Shown here in pieces: positions 1 to 64,000 of a stretch of DNA of 64,000 nucleotides. The DNA lies in the IMG/VR virus record IMGVR_UViG_3300043399_000877, positions 248,001-312,000 of that record; one strand, written 5' to 3'. The notes beneath the pieces were generated by a model, which saw only the letters and a program-made list of their open reading frames with translations, ran no database searches and had not been told where the DNA came from. Numbering within the stretch: position 1 is the first letter of the stretch; each line of letters starts with the position of its first letter. The position numbers and the translations under genes were made by a program.

Positions 1-135
1 AAAATGACAATCTTTTATGTTATCAAGTATCATACACAATTCTATTGCGTGAGTACAGCAATCGGTTGATACGGCATATTTTGCACCAGAAAACTCAGCA
101 AGTTCATCTTCAAATTTTTTAATTTTTTCAAACAT
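1..135 (-). CDS. DegT/DnrJ/EryC1/StrS-family PLP sugar aminotransferase, 5' part only (runs off the window)
   Basis: Not in the ORF track. Manual translation from ATG at 135 gives MFEKIKKFEDELAEFSGAKYAVSTDCCTHAIELCM..., matching the FExxxAxxxGxKYAVxxxxxTxAL N-terminal motif of the DegT family. Confidence 0.75.
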   Translation of the reverse strand, partial: MFEKIKKFEDELAEFSGAKYAVSTDCCTHAIELCMILDNIKDCHF

Positions 136-192
136 ACCATATTTAATACCATAAAATAACACAGTCATAAATAAATGAAAAGGATTTTACAC

Positions 193-1419
193 ATGGATAT
201 AGGGTTTATAGGTCTTGGAAAATTAGGCAAGGCCTGTGCAGAAGTTATTGCAAAAAAAGGATATAATGTAGCTGGTTATGATATAGCGCCGGTTACTAGC
301 GAAGTTGTGGCAGTAAAAAACACCATTAAAGACTGTGTGACTGACCGCGATATAGTATTTGTTGCAGTACCTACACCACATAGTCCAGAATACGATGGTA
401 GATATCCTACAATGCATTTGCCGCCTAAAGATTTTGATTATTCTATTGTAAAGTCGGTGATAACAGAAGCCACCAGTCACATGAATAAAAATCAAATACT
501 GGTGTTAATATCAACAGTGCTTCCCGGAACAGTTCGTAGAGAATTTCAACAATTAGTAAAAAATGTAAAATTCGTGTACAACCCATATTTAATTGCAATG
601 GGGTCTGTCGAGTGGGACATGGTAAATCCAGAGATGGTTATTATTGGAACTGACCACGGGTCGATTACTGATGAAGCTGCGGATCTTATTGATTTTTACA
701 AAAATATTATGGAAAATGACCCGAAGTACCATGTTGGGACCTGGGACGAAGCAGAATGTATAAAGATTTTTTATAATACATGGATTAGCACTAAAATCGG
801 GCTTTCTAATATGATAATGGATGTATCAGAAAGACTTGGAAATATAAATGTAGATATAGTAACAACTGCACTGTCACAAGCATCAATGCGCATTACTGGC
901 CCGCAGTACATGAAAGCTGGTATGGGCGACGGCGGCGCATGTCATCCACGTGACAACATTGCATTGCGTTATTTGGCAAAAGAGCTTGATTTAAAGTACG
1001 ATCTTTTTGACGCCATTATGGGCGCCAGAGAACAACAAGCGTTTAATTTAGCAAATGAGTTAGTAACACACTCACAAAAAAATGGCTATCCAATTTATAT
1101 TCATGGTAAAGCATATAAGCCAAAAGTTTCATATGAAGATGGTAGTTACAGTATTTTGATTGGTGAATATTGTAAAAAATTAGGTGTTGAGCCCAGCTAT
1201 ATTGATCCGTTGACTGGTGACAACAACGTTCCTGTTGGTCCCTGTGTTATTCTGTTGGCCCATTCGCCAAGCACTACCTACAAATATACTAGACAAAACA
1301 ATACTGATGTGTTATATTGTGAAATACCCGATGGCAGTATCGTAGTTGATCCATGGAGATCTTATTATAATGATAGCTGCACAGTTATTCATTATGGAAA
1401 CACTCGAAAAGATGTATGA
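193..1419 (+). CDS. UDP-glucose/GDP-mannose dehydrogenase family protein
   Basis: GFIGLGKLG Rossmann motif, VAVPTP, STVLPGT, KIFYN, catalytic-Cys motif GGACHPRD and GKAYKP. AAGGA RBS precedes ATG 193. Confidence 0.88.
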   Translation: MDIGFIGLGKLGKACAEVIAKKGYNVAGYDIAPVTSEVVAVKNTIKDCVTDRDIVFVAVPTPHSPEYDGRYPTMHLPPKDFDYSIVKSVITEATSHMNKNQILVLISTVLPGTVRREFQQLVKNVKFVYNPYLIAMGSVEWDMVNPEMVIIGTDHGSITDEAADLIDFYKNIMENDPKYHVGTWDEAECIKIFYNTWISTKIGLSNMIMDVSERLGNINVDIVTTALSQASMRITGPQYMKAGMGDGGACHPRDNIALRYLAKELDLKYDLFDAIMGAREQQAFNLANELVTHSQKNGYPIYIHGKAYKPKVSYEDGSYSILIGEYCKKLGVEPSYIDPLTGDNNVPVGPCVILLAHSPSTTYKYTRQNNTDVLYCEIPDGSIVVDPWRSYYNDSCTVIHYGNTRKDV

Positions 1420-3370
1420 TATTTTTTATGTAAGTGAACACGCTCCTTCAGAAGAATACCGTAAGTTAAAACAACGATTCCCTTTTACAAAACTTGTAGC
1501 ATCGTTTGATGATGCAAGGCAACAGTCACTTACTGACTTTTTTTGGGTAGTATGGGACGACTTGATCCCTCTTGAAACTTTTAACTTTGACTACGCCCCA
1601 GATGAGTGGAGCAAGAATTATATTCACTTATTTTTAAATTCGGAACATTATGATGGTATTTCGTTAATTCCAAAACATGCGCAAATAACCAATAAAGAAA
1701 TACAGCATAGATTTTTTATAAATCATAAAAAGGTTGAAATAATTGCAAGTATGCCCAAACCTTTTGACGTGTTTGTAATTGAAGACTACTCAGAGTACGA
1801 ACTTGCTTTTGAAACAACTACGACAGAAATGTTTTGGATGGTTAGTAATAACTTAACATATGACCATCAATTTGTTGAATCTTTCTATATAAGTCATCAC
1901 AACAGGTATGATAGAAATGAAAACCATGCCTTTGTACACGAAGCAAACGAGCAACGATTATACAATGGTATTTTTTTATTATCAAAGAATAAAAAAATAA
2001 GCAAAAGAGAAGTAGATTATCGTTTTTTAATATCTAGAAAAGAATGGGACACAACCGCAAGTGGCCCAGTGCAATATGACATTTTTGAAATAACCACTTA
2101 TGATGATTACCTAAACGCGATGAAAAACTCTAAAACAGAAATGTTTTGGGCAACGCATCCAAGTATACAATTTGTAGACGATTTTGAATTTTTGTATTTT
2201 AGTCATGACAACGACTATGACAGATCGGAAAATCATGCATTTATACACAAAAATGGTGATCAAGAAAGCTACAGCGGGGTCTTTTTGTTCAGTAAAAGGC
2301 GCCCAGTTTCAAATCGTGAAATAACCTATAGATTTTTAATAAATGCAAAGCAATGGGATTTGGTGGCAAGTGAACCAAAAATATATGACAGTTTTTATAC
2401 AAAATCTTACAAAGATTATCTAAATGCACTAGAATCAACAAAAACTGAAATGTTTTGGATAATCCCACCACATGTAGAGTTGCCATCTACTTTTGATTTT
2501 AAGTATTTTGTTGATTTAAAAAACGAGCACTCTCGAACAAACACCCATGTATTCTTAAATGGAAAATATTATGATGGGGTTATGTTGTCAACCAAACATA
2601 GGCCATTAACTCAACATGAATATGATTATAATTTTGTAGCAAATAGGATTGAAGTAGAGCATCCTAAGCTACAGACTACCCCGAAGTCTTTTGATATAAT
2701 TTTCATAAGTTACCAAGAACCTAATGCAGATGAGAATTATAAAAATTTAAAATCCAGATTTCCGCATGCAAAACGAGTACACGGCGTAAAAGGCATCCAC
2801 CAAGCTCATATTGAAGCTGCGAAATTGTGTGAAACTGACATGTTTTGGATTGTGGACGGTGATGCAATTGTTGTAGATGATTTCAATTTTGATTATCAAG
2901 TTCCAAAATGGGAATTTGATACGGTTCATGTTTGGAGATCGGTAAACCCAATAAATGATTTGGTATACGGCTACGGTGGCATAAAGCTATTTCCAAGAAA
3001 ATTAACTATAGAAATGGACACGTCAAAGCCAGACATGACTACTAGCATAAGTAAAAAATTCAAAGCTATGAGTTATATTTCAAATATAACCGGATTTAAC
3101 ACTGACCCGTTTAACACCTGGAAGAGTGCGTTTAGGGAATGTTGTAAATTGGCTAGCAGAACTATTGATAGACAAAAAGAAGATGAAACGTCACAAAGAT
3201 TAGCCACGTGGTGCTCAGTTGGAACCGATAAACCTTATGGCAAATATGCGTTGGACGGTGCAAGGTTGGGATCTATGTATGGAACTCAAAATTCAAATAA
3301 TACTGAGCTTTTGAAAAAAATTAATGATTTTGAATGGTTAAAAGAGCAATTTGATGCTAGAAATTTATGA
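1412..3370 (+). CDS. Tandem-repeat GT-A-like glycosyltransferase (4 degenerate repeats plus an intact C-terminal domain)
   Basis: Five ~100-115 aa units (YDIF...TEMFW...H.F...Y.G..L..K). The last unit has WIVDGD (DxD) and GYGGIKLFP. Confidence 0.65.
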   Translation: MYDIFYVSEHAPSEEYRKLKQRFPFTKLVASFDDARQQSLTDFFWVVWDDLIPLETFNFDYAPDEWSKNYIHLFLNSEHYDGISLIPKHAQITNKEIQHRFFINHKKVEIIASMPKPFDVFVIEDYSEYELAFETTTTEMFWMVSNNLTYDHQFVESFYISHHNRYDRNENHAFVHEANEQRLYNGIFLLSKNKKISKREVDYRFLISRKEWDTTASGPVQYDIFEITTYDDYLNAMKNSKTEMFWATHPSIQFVDDFEFLYFSHDNDYDRSENHAFIHKNGDQESYSGVFLFSKRRPVSNREITYRFLINAKQWDLVASEPKIYDSFYTKSYKDYLNALESTKTEMFWIIPPHVELPSTFDFKYFVDLKNEHSRTNTHVFLNGKYYDGVMLSTKHRPLTQHEYDYNFVANRIEVEHPKLQTTPKSFDIIFISYQEPNADENYKNLKSRFPHAKRVHGVKGIHQAHIEAAKLCETDMFWIVDGDAIVVDDFNFDYQVPKWEFDTVHVWRSVNPINDLVYGYGGIKLFPRKLTIEMDTSKPDMTTSISKKFKAMSYISNITGFNTDPFNTWKSAFRECCKLASRTIDRQKEDETSQRLATWCSVGTDKPYGKYALDGARLGSMYGTQNSNNTELLKKINDFEWLKEQFDARNL

Positions 3371-4199
3371 ACTATTAGACAGATTTGAGATACTGTATCC
3401 CAATAATTCAAAAATTATTGACTTACGTCGATCCTACATCGATCGTGACTTGTCAAGTATTTTTAGGATTGTAACAGATTCGAATAAAGAAGATTTGCGA
3501 AAACTAATATTAGAAAATAATATCTGGAAGTTATGGAATATATTATATGAATTTAAAGACACGCAGTTTGTAAGTGCATTTAAGCAATTAACCATATCCG
3601 AAACTGCCTACGACAAAGACTGTTTTAGTCGCGGCCAGTTGCAAAGTAAGCAATGGTTAGTATCAGAAATCAAAAATCTTAATTTGGATTTGGGTACAGT
3701 TTTTTTGTGTGCTGGGTGGTATGCAACTCTTGCTGTCATGATTTTTGAAAGCGGAATAAAAGTAGACAAGATAAGAAGTTTCGATATAGACCCAACGACT
3801 GTTGCAATAGCAGAAGTTTTTAATAAACCGTGGTTTGTTGATCAATGGAGGTTTAAAGCAATAGTTGATGACATATTTAACATAAATTATGATTCGCATA
3901 CTTGGCAATTTTGGAGCAATGCAAATAACCGTATGAGCTATCCAATAACTGACGTTCCGGATACAATAATAAATACCAGTTGCGAACACATTAAAGATTT
4001 TGATTTATGGTATAAAAAGATACCAGAAAACAAATTAATAATTCTGCAAGGAAACAATTATTTTGAGGTTGAAGAGCACGTAAATTGTTCAAAAGACTTA
4101 GCCGAGTTTAGTAAAAAAGCACCTATGAATAAAGTATTATACGAGGGTGAGCTTGAGCTTCCAAAATATAAAAGGTTTATGAAAATTGGATTTAAGTAA
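3354..4199 (+). CDS. Class I SAM-dependent methyltransferase-like protein
   Basis: FLCAGWYA motif I-like loop, IRSFDIDP acidic strand, INTSCEH. Confidence 0.6.
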   Translation: MLEIYELLDRFEILYPNNSKIIDLRRSYIDRDLSSIFRIVTDSNKEDLRKLILENNIWKLWNILYEFKDTQFVSAFKQLTISETAYDKDCFSRGQLQSKQWLVSEIKNLNLDLGTVFLCAGWYATLAVMIFESGIKVDKIRSFDIDPTTVAIAEVFNKPWFVDQWRFKAIVDDIFNINYDSHTWQFWSNANNRMSYPITDVPDTIINTSCEHIKDFDLWYKKIPENKLIILQGNNYFEVEEHVNCSKDLAEFSKKAPMNKVLYEGELELPKYKRFMKIGFK

Positions 4200-4410
4200 A
4201 TTATCATTAAGAGAATTGCAAAAAGAAAGCGCAAGGGCCTTGATGACTATGCAAGCTACAAATAACAATATATGGAAGTTTAACTCCCAAGCACATCATA
4301 ATAGCCAAAATTGGTACTGTGCAGTAATTAATTGGTACGTTGAGCAATATGGTGACTTGCCCAGTCGAGTTGGCCCTGGAAAGGACATAAAGTTAATACA
4401 AGATGTATGA
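4186..4410 (+). CDS. Small hypothetical protein (74 aa), Trp/Asn-rich
   Basis: ORF overlaps both neighbours, as in an operon. No family recognised. Confidence 0.6.
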   Translation: MDLSKLSLRELQKESARALMTMQATNNNIWKFNSQAHHNSQNWYCAVINWYVEQYGDLPSRVGPGKDIKLIQDV

Positions 4411-5479
4411 TTATAAAAATATAAAAACAATTCACTTGGAAGTTACTCAAAATTGCCAAGCAAGTTGCCCTATGTGCGATCGCAATCAAAACGGTGGAGC
4501 ATTAAATCCACATATAGATTTATCCGAGTTAACACTAGAAGACTGTAAAAACATATTTCTTCCTGATTTCGTAAAACAATTAAAGACCATGTACATGTGT
4601 GGGAATCTGGGCGATCCTATTGTTGCTCGCGATACCTTAGAAATATTTAGGTATTTTAGACAGCATAATCCCACTATGTGGCTGTCAATGAATACAAATG
4701 CAGGAGCAAGAGATGCCGATTGGTGGAAGGAACTTGCTAACATTTATGGACGCATGGGAACAGTTATTTTTAGTGTAGATGGATTATCAGACACAAATCA
4801 TATTTATAGGCAGGGAGTAAACTGGAATGCAGTTCAGCGATCCATGCAAAGTTTTATCGGTGCTGGTGGTAGAGCCAGGTGGGATTTTTTAATTTTTGAT
4901 CATAACCAACATCAGGTTGAAGAAGCTGAAGCATTATCAAAGCAATGGGGTTTTGAAAAATTCGTTGCTAAAAAAACTGGAAGATTTGTAACTTCTAACG
5001 TGCAACCGAAAGAAACTCATCAAGCAGTTAATCGAAAAGGCGAAACAACTGTTGAACTTAAAAAACCCGAAGAAAAATTTGTAAATTCCGCTTTAAAAAA
5101 ACAAGATTCTATTATTAGCAAATATGGAAGCATGGAAGAATATTATGATGCTGCACCTATTGTTTGCAAAGTAAAAGACGAGGGAAGTTTGTTTATCACT
5201 GCTGAGGGGTTGGCCCTACCGTGTTGCTGGACAGCCGGTCGGATGTATAAATGGTGGCACAAAGATCCCCACGTTGAACAAATATGGGATTTTATAAATG
5301 CAGTTGGCGGAAAATCAGCACTCGATGCTAAAAATGGATTAGAGAACGTTTTTAAAACAGGCATATTTGATCTAATAGAAAACAGTTGGAGCAAGCCAAG
5401 TTGTAAAGATGGAAAGTTAAAAGTGTGTTCAGTAAAATGTGGTACTGAGTTCGATCCTTTTAGTGAACAGTTTAAATAA
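4403..5479 (+). CDS. Radical SAM enzyme with C-terminal twitch/SPASM-type Cys cluster
   Basis: CQASCPMC, MCGNLGDP, TNAG, FSVDG. C-terminal C...PCC...CSVKC. Confidence 0.92.
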   Translation: MYDYKNIKTIHLEVTQNCQASCPMCDRNQNGGALNPHIDLSELTLEDCKNIFLPDFVKQLKTMYMCGNLGDPIVARDTLEIFRYFRQHNPTMWLSMNTNAGARDADWWKELANIYGRMGTVIFSVDGLSDTNHIYRQGVNWNAVQRSMQSFIGAGGRARWDFLIFDHNQHQVEEAEALSKQWGFEKFVAKKTGRFVTSNVQPKETHQAVNRKGETTVELKKPEEKFVNSALKKQDSIISKYGSMEEYYDAAPIVCKVKDEGSLFITAEGLALPCCWTAGRMYKWWHKDPHVEQIWDFINAVGGKSALDAKNGLENVFKTGIFDLIENSWSKPSCKDGKLKVCSVKCGTEFDPFSEQFK

Positions 5480-5489
5480 TGGATACACA

Positions 5490-6500
5490 ATGGCAAAGTA
5501 TTATGATTACAATGATATAAATTTTATTGATCTTGAAATGACAAATTTTTGCAATGCGTCATGTGGTGCTTGTGATAGAAATATTAATGGTGGTGAAGTT
5601 AGGCAAGGTCTCAAATTAAGCCATATGACTGACGGCACGTGGGATGCTTTTATTTCTAATGATAATTTAAAAAATATTAAAAAAATAACACTCGATGGTA
5701 ATGTGGGTGATGCTAGTATGCATCCAAATTTAATTAACATGCTAGACAAACTTGCTGGCGTCAATCCAAATTTATTTTTAGAAGTAAGAACAAACGGGGG
5801 AGCAAGAACTCCGCAATTTTGGAAAGACCTTTCTGCTGTTTTAAAAAGATTTAAAAGTCATAGGGTAACATTTGCAATTGACGGGCTAGAAGATACAAAT
5901 CACATTTATAGAAGAAACGTAAATTGGGAAAAACTTATAGAAAATGTAAACGCTTTTAATGAAGACCCCAGCAGTGTATCAATTTGGAGATGCATTATTT
6001 TTGATCATAACAAGCATCAAATAGATGATATGATAAATTTAGCAAATAACTTGGGATTTTCAGGATATAAAACTCAAAGAAATAGGGTAACTCCAATAAC
6101 CCTTCAGTCATACAAAAAATTACCTGGCGGTGTTATTACTTCGCCAACCCGCGCCGAATTTATAGAAAAATACAATTTATATAAACAATTTAAAGATAAT
6201 TATAAAATAACAGAAATTGAAAATGTATACGACACAGCATATGATTGCCCATTTGGTCAACAAAGATTAGTATCGATGGATGTAGATGGAAAAGTGTGGC
6301 CTTGTTGCCACATATACAGTAATTATATCGTTAAATATACTAAATTCCCGTGGGAAGTATGGGAAGATAACATTGACATAAACACTAGAGATTTAAAACA
6401 AATTTTGCAGTTCATACAGGAAACACTTTATGACAACTGGGAAAAAGACGAAAATGTAATATGTAAAAACTGTTCAAGTAGGACAAATTCTGCTTTATAA
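5490..6500 (+). CDS. Radical SAM enzyme with C-terminal twitch/SPASM cluster
   Basis: CNASCGAC, GNVGD, TNGG, FAIDG. C-terminal CPFG...PCC...CKNC. Confidence 0.92.
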   Translation: MAKYYDYNDINFIDLEMTNFCNASCGACDRNINGGEVRQGLKLSHMTDGTWDAFISNDNLKNIKKITLDGNVGDASMHPNLINMLDKLAGVNPNLFLEVRTNGGARTPQFWKDLSAVLKRFKSHRVTFAIDGLEDTNHIYRRNVNWEKLIENVNAFNEDPSSVSIWRCIIFDHNKHQIDDMINLANNLGFSGYKTQRNRVTPITLQSYKKLPGGVITSPTRAEFIEKYNLYKQFKDNYKITEIENVYDTAYDCPFGQQRLVSMDVDGKVWPCCHIYSNYIVKYTKFPWEVWEDNIDINTRDLKQILQFIQETLYDNWEKDENVICKNCSSRTNSAL

Positions 6501-6508
6501 TTAAAAAT

Positions 6509-7528
6509 ATGATAAATCTTTACAAATTTGAAACAATAAAAAAAATTGAAATTGACTGCACATCATTTTGTAATGCGTTTTGCGGCGCATGTGACAGGAA
6601 CATTCGTGGTGGACGAAACGTAGACGAGATAACCCTGGCACACTTGTCATTAGATAATTGGTATAAGTTAATTACTAAGGAAAATTTACAATTTGTTAAT
6701 GAAATAATTTTCAATGGAAATTTTGGAGATTTTAGTATGCATCCAAAATTTATAGAAATGATGGAGTATCTTGCTACTGTTAAAACTGACATTTATATTA
6801 ATTTAAACACAAATGGCGGCGCCCGCGATCCCGTATTTTGGAGTAATTTGGCAACTGTATTACAAAAATTTTCTAAACATGATGTTAAGTTTGGTATTGA
6901 TGGGTTAGAAGATACTCATGATTTGTATCGTAGGGGGATACTTTGGAAAAAACGAGTTGAAAATTTAAAAGCATTTAATGATTGTGGTGGTAATAGTATA
7001 TGGAAATGTATAGTGTTTGACTATAATATTAGCCAATTAGACGACATCAGCAACTTTGCAAAAAATATAGGATGTATGGCTTTTCAGACAAATCGTAATA
7101 GATCAATACCACTCGAGATGGACGAATACAAATCTTTCCCCAAAATGTCGCTAACATCGCCAACCTTAAGTGAATTTAACGAAAAATATAAAAGAAAAGA
7201 TGTTTTTAAAAAACAAGTGAGTACGCCGATTACGGGAGCAACACCCACTGCGTATGGGAAATTTCATTGTCCGTATGCATCAGAGGGAATGATACAAGTT
7301 GACCCTTGGGGTAATATTTGGCCTTGTTGCTATATAAGTGGTAGACAAATAGATAGAAAAACTAATTTTGATTATAATAAGTATTTTGAAAAAAATAATA
7401 TTTCGACATCAACCTTTATAGAAATATTAGATATTTTTAGAGAAGATTTGTACAATGCCTGGGAACAACAGTCTATTGACGTATGTAATAATTGTTCTGG
7501 CATTAAAAAACCAACACCGGTATATTAA
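6509..7528 (+). CDS. Radical SAM enzyme with C-terminal twitch/SPASM cluster (paralog of 5490-6500)
   Basis: CNAFCGAC, GNFGD, TNGG, FGIDG. C-terminal CPYA...PCC...CNNC. Confidence 0.92.
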   Translation: MINLYKFETIKKIEIDCTSFCNAFCGACDRNIRGGRNVDEITLAHLSLDNWYKLITKENLQFVNEIIFNGNFGDFSMHPKFIEMMEYLATVKTDIYINLNTNGGARDPVFWSNLATVLQKFSKHDVKFGIDGLEDTHDLYRRGILWKKRVENLKAFNDCGGNSIWKCIVFDYNISQLDDISNFAKNIGCMAFQTNRNRSIPLEMDEYKSFPKMSLTSPTLSEFNEKYKRKDVFKKQVSTPITGATPTAYGKFHCPYASEGMIQVDPWGNIWPCCYISGRQIDRKTNFDYNKYFEKNNISTSTFIEILDIFREDLYNAWEQQSIDVCNNCSGIKKPTPVY

Positions 7529-7530
7529 AA

Positions 7531-8655
7531 ATGAACACATATTGTAATTTAGCAAATACGGGACTTTATGTTTCTATAAAGGGAGATATAAGTCATTGTT
7601 GTATACAAAAAAACAGACAAAAAATCGACCTTGGCAATTATACTGATGCAAGCGAATTTTATAAAGAAAACTCGCATCTGTCATCAATACGACAGGACTT
7701 AAATCATAAAAATATAAAAAACTCTGCATGTCAAAATTGCTGGAAGGTCGAAGAATCTGGGTTAGCAAGCAAACGACAGCGCGAAAATGAATTAGAAACA
7801 ACTTCTGAAACAGAACTGCGTCACTTAGACTTAAGACTTACAAATAAGTGTAATTTGCAATGTAGAATGTGTTCTCCTACCGAAAGCAGTCAAATTGAAA
7901 AATTGGCTTACGAGTTAAACGATCCCATATTAATGCAATTTTCAAAAAATAAATTAACTGATTATGTTGATTTGTCAACTTTTCTAAATAGCTTTTTAAA
8001 CGTTAAAACATTAAAAACGATTCGGTTTGCAGGTGGTGAGCCATTTATAATGGAAGAAGTTAATGAGTTTTTGTCAAAGTTAATTGAAAATAACATGACA
8101 GATCTTGAAATTGAGTTTATAACCAATTGTACTAGTGCAAGAACGCAAGTAATTAATAAGTTGGAAAAATTTAAAAGAGTTGTGTTGGGTTGCAGTATCG
8201 ACGGTGTGGAAGATGAATTCGAGTATCAAAGGTATCCTGCAAAGTGGTCATCAGTTGAAAAAAACTTTATAAAATTTTATAATAGCAAGCTTCATGTAAA
8301 CATAACACCGTGTATAAGCTTTCTTACATATCAGACTTTGGATAAATTTTTTAATTGGGCCAATCAGTTTCCTAACGCAAGGGTTTTTTATAACGAAGTT
8401 GAACAAAGTTTTATGGACTTTAGGCTGATCCCAATTGAGCATAGACAAGATTTTATAAGTAAATTTAAAGATATAAAATTTGCAAATGCGCAAAATAATT
8501 GGATACAATTTCAAAAAAAATTAATGTATGAAGAAAAAACATTGACCGACGAAGATAAAAAACTTTTAATACACTATATTAAGATATGGGATTACAAGAC
8601 AAACAAGAAATTTTTAGAATCGTATCCGTGGGCAGAAAAATTAATAAATGAATAA
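7531..8655 (+). CDS. Radical SAM enzyme with N-terminal twitch/SPASM-like cluster
   Basis: N-terminal YC...HCC...CQNC, then CNLQCRMC, GGEPF, TN, SIDG. Confidence 0.92.
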   Translation: MNTYCNLANTGLYVSIKGDISHCCIQKNRQKIDLGNYTDASEFYKENSHLSSIRQDLNHKNIKNSACQNCWKVEESGLASKRQRENELETTSETELRHLDLRLTNKCNLQCRMCSPTESSQIEKLAYELNDPILMQFSKNKLTDYVDLSTFLNSFLNVKTLKTIRFAGGEPFIMEEVNEFLSKLIENNMTDLEIEFITNCTSARTQVINKLEKFKRVVLGCSIDGVEDEFEYQRYPAKWSSVEKNFIKFYNSKLHVNITPCISFLTYQTLDKFFNWANQFPNARVFYNEVEQSFMDFRLIPIEHRQDFISKFKDIKFANAQNNWIQFQKKLMYEEKTLTDEDKKLLIHYIKIWDYKTNKKFLESYPWAEKLINE

Positions 8656-9604
8656 ACTCTATAAGATAGAAACAGTAAACAATATTTTAGTAGTAGATTG
8701 GATATTATCCAATGTGTGTAACTACAAGTGTAGCTACTGCGGTCCCGACAGTAATGGTGGCGACCAGTATTGGCCGGATATTGAAAATTGCGAAATAGCA
8801 ATAAAGAAAATAACAGAGCAAAGCACTCACGATTACCGAATTTACACAATACTCGGCGGAGAACCAACCGTATGGAAAAATTTTACTAAATTAGCACAGA
8901 TAATAAAAGAAAACGACCCAAATAGTTTAGTAAACATTTTAACGAATGCCTCAAGAACTATAAATTGGTGGAATAGAACAAAGCCGTTTTTAGATAAAGT
9001 ATCAATAAGTTTTCATCACGAGAGTGCAAATGTAGACCACGTAATCGATGTGGTTAATAATATAAAAACCGATTGTCAAACAAACATACAATTGCTGATG
9101 GACATAAATCATTTTGATAAGTGTGTTGGAATTTTTGAAAAACTCAGAGACAACACCGACGTTCCAATTCAAATAAAAAAGTTACAGATTGAGTTTGGTA
9201 AGCATCAATGGATGCCATATACTGAAGATCAAAAAAAACTAATGATAGAATTGCATATGCAAACGTCCGGTAGACCAACCTCAAAAAGAAATAAGACAAG
9301 TTTGGGAATAAATTGTTTTTATGATGATGGTACAGTTGTGCGACAGGGAAACCATGAGTTGATACAGAAAGGTTTAAATAAATTTTATAACTGGAAGTGC
9401 AACATTGGGCAAGACTTGCTTGTGATAAAACCTAATGGAAATATAATACCAGCAAATGCCTGTAATAATCACATGGTGATAGGAAACATTAAGACAGACC
9501 CTGAAAACATCAAGTTGCTTACTGAAAGTGTTATTTGCAAATATAATGAATGCACTTGTGGTAGTGATATTGAAATAACAAAAATTGCACCCTCTATCAT
9601 ATAA
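8648..9604 (+). CDS. Radical SAM enzyme with C-terminal Cys cluster
   Basis: CNYKCSYC, LGGEPT, ISFH. C-terminal WKCNIG...C...CKYNECTC. Confidence 0.92.
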   Translation: MNKLYKIETVNNILVVDWILSNVCNYKCSYCGPDSNGGDQYWPDIENCEIAIKKITEQSTHDYRIYTILGGEPTVWKNFTKLAQIIKENDPNSLVNILTNASRTINWWNRTKPFLDKVSISFHHESANVDHVIDVVNNIKTDCQTNIQLLMDINHFDKCVGIFEKLRDNTDVPIQIKKLQIEFGKHQWMPYTEDQKKLMIELHMQTSGRPTSKRNKTSLGINCFYDDGTVVRQGNHELIQKGLNKFYNWKCNIGQDLLVIKPNGNIIPANACNNHMVIGNIKTDPENIKLLTESVICKYNECTCGSDIEITKIAPSII

Positions 9605-9638
9605 CAATATCTAAAAATAGCTAAACAATAAATATTGC

Positions 9639-11054
9639 ATGTCCGATAAATTACCTTCAGAAACATTTTGTATATTACCCTGGGTTCATTTGAGCACCCG
9701 TCCCGATGGATCAATGAGAGTTTGCTGTACAGCAAACGCGAGCAGCGTGGGTCCCACAAACGATAAAGAGTATGGTGGTCAAGTTGGTATTTTAAAAACC
9801 GACGATGGGAAGCCAAATAACTTAAATGTGAGCGACTTTTTGTCCAGTTGGAACAGCAACTATATGAAAAATGTTCGCAAACAAATGCTAAATGGAGAAA
9901 AACCCCCGAGTTGCTTGAAATGCTATAAAGAAGAAGCGGCTGGCCATCGAAGTAAGAGAATGTGGGAAACTGATTATTGGAAGCAGCGTGTAGACTTGGA
10001 TAAAATATTGTCCGAAACAAACGATGACGGCAGTGTACCACCACAGCTTGCATACATAGATCTTCGATTTGGTACTAAATGTCAACTTGCCTGTGTCATG
10101 TGCAGCCCACATGACAGCAGTGGGTGGATAAAAGATTGGAAGGCAATTTTTCCAGAAGTTGAAAATGCAAGTCTTAGAGAAATTATGCAATGGGAAAACA
10201 AAGGCAGTACCAACGGTAGCAGCTATAATTGGCATAAGCAAAATCCCAGATTTTGGAAACAGTTTTACGAACAAATTCCAAATATGCAACAGATTTATTT
10301 TGCAGGAGGTGAAAGCCTCATTATTGAAGAACATTACGAAATTCTTGAAGAGTGCATTCGTCAAGGATATGCTAAAAATTTGGAACTTAGATACAACTCA
10401 AACGGAGTTGAGTGGAGAGAAGATCTTTTTGACTTGTGGAAAGAATTTAAACTTGTACGGTTTCACTATAGTATAGATAGTATTAAAGAAATGAACGACT
10501 ACATTCGGTATCCTAGTAAATGGAAACGACAAGAGGAAGTATTTCATATACTGGATAGTGAAACTAGTGATAACGTAGAAATCACCATAGCCTGTGCAGT
10601 ACAGGCACTTAATGTATATTACTTGCCTGATTTTATACAATGGAAATTAGAACAAGGATTTAAAAAAGTCAATATGTGGCCGTTTGGCGCTGGTGGAATT
10701 AGCCAGCATTTTGTGTACTGGCCAGCACATTTGAATGTTAAAGTATTACCTAAGTGGTTTAAAGAAAAATGTCGAAAAAAATACGAATCATGGTATCCCT
10801 GGTGGGAAGCAAACTGGGAAAAAGGTATACCCGCCTGGCACAAGGATACTGTTACTTTTGAACAATGGCGTAATGCTGAATATGGAATTAAACGCCTGAA
10901 TGGGATACTTAGCTTTATGGAAAGCGAAGACTGGAGCCAAAGGCTTCCTGAAATGGAAGAATTTTTAAATCTTTGTGATAAGCAACGTGGTGTTAGCTTT
11001 TCAGAAACATTCCCAGAAATGAAGGACATATTTGGCAATGACGAATCGTCTTGA
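9639..11054 (+). CDS. Radical SAM enzyme with N-terminal twitch/SPASM-like cluster
   Basis: FCILPW...VCC...CLKC, then CQLACVMC, AGGES, SNG, SIDS. Confidence 0.92.
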   Translation: MSDKLPSETFCILPWVHLSTRPDGSMRVCCTANASSVGPTNDKEYGGQVGILKTDDGKPNNLNVSDFLSSWNSNYMKNVRKQMLNGEKPPSCLKCYKEEAAGHRSKRMWETDYWKQRVDLDKILSETNDDGSVPPQLAYIDLRFGTKCQLACVMCSPHDSSGWIKDWKAIFPEVENASLREIMQWENKGSTNGSSYNWHKQNPRFWKQFYEQIPNMQQIYFAGGESLIIEEHYEILEECIRQGYAKNLELRYNSNGVEWREDLFDLWKEFKLVRFHYSIDSIKEMNDYIRYPSKWKRQEEVFHILDSETSDNVEITIACAVQALNVYYLPDFIQWKLEQGFKKVNMWPFGAGGISQHFVYWPAHLNVKVLPKWFKEKCRKKYESWYPWWEANWEKGIPAWHKDTVTFEQWRNAEYGIKRLNGILSFMESEDWSQRLPEMEEFLNLCDKQRGVSFSETFPEMKDIFGNDESS

Positions 11055-12501
11055 TATACTAATATGCATTGTACCTAAAATTTTTCCAGATGCGCCCACA
11101 GTGGGCCCAGCAGTGTTAAAAGCTCATATTGAATCTGCTGGGTTTTCTTGTGAAGTTGTTGATTTAAACGTAAAATTATACAATGAGTTTAAAAAACACG
11201 GAGATGAAGATCAGTTTTTTGAAAAAGACAGTGCATTCAGATGCCGCGATGTTGAAAAAGTAGATGAAGTTTTCGGAGAAAACTATAAAAAATACAAATA
11301 CGTTTTTGATGAGTGGATTGATTTCTTTAAAGAGAAAAACCCAAAATGGATAGGCTTGAGTTTGTTAACAGTGATGAGCAGTGCTGTTGCAATAAAACTA
11401 AGTAAACTTATTAGAGAACATTTACCAGAAACAAAAATAGTGTGGGGTGGCGCCGAAGTTACAAGAGGCCGAACCATGCAGTATTTTGAAAAGGGTTTAA
11501 TAGATCATTGGATAAGTGGTGACGGGGAAGTTCCCATTGTTAAATTGTTAAACGGTGATTTAGACAATAATGGAATAGATGATCGTCCCCCGTTTCAGTT
11601 AATCAACATAAACGAAGTGTTGGTGCCCAACTATGATGATATAGAATGGAACGAATACCCGTTTATTAATCAACCCAAACCTGCATATATTACAGGAAGT
11701 CGGGGGTGTGTTAAACGCTGTGATTTTTGTAATGTTTATGAAATTTGGCCACAGTATGTTTTTAGAAGCGGTGCGCATATAGCCAATGAAATAATACAAG
11801 TTAAACAGAAGTATGATAGAACTACTTTTAAATTTACAGACAGTTTAATTAATGGTAGTATGAAAGCATTTAGGGAAATGCTGCAAATATTAGCAGATTA
11901 TAATAAAACACGAAAAACAGATGACGAAAAAATAAGATGGCATAGTCAATGGATAGTTAGAAATTTTAGACAAAGCCCTGAAGAGGATTATCGTCTCATG
12001 AAGGAAAGTGGGTGTTACGGTCTTGACGTTGGTGTTGAAAGTTTTAGCCAAAATGTAAGATTTGAGTTGGGGAAAAAATTTACAGACGACGATATGTGGT
12101 GGTGTTTTGAAATGCTACAAAAGTATGAGATACACCATACACTATTAATGTTTGTTGGGCACCCATTTGAAACAGACGCCGATCACCAAATTACTTTGCA
12201 AACTATTAGACAGTTATACGAAAAAGGATATGCTGGAAAAAAGACTGATGAAAAACGGTTAATGTATATTAGTATGGCAAACACTATGATGCTTTCTGAT
12301 GATACTCCAGTATGGAATAAAGTAAAAGATGAACTAGAGTATTGGCATAACGACTGGAATTGGAAATTTCGTGATAACACGCTTGAAGTAAGATTGCGAC
12401 GCCTCGAGGAAGCAAACGATCTGTTATCTGAACTTGCGGGTCAAGAAAGATCTTGGATGGTACGTAAAAAGATTGAGATGATAAAGAAAAGTTTTGGATA
12501 A
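11032..12501 (+). CDS. B12-binding (class B-like) radical SAM enzyme
   Basis: N-terminal cobalamin-domain motifs (PTVGPAVLKA, WIGLS, IVWGG), then SRGCVKRCDFC, FTDSLING, GVES. Confidence 0.88.
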   Translation: MAMTNRLDILICIVPKIFPDAPTVGPAVLKAHIESAGFSCEVVDLNVKLYNEFKKHGDEDQFFEKDSAFRCRDVEKVDEVFGENYKKYKYVFDEWIDFFKEKNPKWIGLSLLTVMSSAVAIKLSKLIREHLPETKIVWGGAEVTRGRTMQYFEKGLIDHWISGDGEVPIVKLLNGDLDNNGIDDRPPFQLININEVLVPNYDDIEWNEYPFINQPKPAYITGSRGCVKRCDFCNVYEIWPQYVFRSGAHIANEIIQVKQKYDRTTFKFTDSLINGSMKAFREMLQILADYNKTRKTDDEKIRWHSQWIVRNFRQSPEEDYRLMKESGCYGLDVGVESFSQNVRFELGKKFTDDDMWWCFEMLQKYEIHHTLLMFVGHPFETDADHQITLQTIRQLYEKGYAGKKTDEKRLMYISMANTMMLSDDTPVWNKVKDELEYWHNDWNWKFRDNTLEVRLRRLEEANDLLSELAGQERSWMVRKKIEMIKKSFG

Positions 12502-13565
12502 TGCCGTTTTGTAGTGCTCTAACAAATCATATGTGTATTACAGTGGCGGCAAGTTGGCGCCCTTGTTGTCGTTTTAATAACTTTCCGTCTGTAGACATAA
12601 ATCAAGTTGATTTCAAGTCTTATCAGGAAAGCAGTTTTTATAAGTCTATTAAGACAGACATGGAATCTGGTTGGGCAGCTGGATGTAAAAAATGCAAAGA
12701 AGAAGAAGAGCGCGGTCAAACAAGTTTACGCGAAGTTTTGAATAAAACTTTATCAGGAAGCTCGGATATTGAATACATTGAAATTAGTTTAAGTAATAAA
12801 TGTAATCTTGCTTGTAAAATGTGCTCACCCACATACAGTACTTTTTGGAATAAGTTAGTATCTGACACACCATCGTTAACTGAATATTACAGTACAGTTA
12901 CGCAACCAAAAATCAGTGTAGAAAAGATTTTTTCATCTGTTGACTTGTCTAAGTTAAAAAAAATTAAATACCTTGGCGGAGAACCATTTATAACTCCAGA
13001 AATAAAAGAATTGTTTGATTTTTTAGAGGCAAAGGGAGTAATACAGAATATTGAATTTGAATGTAATACAAATTGTACGCTGTTCCCCACTAAATGGTTA
13101 ACCTACTTAGATAAATTTAAAAACGTAATAATAGAGTTGAGCATTGATGGTATTGGAACTGTTAACGATTATATTAGATACGGGAAAACTTGGGATGTTA
13201 TTGAAAAAAATATTGTAAAATGGTCCAAAACCAATTATAATGTAAGCATTTATAGCACTGTGCAGGCATATAATTTACATGATATGAAAAATGTTAAAGA
13301 ATTTGCAAGTAGTTTGTCATTAAAACATTATAGCAGCCTATTAGTGGTACCTGAGTTTCTAAGTGTACATGCCTTGCCGCCGGAATATTTAGAAATAGTT
13401 AAAGACGATTATAACCAAAAGTATTTTAAAAGTATAAAACACAACAACAGATTTTCTGAATTAACTAAATTTACAAAGACGATGGATATTTCCACCGGAT
13501 TGTATTTAAAAGATGTAATACCGTTATTACACACATTTATGGAGAATAAAAATGAGCCAACTTGA
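12501..13565 (+). CDS. Radical SAM enzyme with N-terminal twitch/SPASM-like cluster
   Basis: FC...PCC...CKKC, then CNLACKMC, LGGEPF, SIDG. Confidence 0.92.
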   Translation: MPFCSALTNHMCITVAASWRPCCRFNNFPSVDINQVDFKSYQESSFYKSIKTDMESGWAAGCKKCKEEEERGQTSLREVLNKTLSGSSDIEYIEISLSNKCNLACKMCSPTYSTFWNKLVSDTPSLTEYYSTVTQPKISVEKIFSSVDLSKLKKIKYLGGEPFITPEIKELFDFLEAKGVIQNIEFECNTNCTLFPTKWLTYLDKFKNVIIELSIDGIGTVNDYIRYGKTWDVIEKNIVKWSKTNYNVSIYSTVQAYNLHDMKNVKEFASSLSLKHYSSLLVVPEFLSVHALPPEYLEIVKDDYNQKYFKSIKHNNRFSELTKFTKTMDISTGLYLKDVIPLLHTFMENKNEPT

Positions 13566-14445
13566 CGAGCCCGGTTACTACCAGTTACCGATGGACCACC
13601 CAATCGCAATTGAAAATGTGCGCAGGCATTCAAGCAAAGCAGAGTGTGTTGAAAACATGTGGGATCAAACAGAACTTGAGTGGCTTTGGAAGAATGCATT
13701 TACGGCAGATTACAATGTTCCGAGATTGAATAGAAATGGAACAGTAATTATCGATGTTGACATGGGTAAAATATATCAACGTTACAAAGAAAAATTTGAT
13801 GAAGCGTTAGGCCCGCTTGCCGAAAAGACTCCGGTAATCGGAGGAAATTATTTTATCACACCACAGCAATATGGTTTGCATCAAGATGCAATGCGTGAAA
13901 AAGGCTACAAAAATATGCTACAGCACGTACCGTTAAATCATCCTCAACGAAAATACACAACTTGGAAGAACATTATTACCCCGCTGTGGATAGGTACTCA
14001 CCTTGACACTGTTGATGGTGGACAAATAGTTTTTTTTGAAGAACGCGATATAGGTTGGGCTAAAGTTTACAACGGTGGTGCTGAAACAAAAAACATTGCT
14101 AGTATATACGAGATTGTAACTGATTACAAACATCTACAATTTTACGACAGACATGGCAATCCAATGCCACCATCTGACGAGCCATTTGACAAAGATTTTT
14201 ATAATAAGTATATGAATACTCCCTATCGCAGGTTGCAAGGGTTAAATCCTGAAACAGTGTTTGATTGGGTCCCAGGTTCACCTTGTATTTTTGATGCAGT
14301 TCAATTACATGCAACAAACGAAGGCACAAAGGGTAGTGAACACAAAAAGACTTGGAATAGTAAAATGGGTCTTTTAATGACATTTATGATTGAATTGGAC
14401 GAAGACTTGTTAATAGAATGGCGCAAAGAACAGGAACAAATGTAA
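13552..14445 (+). CDS. 2OG-Fe(II) dioxygenase-like protein
   Basis: HxD (LHQD) and a distal His (FDAVQLH) with double-stranded beta-helix spacing. Confidence 0.6.
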   Translation: MSQLDEPGYYQLPMDHPIAIENVRRHSSKAECVENMWDQTELEWLWKNAFTADYNVPRLNRNGTVIIDVDMGKIYQRYKEKFDEALGPLAEKTPVIGGNYFITPQQYGLHQDAMREKGYKNMLQHVPLNHPQRKYTTWKNIITPLWIGTHLDTVDGGQIVFFEERDIGWAKVYNGGAETKNIASIYEIVTDYKHLQFYDRHGNPMPPSDEPFDKDFYNKYMNTPYRRLQGLNPETVFDWVPGSPCIFDAVQLHATNEGTKGSEHKKTWNSKMGLLMTFMIELDEDLLIEWRKEQEQM

Positions 14446-15051
14446 ATGATAATAAACGATGCAATGGAGATACCCGGGCAAACCGATGAGAAACAGCATC
14501 TCTGGTATCAAAAAATTATTGAGTGGTTCCATTATCCTCCTGCGGTGTTGGAAATAGGGTGTGCTTGGGGTAGAAGTTCATGGGCATGGTTGGATTGTAT
14601 GAACATGGATGGAAGTTATTTAGAAATTTTAGATAACTGGTCATATTCAAAAAATTTTAAACAACTTAACGGATTTAAACTATCTAATGAAACCTATTAT
14701 AAATTTATAAGTGATGTATCCCCCAATTACGATCAAAAAGAAATATTACTATATAATTTAAAGCAACATAAAAATTTTCAAAAAATTAAAAAAATTCATA
14801 CAGGCGTATATTCGGATGCATCAAAACATTATGATATTGTTTATTTAGACGATGATCATAGTCAAAAAAATGTATCAAATGAACTAGAGCATTTTAATGG
14901 TGTTCCAGTTATGTGTGGTGATGATTTTGAAAATACTCATCCAGGTGTTATAAAAGCAATTTGTAAATTTTATCACAATAATTTTAACAAATACAAGTTA
15001 TATATAGATCCTGATGCTAGGTTTTGGGCGTTAAAAAGAACGGACATGTAA
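14446..15051 (+). CDS. Class I SAM methyltransferase (Methyltransf_24-like)
   Basis: LEIGCAWGRSS, DIVYLDDDHS, MCGDDF. Confidence 0.8.
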   Translation: MIINDAMEIPGQTDEKQHLWYQKIIEWFHYPPAVLEIGCAWGRSSWAWLDCMNMDGSYLEILDNWSYSKNFKQLNGFKLSNETYYKFISDVSPNYDQKEILLYNLKQHKNFQKIKKIHTGVYSDASKHYDIVYLDDDHSQKNVSNELEHFNGVPVMCGDDFENTHPGVIKAICKFYHNNFNKYKLYIDPDARFWALKRTDM

Positions 15052-16208
15052 TGAGCAAAAATTTATATTGTAGTGAGCCTTACAAGCAAGTGCATTTTGA
15101 TAGCAGGGGGAATTTAGGTCCATGTTGTCAGTATGTGGGCAACCGTATGGATTTTAATACTTTAAATGAATACCTAGCAAGTGAGTGGTTGGATGATCTA
15201 AAAACCCGACTAAACTCTGGTGAAAAAGTAACCGGATGTAGTTTCTGCTGGAAACAAGAGAACGATGGCGCCAAAAGCATGCGTCAAAAACGTAACGAAT
15301 ATTACAAAAACAAACCCAATAATGGTATTGAACATATAATGATTACATATGGCAATCAATGCAACACTGCATGCCGCATATGTAATGCAAGTAGAAGCAG
15401 TTTAATTGAAAAACAATACAAAGAGATGAAAGATCATGTAACTGATCCGGATACTTTAAATTTAATAAGCAAAAAACATACTTGGAACAAAACAAAAACT
15501 TGGTACCGAAATATAAACAATGATATAATATCAATTGCAGATACTATTCGCAAAATTGAAATCAGTGGTGGTGAACCCTTCATAAACGTTCATTTTGATA
15601 GACTTATTGACGGTTTGATAGAATCTGGTAAAAAACTACCAGGACTTAATATTACAACTAACGGTAGTTTTACTGAAGACCAAATTGTTAAATTAGAAAA
15701 GTTTGACCACCTACATATAAATTTTAGTATTGATGGCGTGGGAAAAGAATTTTACGAGTATATAAGATGGCCGCTAAAATGGGACGACGTTCTTTCTAAA
15801 ATTGATATTTTAAAAAAATACCCCTGGATAACCTGTGAATTTGTTATAGTACCACATAATTTAAATTTATTAAATCTTACCGATAGCATTGTCTGGCTTA
15901 AAGAATATACTGAATATGACAGTAGATTCAAGATAGGATTCAGTTGGCTTAACGGCGCTCCGTGGTACAGTCTTGATAATAGTCCAAAATGGGCAAGAGA
16001 TAAAGTAATAGCAGAACTTGAAAGTGTTATACTTGTTGATTATACTGCTGATGAACAAGAACAAATATTAGAACTAATACATATTCTTAAAAATGCAAAC
16101 TCGCCAAAAAACTTGGAAATGTTTGTAAATCATATAGCACTTACCGACAAATATCGTGGGTGTGACACTTTTAAAACCTTGGGTTGGACTGTTGACGAGA
16201 TACAATAA
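15051..16208 (+). CDS. Radical SAM enzyme with N-terminal twitch/SPASM-like cluster
   Basis: YC...PCC...CSFC, then CNTACRIC, SGGEPF, TTNG, FSIDG. Confidence 0.92.
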   Translation: MSKNLYCSEPYKQVHFDSRGNLGPCCQYVGNRMDFNTLNEYLASEWLDDLKTRLNSGEKVTGCSFCWKQENDGAKSMRQKRNEYYKNKPNNGIEHIMITYGNQCNTACRICNASRSSLIEKQYKEMKDHVTDPDTLNLISKKHTWNKTKTWYRNINNDIISIADTIRKIEISGGEPFINVHFDRLIDGLIESGKKLPGLNITTNGSFTEDQIVKLEKFDHLHINFSIDGVGKEFYEYIRWPLKWDDVLSKIDILKKYPWITCEFVIVPHNLNLLNLTDSIVWLKEYTEYDSRFKIGFSWLNGAPWYSLDNSPKWARDKVIAELESVILVDYTADEQEQILELIHILKNANSPKNLEMFVNHIALTDKYRGCDTFKTLGWTVDEIQ

Positions 16209-16249
16209 TTTACTATTTTTAAAAATTAAATATAACAAAAAGGTGTATA

Positions 16250-17227
16250 ATGGACTGGAATGCTGTAGTAATTATTAGAACAAATGCTAAGTCTATTGCA
16301 GAATCTGTAACAAATGAAATAAAGAACGAGTTCCCATACAGAACTTCTGAATTTTATAAATGTACTAGAGATTTGGAATTTATATTGCAAGCATTGTCGA
16401 CATGCATACAATTAGACAATACGCAAGCTGTTGATGATGTAATACGCATGTTCTACAAAGGTGGCAAACTTAGGTTAAAGTCGATCGATGTTGAGTTAAT
16501 AGCATATGATAAACTTAAATTAAAACTTTTTGAGCTATTGTCTAAAAATGAAATAAAAGATTCTACTAAAGAAATTATTTCAAATTGCATTATTTTATTA
16601 AAAACTTCGCTGAACAGTGGGTATATTGGTGTCGAACAATCCTGGGAATATAGAAAAAATTATAAAATTTTTACATCAGACCCTGTGCCTAAATATTTAG
16701 AAAATGTGATAGATAATATATTGATACATTGTCCTATGCAGGATTCTAAAACCACAGAATTTGTAATATTAAAAACAACTTATGATGACATAAAGTTGCG
16801 AGAAAACTTAACAAAACATATTTTTAAAAATGATGCTAGTGGATTTCATGAAATAGCTCCCATAACTGCACCGTTGGTTTATTATTGCTGTAATAAAACC
16901 AATCCTGAATCTAATTCTTTTTTGAACATAGGTTTGCACGGCGGCGCAGCACTTGCAGAAATTAGAAATAATGGTTTTGATTTTAGTTTTATAGGCTGCA
17001 CATCTGATAATGTTTCTAACAAAACAGAGAAGGAACTTATTAAACGCATTCAATCTCGATTTAATTTAGATTTTGATATATGCTTGCCGTGCGTTGCGTT
17101 TTGCATCGGAAAAGCAAACAGGGAAGTTAATACTATCAATGTATACAAATGTAAAGATGGGACTGAATTAAGATATAGAACAACACTTGAACCATCGGTA
17201 ATAAAACCAAAGGTTCTTTTTACTTAA
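16250..17227 (+). CDS. Fusion of an N-terminal helical (KCxRD) domain and a nitroreductase-like domain
   Basis: KCTRDLEFIL in the N-terminal half. The C-terminal half has RKNYKIFTSDPVP...HCP, TAPLV, GFDFSFIGC and FCIGK, resembling the nitroreductase fold. Confidence 0.55.
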   Translation: MDWNAVVIIRTNAKSIAESVTNEIKNEFPYRTSEFYKCTRDLEFILQALSTCIQLDNTQAVDDVIRMFYKGGKLRLKSIDVELIAYDKLKLKLFELLSKNEIKDSTKEIISNCIILLKTSLNSGYIGVEQSWEYRKNYKIFTSDPVPKYLENVIDNILIHCPMQDSKTTEFVILKTTYDDIKLRENLTKHIFKNDASGFHEIAPITAPLVYYCCNKTNPESNSFLNIGLHGGAALAEIRNNGFDFSFIGCTSDNVSNKTEKELIKRIQSRFNLDFDICLPCVAFCIGKANREVNTINVYKCKDGTELRYRTTLEPSVIKPKVLFT

Positions 17228-18074
17228 TATTATTTTTTAAAAACCTTAGTAATGGCCTAACGCCCACTGGCCGGTCATCGAACGTTTTAGCCAAATGGAT
17301 TGCTTTTGTAGGTTTTAAATTAAAATCTTTTAAAACTTGCTGATATTCTTTTTCATAAGTCCTCCAAAAATATTCGGGACCAAAGTATTCCATAAATTTT
17401 ATGCCCATGCTTACGATAGCCTGACTATTCATATTAAAATCGTTCATTATAGTAATCGGGCCATTCTGGGTGCCCCTTGCAAATCTTAGGCCAATTCTGT
17501 TTCCGCCCAGTCCGCCCTTGCTGAGGCTTATGCAAAACGTATCTATTGCTGGGTGTGAAAAATCAAATTCTATATCTCGTATACAACTTATCCACGCTCC
17601 GTCAATGTGTACTTTTATCCCTAAATTATGACAGGCGTCCAATATTTCTTTCATTTGAGGGTGAATATCACCAAAGAACGGAAATGGCATAGCTATTAGT
17701 AGTTCTTTATTTGGGTCCAATGTTTCAACGGTTGTATACACAATGTTGGGATTTAACCTCCAATGATATTTGTAATCATTTTCAAATATCATCAAGTTGC
17801 CTTTTCGTTGATATAAATCGTCTATGTATTGAGTACATCCCTGTGTAATGTCGAGACGACTAAATTTATCTAAACCCGAAAACGTGCTGTATTTGTGGTC
17901 TTTAATCCATTTTACAAAATTTTCTTTAAATATCTCATCTAAATTACTAGTATGTATTGGATTTTCTACATAAAATTTATCATAAAATTTGTTTATGTTA
18001 GAGTCGTACATTGGTTGTGGACGATCATACTGCAACCATTCTTCTGTGTATTGTCTATGTGTGCTGTCTCTCAT
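17220..18074 (-). CDS. PLP-dependent fold-type I enzyme (aminotransferase-like)
   Basis: VHIDGAW (PLP-binding DxA) and SLSKG...NRIG (Schiff-base Lys). It is the only inverted gene inside the + strand island. Confidence 0.75.
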   Translation of the reverse strand: MRDSTHRQYTEEWLQYDRPQPMYDSNINKFYDKFYVENPIHTSNLDEIFKENFVKWIKDHKYSTFSGLDKFSRLDITQGCTQYIDDLYQRKGNLMIFENDYKYHWRLNPNIVYTTVETLDPNKELLIAMPFPFFGDIHPQMKEILDACHNLGIKVHIDGAWISCIRDIEFDFSHPAIDTFCISLSKGGLGGNRIGLRFARGTQNGPITIMNDFNMNSQAIVSMGIKFMEYFGPEYFWRTYEKEYQQVLKDFNLKPTKAIHLAKTFDDRPVGVRPLLRFLKNNIK

Positions 18075-18086
18075 ATAAATATTTAT
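18074..18086. promoter_or_regulatory. Back-to-back ATAAATA late-promoter-like motifs (palindrome ATAAATATTTAT)
   Basis: TATAAATA on + (18074-18081) and ATAAATA on - (18080-18086) lie between divergent genes. The T4 late consensus is TATAAATA. Confidence 0.55.
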
Positions 18087-18131
18087 GTGTACTTTATAAT
18101 GCAAATAATAATGTGATTTTCGGAGAAATTA

Positions 18132-19229
18132 ATGAAAAAAAAGCCATTTTGCTATGCTCCATGGGTTTCTGTAAGATATCGGAATACGACAGATAATAGA
18201 GTGTCACCATGTTGCCAATGGAACGATGAACACTTTACAGGTAACATAACAGAATATTATAATTCTAAATTTTTAAAAAATGTAAAATCAAATATGATTA
18301 AACATAACATGAATGAAATATCCAAAACATGTATAGAATGTATAAATGCAGAAAAACATAATGTTGAATCCTCACGAGAATATTACAATAATGCTGTGCG
18401 CATGGGAACGTTTGTTCCTGGACAACTTAACAAACTAGATCTTAGACCAGATACTCTATGCAATTTAAAGTGCATTATGTGCAGTCCAAAAAGTTCTAGT
18501 TTAATTGAAGAAGAGTTAATAAAACACGAAAATTTTCAACCATTTGAGTACTCTGATACAACTGACGTTGTCGACTTAGATCTATCAAATTTAAAAGCTT
18601 TAAAATTAGTTGGTGGTGAGCCTACAATAAGTAAAAAAATGTTTTACATCATGGATCATTTAATAGAAAAAGATATCGCAAAAAATATAAGCATTGAATA
18701 TATAACAAATTGCACAAGTGTTAATAAAAAATGGTTATCTCGTGTTGAACAATTTAAAAAACATATGGTTACAATGTCAGTAGACGCAACTGGTAAGTGT
18801 TTTGAGTACATTCGTCATGGTACTTCATGGGAACTAGTTGAAAGAAATATATTAAAGTTAACGGAAATAGCAGACGATTATGATTTTAATATAGTTGCAC
18901 AAGCAACAAACTTTGCAGTAATTGAAGATTGGTTTGAATATTTTATTCAATATGACATTCAGCATATCAGAATGTCGCATTTTTACGGAGATTATCCATT
19001 GGGCCTTAATGTTATACCTGATTACCTAAAACAAGAAAAAATAAATTATCTTGAAAAATTTGATCATCCACTTGCAACTCAGGCAATCACTTATCTTAAA
19101 AATTCTAAGTTTAGTAAAAAAACATTTGACTTATTTTGGAAAAATACTGAAATACGCGACAAAAGAAGAAATGTAAGCATTTTTGATGTGAGTCCGGTAT
19201 TTGAAAAAATGAAAAATAGTCACATGTAA
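18132..19229 (+). CDS. Radical SAM enzyme with N-terminal twitch/SPASM-like cluster
   Basis: FCYAPW...PCC...CIEC, then CNLKCIMC, GGEPT, SVDA. Confidence 0.92.
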   Translation: MKKKPFCYAPWVSVRYRNTTDNRVSPCCQWNDEHFTGNITEYYNSKFLKNVKSNMIKHNMNEISKTCIECINAEKHNVESSREYYNNAVRMGTFVPGQLNKLDLRPDTLCNLKCIMCSPKSSSLIEEELIKHENFQPFEYSDTTDVVDLDLSNLKALKLVGGEPTISKKMFYIMDHLIEKDIAKNISIEYITNCTSVNKKWLSRVEQFKKHMVTMSVDATGKCFEYIRHGTSWELVERNILKLTEIADDYDFNIVAQATNFAVIEDWFEYFIQYDIQHIRMSHFYGDYPLGLNVIPDYLKQEKINYLEKFDHPLATQAITYLKNSKFSKKTFDLFWKNTEIRDKRRNVSIFDVSPVFEKMKNSHM

Positions 19230-19276
19230 CCGGATAGGCAAGATACTAGAATAAATATGTTAAATTGGGGATCAAC

Positions 19277-20008
19277 ATGGATAACAAGTTCTTTATACCT
19301 GACAATGTAACAGGTATAGTTATAAAATTGTCAGGTGGTGCTGACAGTTCTATACTATATTATGGGTTATGTAAACACATAGTTGAGAACAATTTAAGTA
19401 TACCTATATATGTAACATCTATGGACACAAATAGAAAACCTTGGTACAGCCATTATGCAAAAAAAGTCATAAATTTTACAAAACAAGAAACTGGAATATC
19501 ACCCGTAGAGCATAGAATTCATTTCTTAGACGGCAACTGGACTATGGATGATTATGTACAAACTCAACATGATTTAATGATGTCAGTTATTGATGACAAA
19601 CTTGCAAATGTGGCGTATAGCGGGTTAACTCAAAATCCAACTAGAAAAGATTTACACAGAACTCGAAAACATAAAGATTTTAACAAAAACGGTTTAAAAT
19701 ATCTTGATGAAAATCTAAACGGAACAGATTCTAGTAGAAATGATCATTCAAATAAAAAAGTAGTAAATTACAACGGGCACTTCATAATGATCAATCCGTT
19801 TATACACAAAACAAAAAAAGAAGTATTTAACTGGTATAAACATTATAATGTACTAGATACTCTTTTTCCATTAACTTATAGTTGTGAAGAATCAGATAAT
19901 GAATACAAGAAGTTAATTAAAGTTGAAGACGGGTTTGCAGAAATGTCGCACTGTGGATTTTGTTGGTTTTGCATGGAACGTATATACGCATTTGGAAGAC
20001 TCGTATGA
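19277..20008 (+). CDS. QueC-like PP-loop ATPase
   Basis: KLSGGADS PP-loop, NPF..TK, TYSC...HCGFCWFCMER Zn site. Confidence 0.8.
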   Translation: MDNKFFIPDNVTGIVIKLSGGADSSILYYGLCKHIVENNLSIPIYVTSMDTNRKPWYSHYAKKVINFTKQETGISPVEHRIHFLDGNWTMDDYVQTQHDLMMSVIDDKLANVAYSGLTQNPTRKDLHRTRKHKDFNKNGLKYLDENLNGTDSSRNDHSNKKVVNYNGHFIMINPFIHKTKKEVFNWYKHYNVLDTLFPLTYSCEESDNEYKKLIKVEDGFAEMSHCGFCWFCMERIYAFGRLV

Positions 20009-21228
20009 CACCATGTATTTTGCCTTGGATAAATTTTAGTACTAATACATTTGGTAGACCAAGAACTTGCGGTTATGCCGATCAAGCTGTAGTCAAAAGA
20101 GCACAAGTTAAATTAAAAGGCAGTAGTATAGAAGACGAATGGAATAACGATTATTTTAAAAAGATACGCAGAGACTTTTTACAAGGCGAGTGGCCTGAAA
20201 ATTGCAAACGATGTGAGTACGTGGAACAACTAAATGGTTCCAGTAAGCGTATAGAAGAAAACAAATATCATTATGAGTCAAATAAACATTTAATTGATTC
20301 TACAGCGCCAGACGGTAGCGTCCCATATTATCCGCCCAATATTGATATTAGAGTGGGTACAATATGTAATTTAAAGTGCATTCATTGCGGAACTGGTGCA
20401 AGCAGCAAGTGGAATGAAGACAAATCCTTATTAAATAAATACCCAAATACTGAATTTTATAACATTGACAACAAATGGATAGAACAAGATAGCTTTATTT
20501 GGGATAACATAAAAGAAAACTTGAGTAGTACCCGTAAGTTTAATTTCTTAGGAGGCGAACCGTTTGCAAATAAGCAACATAACCGGTTTATTAAAGAAGT
20601 ATGTGACACTGATGCTGCTAAAGAAATAACACTGACATATGTGAGCAACGGAACACTGTTAACAGACACCATTTTTCAGCAACTTGTGAAATTTAAAGAA
20701 GTCATTATCAGACTAAGTTTAGATGCTATCGGAATTCCGGGAGAATATTTTAGATTTCCGATATCATGGAAAACATTTAAAACAAAACTAGAATTAATGC
20801 AAAAATATGCAAACAATAATCCGCATGTTGACATTGGGGTCCAGTGGACTTGTAGCAATATAAGCATGTTCTATCTAGTTGAAACATATGATTTTATAAA
20901 ACAGCATTATCCTAATATTAAGTTTATTTTTGCGAATCATGTTGAGTGGCCAATTCATATGAGTGCGCAAGTTTTGCCGCATGAATTAAAAAAAATAACT
21001 CAAGATAAAATTGAGTCATATAATTTTGAAAATAACTCCCAGTACGTTCCATTTTATATAAGCCATATGTGCGAAAAAGATTTATGGGGTACTCACGGAA
21101 ATACATTTATGAATTATTTAGATGACCTAGACGCAGCCAGAAAAATAAGTTGGAAAGACAGTTTTAAAGAAATGGAATTACAGAAATATGATCCCAGATG
21201 CAACAACCATATGAATGAAATGAAATAA
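20005..21228 (+). CDS. Radical SAM enzyme with N-terminal twitch/SPASM-like cluster
   Basis: PCILPW...TC...CKRC, then CNLKCIHC, LGGEPF, SNGT, SLDA. Confidence 0.92.
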   Translation: MTPCILPWINFSTNTFGRPRTCGYADQAVVKRAQVKLKGSSIEDEWNNDYFKKIRRDFLQGEWPENCKRCEYVEQLNGSSKRIEENKYHYESNKHLIDSTAPDGSVPYYPPNIDIRVGTICNLKCIHCGTGASSKWNEDKSLLNKYPNTEFYNIDNKWIEQDSFIWDNIKENLSSTRKFNFLGGEPFANKQHNRFIKEVCDTDAAKEITLTYVSNGTLLTDTIFQQLVKFKEVIIRLSLDAIGIPGEYFRFPISWKTFKTKLELMQKYANNNPHVDIGVQWTCSNISMFYLVETYDFIKQHYPNIKFIFANHVEWPIHMSAQVLPHELKKITQDKIESYNFENNSQYVPFYISHMCEKDLWGTHGNTFMNYLDDLDAARKISWKDSFKEMELQKYDPRCNNHMNEMK

Positions 21229-21270
21229 AATAAATGTTTGTGTAATCTGGCGAGTTGGTATATATATAAT

Positions 21271-22395
21271 ATGAAAATTAATATGTCTGAAGATTTAAAA
21301 TGGAGTGAATATGATTTTACAAAAATCCCATTTGACGATATCGTACAAGTAGGTCAAAGAACTCTTTTGTATCGAGATCTTTTTACCGTTAGTTGGTTGC
21401 TTGGTCGCTTTTGCAATTACCGGTGTAGCTATTGTTGGCCATATGCAAGATCAAATACAAAAGATCATCGACCAACCGACCTATGCCTCAAAACAATTGA
21501 TGAGATCAAACGACAAGCTAGAGAAAACGGATTCAATAGTTTCCATTTCAGTCTCTCAGGAGGAGAACCAACGTTTCATCCCGGATACCTCGAGATATTA
21601 AAGTATCTTGCCGACGACACTCCGAATACAAATTATACTAGCATACACATGACCAGTAATTGTAGTAGAAATATGGCATGGTTTGAGCAATATGTTGAAT
21701 ATGCAAAACCATTTCATAGAGCAAGTATCACAGCTAGTTTACACACCGAGCATGTAAACACTCCTGAGCGAATGCAAGAATTCGCAGACAAGTTGATTTT
21801 TTGTCAAGAACATGACGTCCAGGTCACTATTAACATGGTAATGGTACCTGAGTGGTTTGAGCGTGATTGGGAAAATGCTCTATTTTTTCATGAGCAAGGC
21901 ATAAATGTAACGCTAAAACCACAAAGTGATCCCACTGCCAGTCGAGTAGTAGATGGGTATTCACAAGACATGCTTAATCGTTTATGGAACGGTATGCCAC
22001 AGCGGGCGTATACTGAAAGTAAAAGAAAATGGGCTAGTCGCCCTCAACCCAAGTTTGTAGTGCCAGTAGTTAATGGTGTTGACGACAAATCTGTACCTGC
22101 ACATATGCAGATTGAATTTGTAGACAAAAACGGAAAAAAATGGTATATGGACCAAGCAGAGCGGTTCAACGCATTTGGATTTAACAAGTTTAAAGGTTGG
22201 AGTTGCAACAGTGGTTATCAGGGAATAATCATACGCGAGCCCGACGGGAGTATAAAAAGATCATACAGTTGCCACGATGTTCCACTTGGCAATATAGAGA
22301 CTGGATTTAAATTGTTTAAATCCCCCATGCCGTGTACTACTGAAAGCTGTGTGAGTAGTGCGGATAGTAAAATACCAAAACAAAGGAAGGATTAA
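21271..22395 (+). CDS. Radical SAM enzyme with C-terminal Cys cluster (same subtype as 8648-9604)
   Basis: CNYRCSYC, SGGEPT, ASLH. C-terminal WSCNSG...SC...CTTESC. Confidence 0.92.
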   Translation: MKINMSEDLKWSEYDFTKIPFDDIVQVGQRTLLYRDLFTVSWLLGRFCNYRCSYCWPYARSNTKDHRPTDLCLKTIDEIKRQARENGFNSFHFSLSGGEPTFHPGYLEILKYLADDTPNTNYTSIHMTSNCSRNMAWFEQYVEYAKPFHRASITASLHTEHVNTPERMQEFADKLIFCQEHDVQVTINMVMVPEWFERDWENALFFHEQGINVTLKPQSDPTASRVVDGYSQDMLNRLWNGMPQRAYTESKRKWASRPQPKFVVPVVNGVDDKSVPAHMQIEFVDKNGKKWYMDQAERFNAFGFNKFKGWSCNSGYQGIIIREPDGSIKRSYSCHDVPLGNIETGFKLFKSPMPCTTESCVSSADSKIPKQRKD

Positions 22396-22399
22396 AAAC

Positions 22400-23464
22400 A
22401 TGCCAATATGTAAAGCACTCTATAACCAAGTATGTGTTGAAATCGGTGGAGTTTATAAACCATGCTGTTCATATGTTGGGGACAGTGGTATATCAGTAAA
22501 CGACATGACCCCAAATGAATTTTTAAAATCTGATTATATAGAAAATATAAGAAAAAACATGGAAGGGGATTTATGGGATTCCGGTTGCGTTGGATGCAAA
22601 GTGCGTAGTGAATCTGGGCTCCACACGTTGAAAGATACCTATGACTTTTATTGTAAATCTGATATAGGTACTTTTGAAATGATTGAAATTTCAGTAAGTA
22701 ACAAGTGTAATAACCAATGCAGAATGTGCGATTCTAGGCACAGTAGTTTATGGCAAAATACTTTGGGTTTTGGTAATTCTCCTAAATCTTATTATGATTT
22801 GCAAGCATTAATGAATAATCTAGACGGCAGTGATATAAAGGTAATAAAATATTTAGGTGGTGAACCATTAATAACTGATGAAATAAATCAAGTCTTCGAT
22901 TTTATCAAAAAAAATAAAGAAAATAAAATTTCATTTTATTTTAATACTAACCTATCAGTACCTCCAGAAAAATATCTTAGCGAATTTGAAAATATAGAAA
23001 AATTTGTGATTGGGTATAGCATTGACGGTGTAGGCGCAACTAATGAATATATAAGAGATGGAAGCAATTGGGACACTGTTGTTAGGAATTTAGATAAATG
23101 GGAAAAATTCTTTGAATCCAGATCCGATCAGAGTGAAAGATACGTCCACACCGTATTACAAGCATACAACTATCATGATATTGAAAATATATATAAGTTT
23201 AGTAGTTCGTATGGGTTAGAGCATTTTACACCTCCTATAATTGCGCCACATGAGTTTACATTAAATGCATTGCCTAAAGAGTATATAGAAAAGTATGCCA
23301 CCAGTAGAACGGCAAAATATGTTGATAACCATTCATATAATGCATCGTTGTACGATAAATTAGTAAAAACAACAATTTATCATGATAAGTTATTTCAAAA
23401 ATCAATAAATAATTTTATACCTGAATTGTATTTTTTAAGTAAGAGCAATAATGATACACCATGA
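22400..23464 (+). CDS. Radical SAM enzyme with N-terminal twitch/SPASM-like cluster
   Basis: IC...PCC...CVGC, then CNNQCRMC, LGGEPL, SIDG. Confidence 0.92.
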   Translation: MPICKALYNQVCVEIGGVYKPCCSYVGDSGISVNDMTPNEFLKSDYIENIRKNMEGDLWDSGCVGCKVRSESGLHTLKDTYDFYCKSDIGTFEMIEISVSNKCNNQCRMCDSRHSSLWQNTLGFGNSPKSYYDLQALMNNLDGSDIKVIKYLGGEPLITDEINQVFDFIKKNKENKISFYFNTNLSVPPEKYLSEFENIEKFVIGYSIDGVGATNEYIRDGSNWDTVVRNLDKWEKFFESRSDQSERYVHTVLQAYNYHDIENIYKFSSSYGLEHFTPPIIAPHEFTLNALPKEYIEKYATSRTAKYVDNHSYNASLYDKLVKTTIYHDKLFQKSINNFIPELYFLSKSNNDTP

Positions 23465-24104
23465 AATATACGAAGGAATAAACTTTAATATATACGACGG
23501 TACGTTGGGTGTTAGTGTAAGTGGTGGCGCAGATAGTGCGCTGGTATTATTCTTTTTATTAAAATTTAATAAAAGAAAAATTCATATATTTACATTTGCA
23601 GATCAGCAAAAACACATGATAAACACTAAATCAGCAATTGATGTGGTAAACACCTGCATACAGCTAACTGGCAATAGTAATTTAGAACATCACATAGATT
23701 ATGGTGAAATAAAAGACATAGATACACTATTTAGAAATCATGATTTGTACTTGCAAAATGGAATAGTAGATTATGTGTATACGGGAATAACAAAAAACCC
23801 ACCAAAAGAAGTGACAGACACTTTTTCAGAGCCAGTGCCGGTAACTATACCACGTGATCCAACTGTGGTACGTGATGTACTATGGGATAATACGTGGTAC
23901 AGACCTTGGACAAATTTAAATAAACGTGATTTATACAATATATACAAACAGCATAACTTGTTAGACACGTTGTTTCCAAAAACAAGGAGTTGTGAATTTT
24001 ACAGTACTGATGTTCAAGAAATGGAAGAATTTATAAAAACTCACAAACAGTGTGGAACTTGTTGGTGGTGTGAAGAACGCAAATGGGGATTTGGAAAAAT
24101 ATAA
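23451..24104 (+). CDS. QueC-like PP-loop ATPase (second copy)
   Basis: SVSGGADS, TRSC...QCGTCWWCEER. Confidence 0.8.
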   Translation: MIHHEIYEGINFNIYDGTLGVSVSGGADSALVLFFLLKFNKRKIHIFTFADQQKHMINTKSAIDVVNTCIQLTGNSNLEHHIDYGEIKDIDTLFRNHDLYLQNGIVDYVYTGITKNPPKEVTDTFSEPVPVTIPRDPTVVRDVLWDNTWYRPWTNLNKRDLYNIYKQHNLLDTLFPKTRSCEFYSTDVQEMEEFIKTHKQCGTCWWCEERKWGFGKI

Positions 24105-24947
24105 ATGACAGTTAAACCTTTTTTTATAAGTTTGCCTAGATCGAGATCTACAATACTTTATGACAGGATGGAAGGATATGCGCTTACAAAGTTGGGGATG
24201 TCTAGGATAGTTGGGCATCCTGAATTCTTTTTAGAATTTTCTCACACTGACATGTATTTTAACACAAAAACACAGCGGTATGATGACTTAGAATTATACC
24301 CTATTCCTAATGATAATAGAATTGATATGCATTTTATATATCCACATGTATTCAATAATTCTATTGATAGAATACGACATAAAATGAATGTGCTCAAACA
24401 TGAAAAAGACAACGGTAGAGATTACTACTTCAAGGGTACTATGAATATTTTTGATAGTTATCAAGAAATAATTGATTTTTTTGCTGACAGAAAAATTATA
24501 ATTACCAGAAGGCATGATATAGTTGAAATGGCAATATCATATCTTTATGCAAGAAATGTAAAGTTGTTCCACGCAAAAGGTAACAATTATGACTATTATA
24601 CTTCTGTACTGGCAAAGGGAACAGAGATTAATGAATCTGAATTAGAAGATATGCCCGAATACATAAAGTATTTGACATTTGTTGATAACGTTGAACATTA
24701 CATAAAAGATAAAAATTACAATTATTGTGTTACATACTATGAAGATATGGAAACTGATGACATGATAAACTCAAAGATAGATGAAATATACGAAACAACT
24801 GAATGGCGAAATAGCGTAAAAACAACGGAGGCATCTACACCTATAAAGGTTGAAAAAAAATATTCAAATGTAATTAAGAATTATACAGACGTTAGATCAC
24901 ATTTAGAAAATATAGTTAAGGAAATAAGAAGTGAAAAACTTTTATGA
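24105..24947 (+). CDS. Sulfotransferase-like protein (PAPS-dependent, Stf0-like)
   Basis: N-terminal SLPRSRST resembles the PRSGST 5'-PSB loop. Also R...S (TRRHDIVEMAIS) and YED. Confidence 0.6.
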   Translation: MTVKPFFISLPRSRSTILYDRMEGYALTKLGMSRIVGHPEFFLEFSHTDMYFNTKTQRYDDLELYPIPNDNRIDMHFIYPHVFNNSIDRIRHKMNVLKHEKDNGRDYYFKGTMNIFDSYQEIIDFFADRKIIITRRHDIVEMAISYLYARNVKLFHAKGNNYDYYTSVLAKGTEINESELEDMPEYIKYLTFVDNVEHYIKDKNYNYCVTYYEDMETDDMINSKIDEIYETTEWRNSVKTTEASTPIKVEKKYSNVIKNYTDVRSHLENIVKEIRSEKLL

Positions 24948-25515
24948 AATTAATGACTTGCCCATTTTGGATTTAACAAGTGAGTACGACAACCTAATAA
25001 AAGAAGGTAGAATATGGTATTCTGAAAGAGAACCAAATCAAATATGTTTAAATTCAACAATCAATAAACTTAATGATATGCATTACGGTGCTGGCAGCTT
25101 GGTGTTTGATTGGGACTTGGTTGGAACACTTGACGATTCGGGAAACGTCATAACGTCGCCGACGTTAAGAGAAACTCCATTAGAGGAAAGTGATTTTACA
25201 GAATTATGCTCTCAGTTTAAAGGAACGTTATTCGAGGATGCATATGTTGCATTACAAAAAAAATACAATCTTGGTAGAGTAAGGATAATGCGATCAAAAC
25301 CTAAAACTTGTTTATCTTGGCATTACGACTATGATGTCAGAGTACATTATCCATTAAAAACGTATGAGGGGTGTTTGATGGTTATAGAAGATGAAGTTTG
25401 CCACCTTACTGCTAATAAATGGTGGTATACAGAAACTCAAAAAATGCATACTGCATTCAACGCAAGTGCCCAGGAGAGAATACATTTAGTAGCTACAGTC
25501 ATTTCTAGTAAGTGA
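24931..25515 (+). CDS. Aspartyl/asparaginyl beta-hydroxylase-like 2OG-Fe(II) oxygenase
   Basis: RVRIM, WHYD, RVHYPL, HTAFN, RIHLV. Confidence 0.8.
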   Translation: MKNFYEINDLPILDLTSEYDNLIKEGRIWYSEREPNQICLNSTINKLNDMHYGAGSLVFDWDLVGTLDDSGNVITSPTLRETPLEESDFTELCSQFKGTLFEDAYVALQKKYNLGRVRIMRSKPKTCLSWHYDYDVRVHYPLKTYEGCLMVIEDEVCHLTANKWWYTETQKMHTAFNASAQERIHLVATVISSK

Positions 25516-25533
25516 TTACTCACTTACTAGAAA
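25502..25533. repeat. Perfect 14-bp inverted repeat at the convergent operon junction
   Basis: TTTCTAGTAAGTGA-TTAC-TCACTTACTAGAAA. Confidence 0.9.
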
Positions 25534-26874
25534 ATTAACGAATTGACATTTTTCGTCAAATTTAAAATCTGATTTCACAAAAATATAATTTCCCAAATAT
25601 GGTTTTGCATATTCTAAAATTATATCATGTGGTAATTCGTCTGGTTCAAGAATACCACAGTTGGGATTGTCATTAATCCAAATCATGGCAGCAAACAGCG
25701 GGGCAACTACTTGAAGACTAGTTGCATTGTTATGGTTTATAAGTGACCGAGTTTCGTCAATACTCAATTGACTTCCTAGCCAATATGAGCCAAAGTCTCC
25801 CATAAACAAAACACCCAACTCATCCATCCCGCCAACAAGGGAATCTGTCATGATCCTCGCAGCATCTTGGCCTTTAAGTCCCCTGCTGACAAGCTCTTCA
25901 AGGCTCTCTACAGCCACGTCGCATGGGTGATATGCGTAATGCACAGTGGGCCTATAATCATCAGTTGACAAGTACTCTGCAATAGATATGGATTCTTGGT
26001 GTGTTATTAGAAATCCAATTATTTCCTTATGCGTGGGAGTCCAAGTCTTTACTTTGGTTGCGCAACCTGGTTTGTTTAAAAAGATAGCACTTTTAGAACC
26101 GTATGCGTGTTCTTCACCCAGCGGCGGAAGACCGGCTTCGTGTGTACCCCATCCAAGTTCTGCTGGAAGTATTCCCTCGGCTATAAATCCGTCGACACTC
26201 CACGTATTCACAAATTGATTAGATTTTTTGGGCTCCAGGTCAAATTGTGAATCTCTTTCTGAAACATGTATCGTCTTAAGTCCTATTCTTTTTGCAAGTT
26301 CCGCCCACTGAGATTTGTTAGATGGTATATCGAATTCTATATTTAATTCATTTGCAATTTTAACTATACCATCTTTTACTATGTGATTTACCATTCCTGG
26401 ATTAGCACCATGCGATACAACCGCAGTTGGTCCATTGGTTTTTGTTTTCCGATAGTTTAACAGTGAGTGTCGTAGTGCATAGTTAGATCGTTCGCTATTT
26501 GAAAGTTTAAAATTGTCAAAAAACCCGACCCACGGCTGGATACAAGTATCAATATAGTTCATATTTCTTGATGAACAGTAATCTATCAAATCCTGTGATG
26601 ACACGTCGACTGTTAAATTAACTATAAAATCACCGGGTAAAGTATGTTCGTCTAAGATTGAAACATAGTTGTCCTTTTGTAGGGTTTTCTCAATACGTGT
26701 TAAATTGTATTGAGAAGTTACGTCGTTATTTCTCAAATCTTCCGATATTATTTTAACATTTGGATTTTTTAAATGCTTGAATAATAGTGGAATAAGAGCC
26801 ACTGAGATGCTTCCCGCTCCCAAAATAACTATATTTTTTTTAAAATTCTCAAATATCGTAGTAATCTTTGTCAT
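25516..26874 (-). CDS. hss: Homospermidine synthase
   Basis: ILGAGSI, NLTVDVSS, SNYALR, HGANPG, NTWSVDGF..EG..PAELGWGTHE, YRPTVHYAY, NATSLQV. Confidence 0.93.
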   Translation of the reverse strand: MTKITTIFENFKKNIVILGAGSISVALIPLLFKHLKNPNVKIISEDLRNNDVTSQYNLTRIEKTLQKDNYVSILDEHTLPGDFIVNLTVDVSSQDLIDYCSSRNMNYIDTCIQPWVGFFDNFKLSNSERSNYALRHSLLNYRKTKTNGPTAVVSHGANPGMVNHIVKDGIVKIANELNIEFDIPSNKSQWAELAKRIGLKTIHVSERDSQFDLEPKKSNQFVNTWSVDGFIAEGILPAELGWGTHEAGLPPLGEEHAYGSKSAIFLNKPGCATKVKTWTPTHKEIIGFLITHQESISIAEYLSTDDYRPTVHYAYHPCDVAVESLEELVSRGLKGQDAARIMTDSLVGGMDELGVLFMGDFGSYWLGSQLSIDETRSLINHNNATSLQVVAPLFAAMIWINDNPNCGILEPDELPHDIILEYAKPYLGNYIFVKSDFKFDEKCQFVNFLVSE

Positions 26875-28117
26875 CTTCTTTAAATCCTCTCGCTAAGAAG
26901 TCGTTAGTAGTTGTTCTTATAACTTGCCAATTCGCAAATGATTTATCAGTTACGATATCTTTTATAGGATGAATAAATTGGCTCATGGGTTTTTTACGCC
27001 AGTCAATATCTTGTATTGTGGCGATAGTTAATTCATGAAGTTCTTTGTTATGGTGTTTAAATAATGCTTCTTTAACAAACTCATATCCAGTTACTTTTTC
27101 GTAAAAATTTAAATGTTTTGAACCATATTTCATACTTATACGCCGTTTAAAATCGTAGTCAACAGTAGTGGTGTTCAACACTTCTGGTATTGAAATATAA
27201 GAAAACACTTGTTCGGGGCTATACATAAAAAAATCATAAACGCATACGTTATTAGTTAAATGCACCCATGTGGGGGCTGACAGACCTATTGAATACGAGC
27301 AATCTCCTATACACACTTCATTTTTTGAATTCATCTTCATTTCTACTTGATCAGACGCCATAATTGGAACGCCGCCTATCGAGTTTATGTATTCTATCAT
27401 GTATTGCTGTGTATAAAGATATGGTAGTAAAAAATAGGTTTCGTAAATTCCTTTTATAAAATAGTCCCTGTGCCGATTGTCATAAAGGTCATTTAAAATG
27501 TAAACATCTTTTGTTCTCAGTGTCAAATCAAATCGTTTACATAAATCCACAGCAGTTTTTATATCGTGTTCGTTTAACACCTCATCATTGTGTTTATATA
27601 CCATAGTAAATGGTATAAAATCTACTCCCGCTTCTATAAAAGCCAATGCCATGAGTTCTGAATCTAAACCACCGCTTAGGCATAGGTAGATATCACCGTA
27701 TCTATTTTTAATGTCAACAGCACTCTTTTTGCATTCGTCCCACCAACTTCCAATGTTTTCAGTTTCGGGAATTTTAAATTTTTCTATAAATGGTAATTCT
27801 GGTATTTTTGGAAGTGCTGTAAGCCCGTACCCAAACTCCAAATGTGAATTTTTTGAAAATCTGCAAATATTGGGTGATTTGAAATTTTTGTTTACTAGGT
27901 AATAGTTGCAAATTTCAGAACCCACCATCACCTTTACTGCCTTGTGCGAATCTGTTTTTTTAATAGTTATGGATTCATAAGGGTCACAAACCTTATACGG
28001 TATACTGGAGAGATTGTATTTGCCAGGCGGGACATAGACAGCGGGGTGTGGTATCAGTGGCTTCTTGAATTGTTTGTAAAGAAAATTCTCCACATCTGAA
28101 ATGTACAATTTTGACAT
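26849..28117 (-). CDS. PP-loop (asparagine-synthetase-like) adenine nucleotide alpha-hydrolase
   Basis: LCLSGGLDSE PP-loop. Confidence 0.6.
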   Translation of the reverse strand: MSKLYISDVENFLYKQFKKPLIPHPAVYVPPGKYNLSSIPYKVCDPYESITIKKTDSHKAVKVMVGSEICNYYLVNKNFKSPNICRFSKNSHLEFGYGLTALPKIPELPFIEKFKIPETENIGSWWDECKKSAVDIKNRYGDIYLCLSGGLDSELMALAFIEAGVDFIPFTMVYKHNDEVLNEHDIKTAVDLCKRFDLTLRTKDVYILNDLYDNRHRDYFIKGIYETYFLLPYLYTQQYMIEYINSIGGVPIMASDQVEMKMNSKNEVCIGDCSYSIGLSAPTWVHLTNNVCVYDFFMYSPEQVFSYISIPEVLNTTTVDYDFKRRISMKYGSKHLNFYEKVTGYEFVKEALFKHHNKELHELTIATIQDIDWRKKPMSQFIHPIKDIVTDKSFANWQVIRTTTNDFLARGFKEDDKDYYDI

Positions 28118-29503
28118 TTATTCTACGTTGTTTACTAATTCTTGTCTTTTTATTTTTCCGTTATAAGATACTGGAATTCTTTTTATTTTAACAAACTTAC
28201 ACTCATAAATCAAGTAGTTTTTTTTCAAAATGTTCAATATTTCAGGATACAATTGTTCGGCAACATTCAAGCATAGTACAACTATTTCTTCATTTTTTTG
28301 ACTAACCAACACATCAATATTAAGTTGTTCTTTTATTTTACGTTCTATGGTGTGTGGAAACAACATGGTATTTTTCACAGTTATGGCGTCTTTTTCACGG
28401 CCCATCAATACCAAATCATTATTTTTTGTAAGATATCCATAATCCCCAGTGTTAAACCAGCCATCGATCGACAGCGGGGTAATTCCATTTTGTGGAGTAT
28501 AGTAACCTTTCGCGATAGTGGGGCCTGACAAATGCACAACACCCTCAACGTTGTTAAACGCATCATTTTTTAGAAATGTTAGATTTAACGAGTCTATTAT
28601 TTTTCCAACTCCTTCTTCGTAACCATTGTTTATGCTTATAGTGGCTGTAGTTTCAGTCATACCATAACCATTTACTAACGGTAATTTAAAAAAGTCTGTT
28701 ATAAACTCGTGGTCTTCTTTTTTAATAGAATCTCCACCATAAGAAATGTATCTTATGCTTTTTGCATTAAACTTTTTTTCTTTCATAATAGTGGTAAGTC
28801 TAACCAATCCTACAGGTGTAAACGAAACCATAGAGATGTTATATTTTTTAAAATCTTTTAACTGAGACATACTAAATTTGTTGCTAACATAAATGCATGC
28901 CTCTGAAAATATAATACCTAGCGACAAGTTTAAACCAAAAACAAATGTGGCTGGTAATATGAGATACAATACGTCGTTACTTGATACATTTCGGTTTTTT
29001 TTGGTAAGTGCTGCTCCGTGTAACAAATTGGAATCTGTTAGAAATGCTATTTTTATTTTTCCACTGGTTCCTGATGTGTGCAGCATTATTCCCTCTTCTT
29101 GGAGAGATGGATCAACAGTTGTATTAATTTTAGCAAATTTAAAATTTTCTAACTTATCAAATTTAGCATCTAACAACAGTTTACTTTTGGAAGTTGTAAA
29201 AATAAAATTTGGAAGAGAACTATGTAGAATACTGTCTAATTCAGAGTCAGTTATGTTCTCGTTCACCAGTATCGGAATAGCACCGATTTTTTTAAGAGCA
29301 AAAAATAAAACAAAAAAATCTATCGAGTTACCACCGATGTACATAACTTTGTGGAATTTTTTAATACCGACGCTGTCAAGCGTAACAGAAAGGTCGTCAA
29401 CATGTGTATAAAAATCGAAATACGTTAGGACTCTTTTCGAGTCAATTAACGCTTTTGATAAAAGATTCTTTTTATTTTCCAATAAGTCATATACACGATT
29501 CAT
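28118..29503 (-). CDS. ANL-superfamily adenylate-forming enzyme (acyl-CoA ligase-like)
   Basis: HTSGTSGKIK, GYGMTET, GWFNTGDYG, GREKD, NGKIKR. Confidence 0.9.
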   Translation of the reverse strand: MNRVYDLLENKKNLLSKALIDSKRVLTYFDFYTHVDDLSVTLDSVGIKKFHKVMYIGGNSIDFFVLFFALKKIGAIPILVNENITDSELDSILHSSLPNFIFTTSKSKLLLDAKFDKLENFKFAKINTTVDPSLQEEGIMLHTSGTSGKIKIAFLTDSNLLHGAALTKKNRNVSSNDVLYLILPATFVFGLNLSLGIIFSEACIYVSNKFSMSQLKDFKKYNISMVSFTPVGLVRLTTIMKEKKFNAKSIRYISYGGDSIKKEDHEFITDFFKLPLVNGYGMTETTATISINNGYEEGVGKIIDSLNLTFLKNDAFNNVEGVVHLSGPTIAKGYYTPQNGITPLSIDGWFNTGDYGYLTKNNDLVLMGREKDAITVKNTMLFPHTIERKIKEQLNIDVLVSQKNEEIVVLCLNVAEQLYPEILNILKKNYLIYECKFVKIKRIPVSYNGKIKRQELVNNVE

Positions 29504-30069
29504 TCTTCTAACATTTTCCATTCATCAACAGTTATAGTGTCGAAAGGCAACGTCGATCCATTAAAAGATTTAAACATTACTTTTTGATAAGCTGATTTTT
29601 TAAATGATGTGGGAACTACCCGGATCATATTTTCCATTATAACCCAGTCATGATAGAACTCAAGTTTGCTTTTTGCTTTTTTGAAATATAATTCTGACTT
29701 GTAGTGTTCTCTTGAATTAAACACGATAGATATGTCGTCTTTGTGTTTATTCACTTGATGTGGTACAATATACATTGGATTGTAAAAATCATATATTTTA
29801 TTTCTAAATTTTGGATTTACAAATGTTCTATTAGAACTTCTGTATATTCCCTGACCCCATCCCGGCCTAGAATACAGTCCACTAAAACACACTATTTCAT
29901 CATCTTCATTAGTAAGTAAGTCAAAAGAAAGATGGTTTTTCAAATCCATCTTTTCATAAGTATAGTTTTCTGCACGTTTGTCATCCACAGCCGATAGCAT
30001 ATCAAACATCTTTTTAAGCGAGGTGCTGTCTGTCACCTCGCCATGTGATACAACATTTACAATTTTCAT
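29500..30069 (-). CDS. GNAT-like acyltransferase (tentative)
   Basis: IVCFSGL strand and RTFVNPKFR motif-A-like segment. Confidence 0.45.
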   Translation of the reverse strand: MKIVNVVSHGEVTDSTSLKKMFDMLSAVDDKRAENYTYEKMDLKNHLSFDLLTNEDDEIVCFSGLYSRPGWGQGIYRSSNRTFVNPKFRNKIYDFYNPMYIVPHQVNKHKDDISIVFNSREHYKSELYFKKAKSKLEFYHDWVIMENMIRVVPTSFKKSAYQKVMFKSFNGSTLPFDTITVDEWKMLEE

Positions 30070-31202
30070 TTTAATACTACTACTTTTAATTTATCAAAAC
30101 CGTTAAATTGTGTAGAATACACACTGGTATATGCACCAGTATTGTGTATTAGTATTTTGTCCCCTGCCTTGACTTTAGACGGAAGCTTTGGTTTATAGCG
30201 CTCGTATAGAATGTCACCACTGTGTAATGTTGGTCCAGCGACAATAAACTCTTCCGATTCTCCTGTTACGTTTGGGACAGACAGTCCATATTTGAATACT
30301 TCGCCATCTGTGCTGTATAGACCTCCAAAGCGGCCAATATTTAAATACAACCATCTATGAGAATCATTGTCGTCTTTTTTACTAGCTAAAATGACCTCAG
30401 CTGCAATTATACCGCAATTTGCAACCATTGCCCGACCAGGCTCGGCTATCAAGTGTTCGACGGTTCCAAATTTTTGGGTTATTGTGTTTTTTAGTACCCG
30501 GCAATACTCTGGAATTTCGGTTATAGCTTCATCATATTCAGAAGGGAAGCCGCCACCTATGTTGAGTAAATTCATGGTATGACCGTATTCTTTAGCAGTA
30601 TTCCATAGGTCAGAAATAGTGTCTAAACTTTCGAACCATTGTTGTGGATGCAGGGTCTGCGACCCTATATGAAAACTTAAACCAACAATTTTAACGTTTA
30701 ACGTTTTACTTTTTTCAAGTATTGACAGTGCCATGTTTGGACTGCATCCAAATTTTTTACTAAGTGGGCGTTTTGCTCCAGTATCTCCTAGAAGTACTCT
30801 CAAAAAAACATTACCGCCGGGAGCATAATTTGATATTTTTTCTACTTCTTCCACAGCGTCAGCAGCAAACAAGTTCACTCCCATCTTGTGTGCATACTTT
30901 ACATCTCGTATAGTTTTTATGGTACTTCCATAACTTATTGATGAAGGAGACGCCCCTGCTTCTAAACACATTTTTATTTCGTTAGCACTCGCAGCGTCAA
31001 AATTACTGCCAAGAGCTACCAGAGTTTTAAGAACTTCTTTGTTCGGATTTGCTTTTATAGCATAGTGAATTTTAAAATTGGGGAGATTATTTTTAAAAAC
31101 TTCAAAGTTTTCTTTTACTTTATCTAAATCTAAAATAAGGGTGGGTTTTTTAAAAGTTTTGTCTAATGCGTATTTGTGAAGTTTTTCCATCTTACTATCC
31201 AT
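30066..31202 (-). CDS. Ornithine/lysine/arginine decarboxylase, fold-type III PLP
   Basis: YAIKANP, FDAAS, KKFG, FHIGSQ, NIGGGFP, EPGR, GAY. The exact start is uncertain (31226 GTG, 31202 ATG or 31190 ATG). Confidence 0.92.
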   Translation of the reverse strand: MDSKMEKLHKYALDKTFKKPTLILDLDKVKENFEVFKNNLPNFKIHYAIKANPNKEVLKTLVALGSNFDAASANEIKMCLEAGASPSSISYGSTIKTIRDVKYAHKMGVNLFAADAVEEVEKISNYAPGGNVFLRVLLGDTGAKRPLSKKFGCSPNMALSILEKSKTLNVKIVGLSFHIGSQTLHPQQWFESLDTISDLWNTAKEYGHTMNLLNIGGGFPSEYDEAITEIPEYCRVLKNTITQKFGTVEHLIAEPGRAMVANCGIIAAEVILASKKDDNDSHRWLYLNIGRFGGLYSTDGEVFKYGLSVPNVTGESEEFIVAGPTLHSGDILYERYKPKLPSKVKAGDKILIHNTGAYTSVYSTQFNGFDKLKVVVLK

Positions 31203-31242
31203 GTTGGGTGGGTGTTTATAGCCCACCCTTCATAGATATTTA

Positions 31243-32358
31243 TTATGACGCAGCTACCCCAGTGTCCAAGTTGATCCAACCACCATTTTGGTATCCTTCA
31301 AACTTGTTGTTTGTAGTGTTGTATATAACCATTCCATTTACTGGAGTTAGTGCATCTCTCTGGACTGTGGTCAAGTTTCCAAATTGTACAAAACCCGATG
31401 CTTTTACGTTACCCCTCACATCGAGTTTTTCAGAAGGAGTAAACGTGCCTACGCCTAAGTTTGAATTCTTGGAAAAAACAACATATGTTGACTCGTCAAA
31501 AGTGACACCATACTGACCGTATGCTATGAATATACCACCGTTGTCAGCACCGATTGTTGCCTTTGTTGAACTACCCTCGGCGTCGTGTTTTTCAAAATCA
31601 AGTCTTCCATATAGCATTGAGTCGTCAACAACTCCAGTCTGGTGTCTTTGGAGTTTAATAGTTGACAAATTGTTATTGCCTTTTATGATTACTTTGGTTA
31701 AACTGGAGTCATCGTTGTCTAAAATTAATGATTCTGTAAAATTAATTAGTCCAACGTTTACTGAATTGTTTGAAGAATCTACTATAATAGAGCTGTCTGC
31801 ACCAACAATGTTTATATTATACGAACCGCCACTTACGATCCCGACATTAGTAAGCAAACTGCCGTCACCTATAAATTTTCCATAAATTTCATTAGTAGCA
31901 GAATTTACTATAATAGAACTGTCATCGCCAAAGACTGAACCACGCAGGCTTCCGGTCAAATCTCCAACAAAGTTTCCAGTAACCGTATTTGTATCACGGT
32001 TTAAAATGATACTGCTATCAGCGCCAACCACGTTTATGCTGTAAAATCCACCATCAACTATGTCACTGACATTTGGTAAATTAACAAGCTGGCTACCATC
32101 ACCGACAAATTTGGTAGCAGTTACTATCCCAGTGATAGTTATGTCACCGGTTCCAGTAATATCATAATTGTTTAAATTCATGTTCCTCGTAAGGACATCT
32201 GGAGACTCGGTTAAGTCTCCGCTTATTAGTATGCCACCAAGAGTTACACCGTCGCCCACAAATAAAGATTTTGTGTCGGTTGTGTATACAAGTTCGCCTT
32301 CTGCAAATATGACTGCCTGTCTTTCAAGGTCAGTTCCACGTCGCAATCTTAAAGCCAT
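31243..32358 (-). CDS. Virion structural/fibre protein with Mtd_N-like N-terminus and internal GxDSSII repeats
   Basis: MALRLRRGT...AEGEL.YTTDTK.LFVGDG. Three G[AD]DSSII repeats. C-terminal NGMVIYNTTNNKFEGY. Confidence 0.75.
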   Translation of the reverse strand: MALRLRRGTDLERQAVIFAEGELVYTTDTKSLFVGDGVTLGGILISGDLTESPDVLTRNMNLNNYDITGTGDITITGIVTATKFVGDGSQLVNLPNVSDIVDGGFYSINVVGADSSIILNRDTNTVTGNFVGDLTGSLRGSVFGDDSSIIVNSATNEIYGKFIGDGSLLTNVGIVSGGSYNINIVGADSSIIVDSSNNSVNVGLINFTESLILDNDDSSLTKVIIKGNNNLSTIKLQRHQTGVVDDSMLYGRLDFEKHDAEGSSTKATIGADNGGIFIAYGQYGVTFDESTYVVFSKNSNLGVGTFTPSEKLDVRGNVKASGFVQFGNLTTVQRDALTPVNGMVIYNTTNNKFEGYQNGGWINLDTGVAAS

Positions 32359-32387
32359 TCAAATTCTCCTGGATATATTATTCGATG

Positions 32388-32395
32388 TATTTATA
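32388..32395 (-). promoter_or_regulatory. T4-type late promoter TATAAATA
   Basis: Exact TATAAATA about 30 nt upstream of the structural gene, followed by an AGGAG RBS. Confidence 0.65.
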
Positions 32396-32422
32396 CAATA
32401 TAACCAAAAGGAATGCCAAAAA

Positions 32423-32737
32423 TCATTTATTGTGCTTAAGAAAATAACCAACTCTGCGTGTTAGATACTTTTTAATTTTTTCTAAATCTAATTGGAAATC
32501 TACGTTTTCAATTTCACCCTCAAACTCGCTAAAAAGATCGTCGAGTGATTGCTCTATTTTTTCTTCTGGTTGGGATTTTCTACTTTCAGCCAAGTCGATT
32601 TCCCAAACAGTATCGTCTTCAAAAGTTATGGTTATGTTTTTTAAATACTCTAATGGAAGAAATTTTAGATCAATTTCTTCTAAAATTTCTTCCCATTTTT
32701 CGTTAGTATTTTCTGGATTTGATTTGCGGTTTTTCAA
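32423..32737 (-). CDS. Hypothetical acidic phage protein
   Basis: 104 aa ORF in operon context. Confidence 0.6.
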   Translation of the reverse strand: MKNRKSNPENTNEKWEEILEEIDLKFLPLEYLKNITITFEDDTVWEIDLAESRKSQPEEKIEQSLDDLFSEFEGEIENVDFQLDLEKIKKYLTRRVGYFLKHNK

Positions 32738-32754
32738 CTCTCCATCTTCCTAAC

Positions 32755-33402
32755 TTACTCTTCTAGAGTTTTTACAACACTCTTTTTCTTAGTTGGAGAG
32801 AGTTGTTCAGCTTCGTCACGTAAACGCTTTGCTTCTTTGTACAGTGCATCTGCCTGCCCGCGTAGTTTTCGTGCGATATCCTCGTCGCTGAGGGGCTGCT
32901 CTACCGCAGCGGGTGCAGCATACACGGCAGCAGGGTCAGCTGTCTGCGGGGCTGTCTGAGCCTGTACGGCAGCAGGGCGCTGCCCAGGCACTCCTACTGG
33001 AGGCTGCGAGCCATCAGCACGTAATGCCAAATCGTGTATAGTAACGTTGCGTTGCTCGGCAATGACTTCATTAAGCTTGTCAAGAGCAATAGCTGTATTT
33101 GTGTTAGGAGTCATTTCAATATCCGAAGTAGCAATTTTGAAAAGACGCCCAGTCATATGGAATCCAGCAAGCATAACTCTGCCGTCCGGAAGTCTTGCTC
33201 TAGCCATAGCTTCTGCAAGTTCATAAGCTTCCTGTCCAGCAGCAGACTCAACTAACGATATGAGCGCATCGTGTTCGTCTGCCGGCAGTGAGTCAGTAAA
33301 CACAACCAACGAATGATACGGGTCGTTTGGCAATGTCCGGTATGCAACAATGGCTCTTCTTCGATTGTTTTTCAATCTACCAACGTGTTTTAAATTAATC
33401 AT
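32755..33402 (-). CDS. Hypothetical phage protein (Pro/Ala linker, C-terminal coiled coil)
   Basis: Long ORF overlapping the upstream gene. Confidence 0.7.
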   Translation of the reverse strand: MINLKHVGRLKNNRRRAIVAYRTLPNDPYHSLVVFTDSLPADEHDALISLVESAAGQEAYELAEAMARARLPDGRVMLAGFHMTGRLFKIATSDIEMTPNTNTAIALDKLNEVIAEQRNVTIHDLALRADGSQPPVGVPGQRPAAVQAQTAPQTADPAAVYAAPAAVEQPLSDEDIARKLRGQADALYKEAKRLRDEAEQLSPTKKKSVVKTLEE

Positions 33403-33640
33403 TAGCGGCACCGTTAGTTGGTTCCGCAGCGGCAGCTTCGGCTGCCTTAGCTGCCTTTTGCTGCTCTTCTACAGCCCTTAAAAATGCATCTAATTTGTTA
33501 TATACGATGCCCACAGCAGCCATTTCGCCAGGTTTAAAAGAACTTCTTTCACTTGCGAGTTCAATAATTTGCTTCATTACTGCAAGATCTTGAATAGTCA
33601 AATCCTGTGGATTCGGTTGTGGTTGATTTTGTTCAGACAT
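33395..33640 (-). CDS. Hypothetical phage protein
   Basis: AGGAG RBS before MSEQNQ. Confidence 0.7.
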   Translation of the reverse strand: MSEQNQPQPNPQDLTIQDLAVMKQIIELASERSSFKPGEMAAVGIVYNKLDAFLRAVEEQQKAAKAAEAAAAEPTNGAAND

Positions 33641-33679
33641 CTTTAACTCCTTTACCAATTATATAGTCATAAAATGTTT

Positions 33680-33970
33680 TTAGTATTTCAAATATGGACA
33701 AGCTAAAAGAAAATAACTCAAGTCTTTGCTATTTTCAAAAGCTATGTTTGTTGAATATTTAACTTTGCCGCCGCCAAATCCTTTGAAAGACGGATCGAGT
33801 TTTGATCCGATAAAATATCGGCCAGTTGTGTGTTCATCTATCCATGATTGTAACGCTCTGCTCATATTGTAAGTTAAGTCAACATTCACAGACTCAAAAT
33901 GAGGCGGGCAAAATTTTGCCCGCCTCATTCCAAAAACGTTAAGTGGATTTATTTTTATCTTTTTATCCAT
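33680..33970 (-). CDS. Hypothetical phage protein
   Basis: ATG overlaps the end of the VWA gene. Confidence 0.65.
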   Translation of the reverse strand: MDKKIKINPLNVFGMRRAKFCPPHFESVNVDLTYNMSRALQSWIDEHTTGRYFIGSKLDPSFKGFGGGKVKYSTNIAFENSKDLSYFLLACPYLKY

Positions 33971-35228
33971 GCTTTTCGTCATAATGTGCTGTAACACCAA
34001 ACGGTGCTTGAAGGTTCTTGTCGCGGTTACTGTGGATGATAAACACAGTGTCGCAGTAGTTTTCGTCACCCCAACTTCCAAAAGGATATCCGTCGGTAAA
34101 CATGATAAACTTCTTGGGCTGGATGTCGTGATTTTTCATGTATTCCCAGTTACAGTCAAAGTCAGTACCACCACCGCCGTGGATCTGATAATCCATCAAC
34201 TCGTTTCCGCCGTCAGCAGTAAAGTCCTGCTCATTATATACCCGAGTATCAAAACACCACAGCTTAATGCGATAATCTTTATACTCGTCCATAATGCCTT
34301 TGACTTCGCTCAAGAAGTCTTTTGCCTGATCGTTACCAATAGAACCGCTCATGTCAATGCTTACGGCAATATCGATAGTCTCATCAAACTGCATACCCGG
34401 CAGCACAGCGCCCATATGCCAACCTTTGCGGTTAGGACGAGCAAACGTATAGTCGCTCTTAATGGTGCTCTGGATTTGCTGACGCAGCAATTGACGCCAG
34501 TTCATCTTGGGCTCGGTCAGTTCCTTGATCAGTCGCTGCACACCTGCCGGAGTGTTGCCAGCACCAGCAGCTTGCGAAGCTTGAATCATGGCTTCCTTGA
34601 TCTCGTCACGGATCTTTTGCAGTTCTTCCTTGCTATAACGCGGACGCCCTTTACCCTTGCCATCCTTGTCACCATCACCGTCACCATCACCATCGTCACC
34701 CCAGTCGAGGTGCTCGTCAAGCAAATCACCGAGTTCGTCAATGTTGATCTTCTTAGCATTTTTAAACAGGTCGTCATAAACTGCTTCACTGCTCCAGCCT
34801 TCATACTTGAAGTCTTGGAAGCAATCAACCAGTGTGGGCTTCTGTCCGATGCGGTCACGAACCAGCATGTTGTTGACGATGTAGTCAGCTGCAATGTTAT
34901 ACAGCTTGGGGTCACGATCTTCACGACGAGTCAAGTGGTCAAAAACACAGTGCAGGATTTCGTGAGCAATAACAAACTCAATCTCTTTGTTGTTCATTGC
35001 GTTGAAAAACTGCGTGTTGTAGTACAAATGACGTCCGTCAGTCGCAGCAGTCGTGCACCAATCGTCGCATTCTTGAACACGAAGACGGGTTGCCATGTTA
35101 CCGAAGAACGGATGCTTTAGCAGAAGACCAATACGTGCAGTAACCACACGTTCGTGGACATCTGCTCGCATACGCTCGAGTTCTTCTTTGCTGAGTTGCT
35201 TGGGCTGATACTTGGGCTTCTTTGCCAT
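33963..35228 (-). CDS. Zincin metallopeptidase plus VWA domain protein (MoxR partner, DUF2201-like)
   Basis: TAATDG, HEILH zincin motif, IDMSGS MIDAS, GGGGTDF, FTDG. Confidence 0.9.
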   Translation of the reverse strand: MAKKPKYQPKQLSKEELERMRADVHERVVTARIGLLLKHPFFGNMATRLRVQECDDWCTTAATDGRHLYYNTQFFNAMNNKEIEFVIAHEILHCVFDHLTRREDRDPKLYNIAADYIVNNMLVRDRIGQKPTLVDCFQDFKYEGWSSEAVYDDLFKNAKKINIDELGDLLDEHLDWGDDGDGDGDGDKDGKGKGRPRYSKEELQKIRDEIKEAMIQASQAAGAGNTPAGVQRLIKELTEPKMNWRQLLRQQIQSTIKSDYTFARPNRKGWHMGAVLPGMQFDETIDIAVSIDMSGSIGNDQAKDFLSEVKGIMDEYKDYRIKLWCFDTRVYNEQDFTADGGNELMDYQIHGGGGTDFDCNWEYMKNHDIQPKKFIMFTDGYPFGSWGDENYCDTVFIIHSNRDKNLQAPFGVTAHYDEKHG

Positions 35229-35253
35229 GTGCTTAATCCTCTATTGCGCCTTA

Positions 35254-35282
35254 ACAATAGCAAATGTGCTAAGGCAAGTCAA
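35254..35282 (-). promoter_or_regulatory. Sigma70-type early promoter
   Basis: TTGACT-17 bp-TATTGT. Confidence 0.7.
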
Positions 35283-35283
35283 G

Positions 35284-35309
35284 AAAAAAAAGGGGGCGTT
35301 TCCGCCCCC
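35284..35309 (-). terminator. Rho-independent terminator
   Basis: GGGGGCG-GAAA-CGCCCCC followed by T8, just after the ATPase stop. Confidence 0.9.
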
Positions 35310-35316
35310 AGTAGTT

Positions 35317-36399
35317 TTACGAGTTACGGGCGTTCTTGATGTATTTACCGTAACGATTGTGGAACTCATCGAAGCACTCAACAGCGTCCGGGTCAATGTT
35401 CAATTGGTACTTGGTCAGTGCCAACACAATGCCCATGACAACCATCTCAGTGTCGAAGTTGTCCATTGCGAAGCGGAAGAAGTTGTTGACTTTTTCGTCA
35501 AACTGTTTGTCCTTGTGGTCTTCTGCTTCTTTGAGCTCGTAGCAAAGAGCAACAGTGAGCGAGTACATCGCGCTGATCTCCTTGGTCTTGAGCTCCTTAA
35601 CTTTGCCAGCAAGAATGTCGGTAGGATCCGGCATGCTGCTGGCAACCTTGCGGTGCGCCATAAACTTGACTGCTAACCCTTCGCCGATGGCGCCGGCCAC
35701 AAGATCAGTAATAGTCGACTCGTCCACATCGTCTTCCAACAGTTCGCTAACGAACGACCAGCTGCGCGGGGTAGCAAAGCTACGGGTTGCGCTCTTGGGG
35801 TCAAAGTCGTAAAGGTCTTTCTTGCTGAAAGTAAGGAAACCAACGACGTCTTTGTGGACGCGATTCTGCGTAGCCCAGTCGAACCAGTCGTCAAAGTCTA
35901 CACGCATTTCAAGGTGGATAAAGCGGTTTGCAAGCGGCGCCGGCATACGATACGTGACACCTTTGTCAGCTTCGCGGTTACCAGCGGCGATAATGAACAC
36001 GTTTTCCGGCAAGTGGTAAGTACCAACACGGCGGTTGAGAATCAGCTGATACGCAGCAGCCTGCACAGCCGGAGCAGCGGAGTTCATCTCGTCAAGGAAC
36101 AAGATAATCTTTTCATGCTTTGCAGCCATTTCAGCATCCGGCAGTTCGACCGGCGGCGCCCAAACCATCTTGCTGTCGTTGCTGTCAAAATACGGAATGC
36201 CTTTGATGTCAGTCGGCTCCCAAAGCGACAGACGCACGTCAATAACGTGGGCGTTGAGGTTTTCACCAATCTGGTGAACGATGTCGGATTTACCGATACC
36301 GGGCGGGCCCCAAAGGAAGATCGGGCGCTTCTTAAGCATTGCGTGACGAATGCTTTTCTTTGCAGTCTTGGCGGTAACAGTACGGTTAGCAGTATCCAT
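35317..36399 (-). CDS. MoxR-type AAA+ ATPase
   Basis: Walker A GPPGIGKS, Walker B LFLDE, AAGN, PLANRF, TPRSW. Confidence 0.92.
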   Translation of the reverse strand: MDTANRTVTAKTAKKSIRHAMLKKRPIFLWGPPGIGKSDIVHQIGENLNAHVIDVRLSLWEPTDIKGIPYFDSNDSKMVWAPPVELPDAEMAAKHEKIILFLDEMNSAAPAVQAAAYQLILNRRVGTYHLPENVFIIAAGNREADKGVTYRMPAPLANRFIHLEMRVDFDDWFDWATQNRVHKDVVGFLTFSKKDLYDFDPKSATRSFATPRSWSFVSELLEDDVDESTITDLVAGAIGEGLAVKFMAHRKVASSMPDPTDILAGKVKELKTKEISAMYSLTVALCYELKEAEDHKDKQFDEKVNNFFRFAMDNFDTEMVVMGIVLALTKYQLNIDPDAVECFDEFHNRYGKYIKNARNS

Positions 36400-36434
36400 G
36401 TCAAACTCCTTGGACGTTTTTAAGTTATGTTGTT

Positions 36435-36463
36435 ACTATAGCTTCTAAGTTTCGCGCTGTCAA
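36435..36463 (-). promoter_or_regulatory. Sigma70-type early promoter
   Basis: TTGACA-17 bp-TATAGT, then an AAGGAG RBS. Confidence 0.8.
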
Positions 36464-36477
36464 CGCATAAAAAACTG

Positions 36478-36873
36478 TTATTTCATATCTTTTATTTTTT
36501 TAGAGCGTGTCATTGCTTTTACGAGTCCGTATTTTCTCACGTCACCGCTAAACAGGCTGAGCTCTACAGCCTTCCGTTCACTTGTGACCACAATGCTTCT
36601 GCTGTTGAGAAAATACGGACAATCTATAAATTGATCCAAGAAAACTATAACCTGTGGTGTTAAGGCCATTTCTTTAGGATAAGGAATATCCCAGTGTTCT
36701 ATTCCGACTTTCTTTAAGACTTCGTAGCCATCTTCAGTTAGTCGTAATCCACCAACATTTTTATTTCTTGTGTTTTGCCACCATAGTTGGATAGAACTTT
36801 TGATGTTTTCAGAAGAAGTAGACATGCCCATCTCTTTAAGAAAGATTTTGGTGTATACTTCTTTCGGAGTCAT
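36478..36873 (-). CDS. Hypothetical phage protein
   Basis: ORF abuts its neighbours. Confidence 0.7.
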   Translation of the reverse strand: MTPKEVYTKIFLKEMGMSTSSENIKSSIQLWWQNTRNKNVGGLRLTEDGYEVLKKVGIEHWDIPYPKEMALTPQVIVFLDQFIDCPYFLNSRSIVVTSERKAVELSLFSGDVRKYGLVKAMTRSKKIKDMK

Positions 36874-37155
36874 TTATTCCAAATCTCCAGTGGTTAATCT
36901 GTAAACCTGAAACTTGTCAGTTTTAAACATTTTATTGAGTTTTTTGGCTAGATTGTGTGCGTGTCCACGATTACTAAAACTTGTTTTTTTGTATTTTGGG
37001 CCAGGATGGTTTGTTAAACTGTTTGAGTTTTTAAGATTAAAAGGCTTGCCTTGATAAAAGACAGCCCATATGGCTTCAGCACTTAAAACTTGCTCACATC
37101 GGTATGTGGCTTTATCAGTATATTCCATCAAAACTTTTGGTTTTGGTCGGCTCAT
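36874..37155 (-). CDS. Hypothetical basic phage protein
   Basis: TATAAATA (37184-37191) and AGGAG upstream. Confidence 0.75.
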   Translation of the reverse strand: MSRPKPKVLMEYTDKATYRCEQVLSAEAIWAVFYQGKPFNLKNSNSLTNHPGPKYKKTSFSNRGHAHNLAKKLNKMFKTDKFQVYRLTTGDLE

Positions 37156-37194
37156 TATGCATACTCCTAATTATGTACGCATATATTTATACTA

Positions 37195-37434
37195 TCACCA
37201 ACCAGAACCAGCGTCTAGATTAACAATTATCGGTTCTTCCTGAGCTGTTTTGTTTTCAGCTACAAGTTTTTCTAGTTCACCTTCTAATCTTGACATAACC
37301 ATACCGAGTGTAAACGCAAGATTTTTAGCGGTTGCTATGTCAAGTCTCACGTCCGGTTGTTTAGAGCTGTCGGCAGTTTTGACGGCTTGTATAAATTGTT
37401 GTATCGGAAATGTATTTAATGGTGTTACTAACAT
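37195..37434 (-). CDS. Hypothetical phage protein
   Basis: Operon context. Confidence 0.65.
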   Translation of the reverse strand: MLVTPLNTFPIQQFIQAVKTADSSKQPDVRLDIATAKNLAFTLGMVMSRLEGELEKLVAENKTAQEEPIIVNLDAGSGW

Positions 37435-37892
37435 AGTTTTAACATAGCTTTCATTTCTATTTCTGTCTTAAATGGGCCCTTGTAGTCGTTCTCTTCCAAA
37501 GTTATGAGCTTTGGGCAAAATGCTTTAAGCCACGTAACATTAAATTTAATCAAGTAATATCCGGCACAATAGATACTCTTGCTGTTTTCACTCTTTGTAA
37601 AAAGCGGAAGTTTTTTCTTTATATCAAACATTTGATTGTAAGGGATAACTTTAGTAGGGTATCCGTTTACAAAGAGGTCGTCTTCTTTTCTTTCCGGCGG
37701 CGTAATTTTTGCTATGAGAAAGTCAGAACCAAATTGTGTTACCAATTGTGAGCGACTGTCATATAAACTTATTTTTCCTTTTTGATTAAGAACAAACGAG
37801 TCGTCTTCTTTAACCAATGTTCCAATTCTTATGCCGTTGTCTTCAATTATCCAAAATTTATCATCAAGTACTGGTTTGGCTTTGATGCTCAT
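37428..37892 (-). CDS. Hypothetical phage protein
   Basis: Operon context, GAGG RBS. Confidence 0.7.
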   Translation of the reverse strand: MSIKAKPVLDDKFWIIEDNGIRIGTLVKEDDSFVLNQKGKISLYDSRSQLVTQFGSDFLIAKITPPERKEDDLFVNGYPTKVIPYNQMFDIKKKLPLFTKSENSKSIYCAGYYLIKFNVTWLKAFCPKLITLEENDYKGPFKTEIEMKAMLKLC

Positions 37893-38874
37893 TTATATAC
37901 CTCGCGTTTAATGCCTCTGCGTATCCTTCAACCTGTTCGCCAATTTTGACTAGGTTCCACTTTGCGCAGAATTTCATAAGTTTTAGTCCAACTTGCTGGA
38001 CTTCTTTTCCCGGGTTGTTGCGTATTACTTCGTCAAGTCGTTGTCTAATGTGATCGGGCTGCGCAGTTAAGTCACACAGCATCACGTTACGCTGATAATC
38101 GTCCATTACTCTATGTTCGTCACCGTTGTGATCCACCCAACGCTGCAACATAAGGTTGTTCCAATAAAATCCTTTGTTTTTGCGGTCGTTAAAAGCTTCA
38201 GTAAGGCCTACCTTGTTTTTAGTTCCTTTAACACGGACACCCGGGTATGCACTAAAGACGTTGTCACCGCTATCACCGCGCATGCATTTTTCGAACAGCA
38301 ACCATTCAGGATCCGGAGCCGGCTTTACTATTCCGGTCTTTTTATCCTTAACAGGTTTTCCACGATCGTCAAAATAACCCTCATGGGTTGTTACAACACC
38401 GGCAACTCCGTTGTATTGTTTCACATTTGGAGAAATCAATTGTGCAAAGTCGCCATCAGTGCTAATTATCACATGATTGTCATTGGGATGGTTTTGAATC
38501 CATCCAGCGATAAGATCGTCAGCTTCAAGAACCGGATCTTGCAATACCGAGCAGTTTGTTTTATCTTTAATAAAAGAAAGAAACTCGTCATAAACTTCCC
38601 AGAATACCTTATCTTCTTCGACTTCGTTAACAGTCATCGCCGCCCGAGTTTCAGCACGATTTGCCTTATAAGGTTTGTAAAAGTCCTTGCGCCAACTACG
38701 TCCTTCAAGCATAAAAACCACATGAGTGCCTTTAAAGTCGCGCCATGCCTTTTTAATGCTGTTGAGGGTAACGTGGAGAGCCATGCCAACTTTTGTATCC
38801 AAATCGCCGCGCACACTATGGCGGGCTCGGAAAAAAGTGTTCATAGTATCAATTAGTATGTATGTGTTCATCAT
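37864..38874 (-). CDS. rnh: T4 RNase H-like 5'-3' exonuclease/flap endonuclease
   Basis: LIDTMNTFFR, SWRK..Y..YK.NR, EADDLI, STDGDF.QL, GDSGDNV. Confidence 0.9.
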   Translation of the reverse strand: MMNTYILIDTMNTFFRARHSVRGDLDTKVGMALHVTLNSIKKAWRDFKGTHVVFMLEGRSWRKDFYKPYKANRAETRAAMTVNEVEEDKVFWEVYDEFLSFIKDKTNCSVLQDPVLEADDLIAGWIQNHPNDNHVIISTDGDFAQLISPNVKQYNGVAGVVTTHEGYFDDRGKPVKDKKTGIVKPAPDPEWLLFEKCMRGDSGDNVFSAYPGVRVKGTKNKVGLTEAFNDRKNKGFYWNNLMLQRWVDHNGDEHRVMDDYQRNVMLCDLTAQPDHIRQRLDEVIRNNPGKEVQQVGLKLMKFCAKWNLVKIGEQVEGYAEALNARYINEHQSQTST

Positions 38875-39083
38875 GCTGCCATTAAAAGTAGTAAGAATTT
38901 CTTACGATCGTGTATTTCAAAAAAAGCACCCTTGGCGGTTACTTCCACGCAAAACCCGTATTGATCCAATGTCCAGTGTTCATACGAACGATACTTTTGT
39001 TTTAAGGAAGCTATGTTTTCCAACCATGCTTCATACAACACTGAAAGATCTACATTGTAATTAGATACGGGTTCGTATGTCAT
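38871..39083 (-). CDS. Hypothetical protein
   Basis: ATGA overlaps on both sides. Confidence 0.6.
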   Translation of the reverse strand: MTYEPVSNYNVDLSVLYEAWLENIASLKQKYRSYEHWTLDQYGFCVEVTAKGAFFEIHDRKKFLLLLMAA

Positions 39084-39550
39084 GAAACCTCAGATTTGCC
39101 TTTGCTGATAGGTACAACATTAATATAACCTGCGCCACGTGAAGTGTCAAGCCCTTCTTCAGCAAACATATTAAATACAATCTCTCTAAACCAACGATCA
39201 ACTATCTCTTCTTCAGCATCGCCGTCAGCACCGTAACCGTTTAGTTTAAGTTCTTGAATAAAAAACTCGTTCCAGTCTAGTTCAAAGAATCCGTTTCGTA
39301 CATTATCTGGATTAACTCGGGTATCCAATACTGCAACATACGGTTCACCTTTTTTGGTGGCGCGTTCTTTGGGACTTAATCTCGCAAGTTCGGCTTCCTC
39401 GGTAGCCTGCCGTGCAGCTTCTTCCGCTTCCAGCCGTTCTTTGCGTAATCGCGCAATCTCTTGCTCTTCTTGTTCACGGCGAGCGGCGGCCTCGACAGCC
39501 GCCTGCTCTAATTCAGCAACTCCAGTAATTCTTTTAAGCCATTGCTTCAT
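39080..39550 (-). CDS. Hypothetical phage protein
   Basis: ATGA overlaps. Coiled-coil N-terminus. Confidence 0.7.
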   Translation of the reverse strand: MKQWLKRITGVAELEQAAVEAAARREQEEQEIARLRKERLEAEEAARQATEEAELARLSPKERATKKGEPYVAVLDTRVNPDNVRNGFFELDWNEFFIQELKLNGYGADGDAEEEIVDRWFREIVFNMFAEEGLDTSRGAGYINVVPISKGKSEVS

Positions 39551-39891
39551 ACCGGTATAATCCTTTTTTCAACTTTAAACCCTGCAAGTCGTTGTAGATT
39601 TTCAGGATCCTTCATTTCTTCTTCTATTTCATCTAGACGCTTTTTAATTCCTGTCGGATCAAGCATGTAATCCGACTCTTCCTCTGTAAGGGGAGGCATG
39701 TCTTTTTCGGCAAGCAAATGATTGCATTGATCAATAAGATCCTGTTGCTCTCGAGTATACTTAGACTTAGTTGGCTCTAGTGGTTTAGAGTTATGCAAAA
39801 CCACACTACCATCATCCATTTTTTCTCTCAGCTCAATCATTACTTCAAATGACTCTGGAACTATTCTTTTTATTAGCGCAATCTTTCTCAT
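39547..39891 (-). CDS. Hypothetical protein
   Basis: Operon context. Confidence 0.6.
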   Translation of the reverse strand: MRKIALIKRIVPESFEVMIELREKMDDGSVVLHNSKPLEPTKSKYTREQQDLIDQCNHLLAEKDMPPLTEEESDYMLDPTGIKKRLDEIEEEMKDPENLQRLAGFKVEKRIIPV

Positions 39892-39892
39892 T

Positions 39893-40765
39893 TTATGTCC
39901 CCCATGCATTACCAAATAGTGTTATATGGAGTCTTGGTGTGAATCTCCATCCTTTTTCCATCGCGAGGCGCGCCACTTGTTGAACTGTGAGATCGTATCC
40001 CTCAGTCCTACCTCCAAGCGGCATAAGATATACTGGACACTCAAGACCAGCGGCTCGGAATTCGGCGACGGCACGCTCAACTTCGTCCACATCAATTTGA
40101 TCTGCGACCACAAACTTGAGATAAGTGTCTGAGTTATTAATCCTACTATACTCAAGAGCAATTTCAGGATTGATAGCATCTTCCCAGCGCTCGCCCGATA
40201 CGGAAAGCTTCGGACTGCAACTCCAAGTAACCTTAAATCTTGTTTGATTGTTGAGATAATCTCGGAACTCTTCGTGTAGATGTTGTGTAGTATTTGTTTC
40301 AAACGTAACATTCTTTAAATCCTGCATCCCAGGATGTTCAAAAAGCTCTACATACAGTCGTTGCCATGCAAGCAACGGCTCACCACCGGTCATAATCAAA
40401 TGTATGTCTTGCCCGTTGTCCTGGGTCCATTTTCCGTTAGGTATTAAACTTAGAAGATGTTCCACAACTTCATCAACTGTGCGATCTTTCATCAAGTGCT
40501 TAAATTCCGGATAGATGCTTGCATAAGTATCACAGCCAGTATGAACCAGTGGTAGGTCTTCAAATCTATTTACCTTTTCTGGAACACCATCTTCGATAAG
40601 TTTCTTAACTTCTGGATTATATCTACTTTTGTTTGATCCGCGAGGTAAACCAAAGTTTTGACAACGGAAGTTACACCCGAATGTTCTTAAAAACAAGCTG
40701 GGAACACCCACAAACTTGCCTTCACCTTGAATGCTGTAAAACGCTTCACTATAGCGCAACTTCAT
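39893..40765 (-). CDS. queE: 7-carboxy-7-deazaguanine synthase (radical SAM)
   Basis: EAFYSIQGEG..GVPS.FLR..GCNFRC...GCDT, TGGEPL, ETN, SPKL, TPRLH. Confidence 0.9.
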   Translation of the reverse strand: MKLRYSEAFYSIQGEGKFVGVPSLFLRTFGCNFRCQNFGLPRGSNKSRYNPEVKKLIEDGVPEKVNRFEDLPLVHTGCDTYASIYPEFKHLMKDRTVDEVVEHLLSLIPNGKWTQDNGQDIHLIMTGGEPLLAWQRLYVELFEHPGMQDLKNVTFETNTTQHLHEEFRDYLNNQTRFKVTWSCSPKLSVSGERWEDAINPEIALEYSRINNSDTYLKFVVADQIDVDEVERAVAEFRAAGLECPVYLMPLGGRTEGYDLTVQQVARLAMEKGWRFTPRLHITLFGNAWGT

Positions 40766-41052
40766 TTTAACATCTCCATATTTACTATTCTCGCAACACG
40801 TTCACCAATGTCGTCTTCTTTAGGAATTACATACAATTGAACTTGCGTTTGGTCAACTCTTCTATCGTAACGTCTGAATTCCATAACATGGCCGCCGGTT
40901 GCAGAATATATTCTAAAACTCAAATCACTTTCTGCATCAATACCGCTGCGCGTTGCCGGGTATACACCGGAATCAACTTTTACTGCGTTTCTTCCAGCGT
41001 ATTCCCATGCCTCACGACACTTTTTCTCAAACCATCTATCAAACCATTTCAT
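40762..41052 (-). CDS. Hypothetical phage protein
   Basis: ATGA overlaps between folE and queE. Confidence 0.7.
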   Translation of the reverse strand: MKWFDRWFEKKCREAWEYAGRNAVKVDSGVYPATRSGIDAESDLSFRIYSATGGHVMEFRRYDRRVDQTQVQLYVIPKEDDIGERVARIVNMEMLK

Positions 41053-41735
41053 CTTGGTGCAAAGTCCTGTTGTAGTTTAATATTATGGAAAAACTCTTCT
41101 TTGGTGCTAGCATCGTTCATAAAGCGACCTTTGAGCACAGTAGTTTGTGTAAGACTGCTGTGCGCCATAATTCCGCGGTTTTCGCAGCAGCCGTGTTGTG
41201 CTTGGATGTAAACACCCACGTTTTCACTACCAGTTGCTGACATAATTTCTCTGGCAATGTCCATTGCCAGTTCTTCTTGCAGTGTACCGCGACGCGCACA
41301 CCATTGTGCGATACGAGTGTATTTGCTCAACCCAATGAGGGTATCAGCGGCGATAATACCGATGTAAGCAACTCCTGTAACTGGCTGGTGGTGATGACTG
41401 CAAACACTTTTTAATTCGCTACGAACAACCAACATGCCAGTGTAAGGCTCGTTCGTGTGATTTGGGAATGCTGTAGCATTCGGTTTAGGATAATAGCGCC
41501 CGCGCATGAGCTCATTCACGTACATTTTAGCCAAACGACGACCGGTATCTTGGCTGTTGGGATCGTTATCTCGATCTATAATCAGGCTGTCTAATACTTC
41601 ATTAAACTTGCCAGTTAGTTCGTCAATGAGTTGTTCTTTTTCACCATCCATGATGAAATCAGATATATTATCAGATGCCCAAAATCTTGCGCCAGCGTCT
41701 TCTATTCGTCCCTTGATTGTTTTTGAAATGTCCAT
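41049..41735 (-). CDS. folE: GTP cyclohydrolase I
   Basis: T.RRLAKMY, SVCSHH, IGLSK..R, LQE, H.C...RG, T....G.F, EEF. Confidence 0.93.
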   Translation of the reverse strand: MDISKTIKGRIEDAGARFWASDNISDFIMDGEKEQLIDELTGKFNEVLDSLIIDRDNDPNSQDTGRRLAKMYVNELMRGRYYPKPNATAFPNHTNEPYTGMLVVRSELKSVCSHHHQPVTGVAYIGIIAADTLIGLSKYTRIAQWCARRGTLQEELAMDIAREIMSATGSENVGVYIQAQHGCCENRGIMAHSSLTQTTVLKGRFMNDASTKEEFFHNIKLQQDFAPR

Positions 41736-41768
41736 GTTGTCTCCGAGCTTGTTATTTAGAAAAGAAAA

Positions 41769-41819
41769 GGTACAATACACTTTTAAATGTATTGTACCAC
41801 GTATTTAGGTTTTTGTCAA
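41769..41819 (-). promoter_or_regulatory. Sigma70 promoter overlapped by an 11-bp hairpin/terminator upstream of folE
   Basis: TTGACA-17 bp-TACAAT. The -10 box lies in one arm of GGTACAATACA-N8-TGTATTGTACC, which is followed by a T-rich run. Confidence 0.65.
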
Positions 41820-42208
41820 GCAGTTTGTATGAGTTCTTTACCAACAGCATACAATGCGGCAGCAACAACTAGGTTTTTAAGGACACTGGTCAATTCCGGT
41901 GTAATAAGTTCTCCACCAACCAGCGGAACGTGGAACATCACCGTTGCCAATAGTGTAAACGCAAGCAGTGCGTAGGCGACATAACCTTGCTGGGTCTGTG
42001 ACAGAACCGGGACAATCAAAGCCAACCCTAGTAGGATTTCAACTGCAACGGCCGCAGCCACCAGCACTGTGGCAAACGGATATCCCATCACAGTACCAAC
42101 AAAACCAACGGTTCCGGCAAAACCATAACCAAAACCTAAAATCGGGACAATCTTAGTAATACCAAAAATTACAAAAAATAGTCCGAGTACATATCTTAAA
42201 ACTTGCAT
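41816..42208 (-). CDS. DoxX-family membrane protein
   Basis: R..LG.FF..G..K, EI..GL.L, FH, KNL. Four hydrophobic helices. AAGGAG RBS. Confidence 0.8.
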   Translation of the reverse strand: MQVLRYVLGLFFVIFGITKIVPILGFGYGFAGTVGFVGTVMGYPFATVLVAAAVAVEILLGLALIVPVLSQTQQGYVAYALLAFTLLATVMFHVPLVGGELITPELTSVLKNLVVAAALYAVGKELIQTA

Positions 42209-42271
42209 CAATTTCTCCTTTTCGTCAAGTATGTATGTTATATAGCACACAGATATAGTTAAATCAAGCAA

Positions 42272-42297
42272 TAGTTGTGTGCAACTGCACACAACTA
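42272..42297 (-). terminator. 12-bp hairpin (probable terminator) followed by a TTGATT-17-TATATA promoter-like element
   Basis: TAGTTGTGTGCA-AC-TGCACACAACTA. Confidence 0.6.
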
Positions 42298-42304
42298 CTC
42301 TGCA

Positions 42305-42517
42305 TTAACTTTTAAAGTACTTGTTGAGGATTTCTAGATGATCCTCATATTCAGCCATGTGGGCTAATTCTTTTTCAATAGCATCCATAATATCGCTGTG
42401 TTCACCGATACCTGCAGGATTACGAAGATACACTTCGATGTTAACGCGATGCTTTTCGACGTGAGCCTTGGCATGCTTGCGTACAGCTTGCAGCATCATC
42501 TCTCGCATTTCGTCCAT
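42305..42517 (-). CDS. Small hypothetical phage protein (NPAGIGEH motif)
   Basis: TAATG coupling to the upstream mini-ORF. Confidence 0.75.
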   Translation of the reverse strand: MDEMREMMLQAVRKHAKAHVEKHRVNIEVYLRNPAGIGEHSDIMDAIEKELAHMAEYEDHLEILNKYFKS

Positions 42518-42633
42518 TACTGTTTTTCCTTACGCTCGTTATACTCTTTGAGCTTTAAAGAGTATTGTTCTTCAGTTAATGCATGCCAACCAACACATTT
42601 GCCAGTCGGTGATCTTCCACATCCACAAGTCAT
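42517..42633 (-). CDS. 38-aa CDGSH-like [2Fe-2S] mini-protein
   Basis: Not in the ORF track. MTCGCGRSPTGKCVGWHALTEEQYSLKLKEYNERKEKQ. ATGA and TAATG coupling to both neighbours. Confidence 0.7.
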   Translation of the reverse strand: MTCGCGRSPTGKCVGWHALTEEQYSLKLKEYNERKEKQ

Positions 42634-43202
42634 TTTTCATCCTTTCTTAACCATGAATCCTGTTCCCAGGGATAGACAAGCCATTGATCTTTTTCACGCT
42701 TGTCAACTTCGTGCCACCAATAGTCTGGCTCGAAAGAACTGCCCCAGTTTTGCGTCATTACAGCGAAACGAACGTTTTCCTTCCATACGCTGTTCCACAT
42801 GTCTTGTTCGTTAGGAAAACAACTGCCTTCCCAATCTTTCTTAATCCAATTAAACGTGTTACCACTGTCGTTTATGTCGTCTACGATAAGGATTTTTTTG
42901 CGTTTTTTAATATCCCAGCGGCTTTTGACATACTCACGTTCGCCTTCGTCAACATAACCGACAGCCATTTCCGGGAGCCAGCAGTTGGTTTCAGTATCAG
43001 CATTTGGTTCGCCATCACGCAGTTGCACCTTAACAGTGTGCATCGGAATGCCGATACGGTGACTTAAAATTAAAGCTAATGGCAATCCGCCACGTGTTAT
43101 TCCCACTACGCAGTCAGGTAGCCATTTGTCCTTCAGCAAATTCATTATAATGCAATCTGCTGCGGTTTCCACGTCTCGCCAAGTGTAATATACTTTATCC
43201 AT
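42630..43202 (-). CDS. Type I purine phosphoribosyltransferase (Gpt/Hpt-like)
   Basis: VGITRGGL, ILIVDDINDSGNT PRPP loop, WLVYPWE. Confidence 0.9.
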   Translation of the reverse strand: MDKVYYTWRDVETAADCIIMNLLKDKWLPDCVVGITRGGLPLALILSHRIGIPMHTVKVQLRDGEPNADTETNCWLPEMAVGYVDEGEREYVKSRWDIKKRKKILIVDDINDSGNTFNWIKKDWEGSCFPNEQDMWNSVWKENVRFAVMTQNWGSSFEPDYWWHEVDKREKDQWLVYPWEQDSWLRKDEK

Positions 43203-43542
43203 TGCTTACCATCGCTTTTATAAGTTCATAATTCTCTTTTGCCGCCTTTAACGTTGGGTATTTTTCCACCATTTCGGCTAATTTTTTCTCTTCATCCATC
43301 TTCCGCTCAGCCCATTCCACAATGTAATCAAGTCTAGGCCCGAGTGAAACAGTTATGTCAGCACCACCGCATGGCATCCAGCATCCAGTGCGCCCATCCC
43401 AATACTCGAACTTACCATAATTAATGCGTATATTTCCGTCGTTTGGGATAGTGTCACTGGGTTGATACCTTGGTGTATGATTGTTTAAGTGTAGCATTAT
43501 GTTGGCATCGTATGAGCCCACGTTGTCTATAAAAGCGCTCAT
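43195..43542 (-). CDS. Hypothetical protein
   Basis: Operon context. C-terminal KYPTLK motif. Confidence 0.65.
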   Translation of the reverse strand: MSAFIDNVGSYDANIMLHLNNHTPRYQPSDTIPNDGNIRINYGKFEYWDGRTGCWMPCGGADITVSLGPRLDYIVEWAERKMDEEKKLAEMVEKYPTLKAAKENYELIKAMVSNG

Positions 43543-43859
43543 TTCAGCCTCTCGAATGTACGATACTTTTCCATCTCTTGTTCATATTGATCTTTGAGTT
43601 CCTTTAGACGTGGATATTTCGATTCCATATCCACATCACGCTTTAACAACATCAAAGCATCGCGCATTTCGTCAATTTCTCTCATAACATCTCTACCATT
43701 TACTGTTAATGCAGCAGAAATGCTAACAGTGCGGTCTTTGCCACCACTTACGATTATGGAAGCATCTCCATATCCAGTGCTTGTATAAGACGTATCAATC
43801 TCGTAGACTGATACGCCCGGTGATGTAATGGAACTTTTAGGAATGTTTACGAAGGTCAT
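43539..43859 (-). CDS. Hypothetical protein
   Basis: Operon context. C-terminal KYPRLK motif. Confidence 0.65.
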   Translation of the reverse strand: MTFVNIPKSSITSPGVSVYEIDTSYTSTGYGDASIIVSGGKDRTVSISAALTVNGRDVMREIDEMRDALMLLKRDVDMESKYPRLKELKDQYEQEMEKYRTFERLK

Positions 43860-44853
43860 TTTCCATCATCTCGCTAACCAAGTCGTCAAACGAGTAATTT
43901 CTATGCCACTTTAAGACAGTTTCTGCCTTCTTGGGATCACCAATTAACAGGTCAACTTCTGCAGGACGATAAAAATTCGGATTAACCTTGACAACAACTT
44001 TGCCATCAATTCGACCAACTTCGTTAACATCGTTGCCTTCCCAGATAATGGTTTTGTTTACGTGACGAACAGCCGATTCCACAAACTCGCGGATTGTGCG
44101 GGTTTCACCAGTTGCAAGCACATAGTTATCAGGCTCTTTATGCTGCAACATCTGCCACATGCCATAAACATAGTCTTTCGCATGACCCCAGTCGCGACGT
44201 GCATTCAAGTTACCTAATTCAACATGCGAACGCTCTCCACGGAACACTTCTGACAATTGATATGTAATCTTTCTAGTCACAAACTCCAACCCACGACGCG
44301 GGCTTTCGTGATTGAAAAGGATACCGTTGCAACCAAACAGTCCATATGACTCTTTGTAGTTTTCAACCGACCAATATGCGAACAACTTGCCAACACCATA
44401 TGGCGATCTCGGATGGAACGGAGTCTTTTCCGATTGTGGAATTTCATGCACCTTGCCGTACAGTTCCGATGTTGAAGCTTGATAGAACTTGGTGTGTGGA
44501 ATCATGTCCAACTGACGTAAAATATCCAAAATTCTCAGTGTACCAAGTGCATTAATGTCGCATGTTTCAACTGGATTTTCAAAGGATACTTTAACGTGAC
44601 TCTGAGCAGCCAAGTTGTAAACTTCATCTGGCTGCGCAATTTTAATAATTTGATACAACGCAGCAGTATCAGTTAAACTTCCGTTATGCAAGTTTAATCT
44701 TGGATGATTAAGAATATTCTTAAGATGATGGCGCTTTTCAAGTGCTCCGCGACGTATAATGCCGTGGACACTGTAACCCTTATCTAGCAGAAGTTCTGCT
44801 AGATAAGAGCCATCTTGTCCGTTTATTCCTGTAATAAGTGCTGACTTCTTCAT
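43837..44853 (-). CDS. gmd: GDP-mannose 4,6-dehydratase
   Basis: ITGINGQDGSYLAE, NLAAQSHV, QASTSELYG, SPYGVGK, LFNHESPRRG, RDWGHAKDY. Confidence 0.96.
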   Translation of the reverse strand: MKKSALITGINGQDGSYLAELLLDKGYSVHGIIRRGALEKRHHLKNILNHPRLNLHNGSLTDTAALYQIIKIAQPDEVYNLAAQSHVKVSFENPVETCDINALGTLRILDILRQLDMIPHTKFYQASTSELYGKVHEIPQSEKTPFHPRSPYGVGKLFAYWSVENYKESYGLFGCNGILFNHESPRRGLEFVTRKITYQLSEVFRGERSHVELGNLNARRDWGHAKDYVYGMWQMLQHKEPDNYVLATGETRTIREFVESAVRHVNKTIIWEGNDVNEVGRIDGKVVVKVNPNFYRPAEVDLLIGDPKKAETVLKWHRNYSFDDLVSEMMENDLRKHS

Positions 44854-44855
44854 TT

Positions 44856-45932
44856 TTACCTCAATATTTCTCTAACCATTTCAGTCGGGTAAGTATAGTT
44901 TTTCACAATGTGCTCGCATTGAGCCTTATACTCGGCTTCGCGAATATTGTCATAATTATACATGAGATCAGTCAAATAGTCAACAAGTTGTTGCCGATGT
45001 TTCAGATAGGAGTCAAAACTTTCAGTCCATTCTGATGGATACTTAAAACAATCCAAGTAAATTTCCGAATAACAAGCACGATCCGGTACTGCTGGTAATG
45101 CACCGCACATGGTGCCTTCAAGTTGACCATAGCCAAAGTTTTCGTGCAGCGAGCAACTGAACACAATCTTTGATTCTCCCAGCATACGGAAGTAATCATC
45201 CTTGGAAAGTTTCTGATCCTGAGTGATCACATACTCCCAGTCTTGGGGCAGATAGTTAACTAAATCACGGAAAATTTCCGGTTGCTTGTCTGAATTTAGA
45301 CGATGGGTAAACACGATCTGTTTTTTGCGATCGGTGTTGTTCTGGAACGGACGGCACTTCTCTTCAAGGTGTATTGACGGATGGGCTGATTTAACAGCAC
45401 GATCAAAATGCTCCACGGGTATGCCCAGGTTATGCAAGAACATGTCTTTATGGAAATGGCTTGCAAAGTAATTTTGTTTACAAGCATAATACCACGCACG
45501 TTCCTGGTTAAAACTCCATTCCTTGCCAACCTTCATACCCAAAATGTCAGTTGGGTCGTGAGCACCTGCTTCCCAAATGCCGTGAATCTCGACGTCGATA
45601 TCGAGCAACTCGCTCATGTAAATGATCGGGGTGATTACAAAGTTCCATGCGTCCGTAATTAAGAAACGGTCACCGTCCTTTACTTGGTTGGTAGAAAACA
45701 GCCGGCTTATAGCAACCGCTTGAGAACCTTTGTAAATATTTGTTTGTGCAAAATCTAAAAATGCACCTTTTGTAGTCTGGTCAGCAACAGCTTCACCATC
45801 GATAGTTTTTACTTGGAAGTTTTTACCAAGTCTTTGAATTTCTTCGTTGAGGATTTTTGGAATATCCTCATACCATATTGCAGTATAGCGATTAGAAAGC
45901 GGTTCAATAGGTACTACCCAAATTGTGTTCAT
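44856..45932 (-). CDS. GT-B (GT4-like) glycosyltransferase
   Basis: FTHRLNSDKQP and SLHENFGYGQLEG (EX7E). Confidence 0.8.
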   Translation of the reverse strand: MNTIWVVPIEPLSNRYTAIWYEDIPKILNEEIQRLGKNFQVKTIDGEAVADQTTKGAFLDFAQTNIYKGSQAVAISRLFSTNQVKDGDRFLITDAWNFVITPIIYMSELLDIDVEIHGIWEAGAHDPTDILGMKVGKEWSFNQERAWYYACKQNYFASHFHKDMFLHNLGIPVEHFDRAVKSAHPSIHLEEKCRPFQNNTDRKKQIVFTHRLNSDKQPEIFRDLVNYLPQDWEYVITQDQKLSKDDYFRMLGESKIVFSCSLHENFGYGQLEGTMCGALPAVPDRACYSEIYLDCFKYPSEWTESFDSYLKHRQQLVDYLTDLMYNYDNIREAEYKAQCEHIVKNYTYPTEMVREILR

Positions 45933-45954
45933 ATAAATTTTCCTTAAAGAAGAA

Positions 45955-45982
45955 TTGGAGGTTATAAGAATATAACCTCCAA
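45955..45982 (-). terminator. 12-bp hairpin, probable terminator
   Basis: TTGGAGGTTATA-N4-TATAACCTCCAA followed by TTCTTCTTT on the - strand. Confidence 0.6.
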
Positions 45983-45992
45983 GTAAAAGTTT

Positions 45993-46199
45993 TTAGTGCT
46001 GCTTGTGGTTGTGGCGCTTGTTTCGTTCTTTGTAAGCAGCCTTATTTTGGAATTTCAAGTAAGCCTGCCAGTTATAGTCACGGTTGTTGTAAAGAGCCTT
46101 TTCATCAAAAACTCTACCGTCACCTTCAAACCTGCAAAAGTTTCGATAAGCATCGAGATCGTCGAAAATCTTTTTCACTACAGGATTGGTAATAGCCAT
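45993..46199 (-). CDS. Hypothetical phage protein
   Basis: Has its own promoter-like element and a GGGGA RBS. Confidence 0.7.
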   Translation of the reverse strand: MAITNPVVKKIFDDLDAYRNFCRFEGDGRVFDEKALYNNRDYNWQAYLKFQNKAAYKERNKRHNHKQH

Positions 46200-46250
46200 T
46201 GTATTTCCCCATTTAGGTTAGATGTTGAATGTAACCTTTGTTACCCTTAC

Positions 46251-46279
46251 AAGCTAACACATTGCTATTAAATTGTCAA
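46251..46279 (-). promoter_or_regulatory. Sigma70-type promoter
   Basis: TTGACA-17 bp-TAGCTT. Confidence 0.6.
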
Positions 46280-46297
46280 CTAAAATAACGATCAAGT

Positions 46298-46720
46298 TTA
46301 TTCTGGAATATACTTGATAATACCATCAGACTCGCCGTCTTCTGACACCACAATAGTGTATTCACGATCCGCACCGTAAAGCGGAATAAGATGCTGTTCT
46401 AAAATTTCATTTGCTATCATTTCACAACTTTTATGATCCATGTTTCCGTTTTTAATGAAATCACGCAGAGCCCATTTTACTAAGAAAAATTCTAACTCTC
46501 GATCATGGTGTGTAACCGATGCAGTTACTTCTACTTTAAACATGTGCCTGTGATCAACTTCTAGAAATTTAATTCTAGGATCAATTTCTCCTGCATTTGG
46601 GTAACGATGGAAGCCTTCAAATTCAGTTCTTACTGTTATATAACTCTTTATCATACTTAACTCTTTTAATTTTCTTAAAATATATGCATGGTAACGCTCT
46701 TGATGTTGTTCACCATGCAT
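46298..46720 (-). CDS. QueD-like (6-carboxytetrahydropterin synthase) T-fold protein
   Basis: F..FH, HRH Zn motif, SCEMIA, VSEDGE. Context with folE and queE. Alternative start at 46654. Confidence 0.7.
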   Translation of the reverse strand: MHGEQHQERYHAYILRKLKELSMIKSYITVRTEFEGFHRYPNAGEIDPRIKFLEVDHRHMFKVEVTASVTHHDRELEFFLVKWALRDFIKNGNMDHKSCEMIANEILEQHLIPLYGADREYTIVVSEDGESDGIIKYIPE

Positions 46721-46725
46721 AACTA

Positions 46726-46932
46726 TTACTCGCTTGACGTACCCATTTTGCTCATAATGCGATGAATTTCATCCTTGAGCCAAAGTTTTTGAGTTTTTAA
46801 CTTATATACTTCCGGAGAAGTATTAAGGTTTCCGTACTCACGTTCGATATATTCATCTAATTCTCGGTGTTTACGAATTAGTTCTTCAAGATGTGTACTG
46901 TCTTTATCAATCTGCGCAGCGTAATTGCTCAT
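46726..46932 (-). CDS. DUF465/YdcH-like small coiled-coil protein
   Basis: L...HRELD..I......LK..KL.LKDEI. Confidence 0.7.
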   Translation of the reverse strand: MSNYAAQIDKDSTHLEELIRKHRELDEYIEREYGNLNTSPEVYKLKTQKLWLKDEIHRIMSKMGTSSE

Positions 46933-48595
46933 TTTCCAATGCCTCAAGGTTTTCAATTTCGTCGTCATCAAAGTCTTCTGAATGGCTTTCAGTTTCCACT
47001 TCTTCCACCTTGGGAGGTTCGATGACGTTAAACAATGCACTAAAGCTGGTTCTAGCGTTAATGCTTTTAATTCCAGTTTTACCACGAGCAGCGTTCCCTG
47101 GGATACCCATCCAATAACGATTGTGCTCGTCTATGAGCTCAAGTGCTCGGTCACGATCTGATGTAGCAAATATATCCTCAACAATATCTTTAAAGAACTT
47201 TTGATCAAACTTGCTACCAGACAACATGCTCGGATAAATTCCGTTATCGTATTGTCTGTTTGCTTCCTGAACTGCGTTAATGTGCATCCAGATGTTATGA
47301 CCCATTTGTATTGCATAACTGAAGCTATCCCAACTTGTTCTACCAATCTTATCGATTTTGTTAAAGTCAGGTAGCACGTTGTAATGCTCTGGGTTACGGA
47401 GATCGAACGGTACGCCACCGAGTTCAGCATCAGTTTTTCTAACACCTGGTTTGTAATGACAGATGTCACTTACTTTGAGACCGGCGCTTATGGGGCTGTC
47501 TTCAAATACTTTAAAATAGTTGTCTTGAAGAACTGCGTCTCTGTACAAACGATTGTCAAGGGCATACTTTTTGTCATCAACAGCCTTAAGCATCCTATAC
47601 AACCACTTGGAATTCGGTGGAGTTTCTGTTTGAAGATAAATCTGCCCGTTTGCAGTTGCAAGGAATGGACTTGCACAGTCAAAAGTTATAAGGAAATTTT
47701 CGTTGTGATATTTTCTAATAGCTCGTTGAATGTCAGTAAAAGCAACAGCCCACTCAAGCCTACTGGTTCCCAGGAAGTGTACAACATCTTGGTATCCCTT
47801 TTCTAGCAGACCATCAAAGCGCATCATAACCAGACGCTTTAGTGCAAGGTGCAAATCACAAGTGTGTTGACCACCCATACTCCAACCATTAAAGTGATTG
47901 TTTGGATATATCTTGGGATCAGCATAACGCTTCATGATGTTGTACCAGTTGTCGGCGTCAGCGTGGTTTTCACCCTGTAAAACAGTCAAAAACTTACAGT
48001 TACCGTTTCTTCTACGGATCCAGTCTTCGTTGTTGTACATAGTAGCTGAGACGGCTTCCTGATAGGTGGTAATACCAGTTTTCTCTTTACCCTTGGTTGA
48101 ACGTGTAAGGATCCAGGTCGGAGTATCGAGTGTCATTCCGTAATCCATATAAGTGTCCATCCACTCCAACACCTGTGTGCGTTTTGCGTGTGCTTTTGGA
48201 CAATTGGGATCCTTCCAGTCAGCTTCCCAAACACCTTGACCGATCTGATAGCCACCACTATCACCCAGTAGCCAACTATTTTGACGGTCGCGGTTGCGAA
48301 TCATATCCTCTCTCGCATCAAACTTGTTGATGTCCAGGTTTGCATGACCTGCTGAGTACAGGCTCCATTTGTAATTAAACATTCCCTCTTTGGGGTTTAG
48401 ATAATTTAGACTTTCGACACCGTTGGGAAAGTTAGATGGTATTCTTGCAGGATCTACGTATTGTTCGTGACGCTGCTTGCCCACATACGTTGCATAAAAT
48501 CCACTAAGTGCCGGCAAAAATACGGCATAGTCTTTTTGAGCAGTGGTCAAGTCAGTATTCATTACTCTCTGCTCGTTATTGTTTTCATTTGTCAT
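46907..48595 (-). CDS. dpdA: DpdA-like / TGT-fold 7-deazaguanine DNA transglycosylase
   Basis: TGT-fold motifs GDSGGYQ, TLD.P, VLQG, GWSMGG, HFLG, TFDCAS. Lies next to queD, folE and queE. Confidence 0.72.
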   Translation of the reverse strand: MTNENNNEQRVMNTDLTTAQKDYAVFLPALSGFYATYVGKQRHEQYVDPARIPSNFPNGVESLNYLNPKEGMFNYKWSLYSAGHANLDINKFDAREDMIRNRDRQNSWLLGDSGGYQIGQGVWEADWKDPNCPKAHAKRTQVLEWMDTYMDYGMTLDTPTWILTRSTKGKEKTGITTYQEAVSATMYNNEDWIRRRNGNCKFLTVLQGENHADADNWYNIMKRYADPKIYPNNHFNGWSMGGQHTCDLHLALKRLVMMRFDGLLEKGYQDVVHFLGTSRLEWAVAFTDIQRAIRKYHNENFLITFDCASPFLATANGQIYLQTETPPNSKWLYRMLKAVDDKKYALDNRLYRDAVLQDNYFKVFEDSPISAGLKVSDICHYKPGVRKTDAELGGVPFDLRNPEHYNVLPDFNKIDKIGRTSWDSFSYAIQMGHNIWMHINAVQEANRQYDNGIYPSMLSGSKFDQKFFKDIVEDIFATSDRDRALELIDEHNRYWMGIPGNAARGKTGIKSINARTSFSALFNVIEPPKVEEVETESHSEDFDDDEIENLEALENEQLRCAD

Positions 48596-49034
48596 CGCTG
48601 TCGATGGACTCCTTATAATTCCAAGATTGTAACCTTGAGCTCAACAACTTTTTAAGATCTTCTTCAGTAATACTTGAAGAAATAGGAGTTGTTGAAGATG
48701 AAGATATGCCAGTGGTACTTGTCACAACCCAAGGTGCATACGTGGTACCCGGGAACGACGGATACGTGTTAGGTGATGTCGGGTATGACGGATATGATGT
48801 ATTCGGAGTTTGACGAATGACGGCAATTTCACTACGCATCACTGCCACCTGCATTTTCAAATCATCTATCATTCTTTTAAGGTCATGAAGAGGACCTTTG
48901 TTGGGTTTTTCTTCTTGTGGCTCGACAATGCTAACCACAAGAAGAAGGTTCTTAAGTGCCTTTTTGACTGCTGGATTATCGGACGACAACGCATAATCAA
49001 AAAGCTTTAGTAAATCTTCAAAGTCCTCGTTCAT
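48585..49034 (-). CDS. Hypothetical protein with Ser/Thr/Pro/Tyr-rich segment
   Basis: AGGAG RBS, low-complexity central region. Confidence 0.65.
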   Translation of the reverse strand: MNEDFEDLLKLFDYALSSDNPAVKKALKNLLLVVSIVEPQEEKPNKGPLHDLKRMIDDLKMQVAVMRSEIAVIRQTPNTSYPSYPTSPNTYPSFPGTTYAPWVVTSTTGISSSSTTPISSSITEEDLKKLLSSRLQSWNYKESIDSDDK

Positions 49035-49044
49035 GCAACTCTCC

Positions 49045-49776
49045 TTACTTTTGTGCAGCAGGTATAATAAAATCGTATTTAATCAATTGTGAGTCAACAG
49101 TAATTTTAATAGCACCGCTGTCAGTTATATACATCTGCTTGTCGCCGTCCAGTTGGAGAATTGAAAGCAAGTGCGAAATAGGCCAATAAAAATTGTTGTT
49201 TGTGGTGCCTTCGATATTGGGTTCAAAGACAAATTCACCAGCGTGGCTAGTTGCATCACCAAAGTAAAAAACCAAGTTTCCGTCTTTTACTTTAAGTTGG
49301 CAAAAAGTTTCGCCAGTGTGTGCGCCAGCCATGTTCTTCAGCCTGTTAATTGATGCAAGACTGGGAGTAAATTCCAAGTTCCACTTTGCACCCTTGAACT
49401 CAACCTTCTTGAGCTTTTCGTCAAGAACGTTCTTGTTTACAAAGCGATAAGTGTTGGTAAAGTCGCCAGCCTTGTTTTCAAACTTTGCATAAACTGGAAC
49501 AACCACACCGTTACGCTCTTCACTCTTAATAGTGATCTTAGCGTCTTCGCGGTATTCGTTATTCTTAACCAAATAAGCCAGTTTGCCGAGATCTGCAATA
49601 CCAAAAACTCCGGTAAAGTCAGGAACAGTCTCGTGTGTTTTTGCAAGCAAGATAAGAGACAGGTCTTCAGAAACACTGTCAATAGAAACACCGTCGGTTT
49701 CGTGAGTTAATCTCAGCATGTTTAAAACGCCCACAGGCTGAGCATGTGTGACGATATCAGTTAAAATAGAAAGCAT
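49045..49776 (-). CDS. DNA polymerase sliding clamp (gp45/PCNA-like)
   Basis: 243 aa with a two-domain beta/alpha pattern, FGI.DL..L, and C-terminal G.I.I.V......Y.FIIPA. Close to polB. Confidence 0.65.
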   Translation of the reverse strand: MLSILTDIVTHAQPVGVLNMLRLTHETDGVSIDSVSEDLSLILLAKTHETVPDFTGVFGIADLGKLAYLVKNNEYREDAKITIKSEERNGVVVPVYAKFENKAGDFTNTYRFVNKNVLDEKLKKVEFKGAKWNLEFTPSLASINRLKNMAGAHTGETFCQLKVKDGNLVFYFGDATSHAGEFVFEPNIEGTTNNNFYWPISHLLSILQLDGDKQMYITDSGAIKITVDSQLIKYDFIIPAAQK

Positions 49777-49799
49777 ATATAAATCTCCGTTATATTCTT

Positions 49800-49827
49800 A
49801 TAGTAAATTAAAGTTGCGAAAAGTCAA
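49800..49827 (-). promoter_or_regulatory. Sigma70-type promoter
   Basis: TTGACT-16 bp-TACTAT. Confidence 0.5.
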
Positions 49828-49835
49828 GTAATAAG

Positions 49836-50597
49836 TTATTTTCGTATCGTTTTGTTATAATCGACAGCCGCTCTAAGTGTATTTAGATCGACACCTTTTT
49901 TCTCTGCCATATTTAGAAGAGCAGCAGTATCTTTGGGGAAGCAATATCCACCCCAACCACGAAAACCAAGCTCTGGATGAACAAAAGTGTGGCTGTCACC
50001 AATTCTTGGATCTTTTATCAAACCGTCGCGCACAGCATAGAAGTCTAATCCAGATGCATTACAAAAATCAAACATTTCGTTAAAAAAACTTAACTTGGTT
50101 GCAAGAAAAGAGTTTTCAAAATATTTGATAGCAATACAATTTTCTATGCTGTATTCATAAAAGATTAAATCAGGATATACTCGTATGAAAAAATCCTTCC
50201 AAAAATCGCACATAGGCCCATTAGACAGTATAGTGTATTTTAGATTTTGCATATCTTCCACTGCGCTCTCTGCTCTTAAAAATTCTGGAGAGAACGTTAT
50301 CGAATGATCGGGGAATTGGTCACGTATTGTTTGTAATCCTTCAAGATCAATCGTGCTTTTTATTAATATCGGAACTGAAGCAGGGGTGTCGTTTATGACA
50401 TCGATCACGTTACTGATATCGCAACTGCCATCCGAAGACGGCGGAGTTGATACACAACAAATTACACCATCGATGTGGTGTAAATCGGATATATTATTAA
50501 CGTTGTATTTTGGATCAACAATAAAAAGATTATAATGATCTTTTAGCGATTCAAAAAACGCCTGGCCAACAAAGCCATAACCAGCAATTACATACAT
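49836..50597 (-). CDS. UDP-glucose 6-dehydrogenase-like protein lacking the C-terminal domain
   Basis: IAGYGFVG, CVSTP, IKST, SPEFLR, KYFENSFLATK, GWGGYCFPKD. Only 253 aa. Confidence 0.85.
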   Translation of the reverse strand: MYVIAGYGFVGQAFFESLKDHYNLFIVDPKYNVNNISDLHHIDGVICCVSTPPSSDGSCDISNVIDVINDTPASVPILIKSTIDLEGLQTIRDQFPDHSITFSPEFLRAESAVEDMQNLKYTILSNGPMCDFWKDFFIRVYPDLIFYEYSIENCIAIKYFENSFLATKLSFFNEMFDFCNASGLDFYAVRDGLIKDPRIGDSHTFVHPELGFRGWGGYCFPKDTAALLNMAEKKGVDLNTLRAAVDYNKTIRK

Positions 50598-50600
50598 TGA

Positions 50601-51344
50601 TTATTCCGCTATTTTTGCTTCCACAAGGTATTGTAGTGTTTCAAAAGTATCCCGCCAGTCCTTAACACTAAAAGTACGACCGTTTTGCAGCTTTTCTACT
50701 GCTGATGCGATGGAATGGTCGTTACCACCGGGCTCGGTGCGATCACCAAAAAAGAATATTTTAGATTCTTTTTTAAAGTCATTCAGTACTTGGCTCTTAT
50801 CACAACCTCTTGGGAATATGTCTAGCCCTGTTTCACCACCTATTTGAGCATGCAATTCTGGAAAACGAAGATTAAACTCTTGAGCAATTTGTGCTCGCTC
50901 ACCAGTTTCAATGTCCCACTTACGATACATTAGTCGTTCACCTAGAGTTGCACCCCTGCCCACGATGCTAAAATTAACAGTTCCGGTTCTTATTTCTATG
51001 TGGGTACCGGTCCTAAGTGGAAATTTACTAGCCTTGAGATGCTCAAGTAACCAGCGTTCAACTTCTATTCCCATGCGCCAATCGTTTTGGAATATGCGAT
51101 GCCCTTTGGTCCAGACTTCATTACCAGAACAATTATATACACGTTCAACACTTAGGCATAGATCGATACCCAACTGTTCAATAGTTTTATTATAGTCGCT
51201 TCCGGTTACCAGGTATACTCTATTTCTTCTACAAAAATCAAGGAACCATTCTTCAAAATTTGCATCTATTTTTCCCCTGCTGGGGGTAAGTGTGCCGTCT
51301 ACGTCAAATAAAAAATTATTTGTTGTTTTTGTTTGCTGCGTCAT
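50601..51344 (-). CDS. HAD-IIB phosphomannomutase (eukaryotic PMM-like)
   Basis: FDVDGTLT, VTGSD, G.HIE.R.G..NFS..GR, GG..G.DIFP.G.DK, FFGD....GGND. Confidence 0.85.
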   Translation of the reverse strand: MTQQTKTTNNFLFDVDGTLTPSRGKIDANFEEWFLDFCRRNRVYLVTGSDYNKTIEQLGIDLCLSVERVYNCSGNEVWTKGHRIFQNDWRMGIEVERWLLEHLKASKFPLRTGTHIEIRTGTVNFSIVGRGATLGERLMYRKWDIETGERAQIAQEFNLRFPELHAQIGGETGLDIFPRGCDKSQVLNDFKKESKIFFFGDRTEPGGNDHSIASAVEKLQNGRTFSVKDWRDTFETLQYLVEAKIAE

Positions 51345-51759
51345 TGTCAATCTCACTTTCCACTACACGCTTTCTGAGGTCACTGCTGCTAAAACGATGA
51401 TCCCGTTTGTTAAAATATAAGTCAATTCCACGTTTTTTGCATATATCACGCCCGGTAAACTCTTTTTCTCTGTACTCTTCACCGAGTATTCTCACATCAA
51501 TTCTATACAAATTTAAAATGTCTTCAAGATCACGTTCAGATGCATAAGGTATTATTTCGTCAACATACTTTACGCCCTTGAGCTGTGTATATCTTTCAAC
51601 AATACTCTGGACCGGAGAGTTTTTATTCCTCCGGTCCAAGCTAGGATCTAGTTGCAATCCGCAAATCAAGTAATCACACTGTTCTTTTGCTTCGCGTAGC
51701 ATTTGAACATGTCCAGCATGCAACAAATCAAATGCAGAGGCAGTAAATCCCACTCTCAT
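51316..51759 (-). CDS. Glycerol-3-phosphate cytidylyltransferase-like protein (TagD family)
   Basis: FDLLHAGH, ER...L..VKYVDEI, R.H.FSSS.LR. Confidence 0.85.
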   Translation of the reverse strand: MRVGFTASAFDLLHAGHVQMLREAKEQCDYLICGLQLDPSLDRRNKNSPVQSIVERYTQLKGVKYVDEIIPYASERDLEDILNLYRIDVRILGEEYREKEFTGRDICKKRGIDLYFNKRDHRFSSSDLRKRVVESEIDNDAANKNNK

Positions 51760-51760
51760 T

Positions 51761-54427
51761 TTAGACGATCCTGAACAAACTGGTAAAGGTTTCATTTTGT
51801 TTTGTGCTTTCTAAGTCATATTCCAGAACGCCAATAAGGTTGTCTAGCTTATTGTCAATGATTGTTTCTTCCATTGCAGCATCATCAAAAGGCAATTCCT
51901 TAAACCAGTCAGGAAGTCTAAGTTCGTCAGTCGGATATGCAACACTTGTAAATCCCATCGGGTTATTTTTTAATTTACAAACAATAACCTTCATTCCATC
52001 AACGATTTCAATGCTGTATTTGTCGCCGTTCATTCGTTTTAATGTATTCCAGTTAATACTTGCCCGAACGTGTCCGGGTAAAACTGCTTTACTGCCTTTT
52101 TTCTTTTCTTCACGTTCGTAATGCTGAATGTTGTTTGCACGTTTTGGAGAACCTTTTTCGTAGCCAGGACGGCTCTTAAATTCATTCCTGAATTCTTTAA
52201 CTGATGCAAGTATTTCAGCTTCGGGGCGGCCTTTTAGAACCATAAGTAACACTTCCATTAAGTATTCTTGCATGAATACCGGAGTATCCGAACGCTTTAG
52301 GTCCAATCCCATTGCCTTTACTTTTCCAGGTTTGCCGTCCACGTCTTTTCTCTTACCCTCTTCGTCATATACTAACACAGCATAACGCTTCTTGGTAATA
52401 AAAAGTCCACTTTCACCGACTATTTCTCGACCAGCAGCAATAACTTCTGCTCTGCTCTTTGGACAATGGAAAGCCTGGCCCATGAAATCGGAGAAACTGC
52501 GGTTTACTTCATCAGCTATTTGGTCGTATAGTTCAACAACTGTTTCCTTGGTCCACGGAACCAAGTTCTTTTCAATGTCATCTTTCAATACCGGGTACAT
52601 GCTAAAATACACAGAGTCTGTATCACCGTATATGATAGTTTTTCCAATATGATTGTATTCTCCAGTTGCAATTTCATTAACTTTTGCAGCCATGTGCTTG
52701 GCAATTCCACGACCAGTAAGGGTTGTACTTTGTCCGATGCGCTTATCAAAAAATCTACAACCTGGGTTAAGAATAGCACCATAAAGACTGTTAAGGTTGA
52801 TCTTTTTAACCAGCTGTCGTTTATCCCAAAACTCTATTTCAGATTGTACTCCAGCTTCAACAGCTTTTTTCTTCATAGCTTGAAGCTCTTTACGCTCTTT
52901 GTACCATCTTGCAAGCAATCCGGGTATAACAGCCTCAAACTCAGTCGTAAAAATAGTGCCGTTTGCACTGATCATCCAAGGCTTGTTACTGTCAAATATA
53001 AGTTTAAATGCCTGTGCTGCGCTCATTACTTCGCTATTACCGTTAACCCAGTCAACAGTTACGTCGAAATCGACTCGCTCATCCATAATTGCAGCATATT
53101 CTAGGGTACCAAACAATCCTTCCCATGCAGCACTGAAACTCTTTTTCTTTAGAGTCATCTGATCTTCAATATATTTGTCAGTGGCTGTTGGCCTAACTTG
53201 ACCGATTATACTTTCTGGTGCCATGTTTAATGCACGAATAACCGATGGATACAGGCTGTTCAAGTCCATTGAGCCAATCCAACGATGGAAGCCTTTTTTT
53301 GGATTCGCAACATATGCGCCGGCTGCTTGAGTGTCTTCCTCAAAGTTTCCACGATTCTGGACTTGCATTCCACGTCGATGTGCTTCGTTAATGATTGCCT
53401 GTTCAGTAACAGCCACAGCGCCCATGGTTGTCTGTATTAACACAGTGTTATCATGAGCGATCTCGTTAGCCAGATCAATAAACCGCAGTTTTTTATCTAG
53501 TTTGTCAAGTAGTGCAACGTCCTGTCGGTTATACTCAATGAATGTTCTAAAATCATTGTTGTAGAGTTGATCCAGTGTGCCTTCATATTGCGTTTTACGT
53601 TCGTTTAGTTCATATTCACCGATTGCGTCCAGTCGATAACTGTGTCGTTCTTCGTAAGTATACTTTCTGTAAAGTTCAAGACTGTCTAAATGTATGCGGC
53701 CTACTAAATCGTAAGTTTCGGCAGTCTTACCAAATTTTTCATACTCACGTTTCTTTGGAAACTGATTCCATAAACAAAATCTGCGAGTATCGCTTTTGCT
53801 CATAACTCTTGCTACACGGTTTACCATGTAGGGAATATCGTAGCCTTCGCTGTTCCAACCACTGAGAATGTCTGCATCCTCAATTAAGTTGAAAAACTCT
53901 TCAAGCATTTCAATTTCAGACTCGAATATAAAAGTATTGCTGAAATCTTTAACTAATTCACGAGCATCGGCAACGGATAGCGATTTGGGTGGGATCGCCA
54001 AAGTTACCAAACTGTCCATCCATTGTAAATGCACAGTGATAGCAGTGATTGGCATAAATGGATCGTTTGTTGGAGCAAATCCCCGGTTTGGGTCAAAGTC
54101 AGTTTCAATGTCAAAGAACGCAATATGCAACTTTGGTGCATCTTGGTTGATGTAGTTTTCACTTAAACATTGAAATATAGGATTTATATCACTTTCGAAC
54201 AACCGCTTGTTCTTGTTTATGGCAAGTTCTTTACGATACTCTTTGGTATTTTTACAAACGATCCTGGAAAGCGGATCTCCATAGACGCTGCGAAACTTTC
54301 CACGCTGGTCTTCATAATAAAAAGTATATTTTGTGGGATATTGTTGATACATGCGCTTTCCGTCTTTGCGCTCTACAACATTTATAACGTCAGCATCCCT
54401 ATCAAAAAATGCATCAATGTACGGCAT
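51761..54427 (-). CDS. Family B DNA polymerase (gp43-like)
   Basis: Exo motifs DIET, GWN...YD and YN.QD. Pol motifs DLNSLYPS, K...NSLYG, YGDTDS and KKRY. Confidence 0.96.
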   Translation of the reverse strand: MPYIDAFFDRDADVINVVERKDGKRMYQQYPTKYTFYYEDQRGKFRSVYGDPLSRIVCKNTKEYRKELAINKNKRLFESDINPIFQCLSENYINQDAPKLHIAFFDIETDFDPNRGFAPTNDPFMPITAITVHLQWMDSLVTLAIPPKSLSVADARELVKDFSNTFIFESEIEMLEEFFNLIEDADILSGWNSEGYDIPYMVNRVARVMSKSDTRRFCLWNQFPKKREYEKFGKTAETYDLVGRIHLDSLELYRKYTYEERHSYRLDAIGEYELNERKTQYEGTLDQLYNNDFRTFIEYNRQDVALLDKLDKKLRFIDLANEIAHDNTVLIQTTMGAVAVTEQAIINEAHRRGMQVQNRGNFEEDTQAAGAYVANPKKGFHRWIGSMDLNSLYPSVIRALNMAPESIIGQVRPTATDKYIEDQMTLKKKSFSAAWEGLFGTLEYAAIMDERVDFDVTVDWVNGNSEVMSAAQAFKLIFDSNKPWMISANGTIFTTEFEAVIPGLLARWYKERKELQAMKKKAVEAGVQSEIEFWDKRQLVKKINLNSLYGAILNPGCRFFDKRIGQSTTLTGRGIAKHMAAKVNEIATGEYNHIGKTIIYGDTDSVYFSMYPVLKDDIEKNLVPWTKETVVELYDQIADEVNRSFSDFMGQAFHCPKSRAEVIAAGREIVGESGLFITKKRYAVLVYDEEGKRKDVDGKPGKVKAMGLDLKRSDTPVFMQEYLMEVLLMVLKGRPEAEILASVKEFRNEFKSRPGYEKGSPKRANNIQHYEREEKKKGSKAVLPGHVRASINWNTLKRMNGDKYSIEIVDGMKVIVCKLKNNPMGFTSVAYPTDELRLPDWFKELPFDDAAMEETIIDNKLDNLIGVLEYDLESTKQNETFTSLFRIV

Positions 54428-54575
54428 CTTCGTCCTTCTCCCCTCTGATTTTTGCTACATCTTCATGAATGAATCTGTGCATTACACATTCCCAAACGCA
54501 CCCATCCGGAGCAGGACATTCTTCACATCGTTCAACAGGTTCGTTACAATCAAGTAATTCTCTTTTATTTTTCAT
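54414..54575 (-). CDS. Small Cys-rich hypothetical protein
   Basis: AAGGAG RBS before MKNKREL. Five Cys residues. Confidence 0.55.
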   Translation of the reverse strand: MKNKRELLDCNEPVERCEECPAPDGCVWECVMHRFIHEDVAKIRGEKDEDAVH

Positions 54576-54634
54576 CGATCTCCTTGGTTGCTTTCTGGCC
54601 AACCTACCATCTATATGTTCGTAAGTGAACAACA

Positions 54635-54850
54635 CTAAAACAACAGTCCTATAATATATATCGCAGTTAAACCGCTGTTCATAACAATAAGACTATTTTC
54701 TTTCCATAAGAAACCAACAATAGTCCAGAGGGTATTGCTGAGAATAAAAGCAAATACGTAAAGCGGATATATGTTAAATGCTGCAAGTGCCGCAGCGGCA
54801 AGAAGGCTGGCCGTGCTAATCCACGCCAACCACTGATATGGTTTTTTCAT
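54635..54850 (-). CDS. Small membrane protein
   Basis: Three hydrophobic segments. Confidence 0.7.
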   Translation of the reverse strand: MKKPYQWLAWISTASLLAAAALAAFNIYPLYVFAFILSNTLWTIVGFLWKENSLIVMNSGLTAIYIIGLLF

Positions 54851-55083
54851 TTTGCGTTCTTCATTAAATACAATGTAATTTTTGGATCATCTACGACAAG
54901 AAGATCACTGGGATATTTACGATCAACCCATGAGCGGCCAACCCCTACAACGTTTACCATTTTGGGATTTAGCTTTTTTACTGTGGCTATTTTTAGGGCA
55001 TTATGGTTGGGGTAAACCACTGAGTCCCCAACCTTTATGACATTTCCTAAAATGTCCTTATGCACTATTTCTTGATTACTCAT
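54847..55083 (-). CDS. Hypothetical SH3-like small protein
   Basis: DILG..I.VGD.V motif common in phage proteins. Confidence 0.7.
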   Translation of the reverse strand: MSNQEIVHKDILGNVIKVGDSVVYPNHNALKIATVKKLNPKMVNVVGVGRSWVDRKYPSDLLVVDDPKITLYLMKNAK

Positions 55084-55342
55084 CCTTTGCTACACCAATT
55101 GCTGCAACAAGTGATTCGAGATCTTCAAAGTCGTCAGTGACTCTATCCCAGTCTTTATTTTTAGCAATTTTAATTGCTTTGTTTATTAAGCTGGTTTTAA
55201 TGTTTAATTCTTCGGCAACTGCTTTAACAGTTTCTTTTAATCCACCTTGCAAATCTTCGACTTCTTGAAGAACGCTGACTGCTTCGCGAACAAGACGATC
55301 AAGTTTTGCCTTTTCTTCAGGCCCATAAGTTCTGCTACTCAT
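55076..55342 (-). CDS. T4 DsbA/GapR-like dsDNA-binding protein
   Basis: 88 aa helical protein, L..LV.E....L.E.E.L...LKE......EEL......INK. Preceded by TTGACT-16-TATACT (55364-55391). Confidence 0.6.
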   Translation of the reverse strand: MSSRTYGPEEKAKLDRLVREAVSVLQEVEDLQGGLKETVKAVAEELNIKTSLINKAIKIAKNKDWDRVTDDFEDLESLVAAIGVAKDE

Positions 55343-55394
55343 TAAAAACTCCTTTATATGTAGAGTATACTAGATAACGGACAAAAGTCAATAT

Positions 55395-55994
55395 TTACTT
55401 GACGTACGCACCAATTCTACCATGAACGTCCGGGTATTCACGGTAGCTGTATCCCGGTGGTGGGTTGACGATTTCGCCCTCCCACACTGGAATAAACTCA
55501 CTGATGCCACCGTCAAAGTCTTCATTTTTTCTAAAATGAACTTCTATGAGGCGGCCACCAATGAACTCGCAATTTATATATTCGTATTTTTCTTTGAATG
55601 ATTTTAAGATATCAGGAAATGCGACAACATCATCCGTTTTTTTCCATGATTTCCATCGCGTAAAAGTGTTGTCTGGTTTAAATCCTTCAACACACAATAT
55701 TTGTTCCCCGTTTCTGTAATCCACACTTAGGTGTCTTCCGTCAAACCATTCACACCAAAAAAATCCCAACGGTAAATGATCAGTGTTATCGTCTAACCAA
55801 AGTTTTTGTGCCCCCAATCCAAGCCCCATTAGGTTCACACACGGGCGCACAATATAAAAATCAGGTTTAGGAACATCTAGCCCAGTTGGACCGCAAATGT
55901 ATCCGGATTTTCTTGATAGTATCAGTTTGTCTAAGACCCAGATATGATCTGGGTCTATGTTTTTCCAAGCAATCTCCTCGGCGCTAAGGCTCAT
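55395..55994 (-). CDS. Minimal ATP-grasp-like protein
   Basis: YIVRP..N..G.G.GA, FWCEWF.G.H.SVD, IN.EFI...LIEVHFR. Confidence 0.5.
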   Translation of the reverse strand: MSLSAEEIAWKNIDPDHIWVLDKLILSRKSGYICGPTGLDVPKPDFYIVRPCVNLMGLGLGAQKLWLDDNTDHLPLGFFWCEWFDGRHLSVDYRNGEQILCVEGFKPDNTFTRWKSWKKTDDVVAFPDILKSFKEKYEYINCEFIGGRLIEVHFRKNEDFDGGISEFIPVWEGEIVNPPPGYSYREYPDVHGRIGAYVK

Positions 55995-56917
55995 TGGAAA
56001 TAAAATATCATCCCGGGTTCGTTATTGCCTGCTTTGTTTTTTATATTGTCTTTACGAATCATTCCAAGTTCTCGTAGTGGTTCATAAAACTCTCGCTCTT
56101 TGACTGATGAGCTCATAGCCATTTGTTTAGGCCATGATGGATATGTCACTTTTATAGCTGTAACTGGTTGTTTTGTTACCTGATCTCTGACACGGTGGTT
56201 GATGTAAACAGCTTTTCCACCCAACGTTTTATCAATAAAAGCGGCAGCTTTTTTGACTCTTCTAAGATGATCTGCATTAAAAAACTCTGGCATACGTTCA
56301 ATAGCTTGTGCATTTTTATCAGCAGCATCGTCTGACCACGCTTTAGCTTGTAGTGGGCTCACGGCGCGTCGCCCGCCGGTCATTCTCTCATCGTCGTCTT
56401 TTCCAAACCCCGGAGCCTCTTTTACGTGTTCTGGTTTGCCCTTGTGTTTGGTTGCAGCATAATCATGCGCTGCTTTCTTGCTCATGCCTTTGGCTACTTT
56501 AGCAACTTCTGGACTTGCCGGCTCTTCGCCTTTTTTGGCAGCATAAACCATACCCATGAACTTTTGTTGTGCTTTTGACTTTGCTTTTTCAAGAAGTGCC
56601 TTGTATTCAAGTTCTTCTGACTCACTCATTGCAGCCTTTGGTTTGCGGTTTTCCGGCATAACAGTGGCAGTGGTCATTTGATCATAACTTAAACTTTTGT
56701 AAACACTGTCAATGTATTCAGCAGCTTTGGTTATTTTTGCCTGTTGCCACCCTTCAAGACCCTTTTCTTCGCTTATGCCTTTTAGCAGTGCATGAAGTTT
56801 TATGGCGTTGTCTGCAAGATGATACAAGTCGGCACGTGCCATCTGCACTTCGTGATCCCAGTCGGCACTTCCAGCAAGCTCTGATAGTCCTTCGGATAAT
56901 TTGTTTTTCTTAGTCAT
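55991..56917 (-). CDS. Multi-module putative internal head protein containing a DUF3008-like module
   Basis: KAKSKAQQKFMG.V.A.KKGE...ATKHKGKPEH. Also a LEGWQQAKITKA module. Confidence 0.6.
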   Translation of the reverse strand: MTKKNKLSEGLSELAGSADWDHEVQMARADLYHLADNAIKLHALLKGISEEKGLEGWQQAKITKAAEYIDSVYKSLSYDQMTTATVMPENRKPKAAMSESEELEYKALLEKAKSKAQQKFMGMVYAAKKGEEPASPEVAKVAKGMSKKAAHDYAATKHKGKPEHVKEAPGFGKDDDERMTGGRRAVSPLQAKAWSDDAADKNAQAIERMPEFFNADHLRRVKKAAAFIDKTLGGKAVYINHRVRDQVTKQPVTAIKVTYPSWPKQMAMSSSVKEREFYEPLRELGMIRKDNIKNKAGNNEPGMIFYFQ

Positions 56918-56944
56918 AGGTATCTCCAAAAGTATTTTAAATAT

Positions 56945-57154
56945 TTATCGTTTTATGGGTCCACCGAATATATTTGTTGTCATATCAAGTGCGTTTTTAA
57001 CGGTTCCGTCTGGATTCGTTGCTTGTTGAGCCCGCGGCAATCCGTTCTTACTTTTACCTATTTTGCGCTTAACTGCCGGCATCGGTGCTGATGCTATTGA
57101 CCCGGCTCCGGTTCCGCCTGCTGTTGCAGATTCTAAAATTTCACGTATTTTCAT
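56945..57154 (-). CDS. Small putative internal head protein
   Basis: MKIREILE N-terminus. Confidence 0.6.
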   Translation of the reverse strand: MKIREILESATAGGTGAGSIASAPMPAVKRKIGKSKNGLPRAQQATNPDGTVKNALDMTTNIFGGPIKR

Positions 57155-57174
57155 TTTTAATACTGTTTGTCCCT

Positions 57175-58335
57175 TTAAAAAAAATCTACACTAAAAGCAT
57201 CATCATAAAAAGCATCCACTGCTCGGTCGTATTCATCTTTGCTAAGGTATTGGTTATGTGTCAAATCAGTTAGACCTGGTTCAGTAACTACGGCATATGC
57301 AAACTTTCTCCGCAAATCCTTATATTCGGGGAGTAGGTTTGTTATTTTCAATGTCCATTTTGGATTTCTTTTTATTAATTTATGCTGAAGATCATAAGGA
57401 ACCGGGTGTCTAGTGGGATCCTTGAGGTCGAGCTTGGGCATAAAACTGGGTTTTTTTGCTATAAGATCCGATACCGCTTCATCACTTAAATCTAACAAAT
57501 CAAAGTTTTTATGTGCCTCATATCCACCACCTTTTATTCCCGTTATGAAATCTTGCAGTAATAAGTCTACTATATACGGATGATATTTAGCAGCAGGCTT
57601 TTCATTAGCACGACCTTTCATCTCTCCTAGCTTCCCATTTTTATCTAAAATGAAAGTTAGGTGAGGTTTTTGTTTTTCACCTTCAATAGTTCTAAAACTA
57701 AGTATTCGATCACCGGCTTTTTCACTAGGGACGTTGCCGCAGTGCCCCATGGCATCTGCTTCGTCACTGCATGCTCCGCGGGCAAGCATGACCCATGCAT
57801 ATTTCCCATATTTTAGTATGATTTTATCATTTTCTTTTGGATTAACCCATTGTTTTTGTTTAGCATTGTGCTCTGCCTCTAAACTTTTTAGTTTGTCCGT
57901 CATCTGACGCGGCAGCATGTTAGCGTCCCAAGTCAGTTGATCCAATAAAGGTATGCTCAACGAATATGTTAGATGCTCTAGTGCATCGGGATTTTGCCAG
58001 CGCAAACTAAAATAGCTGACATCAGCTGTGCGAGTTTCGTCGTAGTCTACTTTGGTAATACGCCGGAAAAGCTGTTTAAGTTCTGCTGTTCTAGATTCAA
58101 ACTTTGGATCGGCCAGTATAGCTGATACTTTTTTATGTGTTTCACTAATTCTGAACCAACGCAGATACCAAACAATTCTGTCTTGACGTTTTAGCGTATT
58201 GCGCAGTTTTCGAACTACACTGTCAGCGCGCCCAGCATCTATGATGTCATTGTTAACCATGGGTTCAAGCATTTGCTTATATTGCGCTTGGTTCTCATCA
58301 AGTCTCAATATTGTTCTAAATTCCAAAAATTTCAT
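57175..58335 (-). CDS. Putative internal head protein with PcfJ-like domain
   Basis: MKFLEF N-terminus. EADAMGHCG...ILSFR...PHLT.....E.KG..N. Confidence 0.6.
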   Translation of the reverse strand: MKFLEFRTILRLDENQAQYKQMLEPMVNNDIIDAGRADSVVRKLRNTLKRQDRIVWYLRWFRISETHKKVSAILADPKFESRTAELKQLFRRITKVDYDETRTADVSYFSLRWQNPDALEHLTYSLSIPLLDQLTWDANMLPRQMTDKLKSLEAEHNAKQKQWVNPKENDKIILKYGKYAWVMLARGACSDEADAMGHCGNVPSEKAGDRILSFRTIEGEKQKPHLTFILDKNGKLGEMKGRANEKPAAKYHPYIVDLLLQDFITGIKGGGYEAHKNFDLLDLSDEAVSDLIAKKPSFMPKLDLKDPTRHPVPYDLQHKLIKRNPKWTLKITNLLPEYKDLRRKFAYAVVTEPGLTDLTHNQYLSKDEYDRAVDAFYDDAFSVDFF

Positions 58336-59066
58336 TATGTCCCCCCAACCAGTTTGCCATGCAAAGGATGCCGAGTTCGACCGGGCTTTGCTTTTGGCAT
58401 AGGCCCGCCGCCCCGTGCCTGGCCTTTGACGCCAGTTGCGTATTCTTCATTTGATTTTTTATTGCGACCGCTTTTCATGTTTGCAAGCCAGTGTGCCATA
58501 CGTTGTTTTTCGCCTGAGCTATTTTTAGCAGTTTTTCGTAAACTACTCACGCTGGCCTTGGTGTTTACTCCCATCCGTTTGGATAATCCTCGTCTTCCCG
58601 GGTTCCGCCCGTCTTTGAAGTTTTCATTTTTTTGATTTATTAATTCTGAATTTATAAATCTGTCAGCAGACACAGGGTTTGCTATAAGCAAATGCCCATT
58701 TTCACTGTATGCCCTGTAAATCTTGTCTTGTGGTAATATTTTAAAAGAAATTTCGTCTCCAAACCAATTTCCAGACGATGTGCTTACAAAAATTCCTTTT
58801 GGAGTACGCCAGTCTTTTCCAGCTCTTAAATCGTATAAGGCAAATTCTCGTTCTCCCGAAACGTCGGCCCTAGGGCGTAATCCACCTGATTTTAAAATTT
58901 CAGCCATTTTTTTGGTTTGGTGATAGACTGTTGTTCCGTTTAGCTTTTCTCGCTCTTCTGGAGAAAGTTCAAAAACATTAAGTCCAACAGTATTTCCAGG
59001 AGGACTTATGATTTTTCCGGATTGATTGTTGTTTTCGTTTATGTTTGAAAATTCACTAAATCGCAT
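58335..59066 (-). CDS. Putative internal head protein with ADP-ribosyltransferase-like domain
   Basis: MRFSEF N-terminus. VYHQT...IL..GGL.P...GIFVSTS. Confidence 0.55.
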   Translation of the reverse strand: MRFSEFSNINENNNQSGKIISPPGNTVGLNVFELSPEEREKLNGTTVYHQTKKMAEILKSGGLRPRADVSGEREFALYDLRAGKDWRTPKGIFVSTSSGNWFGDEISFKILPQDKIYRAYSENGHLLIANPVSADRFINSELINQKNENFKDGRNPGRRGLSKRMGVNTKASVSSLRKTAKNSSGEKQRMAHWLANMKSGRNKKSNEEYATGVKGQARGGGPMPKAKPGRTRHPLHGKLVGGT

Positions 59067-59085
59067 ACCTGACCCAATCTTTATA

Positions 59086-60540
59086 TTATTTATTCAACCA
59101 GTCAAATAACCTTTTTGGTGGGTCAGAGTCAAGTGTATGCCCGCCTTGAATAGCAGCCCATTCAAGTGCAGTATATTTTTCCGGCAACCCTTTTGTAAAC
59201 TTATCCAAATCAAGAACATCTGCTTCTATTGTAGTTTCGCCTCGCAATTTGGCGGCAAATACCGCATGATGCCCGTCACGAACAAACAGTCGATTTTTAT
59301 ATTTTACTATGGGAATACGTTTGTTAGTTTTTACTTTGTCGCGCAACGTGTCTTCGTCTTCTATTCGCACAAACGGTTGTGTTGGCGTAAGTTTTTGGAT
59401 ATCGACTGTTTGGGGGACCGAATTGCTCAATAATTTTTTAGTTGCTGCTGAACGATAACGGTCTGTTGGGTCTGTGTGTAGATGTTTTACTACGTCGTAA
59501 AATGCCGATTCCATCTCGTCAACTAGGTCATCGCTAAATCCCTTTAGTGGAACATACTGACCGGGAACGGTTCCACTACGATCGTACCCGTAGTTTTTTT
59601 CTTTACCGTAAATTTTGGCGGTACGTTTTGCAAGATCAACTGGATCTGCCCTGCGTTCTTCTATGGTCTGCCGCTTGCCGTCACTTCTTAATGCTGGCGG
59701 AAATCCGTCACGAGTTACACGGTTTCCAAATTTTGCCGCTTCGATTCGTGTTTGGTCTACCCCAACATCAACGGTCGTGTTTACGCCCCGAACAATTCTA
59801 CCATCTTCGTTCATATTGGTTTTCATACGAGTTGCAGTGGCAGCTATGCGTATTTCTTCGTCATCGCCCAAATATGCTTCGTGGAAGTTTTCGGCAGTTG
59901 CCGGTCGAACGGTCTCTTCGTATTCGTCTATGATATAGGTGTATATATTTGGATGTTTTGTTACTAACTCGTACCATAGTTTTTTGGAACCGGGGGTTTG
60001 TTGATTATCACTTATGACCTTAATTTTGTATTTGAGTATGGCTATTGAATACAACTGTGATGCAAGGCCGCGTCCACGTAGTTCTTTACTAAAACGAACT
60101 GTACTTTCGTAAAATCCGTTTTCGTATGGAGACATGGTCAAATCTCCGAGTATTCTTATTGGCTTGCTTTTATCATCAATTATGTTAAAAGTGTGTTCTT
60201 GATTTAAGAATCTGTGATAAACAGCGAATCCACCCACAGTGTAGGGAGTTTTTTCTAGAGATTTTAAGTACTGTTGGTTTTGGCTGTCCTGGGTAAAATC
60301 AATGTCGTCCGGGACCCCGGCAATCATTCTTATTTCTTTTATTCGTCCGTGCTTTCCACGAGCGCCGCCCTGCCACCACTTGCACCATCCTTCAGGACTT
60401 ATTTTACCAGCAACTGCGGTACACCGATCAGGATCTCGCCACATAGTGCAATAAATGCACTTTTGCCCAGCATGCGGTTTAGCCTGATAGCCGGCCTCAC
60501 TTTTGCTACTTTTAGATTCCGAAAGGTCGTCCAGCCTCAT
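59086..60540 (-). CDS. Multidomain protein: HiPIP + GNAT + ParB/Srx-like
   Basis: YQ..P..GQKC..C..W....C..V.G.I.P.GWC..W, then LRGRGLASQLY...SD..QT.G...LW, then L.PTQ...DGHH. Confidence 0.7.
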   Translation of the reverse strand: MRLDDLSESKSSKSEAGYQAKPHAGQKCIYCTMWRDPDRCTAVAGKISPEGWCKWWQGGARGKHGRIKEIRMIAGVPDDIDFTQDSQNQQYLKSLEKTPYTVGGFAVYHRFLNQEHTFNIIDDKSKPIRILGDLTMSPYENGFYESTVRFSKELRGRGLASQLYSIAILKYKIKVISDNQQTPGSKKLWYELVTKHPNIYTYIIDEYEETVRPATAENFHEAYLGDDEEIRIAATATRMKTNMNEDGRIVRGVNTTVDVGVDQTRIEAAKFGNRVTRDGFPPALRSDGKRQTIEERRADPVDLAKRTAKIYGKEKNYGYDRSGTVPGQYVPLKGFSDDLVDEMESAFYDVVKHLHTDPTDRYRSAATKKLLSNSVPQTVDIQKLTPTQPFVRIEDEDTLRDKVKTNKRIPIVKYKNRLFVRDGHHAVFAAKLRGETTIEADVLDLDKFTKGLPEKYTALEWAAIQGGHTLDSDPPKRLFDWLNK

Positions 60541-60917
60541 TAGACACCATACCGATTTCTTTTTGGTTTTGCAACCGGGCTAGTTTTGTTTATAGTATCA
60601 AGTTCTTTGCTTTTCATATCGCCTTTGTTTAAGTCAGTATGGCTTGCCCCGGCTGCCTTGTAAGCATGTTTTAGCATTTCTGCTTCTAACTCTGAATATG
60701 GATGCGCCGATTTTCTCTTACCGATCCAACTTTTGCGATCAATATCAATAGGATTAGTACCATCAGCACACGCTAATGCCATCATAAGACGGTATTGTAC
60801 GTAGTCGCTGTTCATATGTTCAGCATCGCTGTATGTGTGTACACCACGAGTAGGCATTTGTTGACGTTTAGTTAGCTTGCCTTCAGTTCGTTCTGTTATT
60901 AATTCTCTTAATCTCAT
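60540..60917 (-). CDS. Putative internal head protein
   Basis: MRLRELITE N-terminus. Confidence 0.65.
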   Translation of the reverse strand: MRLRELITERTEGKLTKRQQMPTRGVHTYSDAEHMNSDYVQYRLMMALACADGTNPIDIDRKSWIGKRKSAHPYSELEAEMLKHAYKAAGASHTDLNKGDMKSKELDTINKTSPVAKPKRNRYGV

Positions 60918-61129
60918 TTTGTTCGACCTCTAAATTGCACTGGTCCGTTGAGGTAAGGCAAGCTAAACCACAACTTAAACCATTCAGGATCACCGGGTTT
61001 TAGACCCATTTCTTTTTCTAAACGTTTCTTTTCCATACCAGTAACTGATATGTTTGAACCGTCGTATAGACTATATCCTTTAAATTCGTTAATGCCAGCT
61101 AGTTTTTTAATGTAATCAAGTTCGTCCAT
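60914..61129 (-). CDS. Small phage protein (IKKLAGI motif)
   Basis: ATGA coupling. Confidence 0.65.
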   Translation of the reverse strand: MDELDYIKKLAGINEFKGYSLYDGSNISVTGMEKKRLEKEMGLKPGDPEWFKLWFSLPYLNGPVQFRGRTK

Positions 61130-61668
61130 TATCGTATAAACTCACTTAATTTATTAAAAAGCCTGTCCGTATACTTATCGTCTGGTACTCCGCGAGCAAA
61201 ACCCGCACGATCGCCGATGCGAACAAGATGTCGTTGTGTGCTTGCACTCATGCCAGAAACATCAGCGGCATCCGGATCACGATCTCCAGCACTGATTACT
61301 GATATAGTGTCGAAGCTATATTCATGGTTATTATATTTTTTTAAAAGTATATCAAAAGATTCTACACGATCCGATCCCACAACCATCACAATGTCAGTAT
61401 AACCTTTTGATTCCAAAAGTTTTAACACGTCAATAATGTTTGATGCGTGGTCGTCACCCACAACTACACCCTTAAAAAACTCAGCAGCAAATTCTTTTTT
61501 TATGTTATACGGTAACGGGTCAGTTCTTGGATGTGTTTTGTGACTTAAAAAAACATAGTGGTCGCCGGGCTGCTTGCATAGAAATTCTACAAGTCGCAAA
61601 TGCCCGGTAGTGGGAGGGTTCATTCTCCCGAACGTAAATACTGCTGTTTTTTTAAGTCTTACGGTCAT
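61129..61668 (-). CDS. HxGH nucleotidyltransferase (cytidyltransferase-like)
   Basis: FGRMNPPTTGH, VVGSDR, GMSAS. Confidence 0.85.
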   Translation of the reverse strand: MTVRLKKTAVFTFGRMNPPTTGHLRLVEFLCKQPGDHYVFLSHKTHPRTDPLPYNIKKEFAAEFFKGVVVGDDHASNIIDVLKLLESKGYTDIVMVVGSDRVESFDILLKKYNNHEYSFDTISVISAGDRDPDAADVSGMSASTQRHLVRIGDRAGFARGVPDDKYTDRLFNKLSEFIR

Positions 61669-62006
61669 GGGTTCTCCAGTGGTGGCATACTTGACTCAGG
61701 GTTGAGTAGTGCATTAATTACTTGCATCTTAGTATGTTTGTCAAATATTTTTTCAGGATCATGTGGAATATTAAATTTTTTGCAATATACTTTTATTCCA
61801 TGATCCACGATTGGAAGTAGTGACTGGGTGTTTATTTCTCTGTTTGTCTTCTTCATATTTTGAAGAGACAACAATGCTGGATACAAGTGCTTGCGATAAA
61901 ACATACGGTCGTTTTGCATGAATATAACTAAATCTTGGCCAGGGTCGTAATTCAACACCGGTTCGTCTTCGCGAGTATTACCGAAAAACTCGTTTATTTT
62001 TACCAT
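61665..62006 (-). CDS. Hypothetical phage protein
   Basis: MVKINEF N-terminus, operon context. Confidence 0.65.
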   Translation of the reverse strand: MVKINEFFGNTREDEPVLNYDPGQDLVIFMQNDRMFYRKHLYPALLSLQNMKKTNREINTQSLLPIVDHGIKVYCKKFNIPHDPEKIFDKHTKMQVINALLNPESSMPPLENP

Positions 62007-62566
62007 TTCTTACAACTCCAAAATCTGGCTTTATGGCGTGGTCCCGGATTATCGCAATTGTGTCTTGCTCTAAAACTCCGGCGTCTCGCCGGGTTGGACT
62101 TTTTAATTCTCATGTTTGGATCACCAAAGTTAACCTTTACAACATTGCCACCGGGTTTCCGCACATACACTTTGAATTTTTTTACGTCGCCACGCATGGG
62201 TTTACCTAACGGGACTGAGCGACCTTGGTATTCTGCCTCGTCGAGAGTTTCATCTTCATTAAACCACATTACACCGTATTCGGCAAAAAAGTCGTCACCC
62301 TCGTATGTTTCTTCTTCGATATCTTCATCCATGTCTGTACTAAATTCAATATCAAAGTCATTAAATCCGCTATCAAAAAGGTAAGTGCTTAGTTTGTTTG
62401 CATACTCGTCGCTTTCGGTTTCGCTTAATGCTCTTGGTAACGGAATATAAAAACACTGGGCTCCTTGATCAGTTTCAAATAGTTGACTTTCCGGAAATAT
62501 AGAACTGTCTATATTCTCAGTCAGTGTATCTTTTTTCTCAAATATAACTCTTACAAAATGTTCCAT
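62000..62566 (-). CDS. Two-module phage protein (acidic N-terminal module, basic C-terminal FRARHNC module)
   Basis: C-terminal AEYQGR.V.L.KP...V.FGD...RRSFRARHNC...FWSC..W. Confidence 0.65.
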   Translation of the reverse strand: MEHFVRVIFEKKDTLTENIDSSIFPESQLFETDQGAQCFYIPLPRALSETESDEYANKLSTYLFDSGFNDFDIEFSTDMDEDIEEETYEGDDFFAEYGVMWFNEDETLDEAEYQGRSVPLGKPMRGDVKKFKVYVRKPGGNVVKVNFGDPNMRIKKSNPARRRSFRARHNCDNPGPRHKARFWSCKKW

Positions 62567-62584
62567 GTCAAGCCTTTTCGTTAT

Positions 62585-63250
62585 TTACCAGGTGTCGCCA
62601 GACCAAGCAACTCTTTTCCATATGTCAGCCACACCGTCAACATAATCCGCAGTGCAATAATAAAAATATGACGAGTCAAATGCTATTGTTCCAACCTTAT
62701 CGTTAACACTACCCTTACTCGTAACCGGAGCAGGCGAGATACGAACCGATCCTCCGTTTGGAAACAACATGGACCCGTCTGCAGAAAACTGCCAGGTATT
62801 CCCATTCGCTGCAATATTCACCGGGGGGTTTGAACCGCTTAAAACCCTAAAATGACTTGTTTCTCCACCTAGGAAGAGATCGGCTATGCTGTTATCTTGA
62901 GAACCGCCTGCGCGAATATGTATGTGGTTCGGGAAAGTAGGTTCTATTATTATGTATTGATCTGTATTATTATTGTTGTATAGTTCGGAGTCTGGAACTA
63001 GTCGTATGGTATCTAGACCAGATTGATCAGCACTGTTAGCATTGCTTCCGTATAAAATCCCCGGACCTAACACTTTGCTTTTAACATGAGTCCTCAGTCC
63101 ATCAAACATAAGCATAACCAGCTTATTTGGATTAGCATTAGTGTCTATAAAAAACCCAACTTCTCCAAACGGTCTTACTTCGTCTGTAGCGTTTGCATTA
63201 GCGTCATTTCCGTCTATTTGGCTTACGTTAATTCTTCTTATGGTGGTCAT
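62585..63250 (-). CDS. Probable virion structural protein
   Basis: Gly/Asn/Ser-rich. C-terminal P.TS.G..G...A.D..Y.Y.C...WKR motif typical of fibre/collar proteins. Confidence 0.6.
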   Translation of the reverse strand: MTTIRRINVSQIDGNDANANATDEVRPFGEVGFFIDTNANPNKLVMLMFDGLRTHVKSKVLGPGILYGSNANSADQSGLDTIRLVPDSELYNNNNTDQYIIIEPTFPNHIHIRAGGSQDNSIADLFLGGETSHFRVLSGSNPPVNIAANGNTWQFSADGSMLFPNGGSVRISPAPVTSKGSVNDKVGTIAFDSSYFYYCTADYVDGVADIWKRVAWSGDTW

Positions 63251-63262
63251 ATTTAACTCCTA

Positions 63263-64000
63263 TTAATCCCAGAACTCTGAACCGTAGAAAACTTTAGCAG
63301 TCCAGTGAACTTTGAGAGTTTTTGCTTCCCCGTCAATCCTACGATAACTGATAGTGCCTTCGTTTTGAACTAACCACAAATCGTCATTTTCTGCGTCAGT
63401 GCTACCACTGCTTACTTCGGTGTGACTTATATGTTCTTCACCACTGTCGTCTACAATGTGTATGGTTCCAATCCATGTTGCCTCTCCAGAATACGCATGG
63501 TAGTCTATGACTGCTCCTCTAAAATCAGCAGCCCCACCCGGTAGGTCAGCTTTATTCCACCATACTACCGGTTCTGCTCCGGTGCTTACTCTATAATAAA
63601 TAGGATCGTTTGTATTAATCGTAACCGAACGATCTCCCACGAGATATATTTGTAACCAGTTATTGGTGCTGGACCCTACCACTCTGGCTGGGTACCAGGT
63701 GATGTCATCCAAACTTATTTCAAGTTCAAAATTTGTTGGACCATCATACAAGTTATATAAATCTTGATCCCATATCAAATAGATGTAATAATCAAATCTG
63801 CTATCAAAACTAGCGCCTTGTACAACCGGTTGCGTTATTCTTTCTGTTACTGAAATAGTTTTATTACCAGATACCTCTTCAATTCTTCGGTTACCACTGG
63901 CTGTAGATTTTACTCTTCCGATTCCGGTAGCTGTTTTGAGTACTGTACCATCCGAAAATTTAACTCCCTCGTTGACTTTTGTAATGTCAATTTCTCTGCG
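63263..64000 (-). CDS. Probable virion structural protein, 3' part (5' end beyond the window)
   Basis: Frame stays open to position 64000 and includes VKFSDGT..KTA. Confidence 0.6.
   Translation of the reverse strand, partial: RREIDITKVNEGVKFSDGTVLKTATGIGRVKSTASGNRRIEEVSGNKTISVTERITQPVVQGASFDSRFDYYIYLIWDQDLYNLYDGPTNFELEISLDDITWYPARVVGSSTNNWLQIYLVGDRSVTINTNDPIYYRVSTGAEPVVWWNKADLPGGAADFRGAVIDYHAYSGEATWIGTIHIVDDSGEEHISHTEVSSGSTDAENDDLWLVQNEGTISYRRIDGEAKTLKVHWTAKVFYGSEFWD

What the first reader, a model, noticed from the sequence alone, without database searches (positions are those of the whole stretch)
25516..31233. Five-gene polyamine and amide-ligation operon facing the radical SAM island
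Seen: decarboxylase, GNAT-like protein, ANL adenylating enzyme, PP-loop ligase and homospermidine synthase form a tight operon behind one ATAAATA motif. Known: ODC plus HSS give putrescine and then homospermidine (chloroviruses also encode such enzymes), ANL and PP-loop enzymes form amides, and phage phiW-14 attaches putrescine to thymine. Inference: the operon makes an acylated polyamine conjugate rather than free polyamine, possibly attached to DNA, glycan or protein, or supplied to the adjacent island.
Basis: partly seen in the sequence, partly recalled or inferred. Interest (0 to 1): 0.72.

Follow-up and report, generated by a model that had tools for sequence, protein, structure and literature searches.

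The report
Phage homospermidine-conjugate operon with altered decarboxylase
A freshwater jumbo phage carries a tightly packed five-gene operon that almost certainly makes the polyamine homospermidine and probably joins it to something through an amide bond, but its "ornithine decarboxylase" has lost the residues a normal one needs, and only three of the five genes are conserved across related phages.

Summary
The five genes are real, on the minus strand at 25516-31226, overlapping or abutting, and each is under strong purifying selection (dN/dS 0.05-0.09).

**What each gene is**
- The homospermidine synthase (HSS) is solid: E 4e-109 to solved HSS, with all eight catalytic and binding residues present.
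- The 189-aa protein has a GNAT fold (predicted structure only; no Pfam match).
- The 422-aa protein is a PP-loop enzyme of the asparagine-synthetase-B branch and has no glutaminase domain.
- The ANL enzyme keeps its core motifs.

**New findings**
- The decarboxylase is not a standard ODC. Its catalytic Cys-Asp pair is Leu-His in every member of this phage clade, against 113 of 113 nearest homologues that keep Cys-Asp.
- Across about 12 related loci the constant core is GNAT-PP-loop-HSS, always beside an Asp/Asn-hydroxylase-like oxygenase and the radical SAM island.
- The decarboxylase and ANL are a lineage-specific add-on. A 330-kb relative lacks both in the operon and carries a canonical ODC 237 kb away.
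- 5-hmdU DNA kinase, aGPT-Pplase3 (control uninformative) and TGT/DpdA were not found.

**Reading**
This is a homospermidine amide-conjugate pathway. The acceptor (small molecule, peptide, protein or glycan) is unknown. I rate it a new variant of a known kind (phage polyamine genes).

The parts
31237..31243 (-). ATAAATA upstream element (T4-late-promoter-like), overlapping the stop codon of the tail-fibre-like gene
   Evidence: Genome-wide, 57% of its 99 copies lie within 60 nt upstream of a same-strand gene start, against 5-16% for permuted 7-mers of the same composition and 22-30% for the two that overlap the motif. It is not conserved at this spot in relatives.
31200..31234 (-). Stable RNA hairpin (7-bp GC-rich inner stem plus 4-bp outer stem) between the motif and the first gene; the outer stem pairs with the first ATG (31202)
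   Evidence: -14.7 kcal/mol, z -3.99. Hairpins of unrelated sequence sit at the same place in L022, L006 and L016 (z about -4 each).
30066..31190 (-). Alanine-racemase-fold PLP decarboxylase of the ODC/LDC group with a remodelled active site (Leu-His instead of Cys-Asp). Lineage-specific accessory gene.
   Evidence: Pfam and PDB matches. Motif change. Nine positions invariant in all 113 nearest homologues carry clade-specific replacements. Monophyletic clade with a 0.69 stem branch. dN/dS 0.064. Only copy in the genome.
29500..30069 (-). GNAT-fold protein of a phage-specific family with no Pfam model. Core gene.
   Evidence: Model pLDDT 90. Foldseek and VIA GNAT matches. Nearest structural clusters are viral hypothetical proteins, TM 0.72-0.78. 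The family has 215 cluster representatives and no Pfam match.
28118..29521 (-). ANL (acyl/aryl-CoA ligase-type) adenylating enzyme, nearest to MenE/acyl-CoA ligases but below every curated cut-off. Lineage-specific accessory gene.
   Evidence: Core motifs conserved in window, L022, L003 and L006; the GYGxTE pattern was not matched in L005. No homologue in the 330-kb relative G001.
26849..28117 (-). PP-loop ATP pyrophosphatase of the asparagine-synthetase-B branch (carboxylate-adenylating amide synthetase). It has no glutaminase domain or N-terminal Cys, and an N-terminal beta-rich domain of about 80-95 residues with no detected relative. Core gene.
   Evidence: SGGxDSE invariant. Model pLDDT 81. 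Foldseek. AFDB stand-alone Asn-synthetase-domain cluster E 4e-13. VIA Z 14.0, 13.7, 12.3, 12.0 and 10.8 to ASNS, AsnB, beta-lactam synthetase, carbapenam synthetase and TsnB9, then 9.9 or less.
25516..26874 (-). Bacterial-type homospermidine synthase. Core gene.
   Evidence: E 3.7e-109 to PDB 2ph5. N158, E206, W225, E233, H292, E294, Y313 and D351 match BvHSS N162, E210, W229, E237, H296, E298, Y323 and D361.
24931..25515 (+). Asp/Asn beta-hydroxylase-like cupin oxygenase, convergent and abutting the HSS stop codon. Probable member of the same functional unit.
   Evidence: Pfam PF05118, 4.7e-11. A homologue lies next to HSS in types C and D. A remote homologue (x286) lies inside type-B operons (hhalign 77%, E 2e-5, HxD...H retained). 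Homologues also lie beside distant GNAT-like (L015) and PP-loop (L010) family members.

Best explanation
This is a probably late-transcribed operon of a freshwater T4-superfamily jumbo phage (381,886 bp) that builds an amide conjugate of homospermidine.

**Shown by sequence and fold**
- The last gene is a bona fide bacterial-type homospermidine synthase, so putrescine (from the host, or from a phage enzyme in some relatives) is condensed to sym-homospermidine.
- The gene before it is an AsnB-type PP-loop enzyme. This is the branch whose solved members adenylate a carboxylate and capture a nitrogen nucleophile. It has no glutaminase domain to generate ammonia.
- A phage-specific GNAT-fold protein and an Asp/Asn-hydroxylase-like oxygenase always accompany these two.

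**Inferred**
- The PP-loop enzyme adenylates a carboxylate and homospermidine (or a derivative) is the nucleophile, giving an N-substituted amide.
- The GNAT-fold protein acylates a remaining amine.
- The oxygenase hydroxylates the acid or aspartyl partner.
- In the window's sub-lineage two genes were added together. One is an ANL enzyme that activates a further carboxylic acid. The other is a copy of the phage ODC whose cation-binding acidic residues and catalytic Cys were replaced. That copy most likely decarboxylates an amino acid whose side chain is already acylated or amidated (neutral or anionic) rather than free ornithine.

The acceptor (small molecule, ribosomal peptide, virion protein or glycan) is not identified.
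For: - HSS identity and intact active site.
- PP-loop fold ranks with ASNS, AsnB, beta-lactam synthetase, carbapenam synthetase and TsnB9, well above other PP-loop classes. The protein begins MSK..., so it has no N-terminal Cys.
- GNAT fold.
- GNAT-PP-loop-HSS linkage is kept in four architectures across about 12 loci, at 44-90% identity for the GNAT and PP-loop proteins and 38-86% for HSS.
- An AspHyd-like oxygenase is always adjacent or internal.
- The decarboxylase and ANL are both present in types A and B and both absent in type C. The relative G001 has a canonical Cys-Asp ODC elsewhere and no ANL.
- The Leu-His clade is monophyletic on a long stem branch but under purifying selection (dN/dS 0.064). 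E305S and D335H remove negative charge and W153R adds positive charge.
- The genes overlap and carry a T4-late-like motif upstream.
- Precedents: Motura hss-gss cluster (PMC9992855); AS-like enzymes acting on peptide carboxylates and depending on prior Asp hydroxylation (PMC13060819).
Against: - No substrate is identified for any of the three middle enzymes.
- The GNAT-fold protein lacks the canonical R/Q-x-x-G-x-G/A CoA-pyrophosphate motif. Its beta4-alpha3 loop is longer and Arg-rich, so the acyl donor is uncertain.
- The decarboxylase could instead be catalytically impaired or regulatory.
- Adjacency to HSS is the only link between the PP-loop enzyme and a polyamine nucleophile. Distant PP-loop homologues (L010) occur without HSS.
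- No transcript data exist.
- The complex prediction for GNAT plus PP-loop gave no answer.
Confidence: 0.45

Rival explanations
1. The operon only supplies free polyamine. HSS (with the decarboxylase acting as an ODC/LDC) raises homospermidine for DNA condensation, packaging or translation late in infection. The GNAT-fold protein merely N-acetylates polyamines to buffer them, and ANL and the PP-loop enzyme serve unrelated functions.
For: Free homospermidine production is the demonstrated role of viral HSS in PBCV-1, phiRSL1 and giant viruses, and phages encode polyamine N-acetyltransferases (PMC9992855). A late-type upstream motif fits a packaging role. SpeG-type enzymes appear among the GNAT fold matches.
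Against: The PP-loop and GNAT genes are translationally coupled to hss, or closely spaced with it, and co-conserved with it in every relative, including ones that have lost or never had the decarboxylase and ANL. The decarboxylase lacks the ODC catalytic Cys and the distal-amine-binding Asp. The GNAT matches are generic (TM about 0.5) and not specific to SpeG.
Confidence: 0.2
2. HSS is a neighbour, not a partner. The PP-loop, GNAT-fold, AspHyd-like, ANL and decarboxylase genes work with the adjacent radical SAM island on a substrate that contains no polyamine (for example a ribosomal peptide, cofactor or sugar), and HSS is a separate auxiliary gene parked at the island's edge.
For: Distant PP-loop paralogues sit with AspHyd-like and fatty-acid-desaturase-family genes but without HSS (L010). 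A distant GNAT-like member sits beside an AspHyd-like gene without HSS on a short contig (L015). The operon and island share one low-GC compositional block, 0.34 against 0.419 for the genome.
Against: Within the clade, the PP-loop and HSS genes overlap by about 26 nt (23 nt in L016; 56 nt in L009). This linkage holds down to 38-45% identity (L009). The PP-loop enzyme has no ammonia-generating domain, so an amine co-substrate made next door is the economical reading.
Confidence: 0.2
3. The polyamine is attached to phage DNA or RNA bases, either as in phiW-14 (alpha-putrescinylthymine) or by TilS-like chemistry in which a PP-loop enzyme adenylates a base carbonyl and an amine displaces AMP.
For: PP-loop enzymes such as TilS attach amines to cytidine, and TilS/MesJ appear among the lower fold matches (Z 8-9). 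Phage thymidine hypermodification clusters combine PLP decarboxylases, radical SAM enzymes and acetyltransferases (PMC8989533). A thymidylate-synthase-family gene is present.
Against: No 5-hmdU DNA kinase (PF18723), no aGPT-Pplase3 (PF18746; the control did not ring, so this is weak) and no TGT/DpdA (PF01702) were found in a genome estimated 100% complete. The ThyA match scores as a canonical thymidylate synthase (338 bits). The PP-loop fold groups with AsnB-type carboxylate activators, not with TilS.
Confidence: 0.05

Closest known systems
Phage and virus homospermidine synthases (Ralstonia phage phiRSL1, Achromobacter phage Motura, chlorovirus PBCV-1) and the Motura hss-gss cluster
   Same: Bacterial-type HSS encoded by a large phage: 37-38% identity to the phiRSL1 and Motura HSS. 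In Motura, hss sits beside a polyamine amide ligase, suggesting a homospermidine conjugate (PMC9992855).
   Different: Here the ligase is an AsnB-type PP-loop enzyme, not an ATP-grasp glutathionylspermidine synthetase. A GNAT-fold protein, an AspHyd-like oxygenase, an ANL enzyme and a remodelled decarboxylase are added. The locus abuts a radical SAM island. tblastn of the PP-loop protein found no cultured phage with a homologue.
Asparagine synthetase B family amide-forming enzymes (AsnB, beta-lactam synthetase, carbapenam synthetase, TsnB9, lasso cyclases, the peptide C-terminal amidating and nitrile-forming enzyme PesC, AsnO of the NAGGN pathway)
   Same: Same synthetase-domain fold with a PP-loop (Z 10.8-14). 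Family members use nucleophiles other than glutamine-derived ammonia. Some act with an Asp hydroxylase (PesC) or with a GNAT enzyme (AsnO-Ngg) (PMC13060819 and its reference 56).
   Different: There is no N-terminal Ntn glutaminase domain. Instead there is a beta-rich domain of about 80-95 residues with no detected relative. Sequence similarity to Pfam Asn_synthase is undetectable. The substrates are unknown.
Alanine-racemase-fold basic amino acid decarboxylases (ODC, L/ODC of Vibrio vulnificus 2plj, PBCV-1 ADC)
   Same: Full-length similarity (E 1e-60 to 2plj). The PLP lysine, the GGG loop, EPGR and the C-terminal GAYT/FNGF motifs are retained.
   Different: The catalytic Cys and the adjacent Asp of the GPT-C-D-S-x-D motif are Leu and His. 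W153R, E305S and other changes occur at sites invariant in 113 nearest homologues. From memory, unverified here: the siderophore-pathway decarboxylases SbnH and AcsE, which act on already-acylated amino acids, are a functional analogy.
Hydroxamate/NIS siderophore logic (DesA-D, Rhb): decarboxylase + acyl-transferase (GNAT-fold) + ATP-dependent amide ligase acting on diamines
   Same: The same kinds of chemistry are assembled around a diamine or polyamine. This is recalled from general knowledge and was not tested here.
   Different: Neither an IucA/IucC-type synthetase nor an N-hydroxylase turned up among the genes annotated (IucA/IucC families were not specifically searched). The ligases are of the PP-loop and ANL types. 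The genes are viral and probably late-expressed.

Membership tests
Bacterial homospermidine synthase (EC 2.5.1.44) | Full-length similarity to solved HSS enzymes | tested here: met
   E 3.7e-109 to 2ph5 and about 1e-106 to BvHSS entries, covering residues 9-437.
Bacterial homospermidine synthase (EC 2.5.1.44) | Catalytic and binding residues Asn162, Glu210, Trp229, Glu237, His296, Glu298, Tyr323, Asp361 (BvHSS numbering; PMC4725965) | tested here: met
   N158, E206, W225, E233, H292, E294, Y313 and D351 sit in the conserved motifs at a constant offset.
Bacterial homospermidine synthase (EC 2.5.1.44) | Formation of homospermidine from putrescine | not testable with these tools
   Needs expression and LC-MS.
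Ornithine decarboxylase (alanine-racemase fold, group IV) | PLP-binding Lys, Gly-rich phosphate loop, EPGR and the overall two-domain architecture | tested here: met
   Pfam PF02784 6.6e-58 and PF00278. The motifs are visible in alignments to 2plj, 5gjm and 2nv9.
Ornithine decarboxylase (alanine-racemase fold, group IV) | Catalytic Cys (Cys360, T. brucei numbering) in the GP(T/S)CD(S/G)xD motif | tested here: not met
   The motif reads GPTLHS(G/A)D in the window and in all clade members found: 6 in the alignment, 7 by motif count. Cys is present in 113 of 113 nearest homologues and in all four PDB homologues aligned.
Ornithine decarboxylase (alanine-racemase fold, group IV) | Acidic residues binding the distal amino group (Asp361, and Asp332 or its equivalent) | tested here: not met
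   The Asp361 position is His. A Glu invariant in the nearest family (position 305) is Ser. The mapping of Asp332 itself is uncertain, because the nearest Cys-Asp family also lacks it.
GNAT acyltransferases | GNAT fold (mixed beta-sheet with a V-shaped cleft) | tested here: met
   Predicted model pLDDT 90. 224 Foldseek PDB hits at E<=1e-3, all top-listed ones GNATs. VIA Z up to 10.3, with 96 chains at Z>=8.
GNAT acyltransferases | Sequence-family membership and the R/Q-x-x-G-x-G/A CoA pyrophosphate-binding motif after beta4 | tested here: not met
   No Pfam, NCBIfam or PHROG hit. The beta4-alpha3 loop is longer and Arg/Asn-rich (invariant R77, N80, R81, R89) without the glycines.
ANL adenylating enzymes | Core motifs A3 (TSGTSGxxK), A5 (GYGxTE), A7 (TGD), A8 hinge (GRxxD) and A10 Lys | tested here: met
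   All are present in the window and conserved in L022, L003 and L006; the GYGxTE pattern was not matched in L005. Pfam 6.7e-44. No equivalog cut-off is reached, so the substrate is unassigned.
PP-loop ATP pyrophosphatases, asparagine synthetase B branch | SGGxDS PP-loop and the synthetase-domain fold | tested here: met
   SGGLDSE is invariant in 14 family members. VIA Z 14.0 (ASNS), 13.7 (AsnB), 12.3, 12.0 and 10.8, with other PP-loop classes at 9.9 or less. AFDB Asn-synthetase-domain cluster E 4e-13.
PP-loop ATP pyrophosphatases, asparagine synthetase B branch | N-terminal Cys Ntn-glutaminase domain | tested here: not met
   The protein starts MSKLY. Residues 1 to about 80 are unaligned to any AsnB-type structure.
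Thymidine hypermodification system (phiW-14 / M6 / ViI type) | 5-hmdU DNA kinase and an aGPT-Pplase (amino-acid/diamine:DNA transferase) | tested here: not met
   PF18723: no match. PF18746: no match, but that control rang nowhere. Pplase clades 1 and 2 were not searched.
7-deazaguanine DNA modification | TGT/DpdA transglycosylase | tested here: not met
   PF01702 is absent in G000 while it rings in 14 of 14 control genomes.
RiPP biosynthetic cluster | A precursor peptide gene next to the modifying enzymes | tested here: inconclusive
   The only intergenic small ORF is 4186-4410 (74 aa), and it has no recognisable leader or core features. It was not examined in relatives.

The most novel reading that the evidence does not exclude
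The AsnB-type enzyme ligates homospermidine onto a (beta-hydroxy)aspartyl side chain or a C-terminal carboxylate of a ribosomal peptide or virion protein that is matured by the adjacent island of eight N_Twi radical SAM paralogues. That would give a polyamine-tailed peptide or structural protein, a modification not described for any virus. In the window's lineage, the Leu-His decarboxylase and the ANL enzyme would further trim and acylate it.
Probability: 0.15. Interest if true: 0.9.

Novelty: new variant of a known kind. Interest (0 to 1): 0.66.

Why it matters
Phage polyamine genes have so far been read as boosting or sequestering free spermidine or homospermidine. This locus points to something else: a clade of abundant freshwater jumbo phages has fixed an HSS to an amide-forming enzyme set made of families with no cellular annotation, beside one of the densest radical SAM gene arrays seen in a virus.

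It also offers a natural experiment in enzyme evolution. A phage ODC was moved into the operon and lost its catalytic Cys and its cation-binding acids, yet stayed under strong purifying selection.

Identifying the product would assign functions to two uncharacterised phage protein families, a GNAT-fold family with about 215 cluster representatives and an AsnB-type family. It could also reveal a new polyamine natural product or macromolecular modification.

Tried and rejected
- **Near-identical DNA.** A search of cultured phages found nothing. tblastn of the PP-loop protein against phages found nothing. The search for related loci with the single PP-loop protein found no viral locus.
- **Broad GNAT alignment.** A4 was too diverse for the search for related loci in either collection.
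- **Distant GNAT-like members.** Context look-ups for P0156 and P0172 returned short contigs. Only the L015 AspHyd adjacency was usable.
- **Pfam on distant GNAT-like members, including longer fusions.** No family, apart from one weak glycosyltransferase hit.
- **Complex prediction, GNAT-fold plus PP-loop proteins.** No answer; it counts neither for nor against binding.
- **Sigma-70 promoter and intrinsic terminator scan of 24.5-33 kb.** Counts did not exceed shuffles.
- **Public RNA runs.** None holds the locus.
- **Atlas feature search with the PP-loop N-terminal domain.** No usable hit.
- **Literature searches.** Searches combining radical SAM, jumbo/huge phage and polyamine, and a search for 'twitch domain-containing radical SAM', found nothing on this system.
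- **The 286-aa gene of type-B operons.** I considered that it was a copy of the window's 280-aa gene and rejected this (BLASTP: no similarity). It is instead a remote AspHyd-like cupin.
- **The decarboxylase as a decaying pseudogene.** Rejected: full length in all relatives, dN/dS 0.064.

Full report
**Where the locus lies**

The window is bases 248,001-312,000 of a 381,886-bp IMG/VR virus record that CheckV rates 100% complete. The only public runs that hold the locus are freshwater and retting metagenomes. The DNA polymerase at 51761-54427 is T4-type family B. Its nearest cultured relatives are Sinorhizobium phage Phosso, Agrobacterium phage Atu_ph07 and the Rak2/121Q-like jumbo phages, at 44-50% identity.

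The finding sits at the right-hand edge of the only low-GC stretch of the genome. That stretch covers genome 215-280 kb at GC 0.31-0.36, against a genome mean of 0.419. It also holds the plus-strand radical SAM island, which has eight N_Twi_rSAM paralogues above the NCBIfam cut-off, a B12-radical SAM enzyme, further radical SAM genes, QueC-like PP-loop proteins and a UDP-glucose dehydrogenase.

**The observation**

Five minus-strand ORFs occupy 25516-31226. Their junctions are a 4-nt overlap, a 22-nt overlap, an abutment and a 26-nt overlap.

| Gene | Coordinates | Evidence |
|---|---|---|
| Orn/DAP/Arg decarboxylase | 30066-31190 | Pfam 6.6e-58 |
| GNAT-fold protein | 29500-30069 | no Pfam, NCBIfam or PHROG family; model pLDDT 90; 224 Foldseek PDB hits at E<=1e-3, all top-listed ones GNATs; VIA Z up to 10.3 |
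| ANL enzyme | 28118-29521 | Pfam 6.7e-44; A3, A5, A7, A8 and A10 motifs present |
| PP-loop enzyme | 26849-28117 | no family match, but invariant SGGxDSE; AsnB-type fold |
| Homospermidine synthase | 25516-26874 | saccharopine-dehydrogenase-type domains; E 3.7e-109 to PDB 2ph5 |

For the GNAT-fold protein, the closest structural clusters are viral hypothetical proteins (TM 0.72-0.78).

For the PP-loop protein, the model (pLDDT 81) aligns best with human ASNS (Z 14.0), E. coli AsnB (13.7), beta-lactam synthetase (12.3), carbapenam synthetase (12.0) and the hydroxyamidotransferase TsnB9 (10.8). Every other PP-loop class scores 9.9 or less.

The ATAAATA motif is at 31237-31243, overlapping the stop of the upstream Mtd_N tail-fibre-like gene, and there is no second copy inside the operon. 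Genome-wide the heptamer is a genuine upstream element. Of 99 copies, 58 are intergenic in a genome that is 89% coding, and 56 lie within 60 nt upstream of a same-strand gene start. Permutations of the same composition give 5-16%, and 22-30% for the two that overlap the motif. Upstream of the minus-strand genes it is followed 20-35 nt later by a Shine-Dalgarno sequence and an ATG. It resembles the T4 late promoter TATAAATA, a comparison I make from general knowledge.

The motif is not conserved at this position even in the closest relative, L022, which reads ATAACTA there. What is conserved is a stable hairpin just before the first operon gene. It is present with unrelated sequences in four architectures, at z about -4 each. 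In the window its outer stem pairs with the ATG at 31202. Together with the 374-aa length of the relatives, this favours 31190 as the real start.

**The homospermidine synthase is sound**

P0004 aligns over residues 9-437 with the Legionella and Blastochloris enzymes. The residues that Krossa et al. list as conserved and catalytic are N162, E210, W229, E237, H296, E298, Y323 and D361 (PMC4725965). They are all present at a constant offset: N158, E206, W225, E233, H292, E294, Y313 and D351. Among cultured phages only phiRSL1 and Motura have an HSS.

**The decarboxylase is not a standard ODC**

Its best solved relative is the Vibrio vulnificus lysine/ornithine decarboxylase (E 1e-60), and the PLP-binding elements are intact. 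The motif that reads GP(T/S)-C-D-(S/G)-x-D in every aligned solved homologue reads GPT-L-H-S-(G/A)-D here. The same is true of every member of this phage clade.

The nearest family, at about 50% identity and about 375 aa, has Cys-Asp in 113 of 113 sequences. The clade also carries fixed replacements at other positions that are invariant in that family:
- N101S
- W153R, just before the KFG motif
- E305S, in the segment after the G-R-F-G-G motif
- I311F
- T369V

(All.)

The Leu-His clade is monophyletic (100/100 support) on a stem branch of 0.69 substitutions per site. Even so, window versus L022 gives dN/dS 0.064. G000 has no second decarboxylase of this fold.

E305S and D335H remove negative charge, W153R adds positive charge, and the general-acid Cys is lost. 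I infer that the substrate no longer presents a free cationic side-chain amine. From memory, C360 mutants of T. brucei ODC shift towards decarboxylation-dependent transamination. I could not find that paper in the library, so this is only a lead.

The PP-loop and GNAT-fold families are each confined to 11-14 clusters among 5.8 billion proteins by word-seeded search. Their contigs show four architectures. In the layouts below, ODC* is the Leu-His decarboxylase, PP the PP-loop enzyme, S8 a subtilase, x286 a 286-aa protein, FA-desaturase a fatty-acid desaturase family gene, and | marks the switch to the opposite strand.

| Type | Loci | Layout |
|---|---|---|
| A | window, L022 | Mtd - ODC* - GNAT - ANL - PP - HSS \| AspHyd ... 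radical SAM |
| B | L003-L008, L018, L019 | Mtd - (S8 protease) - ODC* - GNAT - ANL - x286 - PP - HSS - nitroreductase \| radical SAM |
| C | L002, L016, L017, L020 and the 105-kb contig | Mtd - GNAT - PP - HSS \| AspHyd ... radical SAM |
| D | L009, 44-45% identity | GNAT - FA-desaturase - PP - HSS \| AspHyd - QueC-like |

In the 330-kb type-C phage G001, a canonical Cys-Asp ODC (P0076) lies 237 kb from the operon and there is no ANL homologue.

So GNAT and PP-loop are always linked to hss. The decarboxylase and ANL come and go together in types A-C, and the decarboxylase's active-site remodelling coincides with its residence in the operon.

The type-B extra gene x286 is a remote Asp/Asn-hydroxylase-like cupin (hhalign 77%, E 2e-5, HxD...H retained; hint). 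An oxygenase of that kind therefore accompanies every architecture. AspHyd-like genes also flank a distant GNAT-like member (L015) and distant PP-loop paralogues (L010). An exhaustive profile search shows that the GNAT-like family is larger than the word-seeded search suggested, with 215 cluster representatives, but it has no Pfam model.

**Mechanism**

What the evidence shows: the HSS is genuine; there is a carboxylate-adenylating amide synthetase fold without a glutaminase domain; there is a GNAT fold; there is a competent ANL; and there is a decarboxylase with an altered pocket.

What I infer:
- Homospermidine made by the last gene is the nitrogen nucleophile for the acyl-adenylate made by the PP-loop enzyme encoded immediately upstream, whose reading frame overlaps hss.
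- The GNAT-fold protein and the oxygenase tailor the partner.
- In types A and B, ANL plus the Leu-His decarboxylase add an activated acid and decarboxylate an amino acid whose side chain is already derivatised.

Both archetypes of the constant partners act on an aspartyl side chain: AsnB on the beta-carboxylate and Asp/Asn hydroxylase on C-beta. A recent RiPP pathway shows an AS-like enzyme that requires prior Asp hydroxylation (PMC13060819). An aspartyl acceptor, free or peptidyl, is therefore a reasonable guess, but it is only a guess. The Motura hss-gss cluster is the nearest published analogue (PMC9992855).

**Alternatives tested**

- DNA hypermodification by the known routes is not supported. 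There is no 5-hmdU DNA kinase, no aGPT-Pplase3 (the control was uninformative) and no TGT/DpdA. The ThyA-family gene scores like a canonical thymidylate synthase.
- A free-polyamine-only role and a 'neighbour, not partner' role for HSS remain possible. They are listed as rivals.
- Physical association of the GNAT and PP-loop proteins could not be assessed.
- No transcript data exist.

**Verdict**

- The unit is a three-gene core plus an oxygenase.
- The 'ODC' is a neofunctionalised or otherwise altered enzyme.
- The product is probably a homospermidine amide whose acceptor is unknown.

This is a new variant of a known kind (virus-encoded polyamine metabolism). The interest lies in the altered decarboxylase, the two unannotated phage enzyme families and the constant pairing with the radical SAM island.

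Noticed in passing
window 175-25515 (+), continuing upstream to about genome 215 kb: Radical SAM island. Eight N_Twi_rSAM (NF033640) paralogues score above cut-off in the genome: seven in the window and one at genome 241296-242687. None of 14 control genomes reaches the cut-off. The island also holds a B12-binding radical SAM enzyme (11032-12501), further radical SAM genes, two QueC-like PP-loop proteins (19265-20008, 23451-24104), a methyltransferase-like gene and a UDP-glucose/GDP-mannose dehydrogenase (175-1419). It is conserved next to the operon in all relatives.
   Followed up: partly
genome 215-280 kb (window 1 to about 32000): This is the only part of the 382-kb genome with GC below 0.36 (0.31-0.36 against a mean of 0.419). 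The operon (0.349) and the radical SAM island form one compositional block.
   Followed up: partly
window 167, 9628, 19251, 31243, 32394, 37190, 56948, 59093 and others: ATAAATA is a genome-wide upstream element: 57% of its 99 copies lie within 60 nt upstream of a gene start. It resembles the T4 late promoter, and it also precedes genes of the radical SAM island.
   Followed up: yes
window 25515/25516: The HSS gene (minus strand) and the AspHyd-like gene (plus strand) are convergent and their stop codons abut with no spacer, leaving no room for terminators.
   Followed up: no
L003:9144-10004, L005:4597-5457, L006:11970-12830: The extra 286-aa gene inside type-B operons is a remote Asp/Asn-hydroxylase-like cupin with HxD...H retained. 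Type-B operons also end with a nitroreductase-family gene and are preceded by a subtilase (Peptidase_S8). All three are absent from the window's genome.
   Followed up: partly
L009:1833-2594 and L010:4650-5459: A fatty-acid desaturase/hydroxylase family gene sits between the GNAT-like and PP-loop genes in the most divergent relative. Another sits near distant PP-loop paralogues with three AspHyd-like genes and no HSS.
   Followed up: no
window 33963-35228 (-): HNH endonuclease (phrog_1314, E 3e-120) in a local GC 0.49 patch, with a long antisense ORF (33969-35120). It may be a mobile homing endonuclease insertion.
   Followed up: no
window 4186-4410 (+): A 74-codon ORF fills the only sizeable intergenic gap of the radical SAM island. 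It has no recognisable features and was not checked in relatives.
   Followed up: no
L007:10552-11899 and L007:7439-8805: In one metagenome assembly the ANL and S8 protease genes are each split into two ORFs. This could be an assembly or sequencing error, or real decay.
   Followed up: no
G001 (330,024-bp relative) 279105-280235: A canonical Cys-Asp ODC of about 375 aa is encoded as a stand-alone gene. Many of its close homologues lie on 250-370 kb contigs, which suggests ODC is a common auxiliary gene in this jumbo-phage group.
   Followed up: partly

What the first reader, a model, noticed from the sequence alone, without database searches (positions are those of the whole stretch)
39893..54427. 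7-deazaguanine pathway interleaved with a sugar-nucleotide and glycosyltransferase kit: possible glycosylated deazaguanine in phage DNA
Seen: the co-oriented order is polB, cytidylyltransferase, PMM, UDP-Glc dehydrogenase, clamp, dpdA-like, queD-like, GT4, gmd, PRTase, folE, queE. This block has no queC, queF or gat-queC. Known: FolE, QueD and QueE make 7-carboxy-7-deazaguanine (CDG), DpdA exchanges it or a derivative into DNA, and PMM and Gmd feed GDP-6-deoxyhexose synthesis. The described phage products (dPreQ0, dPreQ1, dG+, dADG, dCDG and related) are not glycosylated as far as I recall. Inference: the GT, sitting between queD and gmd, adds a deoxysugar or uronate to the inserted base, giving a new anti-restriction hypermodification.
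Basis: partly seen in the sequence, partly recalled or inferred. Interest (0 to 1): 0.88.

Follow-up and report, generated by a model that had tools for sequence, protein, structure and literature searches.

The report
Deazaguanine DNA module with glycosyltransferase
A giant uncultured phage carries, inside its DNA-replication genes, a kit for replacing guanine in DNA with a 7-deazaguanine, and this kit is tightly linked in many phages and bacteria to a sugar-transferring enzyme, so its DNA may carry a sugar-decorated purine, a kind of DNA base not found in the papers searched.

Summary
The gene order is real: all genes lie on the minus strand, from polB (54427) to QueE (39893). Three labels need correcting. 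The "queD-like" gene is DpdL, a QueD paralogue that lacks the catalytic Cys. No true QueD is in the window. The "UDP-Glc dehydrogenase" is a 253-aa mini form without the UDP-binding domain. The "clamp" could not be verified.

The 562-aa protein is a distant TGT/DpdA-superfamily enzyme by fold, with three Asp-containing motifs aligned to E. coli Tgt. The 358-aa protein is a GT4-type GT-B glycosyltransferase with R/K and EX7E motifs.

The main new result is comparative. This glycosyltransferase is almost always encoded next to DpdL, the DpdA-like gene, FolE or QueE. That holds in 80 viral contigs, in cultured phages (PA5oct, Phosso, ACP17, X1, BCSR5), and as a two-gene GT+DpdA-like pair in about 18 bacterial genome contigs.

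The sugar-nucleotide genes are not conserved with it (PMM 1/80, Gmd 3/80, NTase 8/80). They vary by lineage, as donor-tailoring genes would.

A glycosylated 7-deazaguanine is the best reading (about 0.5), but the chemistry is untested. PA5oct, which is cultured and resists G-site restriction enzymes, makes the idea directly testable.

The parts
51761..54427 (-). Family B DNA polymerase (888 aa). It heads the replication module.
   Evidence: Pfam DNA_pol_B and exo1 domains, phrog_262 E 1e-200. 49% identical to PA5oct polB and 73% to the jumbo contig L004.
51316..51795 (-). Cytidylyltransferase-fold nucleotidyltransferase (159 aa), like HldE domain II or TagD. Candidate activator of a sugar or alcohol phosphate.
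   Evidence: PF01467 E 2e-13; TIGR02199 and TIGR01518 hits below their cut-offs. PDB sequence hits to ethanolamine-P and glycerol-3-P cytidylyltransferases. Present in only 8/80 related loci, in several of them directly upstream of the GT.
50601..51356 (-). PMM-type HAD-IIB phosphomutase (251 aa).
   Evidence: PF03332 E 5e-30, phrog_29277 E 3e-84. Among cultured phages, clear homologues (48-51% identity) occur only in cyanophages S-SSM7, S-SSM6a and P-TIM68, plus two weak hits in unannotated human-faecal phage records. Present in 1/80 related loci.
49836..50597 (-). Mini nucleotide-sugar-dehydrogenase-like protein (253 aa). It has an N-terminal Rossmann fold and the central catalytic domain, but no C-terminal UDP-binding domain.
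   Evidence: PF00984 E 5e-25; matches profile positions 69-295 of 413 only. GYGFVG and GGYCFPKD motifs present. PDB UGDH chains align only up to about residue 320. Homologue sits two genes after QueE in Campylobacter phage CP220.
49045..49776 (-). Possible sliding clamp (243 aa), unverified.
   Evidence: Only phrog_12062 (unknown function); no Pfam or PDB sequence hit. Conserved just after polB in PA5oct, Phosso (annotated there as sliding clamp) and 57/80 loci.
46907..48595 (-). DpdA-like nucleic-acid guanine transglycosylase (562 aa). A distant TGT-superfamily member with an acidic C-terminal tail.
   Evidence: No Pfam, PHROG, NCBIfam or PDB sequence hit. AF2 model pLDDT 89; the top 12 PDB fold matches are all TGT. 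hhalign to E. coli Tgt aligns the DSGGxQ, xxLD and FDC motifs, that is D112, D157 and D306. Related to ACP17 and X1 proteins and weakly to phiST DpdA3. The same family sits beside QueF, QueC, Gat and FolE in Vibrio phage 2.275.O.
46726..46932 (-). Small DUF465 protein (about 68 aa as called in near-identical contigs).
   Evidence: PF04325 E 1e-8. Called as 68 aa in L002 and L003. Role unknown.
46298..46720 (-). DpdL homologue (140 aa). A QueD/PTPS paralogue proposed in the literature to decarboxylate CDG to 7-deazaguanine.
   Evidence: Motif L-EVD-HRH-M-F equals LxxxHRHxF. phmmer against phiST DpdL E 5e-16. Adjacent to the GT in 71/80 loci.
45993..46199 (-). Small basic protein p68, conserved between DpdL and the GT.
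   Evidence: Found at -0.2 kb from the GT in 25-34 of 80 loci. pI 9.5. Function unknown.
44856..45932 (-). GT4-type (GT-B fold, retaining-type) glycosyltransferase (358 aa). Proposed to glycosylate the deazaguanine.
   Evidence: AF2 pLDDT 92. Top PDB matches are BshA, MshA, GlgM, PglA and WaaG. Top viral match is the ACP17 GT, TM 0.86. Invariant R211, K216 and E264-x7-E272. 37% identical to PA5oct EST35_0317, which lies next to the DpdA-like gene.
43837..44853 (-). GDP-mannose 4,6-dehydratase (338 aa), directly downstream of the GT.
   Evidence: PF16363 E 4e-135 over the full length. Present in only 3/80 related loci, once again directly after the GT (L034).
43195..43859 (-). Two small ORFs (106 and 115 aa) of unknown function.
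   Evidence: No family hits. Found in 7-9 of 80 loci by tblastn and 9-12 of 80 by clustering.
42630..43202 (-). Purine phosphoribosyltransferase (190 aa).
   Evidence: PF00156 E 1e-13. PDB hits to archaeal purine PRTases 1VDM and GpT-2. In 41/80 loci, about 2.4 kb after the GT.
41816..42517 (-). p70 (phrog_1811) and a DoxX membrane ORF. The DoxX ORF is an insertion specific to this variant.
   Evidence: DoxX is absent between p70 and FolE in the 99%-identical contigs L002 and L003.
41049..41780 (-). GTP cyclohydrolase I (FolE).
   Evidence: PF01227 E 1e-37, phrog_2197; NCBIfam FolE models are the best hits but score below their cut-offs. In 64/80 loci.
40762..41052 (-). p96, a small conserved ORF between FolE and QueE.
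   Evidence: Found in 16-17 of 80 loci. No family hit.
39893..40765 (-). QueE-like radical-SAM enzyme (290 aa), with an insertion between the cluster cysteines.
   Evidence: phrog_2076 E 1e-51. TIGR QueE models match in two stretches, below their cut-offs. N-terminal FYSIQGEG...GCNFRC and GCDT motifs. 31% identical to PA5oct QueE and 30% to CP220 QueE.

Best explanation
The block is the replication-linked DNA-modification module of a jumbo phage; the source contig is 381 kb.

Shown by sequence or fold:
- FolE and a QueE-like radical-SAM enzyme are present.
- DpdL, a QueD paralogue, is present.
- A distant TGT/DpdA-superfamily transglycosylase is present.
- A purine PRTase is present.
- A GT4-type GT-B glycosyltransferase is present.

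Inferred pathway:
1. GTP is converted to CDG by FolE, a QueD supplied by the host or encoded elsewhere in the genome, and QueE.
2. DpdL turns CDG into 7-deazaguanine, the activity proposed for phiST DpdL.
3. The DpdA-like enzyme exchanges the deaza base for guanine in phage DNA after replication.
4. The PRTase may salvage the released guanine, or alternatively ribosylate the deaza base.
5. The GT4 enzyme transfers a sugar from an NDP-sugar onto the deazaguanine. It could act on the free base before insertion, as HuiG does on a free deazaguanine and as BshA and MshA do on other small acceptors. Or it could act on the base already in DNA, as T4 glucosyltransferases do.
6. In this lineage PMM, the NTase, Gmd and perhaps the mini-UGDH make or tailor the donor sugar, a GDP-mannose or 6-deoxyhexose type. 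Other lineages carry other tailoring genes or use host NDP-sugars.

The predicted result is a bulky glycosylated purine that blocks restriction and other DNA-targeting defences. The atom that carries the sugar is unknown.
For: Fold and motifs:
- The 562-aa model matches TGT structures only among its top 12 hits.
- Its three Asp-containing motifs align with those of E. coli Tgt.
- The 358-aa model matches GT4 enzymes. R211, K216 and the EX7E motif are invariant.
- DpdL is identified by motif and homology.

The DpdA-like family works with deazaguanine genes:
- In Vibrio phage 2.275.O it is followed by QueF, a YhhQ-like transporter, QueC, Gat and FolE.

GT linkage in phages:
- In 80 IMG/VR loci chosen only by GT homology, DpdL is present in 71, FolE in 64, DpdA-like in 63, QueE in 48 and PRTase in 41. 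Most absences are at contig ends.
- The linkage persists through different gene orders in PA5oct, Phosso, ACP17, X1, BCSR5 and L092.

GT linkage in bacteria:
- In bacterial genome contigs, 18 of 26 GT hits lie directly beside a DpdA-like gene, in either order.
- Five more lie beside DpdL, FolE, PTPS or QueE.
- Of the other three, all weak partial hits, none has such a neighbour.

Variable sugar-tailoring genes flank the GT in different lineages:
- Gmd, NTase and mini-UGDH.
- DegT aminotransferase and GFO/IDH/MocA oxidoreductase.
- A PIG-L deacetylase in BCSR5.

Experimental hint: PA5oct DNA resists G-containing restriction sites and is hit by G-modification-sensing END nucleases (PMC12191111).

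Chemical precedent: HuiG glycosylates the N2 of a free 7-deazaguanine (PMC7439116).
Against: - There is no chemical evidence for a sugar on the base in any of these phages.
- If DpdL yields plain 7-deazaguanine, as in phiST, C7 has no obvious hydroxyl or amine acceptor. The sugar would have to go on N2 or O6, form a C-glycoside, or need an unseen hydroxylation step.
- The GT family is acidic (median pI 5.5) and is not structurally close to the T4 DNA glucosyltransferases. Direct action on DNA is therefore uncertain.
- Most of the 80 viral loci belong to one broad clade, so part of the co-occurrence is shared ancestry.
- The sugar-nucleotide genes are rare among relatives.
- PMM's closest phage homologues are in cyanophages, in a context not examined here.
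- The Cys3His zinc site of TGT is not conserved.
- DNA versus tRNA as the substrate is untested.
- No QueD is present in the window.
Confidence: 0.5

Rival explanations
1. The module makes an unglycosylated deazaguanine in DNA, dDG as in phiST or dCDG. The GT and sugar genes act on something else, such as the host envelope or O-antigen, virion proteins, or a small metabolite.
For: - phiST, with FolE, QueD, QueE, DpdL and DpdA3, gives plain dDG.
- The sugar-nucleotide genes are poorly conserved with the module.
- PMM homologues occur in cyanophages.
- A second, full-length UGDH and a DegT-like gene lie far from the module.
- The nearest structural relatives of the GT act on small molecules or glycolipids.
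Against: - The GT itself is almost never found away from DpdL or DpdA-like genes. This holds in phage lineages with different gene orders, and as a bare two-gene GT+DpdA-like pair in bacterial chromosomes.
- phiST and Vibrio phage 2.275.O, which lack the GT, show it is a separable add-on that travels with the deazaguanine genes.
Confidence: 0.22
2. The GT glycosylates the free deaza base or nucleotide to make a soluble deazapurine glycoside that is not inserted into DNA. It would be huimycin- or dapiramicin-like, for example an inhibitor of host enzymes or a precursor storage form. The PRTase would feed a nucleotide route.
For: - HuiG precedent: a GT acts on a free 7-deazaguanine.
- Top structural matches BshA and MshA use small acceptors.
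- The GT is acidic.
- A conserved purine PRTase is present.
Against: - The GT is tightly adjacent to a TGT-superfamily base-exchange enzyme, including two-gene pairs in bacteria.
- The module sits inside the DNA-replication gene block.
- PA5oct DNA itself behaves as G-modified.
Confidence: 0.12
3. The TGT-like enzyme and the GT modify tRNA rather than DNA, giving a queuosine-like, glycosylated wobble base on phage or host tRNAs.
For: - The closest solved folds are tRNA-guanine transglycosylases.
- Glycosylated queuosine exists in eukaryotic tRNA (my own knowledge, not checked here).
Against: - The position between polB, the putative clamp and RNase H is conserved.
- The family is weakly related to phiST DpdA3, the proposed DNA enzyme of a fully dDG-substituted phage.
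- PA5oct DNA resists restriction at G sites.
- The bacterial pairs lie in defence-island-like settings.
Confidence: 0.05

Closest known systems
Phage dDG system of Cellulophaga phage phiST (FolE, QueD, QueE, DpdL, DpdA3; Hutinet et al. 2023, PMC10516641)
   Same: - FolE and QueE are present.
- There is a DpdL homologue with the LxxxHRHxF motif.
- The transglycosylase is a very distant TGT relative without a Pfam TGT hit.
- There is no QueC in the module.
- The module lies next to the replication genes.
   Different: - No GT in phiST.
- The transglycosylase here is 562 aa, against 259 aa, and only weakly alignable (hhalign 82%).
- No QueD in this window.
- A purine PRTase and sugar genes are added.
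T-even phage 5-hydroxymethylcytosine glucosylation (alpha- and beta-glucosyltransferases)
   Same: Proposed logic: a phage-specific non-canonical base in DNA is further decorated by a GT-B-fold enzyme using an NDP-sugar, to escape restriction. The sugar identity diversifies between lineages.
   Different: - The base here would be a purine analogue installed by base exchange, not a pyrimidine made at the nucleotide level.
- The GT is GT4-like and does not resemble the T4 enzymes among the top fold matches.
- Action on DNA is unproven.
Huimycin and dapiramicin biosynthesis (HuiG glycosyltransferase; PMC7439116)
   Same: A FolE/QueD/QueE-type pathway is clustered with a glycosyltransferase that puts a sugar (GlcNAc) on a 7-deazaguanine, at the exocyclic N2.
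   Different: - It is an actinomycete secondary-metabolite cluster with QueC and a methyltransferase.
- It has no transglycosylase, and the product is a free small molecule.
- Homology between HuiG and this GT was not tested.
Bacterial Dpd system (DpdA/B/C with restriction components; PMC10164549)
   Same: A TGT-superfamily enzyme puts 7-deazaguanines into DNA. The bacterial GT+DpdA-like pairs found here lie in defence-island-like contexts.
   Different: - No DpdB or DpdC homologues were identified here.
- The transglycosylase family lacks the zinc site and any Pfam TGT hit.
- A GT partner is not part of the described Dpd system.
Pseudomonas jumbo phage PA5oct (Wroclawvirus)
   Same: - Same module order: polB, clamp-like, DpdA-like (35% identity), GT (37%), DpdL, QueE, RNase H.
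- Its DNA is reported as G-modified by restriction pattern and END-nuclease sensitivity.
   Different: - No PMM, NTase, mini-UGDH, Gmd, PRTase or FolE within the region examined.
- The chemical nature of the modification is not given in the one paper read.

Membership tests
TGT/DpdA superfamily (nucleic-acid guanine transglycosylases) | TGT-type (beta/alpha)8 barrel fold | tested here: met
   AF2 model pLDDT 89.3. The 12 best PDB matches are all bacterial or human TGT, E 1.5e-5 to 3e-4, TM about 0.5 on the target.
TGT/DpdA superfamily (nucleic-acid guanine transglycosylases) | Catalytic and substrate aspartates in the DSGGFQ, xxFD and FDC motifs | tested here: met
   D112, D157 and D306 are invariant in 84 family members. 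They align with the corresponding E. coli Tgt motifs by hhalign (86%, E 5e-6).
TGT/DpdA superfamily (nucleic-acid guanine transglycosylases) | Match to the curated family model (Pfam PF01702) or to solved TGT/DpdA sequences | tested here: not met
   No Pfam, NCBIfam, PHROG or PDB sequence hit for the protein, for 84 relatives, or for their profile.
TGT/DpdA superfamily (nucleic-acid guanine transglycosylases) | Cys3-His zinc site of TGT | tested here: not met
   No conserved cysteine cluster in the 84-sequence alignment. The only well-conserved His residues after the barrel are H273 and H433.
TGT/DpdA superfamily (nucleic-acid guanine transglycosylases) | Genomic association with 7-deazaguanine synthesis genes | tested here: met
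   Lies next to FolE, QueE and DpdL here and in 63/80 loci. Lies next to QueF, QueC, Gat and FolE in Vibrio phage 2.275.O.
TGT/DpdA superfamily (nucleic-acid guanine transglycosylases) | Exchanges guanine for a 7-deazaguanine in DNA, not tRNA | not testable with these tools
   Indirect only: position in the replication module, and the restriction phenotype of PA5oct DNA.
DpdL (QueD paralogue, proposed CDG decarboxylase) | LxxxHRHxF in place of QueD's CxxxHGH, and homology to phiST CGPG_00067 | tested here: met
   The sequence reads FLEVDHRHMF. phmmer E 5e-16 and tblastn 32% identity to phiST DpdL. Alignment with the PA5oct, ACP17, Phosso and X1 homologues. Motif definition from PMC10516641.
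DpdL (QueD paralogue, proposed CDG decarboxylase) | Decarboxylates CDG to 7-deazaguanine | not testable with these tools
   This activity is itself only proposed in the literature.
QueD (CPH4 synthase) | PTPS family match with the catalytic Cys (CxxxHGH) | tested here: not met
   No window ORF matches phiST QueD or an 18-sequence PTPS profile built from relatives. The 140-aa protein has Leu in place of Cys.
GT4-type GT-B glycosyltransferases | Two-Rossmann-domain GT-B fold resembling GT4 enzymes | tested here: met
   AF2 pLDDT 91.7. Best PDB matches BshA, MshA, GlgM, PglA and WaaG, E 6.5e-10 and weaker, TM about 0.6.
GT4-type GT-B glycosyltransferases | Donor-binding Arg/Lys pair and EX7E motif in the C-terminal domain | tested here: met
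   R211, K216, E264 and E272 are invariant in 24 and in 50 aligned relatives, including those of PA5oct, ACP17 and Phosso. That these motifs define GT4 is from my own knowledge.
GT4-type GT-B glycosyltransferases | Match to curated Pfam Glycos_transf_1 above threshold | tested here: not met
   No Pfam hit for the window protein, only phrog_2170 at E 7e-4. Three of the 120 listed relatives carry PF00534.
GT4-type GT-B glycosyltransferases | Transfers a sugar to a deazaguanine (acceptor identity) | not testable with these tools
   Inferred from gene linkage only.
GDP-mannose 4,6-dehydratase | Full-length match to the family model | tested here: met
   PF16363 E 3.7e-135, residues 6-329 against profile positions 1-332.
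UDP-glucose/GDP-mannose dehydrogenase | Three-domain architecture including the C-terminal nucleotide-sugar-binding domain | tested here: not met
   Only 253 aa, covering profile positions 69-295 of 413. There is no room for a C-terminal domain before the next gene. The catalytic Cys motif is retained.
QueE (CDG synthase) | Radical-SAM QueE family match and N-terminal substrate motif | tested here: inconclusive
   phrog_2076 E 1e-51, but the TIGR QueE models score far below their cut-offs and match in two pieces. FYSIQGEG and GCNFRC...GCDT motifs are present, with an insertion of about 42 aa.

The most novel reading that the evidence does not exclude
Phage (and some bacterial) DNA carries a glycosylated 7-deazaguanine. 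This would be a sugar-bearing purine analogue in DNA, something none of the papers I searched describes. It would be made by a mobile two-gene core: a zinc-less DpdA-like transglycosylase plus a GT4 glycosyltransferase. Phages would use it as counter-defence. Alphaproteobacterial defence islands would use it as a self-mark. The sugar would be diversified lineage by lineage through swappable tailoring genes. Because the GT travels with DpdL in phages, the linkage could even be a C-glycoside at C7 of 7-deazaguanine.
Probability: 0.45. Interest if true: 0.9.

Novelty: new variant of a known kind. Interest (0 to 1): 0.8.

Why it matters
- As far as I know, the glycosylated DNA bases described so far are all pyrimidines. 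A glycosylated deazapurine would extend the chemistry of natural DNA and of anti-restriction strategies.
- It would give a concrete candidate for the unidentified G modification of the therapeutic-candidate jumbo phage PA5oct.
- It would define a widespread family: more than 7,700 DpdA-like and more than 2,200 GT homologues in metagenomes.
- The bacterial GT+DpdA-like pairs hint at a possible new modification-based defence system.
- The enzymes could become tools for site-selective DNA glycosylation.

Tried and rejected
- Curated family and PDB sequence searches gave nothing for the 562-aa and 358-aa proteins. The same held for a profile of 84 relatives. Only structure prediction and profile-profile comparison resolved them.
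- Megablast of the whole block against cultured phages found no match.
- I looked for a true QueD among all window ORFs with phiST QueD and with an 18-member PTPS profile. None was found.
- I considered that the GT might be a relative of the T4 DNA glucosyltransferases. They are not among the top 50 matches in either fold library.
- I considered that the weak GT hits in Xanthomonas and Erwinia 227-kb phages were the same system. Their context is GlmS plus a BshB-like deacetylase with no deazaguanine genes, so I excluded them.
- I first took X1's annotated 'queuine tRNA-ribosyltransferase' to be an independent DpdA type. hhalign shows it is a diverged relative of the same family (95%).
- The 'clamp' could not be confirmed by sequence.
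- One exact-sequence contig look-up failed, probably because the called gene start differs.
- The 2024 MMBR review on deazaguanines is not held in the library.

Full report
OBSERVATION

All ORFs of the block lie on the minus strand. In transcription order they are:
- polB, 51761-54427
- a cytidylyltransferase-fold NTase, 51316-51795
- a PMM-type HAD-IIB enzyme, 50601-51356
- a 253-aa UDPG/MGDP-dehydrogenase-like protein, 49836-50597
- a 243-aa protein, 49045-49776
- a 149-aa protein
- a 562-aa protein, 46907-48595
- a DUF465 protein
- a 140-aa protein, 46298-46720
- a 68-aa protein
- a 358-aa protein, 44856-45932
- Gmd, 43837-44853
- two small ORFs
- a purine PRTase, 42630-43202
- p70
- DoxX
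- FolE, 41049-41780
- p96
- a QueE-like radical-SAM enzyme, 39893-40765

The three proteins that carry the hypothesis (dpdA-like, queD-like, GT4) had no curated Pfam or NCBIfam hit, so they needed separate work.

THE THREE KEY PROTEINS

1. The 140-aa protein is not QueD.
- It is homologous to phiST CGPG_00067 (tblastn 32% identity, phmmer E 5e-16).
- It carries LEVDHRHMF. This is the LxxxHRHxF signature that Hutinet et al. 2023 use to separate DpdL, a QueD paralogue proposed to decarboxylate CDG to 7-deazaguanine, from QueD with its CxxxHGH motif.
- No window ORF matches a true QueD. In contrast, 18 of 80 relatives have a PTPS gene beside QueE.

2. The 562-aa protein is a distant TGT/DpdA-superfamily enzyme.
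- It belongs to a very large, unannotated family: more than 7,700 hits, none with a Pfam domain, and 901 50%-identity clusters.
- An 84-sequence alignment has invariant D112, S113, G115, D157, H273, G276 and D306.
- The AF2 model (pLDDT 89) matches only tRNA-guanine transglycosylases among its best 12 PDB hits.
- hhalign against E. coli Tgt aligns GDSGGYQ with TDSGGFQ, MTLD with MIFD, and TFDCASP with MFDCVMP.
- It is related to proteins of ACP17 (96.6%) and X1 (95%), and weakly to phiST DpdA3 (82%).
- The TGT zinc site is not conserved.
- In Vibrio phage 2.275.O the same family (E 4e-102) follows polB and the clamp-like gene. It is in turn followed by QueF, a YhhQ-like transporter, QueC, a Gat-type amidohydrolase and FolE. 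This ties the family to deazaguanine metabolism independently of the present locus.

3. The 358-aa protein is a GT4-type GT-B enzyme.
- The AF2 model (pLDDT 92) matches GT4 retaining glycosyltransferases BshA, MshA, GlgM, PglA and WaaG.
- Its best viral match is the ACP17 'glycosyl transferase family 1' protein, TM 0.86.
- R211, K216 and E264-x7-E272 are invariant.

LINKAGE OF THE GLYCOSYLTRANSFERASE TO DEAZAGUANINE GENES

Cultured phages:
- In PA5oct the GT homologue (37% identity) directly follows the DpdA-like homologue (35% identity). DpdL and QueE come next, between polB, the clamp-like gene and RNase H.
- GT and DpdL are also neighbours in Phosso, ACP17, X1, BUDD and BCSR5, with different gene orders.
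  - ACP17: QueD, FolE, x, DpdA-like, GT, DpdL, QueE.
  - X1: FolE, PAPS-reductase-like, x, x, GT, DpdA-like, DpdL, QueE.
  - BCSR5: DpdL, AAA, x, PIG-L, x, GT, a 446-aa hypothetical in the DpdA-like position (homology not tested), x, QueE, then FolE further on.

Viral contigs (80 IMG/VR loci retrieved only by GT homology, 38-53% identity):
- DpdL in 71
- FolE in 64
- DpdA-like in 63
- QueE in 48
- PRTase in 41
- Most absences are at contig ends.

Bacterial genome contigs:
- 18 of 26 GT hits lie directly beside a DpdA-like gene, in either order. Most are in alphaproteobacterial chromosomes and have no DpdL, FolE or QueE nearby.
- Five more lie beside DpdL, FolE, PTPS or QueE.
- The remaining three are weak partial hits.
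- Two of the bacterial pairs that I examined sit among defence-type genes: an OLD-family ATPase-TOPRIM, nSTAND3, and AAA_15/21.

Phages lacking the GT:
- Two phages that have a DpdA-type enzyme lack the GT. phiST has DpdL and plain dDG. Vibrio phage 2.275.O has the QueC/QueF route.
- The GT is therefore a separable add-on that travels with the transglycosylase. In phages it travels with DpdL as well.

THE SUGAR GENES

Counts among the 80 loci are PMM 1, Gmd 3, NTase 8 and mini-UGDH 13.

The slots directly flanking the GT are filled by different sugar-tailoring genes in different lineages:
- Gmd at +1.1 kb, here and in L034
- mini-UGDH at +1.1 kb, in 5 loci
- NTase at -0.8 kb, in 4 loci
- a DegT-type aminotransferase at +1.1 kb, in 13 loci
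- GFO/IDH/MocA oxidoreductase and Zn-ADH genes
- a PIG-L-type deacetylase in BCSR5

This pattern is what one expects if the donor sugar of a conserved GT is being diversified. PA5oct has none of these genes in the region and would use host NDP-sugars.

There is one caveat. The mini-UGDH lacks the UDP-binding domain. A homologue sits two genes after QueE in Campylobacter phage CP220. Hutinet 2023 lists CP220 as completely modified with a 7-deazaguanine. The mini-UGDH may therefore belong to deazapurine chemistry rather than sugar-nucleotide chemistry.

MECHANISM

Shown:
- The enzyme families and their conserved catalytic motifs.
- The conserved gene linkage.

Inferred:
- FolE, a host or distal QueD, and QueE give CDG.
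- DpdL converts CDG, to 7-deazaguanine according to the published proposal.
- The DpdA-like enzyme swaps the product for G in DNA.
- The PRTase salvages the released guanine or ribosylates the deaza base.
- The GT adds a sugar, either to the free base before insertion or to the base in DNA.

Precedents and hints:
- HuiG adds GlcNAc to N2 of a free 7-deazaguanine.
- The GT is acidic and its structural neighbours use small acceptors. Both points weakly favour action on the free base.
[quoted passage not shown] The paper read does not identify the modification.

The attachment atom is unknown. If DpdL gives plain 7-deazaguanine, the options are N2, O6, a C-glycoside, or an unseen hydroxylation.

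COMPARISON WITH WHAT IS KNOWN, AND NOVELTY

The closest described system is the phiST-type DpdL/DpdA3 dDG pathway. The proposed logic parallels T-even hmC glucosylation. The chemical precedent is huimycin. Searches of the held literature found nothing on a glycosylated deazaguanine in DNA, and DpdL appears in only one paper. I rate this a new variant of a known kind, a deazaguanine DNA modification system with an integral glycosyltransferase. It could turn out to be a new class of DNA base.

VERDICT

  - The GT-deazaguanine coupling is strong.
  - The sugar-kit coupling is weak and lineage-specific.
  - The precursor is probably not CDG.
  - The chemistry is untested.
- Confidence that the module modifies DNA guanines with a deazaguanine is about 0.85.
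- Confidence that the final base is glycosylated is about 0.5.

Noticed in passing
window 4403-23464 (+ strand), continuing upstream of the window (L098): About 13 consecutive radical-SAM ORFs, one with a B12-binding domain (11032-12501). They are interleaved with a few non-rSAM ORFs. More rSAM genes lie upstream of the window on the same 381-kb phage contig. This is an extraordinary cluster of unknown function, not a structural-gene block.
   Followed up: partly
window 19265-20008 and 23451-24104 (+ strand): Two divergent QueC-like PP-loop ATPases, with SGGADS and a C-terminal CGxCxWCxER motif. Pfam QueC E 2.6e-4 (below cut-off) and 1e-7. They sit inside the rSAM cluster. Among cultured phages the only hit is a 26%-identical ORF in Ralstonia phage RsoM2USA. 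They could amidate CDG with an amine, as QueC-like amide synthetases are proposed to do in roseomycin-type clusters, or be unrelated.
   Followed up: partly
window 25516-31226 (- strand): A polyamine-type gene set: a saccharopine/carboxynorspermidine-dehydrogenase-like gene, an unknown 422-aa ORF, an AMP-binding (adenylating) enzyme of 467 aa, a 189-aa ORF, and an Orn/DAP/Arg decarboxylase. Together with the QueC-like genes this raises the untested idea of an amine-linked modification.
   Followed up: no
window 175-1419 (+) and 1-186 (-): A second, full-length nucleotide-sugar dehydrogenase (414 aa), and the end of a short DegT/DnrJ-type aminotransferase-like ORF cut by the window start. With Gmd, a DegT enzyme could give a GDP-4-amino-4,6-dideoxyhexose.
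   Followed up: partly
window 41816-42292 (- strand): The DoxX membrane-protein ORF is absent from the 99%-identical contigs L002 and L003, where p70 is followed almost directly by FolE. It is a recent insertion or deletion inside the module.
   Followed up: partly
L101 (Campylobacter phage CP220) 5937-7771: A mini-UGDH homologue (CPT_0019) lies two genes after QueE (CPT_0017). A protein with a cytidylyltransferase domain (CPT_0026) is nearby. Hutinet 2023 lists CP220 as a phage whose DNA is fully modified with a 7-deazaguanine. The mini-UGDH and NTase may have a role in deazapurine chemistry.
   Followed up: partly
L105-L120 (bacterial genome contigs, mostly Alphaproteobacteria): A two-gene GT plus DpdA-like pair occurs in bacterial genome contigs without nearby FolE, QueE or DpdL. 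In the two loci examined it lies beside an OLD-family ATPase-TOPRIM, nSTAND3 and AAA_15/21 genes. This may be a Dpd-like modification and defence system.
   Followed up: partly
window 1-30000 versus 30000-64000: G+C shifts from 0.31-0.36 to 0.38-0.49, with a peak of 0.49 at 34-36 kb. The peak lies over a MoxR-type AAA ATPase (35317-36399) and a DUF2201 metallopeptidase/VWA protein (33963-35228).
   Followed up: no
window 31243-32358 (- strand): A 371-aa protein with an Mtd_N (major tropism determinant N-terminal) domain, so probably a receptor-binding or tail-fibre-like protein. It sits between the polyamine genes and the MoxR/VWA pair.
   Followed up: no
L004/L005 5133-5735; L096/window 24931-25515: 2OG-Fe(II) oxygenase genes appear next to polB in the 260-275-kb relatives. 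An Asp/Asn-hydroxylase-like oxygenase lies at the end of the rSAM cluster in the window. Either could be a hydroxylase that creates a glycosyl acceptor. Not tested.
   Followed up: no

What the first reader, a model, noticed from the sequence alone, without database searches (positions are those of the whole stretch)
47030..47050. DpdA-like enzyme carries a short motif resembling the DNA polymerase C-terminus: clamp-coupled base exchange?
Seen: near its C-terminus, just before an acidic tail, the DpdA-like protein has RTSFSALF. The polymerase ends QNETFTSLFRIV (TFTSLF at 51773-51790). The shared pattern is [TS]F[ST][AS]LF, and the clamp gene lies two genes upstream of dpdA. Known: T4/RB69 gp43 binds gp45 through a C-terminal hydrophobic LxxLF-type peptide. 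Inference: the transglycosylase rides the sliding clamp and modifies nascent phage DNA selectively, which would explain discrimination between phage and host DNA.
Basis: partly seen in the sequence, partly recalled or inferred. Interest (0 to 1): 0.72.

Follow-up and report, generated by a model that had tools for sequence, protein, structure and literature searches.

The report
Clamp-docking tail on phage DNA transglycosylase
A jumbo phage enzyme that probably swaps guanine in DNA for a 7-deazaguanine carries, in a floppy tail, the same short peptide its DNA polymerase uses to hold the sliding clamp. DNA modification is therefore probably tethered to the replication machinery.

Summary

Both gene identities hold, but only by fold:
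- The 562-aa protein is a divergent tRNA-guanine-transglycosylase (TGT) fold enzyme with the three catalytic Asp residues. It sits among FolE, QueE-like and QueC-like genes.
- The 243-aa product of 49045-49776(-) is a PCNA-like clamp.

The motif is not chance:
- 118 of 120 close homologues keep it, although it lies in a low-confidence linker of variable length.
- It is enriched about tenfold in the tails of distant homologues.
- In seven lineages the tail matches the C-terminus of that lineage's own polymerase, including a variant form (NNxDLFxW) in one Vibrio phage.
- Homologues in clamp-less jumbo phages have basic tails without the motif. Those sampled on bacterial or integrase-bearing contigs lack it too.

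A complex model docks residues 515-528 into the clamp's canonical partner pocket (score 0.64, best control 0.00).

Binding, DNA as the substrate, and discrimination between phage and host DNA remain untested. No paper found links DpdA to a clamp. I rate it a new variant of known kinds.

The parts
46907..48595 (-). Divergent TGT-superfamily, DpdA-like transglycosylase, 562 aa. Catalytic-type residues: D112 (48260-48262, in the DSGG motif), D157 (48125-48127) and D306 (47678-47680, in the FDC motif).
   Evidence: AF2 mean pLDDT 91.2. Foldseek matches TGT with probability 1.00. VIA-align Z 19 over about 300 residues to bacterial, human and archaeal TGT. hhalign against E. coli Tgt aligns D112/D157/D306 with D89/D143/D264. 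These three Asp are invariant in 74 diverse homologues. No hit in Pfam, PHROG, NCBIfam or PADLOC, and no sequence hit in the PDB.
47054..47083 (-). Low-confidence linker (aa 505-514) between the catalytic body and the motif.
   Evidence: pLDDT under 50 for residues 505-518. Homologues P0002 and P0003 carry a 27-residue insertion here yet keep the motif.
47030..47053 (-). Putative clamp-interaction peptide RTSFSALF (aa 515-522). Family consensus: N-A-S-T-x-F-x-x-L-F-x-V.
   Evidence: T516 and F518 are nearly invariant and F522 invariant in close homologues. 118 of 120 keep F..[LMF]F. The complex model has residues 515-518, 520-525 and 527-528 touching the clamp pocket.
46910..47029 (-). Acidic tail (aa 523-562) ending in a conserved helix of the form LExLExEQL (aa 544-559, 46919-46966). 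Role unknown.
   Evidence: L550 is invariant; E554, E556, Q557 and L558 are nearly so. Helix 544-559 has pLDDT of about 87 in the monomer model.
49045..49776 (-). PCNA/gp45-type sliding clamp subunit, 243 aa.
   Evidence: AF2 pLDDT 91.8. Foldseek matches PCNA at E 2e-11 with probability 1.00. VIA-align Z 18.8 over 226 of 243 residues. Predicted contact residues F127, G129, G221, A222, I237, P239 and A240 are invariant or nearly so in 24 homologues. Sequence libraries find only PHROG 12062, 'unknown function'.
48585..49034 (-). 149-aa ORF between the clamp and the transglycosylase, of unknown function.
   Evidence: No family hit. Absent or replaced in relatives, where the clamp gene abuts the transglycosylase gene (L020, L021).
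51761..54427 (-). T4/RB69 gp43-type family B DNA polymerase, 888 aa. The C-terminal peptide TFTSLF lies at 51773-51790.
   Evidence: Pfam DNA_pol_B and exo1; PHROG 262 at E 1e-200. The thumb region matches RB69 and T4 gp43 chains in the PDB. Tail read.
41049..41780 (-). GTP cyclohydrolase I (FolE), the first step of 7-deazaguanine synthesis.
   Evidence: Pfam PF01227, E 1e-37.
39893..40765 (-). QueE-like radical SAM enzyme (7-carboxy-7-deazaguanine synthase-like).
   Evidence: NCBIfam QueE models at E 5e-12 to 5e-8, all below their curated cut-offs. The syntenic PA5oct gene is annotated as QueE.
23451..24104 (+). QueC-like PP-loop ATPase.
   Evidence: Pfam QueC at 32 bits, above the 22-bit cut-off, but only the N-terminal stretch matches. 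NCBIfam QueC at E 2.5e-6, below cut-off.
42630..43202 (-). Purine phosphoribosyltransferase-like protein that travels with FolE and the transglycosylase.
   Evidence: Pfam Pribosyltran, E 1e-13. Weak xanthine/HGPRT-type NCBIfam hits. The same neighbour is found in L014, L016, L020, L021, L040 and L042.

Best explanation
The 562-aa protein is a very divergent member of the tRNA-guanine transglycosylase (TGT) superfamily. It most likely works like a phage DpdA, exchanging guanine in phage DNA for a 7-deazaguanine made from GTP by the phage's own FolE, QueD-like, QueE-like and QueC-like enzymes.

Its catalytic body is followed by a flexible linker and a short hydrophobic peptide (T-x-F-x-x-L-F, then acidic residues). 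This peptide is the same kind that ends the phage's gp43-type polymerase. The peptide most likely inserts into the hydrophobic pocket of the phage's PCNA-like clamp, formed by the interdomain connector loop and the C-terminus. The enzyme would then be held on DNA that the phage replisome has just loaded with clamps, and could scan it.

Shown here: the folds, the catalytic residues, conservation of the motif, its position in a low-confidence stretch, and its match to the cognate polymerase tail.

Inferred: physical binding to the clamp, DNA as the substrate, the identity of the inserted base, and any gain in processivity or selectivity.
For: Identities.
- TGT fold and catalytic Asp triad.
- PCNA fold of the 243-aa protein.
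- A clamp-loader-like AAA+ gene in the genome.
- A gp43-type polymerase.

Deazaguanine context.
- FolE, QueE-like and QueC-like genes in the window, and a PTPS (QueD-type) gene elsewhere in the genome.
- Vibrio phage 2.275.O has QueF, a queuosine biosynthesis protein, FolE and QueD next to its homologue.
- A bacterial homologue sits beside QueC, QueE-like and QueD-type genes.
- PA5oct, which has a 35%-identical homologue, has virion DNA resistant to several G-containing restriction sites (PMC12191111). It was already noted to hold a deazaguanine synthesis/incorporation system (PMC7824862).

Motif.
- Kept in 118 of 120 close homologues despite a linker of variable length.
- 20 of 102 distant representatives have it in the last 40 residues, against 1.7 expected.
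- Low pLDDT around it.

Paired tails, polymerase / transglycosylase, in seven lineages:
- window: TFTSLF / SFSALF
- L020: TFNTLF / QFYAMF
- L021: TFSSLF / QFNALF
- PA5oct: HFDSLFGW / SFNSLF
- L041: LFDSLF / VFDAMF
- Phosso: FNDLFTF / IVEGLF (at the C-terminus)
- Vibrio 2.275.O: NNTDLFDW / NNNDLFGW (both at the C-terminus)

Presence and absence.
- Pseudomonas putida and Xanthomonas jumbo phages, in which neither this clamp nor a family B polymerase was found, have Lys/Arg-rich tails without LF.
- The one bacterial-genome member examined and two members on integrase-bearing contigs also lack the motif.

Synteny. The clamp gene lies directly upstream or one gene upstream of the transglycosylase gene in the window, L020, L021, PA5oct, the P0004 contig and Vibrio 2.275.O.

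Complex model. Clamp trimer plus both tails scored 0.64, with best control 0.00. That mark was reached by 58 of 80 solved complexes and 2 of 110 mismatched pairs. Contacts are motif residues 515-528 with clamp residues 39-42, 119-130, 196, 220-222 and 237-242.

Precedent. The hydrophobic-acidic C-termini of T4 gp43, gp55 and gp33 bind gp45 through variable unstructured linkers and are interchangeable (PMC2988020).
Against: - No binding measurement exists.
- The complex model may be recalling the many solved PCNA-peptide complexes. Its controls were unrelated proteins, not motif mutants, and the tool warns that its calibration holds only roughly for this job. The polymerase tail was in the job but was not scored.
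- In the window the motif is internal, with 40 residues following it. The T4 epitopes are at the very C-terminus.
- The motif is neither a canonical PIP box nor QL[SD]LF.
- About half of the distant homologues lack a clear motif.
- The enzyme matches no DpdA or TGT sequence model, and the family profile finds nothing in the DpdA3-bearing phage CP220. 'DpdA-like' therefore rests on fold, catalytic residues and gene context.
- The phage encodes tRNA-Asp(GTC), tRNA-Asn(GTT) and tRNA-Tyr(GTA), which are classical TGT substrates. A tRNA role is not excluded.
Confidence: 0.62

Rival explanations
1. The motif is a real, selected docking peptide, but its partner is not the phage clamp. Candidates are the host beta clamp, whose ligands carry QL[SD]LF-like peptides, or another replisome protein that the polymerase tail also touches.
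For: F-S-A-L-F loosely resembles the bacterial QLSLF-type motif (my own knowledge). Conservation and the match to the polymerase tail show a shared partner but do not name it. The only partner-specific evidence is a model.
Against: These phages encode their own PCNA-like clamp and clamp loader, and the clamp gene lies next to the enzyme gene. In the T4/RB69 system the homologous polymerase tail binds the phage clamp (PMC2988020). In the two clamp-less phage lineages examined the motif is absent and replaced by basic tails; if it targeted the host clamp it should persist there. Replacing the clamp with an unrelated protein dropped the model score to 0.00.
Confidence: 0.14
2. The enzyme is a phage tRNA-guanine transglycosylase acting on the phage's own GUN-anticodon tRNAs. 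The tail motif serves something other than DNA tethering.
For: The fold and catalytic residues are those of tRNA TGTs. The genome has 42 predicted tRNAs, including Asp(GTC), Asn(GTT) and Tyr(GTA).
Against: A tRNA enzyme has no evident use for a peptide that matches the polymerase's clamp-binding tail, nor for a gene position beside the clamp. In clamp-less phages the tail is Lys/Arg-rich, which fits DNA binding. PA5oct DNA behaves as G-modified (PMC12191111). One bacterial-genome homologue sits beside QueC, QueE-like and QueD-type genes and an integrase gene, as in Dpd-type islands.
Confidence: 0.1
3. The motif acts within the protein or between copies of it. For example, together with the acidic tail and terminal helix it might fold back on the DNA-binding groove as an autoinhibitor or oligomerisation element. 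The likeness to the polymerase tail would then be convergence on a generic hydrophobic peptide.
For: The terminal helix 544-559 is modelled with pLDDT of about 87, as if it were docked on the body. The acidic tail could mimic DNA (inference).
Against: The motif itself is modelled with low confidence and is not packed. It tracks lineage-specific variants of the polymerase tail, such as NNxDLFxW in Vibrio phage 2.275.O. In many homologues it is the extreme C-terminus, with no acidic tail or helix after it.
Confidence: 0.09
4. Chance resemblance with no function.
For: The pattern was defined after seeing the two proteins. F..LF occurs 16 times in the proteome, and one virion structural protein also ends in SFNSLF.
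Against: Kept in 118 of 120 close homologues across an unalignable linker, enriched about tenfold in distant tails, and matched to the polymerase tail in seven lineages.
Confidence: 0.03

Closest known systems
C-terminal clamp-binding epitopes of T4/RB69 gp43, gp55 and gp33, which bind gp45
   Same: A short hydrophobic-plus-acidic peptide, tethered by a variable unstructured linker, shared between the polymerase and non-polymerase clients of a phage trimeric clamp (PMC2988020). The polymerase here is a gp43 homologue. The model places the peptide at the connector-loop/C-terminus pocket.
   Different: The client is a base-exchange enzyme, which is not a known gp45 partner class. In the window the peptide is internal to a longer acidic tail rather than terminal. 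The clamp is recognisable only by fold.
Phage and bacterial DpdA DNA 7-deazaguanine transglycosylases (bDpdA, DpdA1-4)
   Same: A TGT-fold enzyme encoded with FolE, QueD, QueE and QueC genes in phage genomes, expected to replace G in DNA after replication (PMC6884629, PMC10516641).
   Different: Not detected by the TGT Pfam model, DUF6610 (the DpdA4 family), PADLOC or NCBIfam. The family profile finds nothing in the DpdA3-bearing phage CP220. A clamp-binding peptide has not been described for any DpdA in the papers searched.
Clamp-tethered DNA modification and repair enzymes of cells, such as DNMT1, UNG2 and MSH6 on PCNA, or MutS/MutL on the beta clamp (my own knowledge; clamp 'tool-belt' review PMC9690074 listed)
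   Same: The logic is the same: a short linear motif couples a base-modifying or base-excising enzyme to newly replicated DNA through the clamp.
   Different: Different enzyme class, and a viral clamp. The motif is not a canonical PIP box (Qxx[ILM]xx[FY][FY]).
Bacterial tRNA-guanine transglycosylase (Tgt)
   Same: TIM-barrel fold. The DSGG, substrate-binding and FDC aspartates align with E. coli D89, D143 and D264.
   Different: About 14% identity. Roughly 200 extra residues. No conserved Cys/His zinc site is evident among the invariant columns. The gene context is the DNA replication module.

Membership tests
TGT superfamily (tRNA-guanine transglycosylase fold) | (beta/alpha)8 barrel TGT fold | tested here: met
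   Foldseek probability 1.00, E 2e-6. VIA-align Z 18-19 over about 300 residues to bacterial, eukaryotic and archaeal TGT, on a model with pLDDT 91.
TGT superfamily (tRNA-guanine transglycosylase fold) | Catalytic aspartates: the general acid/base in DSGG, the base-recognising Asp, and the nucleophile in FDC (E. coli D89, D143, D264; roles from established knowledge) | tested here: met
   hhalign aligns D112, D157 and D306 to these positions (probability only 67%, E 5e-5). All three are invariant in 74 diverse homologues.
TGT superfamily (tRNA-guanine transglycosylase fold) | Match to the curated sequence model (Pfam PF01702) | tested here: not met
   No Pfam hit at E 0.01 or better. The six-frame search of the genome with PF01702 found nothing at E 1 or better.
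TGT superfamily (tRNA-guanine transglycosylase fold) | Structural zinc site (Cys3-His) | tested here: inconclusive
   No invariant Cys across 74 homologues; only H273 is invariant. The hhalign alignment ends before the E. coli zinc region.
DpdA (DNA 7-deazaguanine transglycosylase) | Encoded together with 7-deazaguanine precursor genes (FolE, QueD, QueE, QueC) | tested here: met
   Window and genome. Relatives: Vibrio phage 2.275.O, PA5oct and a bacterial island. FolE is adjacent in six metagenomic contexts.
DpdA (DNA 7-deazaguanine transglycosylase) | Sequence membership in a described subfamily (bDpdA, DpdA1-4) | tested here: not met
   No hit from PADLOC, NCBIfam, Pfam TGT or DUF6610. The family profile finds no match in the CP220 genome, which carries DpdA3. 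No DpdA3 sequence was compared directly.
DpdA (DNA 7-deazaguanine transglycosylase) | Inserts a 7-deazaguanine into DNA | not testable with these tools
   Indirect only: PA5oct DNA resists G-containing restriction sites (PMC12191111).
PCNA/gp45-type sliding clamp (the 243-aa protein) | Two-domain clamp fold of about 240 residues | tested here: met
   pLDDT 91.8. Foldseek E 2e-11. VIA-align Z 18.8 over 226 of 243 residues.
PCNA/gp45-type sliding clamp (the 243-aa protein) | Works with a clamp loader and a replicative polymerase encoded by the same genome | tested here: met
   An AAA+/DNA_pol3_delta2 protein at G000 about 323.0-323.9 kb. A gp43-type polymerase about 2 kb away.
PCNA/gp45-type sliding clamp (the 243-aa protein) | Closed trimeric ring around DNA | tested here: inconclusive
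   Folded as three copies with mean pLDDT of about 82 for the non-partner chains, but ring geometry was not reported.
Clamp-interacting peptide (T4 gp43/gp55/gp33 type; PIP-like) | Short hydrophobic motif with acidic flank in an unstructured terminal tail behind a variable linker | tested here: met
   Description of the T4 epitopes in PMC2988020.
Clamp-interacting peptide (T4 gp43/gp55/gp33 type; PIP-like) | Likeness to the cognate polymerase's clamp-binding C-terminus | tested here: met
   Seven polymerase/transglycosylase pairs.
Clamp-interacting peptide (T4 gp43/gp55/gp33 type; PIP-like) | Position at the extreme C-terminus | tested here: not met
   In the window 40 residues follow the motif. 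The motif is terminal in Vibrio 2.275.O, Phosso and many representatives.
Clamp-interacting peptide (T4 gp43/gp55/gp33 type; PIP-like) | Canonical PIP box Qxx[ILM]xx[FY][FY] or bacterial QL[SD]LF | tested here: not met
   RTSFSALF has no Gln and ends in L-F. Only the subclade P0002-P0004 has F..FF.
Clamp-interacting peptide (T4 gp43/gp55/gp33 type; PIP-like) | Binds the hydrophobic pocket under the interdomain connector loop | tested here: inconclusive
   Model only: score 0.64 against best control 0.00. The mark was reached by 58 of 80 solved complexes and 2 of 110 mismatched pairs. Contacts are at clamp residues 119-130 and 237-242. Recall of solved PCNA-peptide complexes is possible.

The most novel reading that the evidence does not exclude
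A very large, unannotated family of jumbo-phage DpdA-like enzymes (more than 7,700 homologues, mostly marine) performs replication-coupled base exchange. The enzyme rides the phage PCNA-like clamp through a polymerase-like peptide, which makes guanine replacement processive and confines it to DNA made by the phage replisome. The targeting tail is modular. In clamp-less phages a basic DNA-binding tail takes its place, and the members sampled in bacterial or integrase-bearing contexts lack the peptide.
Probability: 0.45. Interest if true: 0.78.

Novelty: new variant of a known kind. Interest (0 to 1): 0.68.

Why it matters
Phage 7-deazaguanine DNA modifications are regarded as post-replicative (PMC10516641). 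How a base-exchange enzyme finds and modifies enough guanines in phage DNA is not explained.

A clamp tether would give a concrete, testable mechanism that links hypermodification to the replication fork. It would add a new class of client to viral sliding clamps. It would also assign a function to a family with thousands of unannotated members in ocean metagenomes and in culturable jumbo phages such as PA5oct, so the idea can be tested at the bench.

The motif also gives a simple sequence rule for finding further clamp clients in these phages: a tail that matches the cognate polymerase's C-terminus.

Tried and rejected
- **Sequence-only identification failed for both proteins.** Pfam, PHROG, NCBIfam and PADLOC gave nothing useful, and neither single-sequence nor profile searches of the PDB did. 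Only folds identified them.
- **No near relative in the phage collection.** Megablast of the region found none.
- **DpdA3 link not found.** The family profile found nothing in Campylobacter phage CP220. A DpdA3 protein sequence was not obtained for a direct profile comparison, so the relation to DpdA3 is unresolved rather than excluded.
- **Other clamp clients in the genome.** Only the polymerase, the transglycosylase and a 776-aa virion structural protein end with or contain the full motif. I treat the structural protein as chance. Looser LF-terminal candidates, such as window 59086-60540, had no informative family. The FEN/RNase H homologues show no such tail.
- **Contigs too short or unavailable.** Several metagenomic look-ups returned contigs that did not reach the polymerase, and one returned no DNA.
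- **Limits of the complex job.** The polymerase tail was included but not scored, so there is no internal positive control.
- **Canonical motifs rejected.** Readings of the peptide as a canonical PIP box or QL[SD]LF were rejected on sequence.
Full report
**Setting.** The window is bases 248,001-312,000 of a 381,886-bp virus record, a jumbo phage with 42% G+C. The finding concerns the C-terminal region of the ORF 46907-48595 on the minus strand.

**Check of the observation.**
- The ORF encodes 562 residues. Residues 515-522 read RTSFSALF and map to 47053-47030. They are followed by a 40-residue acidic tail.
- The family B polymerase (51761-54427, minus strand, 888 aa) ends ...KQNETFTSLFRIV, with TFTSLF at 51790-51773.
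- The proposed clamp gene (49045-49776, minus) is the second gene upstream.
The pattern was drawn after seeing the two proteins, so I give more weight to conservation.

**What the two proteins are.** Neither is recognised by sequence libraries.
- *The 562-aa protein.* It has no hit in Pfam, PHROG, NCBIfam or PADLOC, and no sequence hit in the PDB.
  - An AlphaFold2 model built on 74 diverse homologues has mean pLDDT 91.2.
  - It matches tRNA-guanine transglycosylases (TGT) with Foldseek probability 1.00 and VIA-align Z of about 19 over some 300 residues.
  - A profile-to-sequence alignment with E. coli Tgt puts D112 (in LGDSGGYQ), D157 and D306 (in FDCASP) on D89, D143 and D264.
  - These three Asp are among only nine columns invariant across the 74 homologues.
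- *The 243-aa protein.* It hits only an 'unknown function' PHROG family. Its model has pLDDT 91.8 and matches PCNA at Foldseek E 2e-11 and Z 18.8 over 226 of 243 residues.
- A clamp-loader-like AAA+ gene lies elsewhere in the genome.
- The polymerase's thumb domain matches RB69 and T4 gp43.

**Why a DNA 7-deazaguanine enzyme is the likeliest function.**
- The window holds FolE (41049-41780), a QueE-like radical SAM enzyme (39893-40765) and a QueC-like protein (23451-24104). The genome also holds a PTPS (QueD-type) gene.
- In Vibrio phage 2.275.O the homologue sits beside QueF, a queuosine biosynthesis protein, FolE and QueD.
- One homologue in a bacterial genome lies between QueC, QueE-like and QueD-type genes and an integrase gene.
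- PA5oct has a 35%-identical homologue annotated 'hypothetical'. Its DNA resists several G-containing restriction sites (PMC12191111). An earlier comparative study listed it as holding a deazaguanine synthesis/incorporation system (PMC7824862).
- The family is large: more than 7,700 homologues in one search and 901 representatives at 50% identity in another.
- It matches none of the described DpdA sequence models, and its profile finds nothing in the DpdA3-bearing phage CP220. I treat it as a separate, unannotated subfamily that works like DpdA. Membership in DpdA1-4 is not shown.

**The motif is a selected short linear motif.**
- In 30 aligned close homologues, T516 and F518 are nearly invariant and F522 is invariant. 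The consensus is VNASTxFxxLFxV.
- Two homologues carry a 27-residue insertion just before the motif and still keep it.
- Of 120 close homologues, 118 keep F..[LMF]F and the other two keep LF.
- Among 102 full-length representatives that are at most 50% identical to one another, 20 have F..[LMF]F in the last 40 residues. Shuffled tails give 1.7 +/- 1.3 and internal windows give 0.5. The looser hydrophobic-x-x-[LMF]F form occurs in 40, against 8.8 expected.
- Residues 505-518 have pLDDT below 50, and the motif forms at most one helical turn. It is not buried in the fold.

**The motif matches each phage's own polymerase tail.** I could read both tails in seven lineages:

| Lineage | Polymerase tail | Transglycosylase tail |
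|---|---|---|
| Window | ETFTSLFRIV (C-terminus) | TSFSALFNVIE |
| L020 | NTFNTLFDFGA (C-terminus) | TQFYAMFDVSE |
| L021 | NTFSSLFDFGD (C-terminus) | TQFNALFEVSE |
| PA5oct | HFDSLFGW (C-terminus) | NSFNSLFDVDA |
| L041 | QLFDSLFG (C-terminus) | SVFDAMFETND |
| Phosso | TFNDLFTF (C-terminus) | IVEGLF (C-terminus) |
| Vibrio phage 2.275.O | NNTDLFDW (C-terminus) | NNNDLFGW (C-terminus) |

The Vibrio phage pair shares a variant form not seen in the others. That is what a common binding site predicts.

**Presence and absence.**
- Pseudomonas putida phage Peetri and Xanthomonas phage PhiXhv-12 have distant homologues, but neither this clamp nor a family B polymerase was found in them. Their tails are Lys/Arg-rich and lack LF.
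- Three motif-less representatives lie on bacterial or integrase-bearing contigs with no polymerase-clamp pair nearby.
- These are few lineages, and a 20-kb context does not prove that a clamp is absent from the genome.

**Synteny.** The order polymerase, sugar-nucleotide genes, clamp, transglycosylase, DUF465, phosphoribosyltransferase, FolE, 5'-3' exonuclease recurs in L020 and L021, and largely on the P0004 contig. The polymerase, clamp and transglycosylase keep the same order in PA5oct. In L020 and L021 the clamp gene directly abuts the transglycosylase gene.

**Complex model.** The job held a clamp trimer, the polymerase's last 30 residues, and transglycosylase residues 500-540 as the scored partner.
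- It scored 0.64, with a best control of 0.00. That mark was reached by 58 of 80 solved complexes and 2 of 110 mismatched pairs. The tool adds that these counts hold only roughly for this job.
- The confident contacts are motif residues 515-518, 520-525 and 527-528 with clamp residues 39-42, 119-130, 196, 220-222 and 237-242. These are the interdomain connector loop, the C-terminus and the pocket between them, which is the canonical partner site of PCNA-type clamps.
- Seven of these clamp residues (F127, G129, G221, A222, I237, P239, A240) are invariant or nearly so in 24 clamp homologues.
- Caveats: the model may be recalling solved PCNA-peptide complexes. The controls were unrelated proteins rather than motif mutants. 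The polymerase tail was not scored.

**Mechanism proposed.** After the phage clamp loader places clamps on primer-template junctions, clamps stay on newly made duplex DNA. The transglycosylase docks to a free clamp subunit by its flexible tail and is held on that DNA. There it flips out guanines and exchanges them for the phage-made 7-deazaguanine.
- Precedent: T4 gp43, gp55 and gp33 share interchangeable hydrophobic-acidic C-termini that bind gp45 through variable linkers (PMC2988020).
- The general logic is that of clamp 'tool-belt' clients such as DNMT1 and UNG2 on PCNA (my own knowledge).
- Shown: identities, motif conservation, low model confidence around the motif, and its match to the polymerase tail.
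- Inferred: binding, DNA as the substrate, the base inserted, and any gain in processivity.

**Rivals.**
- *A different partner, such as the host beta clamp (0.14).* The motif's absence in the two clamp-less phage lineages argues against it.
- *A tRNA role (0.10).* The phage encodes 42 predicted tRNAs, including Asp(GTC), Asn(GTT) and Tyr(GTA). However, a clamp-type peptide and basic tails fit DNA better.
- *An intramolecular or regulatory role together with the acidic tail and terminal helix (0.09).*
- *Chance (0.03).*

**Novelty.** Neither of the two DpdA survey papers read mentions a clamp. A full-text search for DpdA with 'sliding clamp' returned two papers whose titles and term counts suggest only incidental co-mention; they were not read. 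A broader search found nothing relevant. The parts are of known kinds: a TGT/DpdA-type enzyme, a PCNA-like clamp and a clamp-binding peptide. Their combination, and the subfamily itself, are not described in the library searched. I rate this a new variant of a known kind, with interest 0.68.

Noticed in passing
window 43837-45932 and 49836-51795; also L014, L016, L018, L020, L021: Sugar-nucleotide genes sit inside the replication/modification module and are syntenic in relatives. They are a cytidylyltransferase-like gene, a phosphomannomutase, a UDP-glucose/GDP-mannose dehydrogenase-like gene, a GDP-mannose 4,6-dehydratase-like gene and a glycosyltransferase-like gene. They may point to a sugar-bearing hypermodified base, or to something unrelated.
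   Followed up: partly
window 41049-41780 and 42630-43202; also L014, L016, L020, L021, L040, L042: A FolE plus purine phosphoribosyltransferase pair accompanies the transglycosylase gene in every context examined. The guanine released by base exchange could be salvaged to GMP and fed back into deazaguanine synthesis.
   Followed up: partly
window 46910-47029 (aa 523-562): After the motif come an acidic stretch and a conserved terminal helix (LExLExEQL, aa 544-559). The helix is modelled with pLDDT of about 87, as if it were docked on the enzyme. It could be a second partner site or an autoinhibitory DNA mimic.
   Followed up: no
L023:11860-13230 (Pseudomonas phage Peetri) and L024:9389-11095 (Xanthomonas phage PhiXhv-12): Distant homologues occur in jumbo phages in which neither this clamp nor a family B polymerase was found. 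They end in Lys/Arg-rich tails instead of the LF peptide, which suggests the targeting tails are modular.
   Followed up: partly
L038:7070-11467 (bacterial genome contig, GCA_943370095.1): A motif-less family member lies in a bacterial island with QueD-type, QueE-like and QueC genes, a 229-aa ORF, a 555-aa ORF, an NB-ARC protein and an integrase. This looks like a Dpd-type DNA modification or defence island that uses this divergent transglycosylase.
   Followed up: no
G000:C1:206549-208879 (L002:2550-4880, + strand): A 776-aa virion structural protein (PHROG 11190) ends ...SFTNTINSFNSLF, which is the same core motif at its extreme C-terminus. It sits in a Ser/Thr/Asn-rich region, so this is probably chance.
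   Followed up: partly
window about 46726-46932 (minus strand): A small DUF465 gene overlaps the 3' end of the transglycosylase gene by about 26 nt. The same arrangement is seen in L020 and on the P0004 contig.
   Followed up: no
L041:8737-9493: In this metagenomic relative the clamp homologue is called as two ORFs of 82 and 168 aa. This may be a frameshift, an assembly error or a split gene.
   Followed up: no
G000:C1:8903-21109, 75375-75749 and 354392-363400: ARAGORN predicts 42 tRNA genes in three clusters. They include Asp(GTC), Asn(GTT) and Tyr(GTA), plus a few odd calls: a tRNA with a CTA anticodon labelled Pyl, and two with irregular anticodon loops.
   Followed up: no
window 46298-46720 (minus strand): A 140-aa ORF just downstream of the transglycosylase/DUF465 pair matches only PHROG 17812 (unknown function). 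It contains an H-R-H-x-F-K-V-E stretch that recalls QueD/PTPS-type metal sites. Its identity is unresolved.
   Followed up: no
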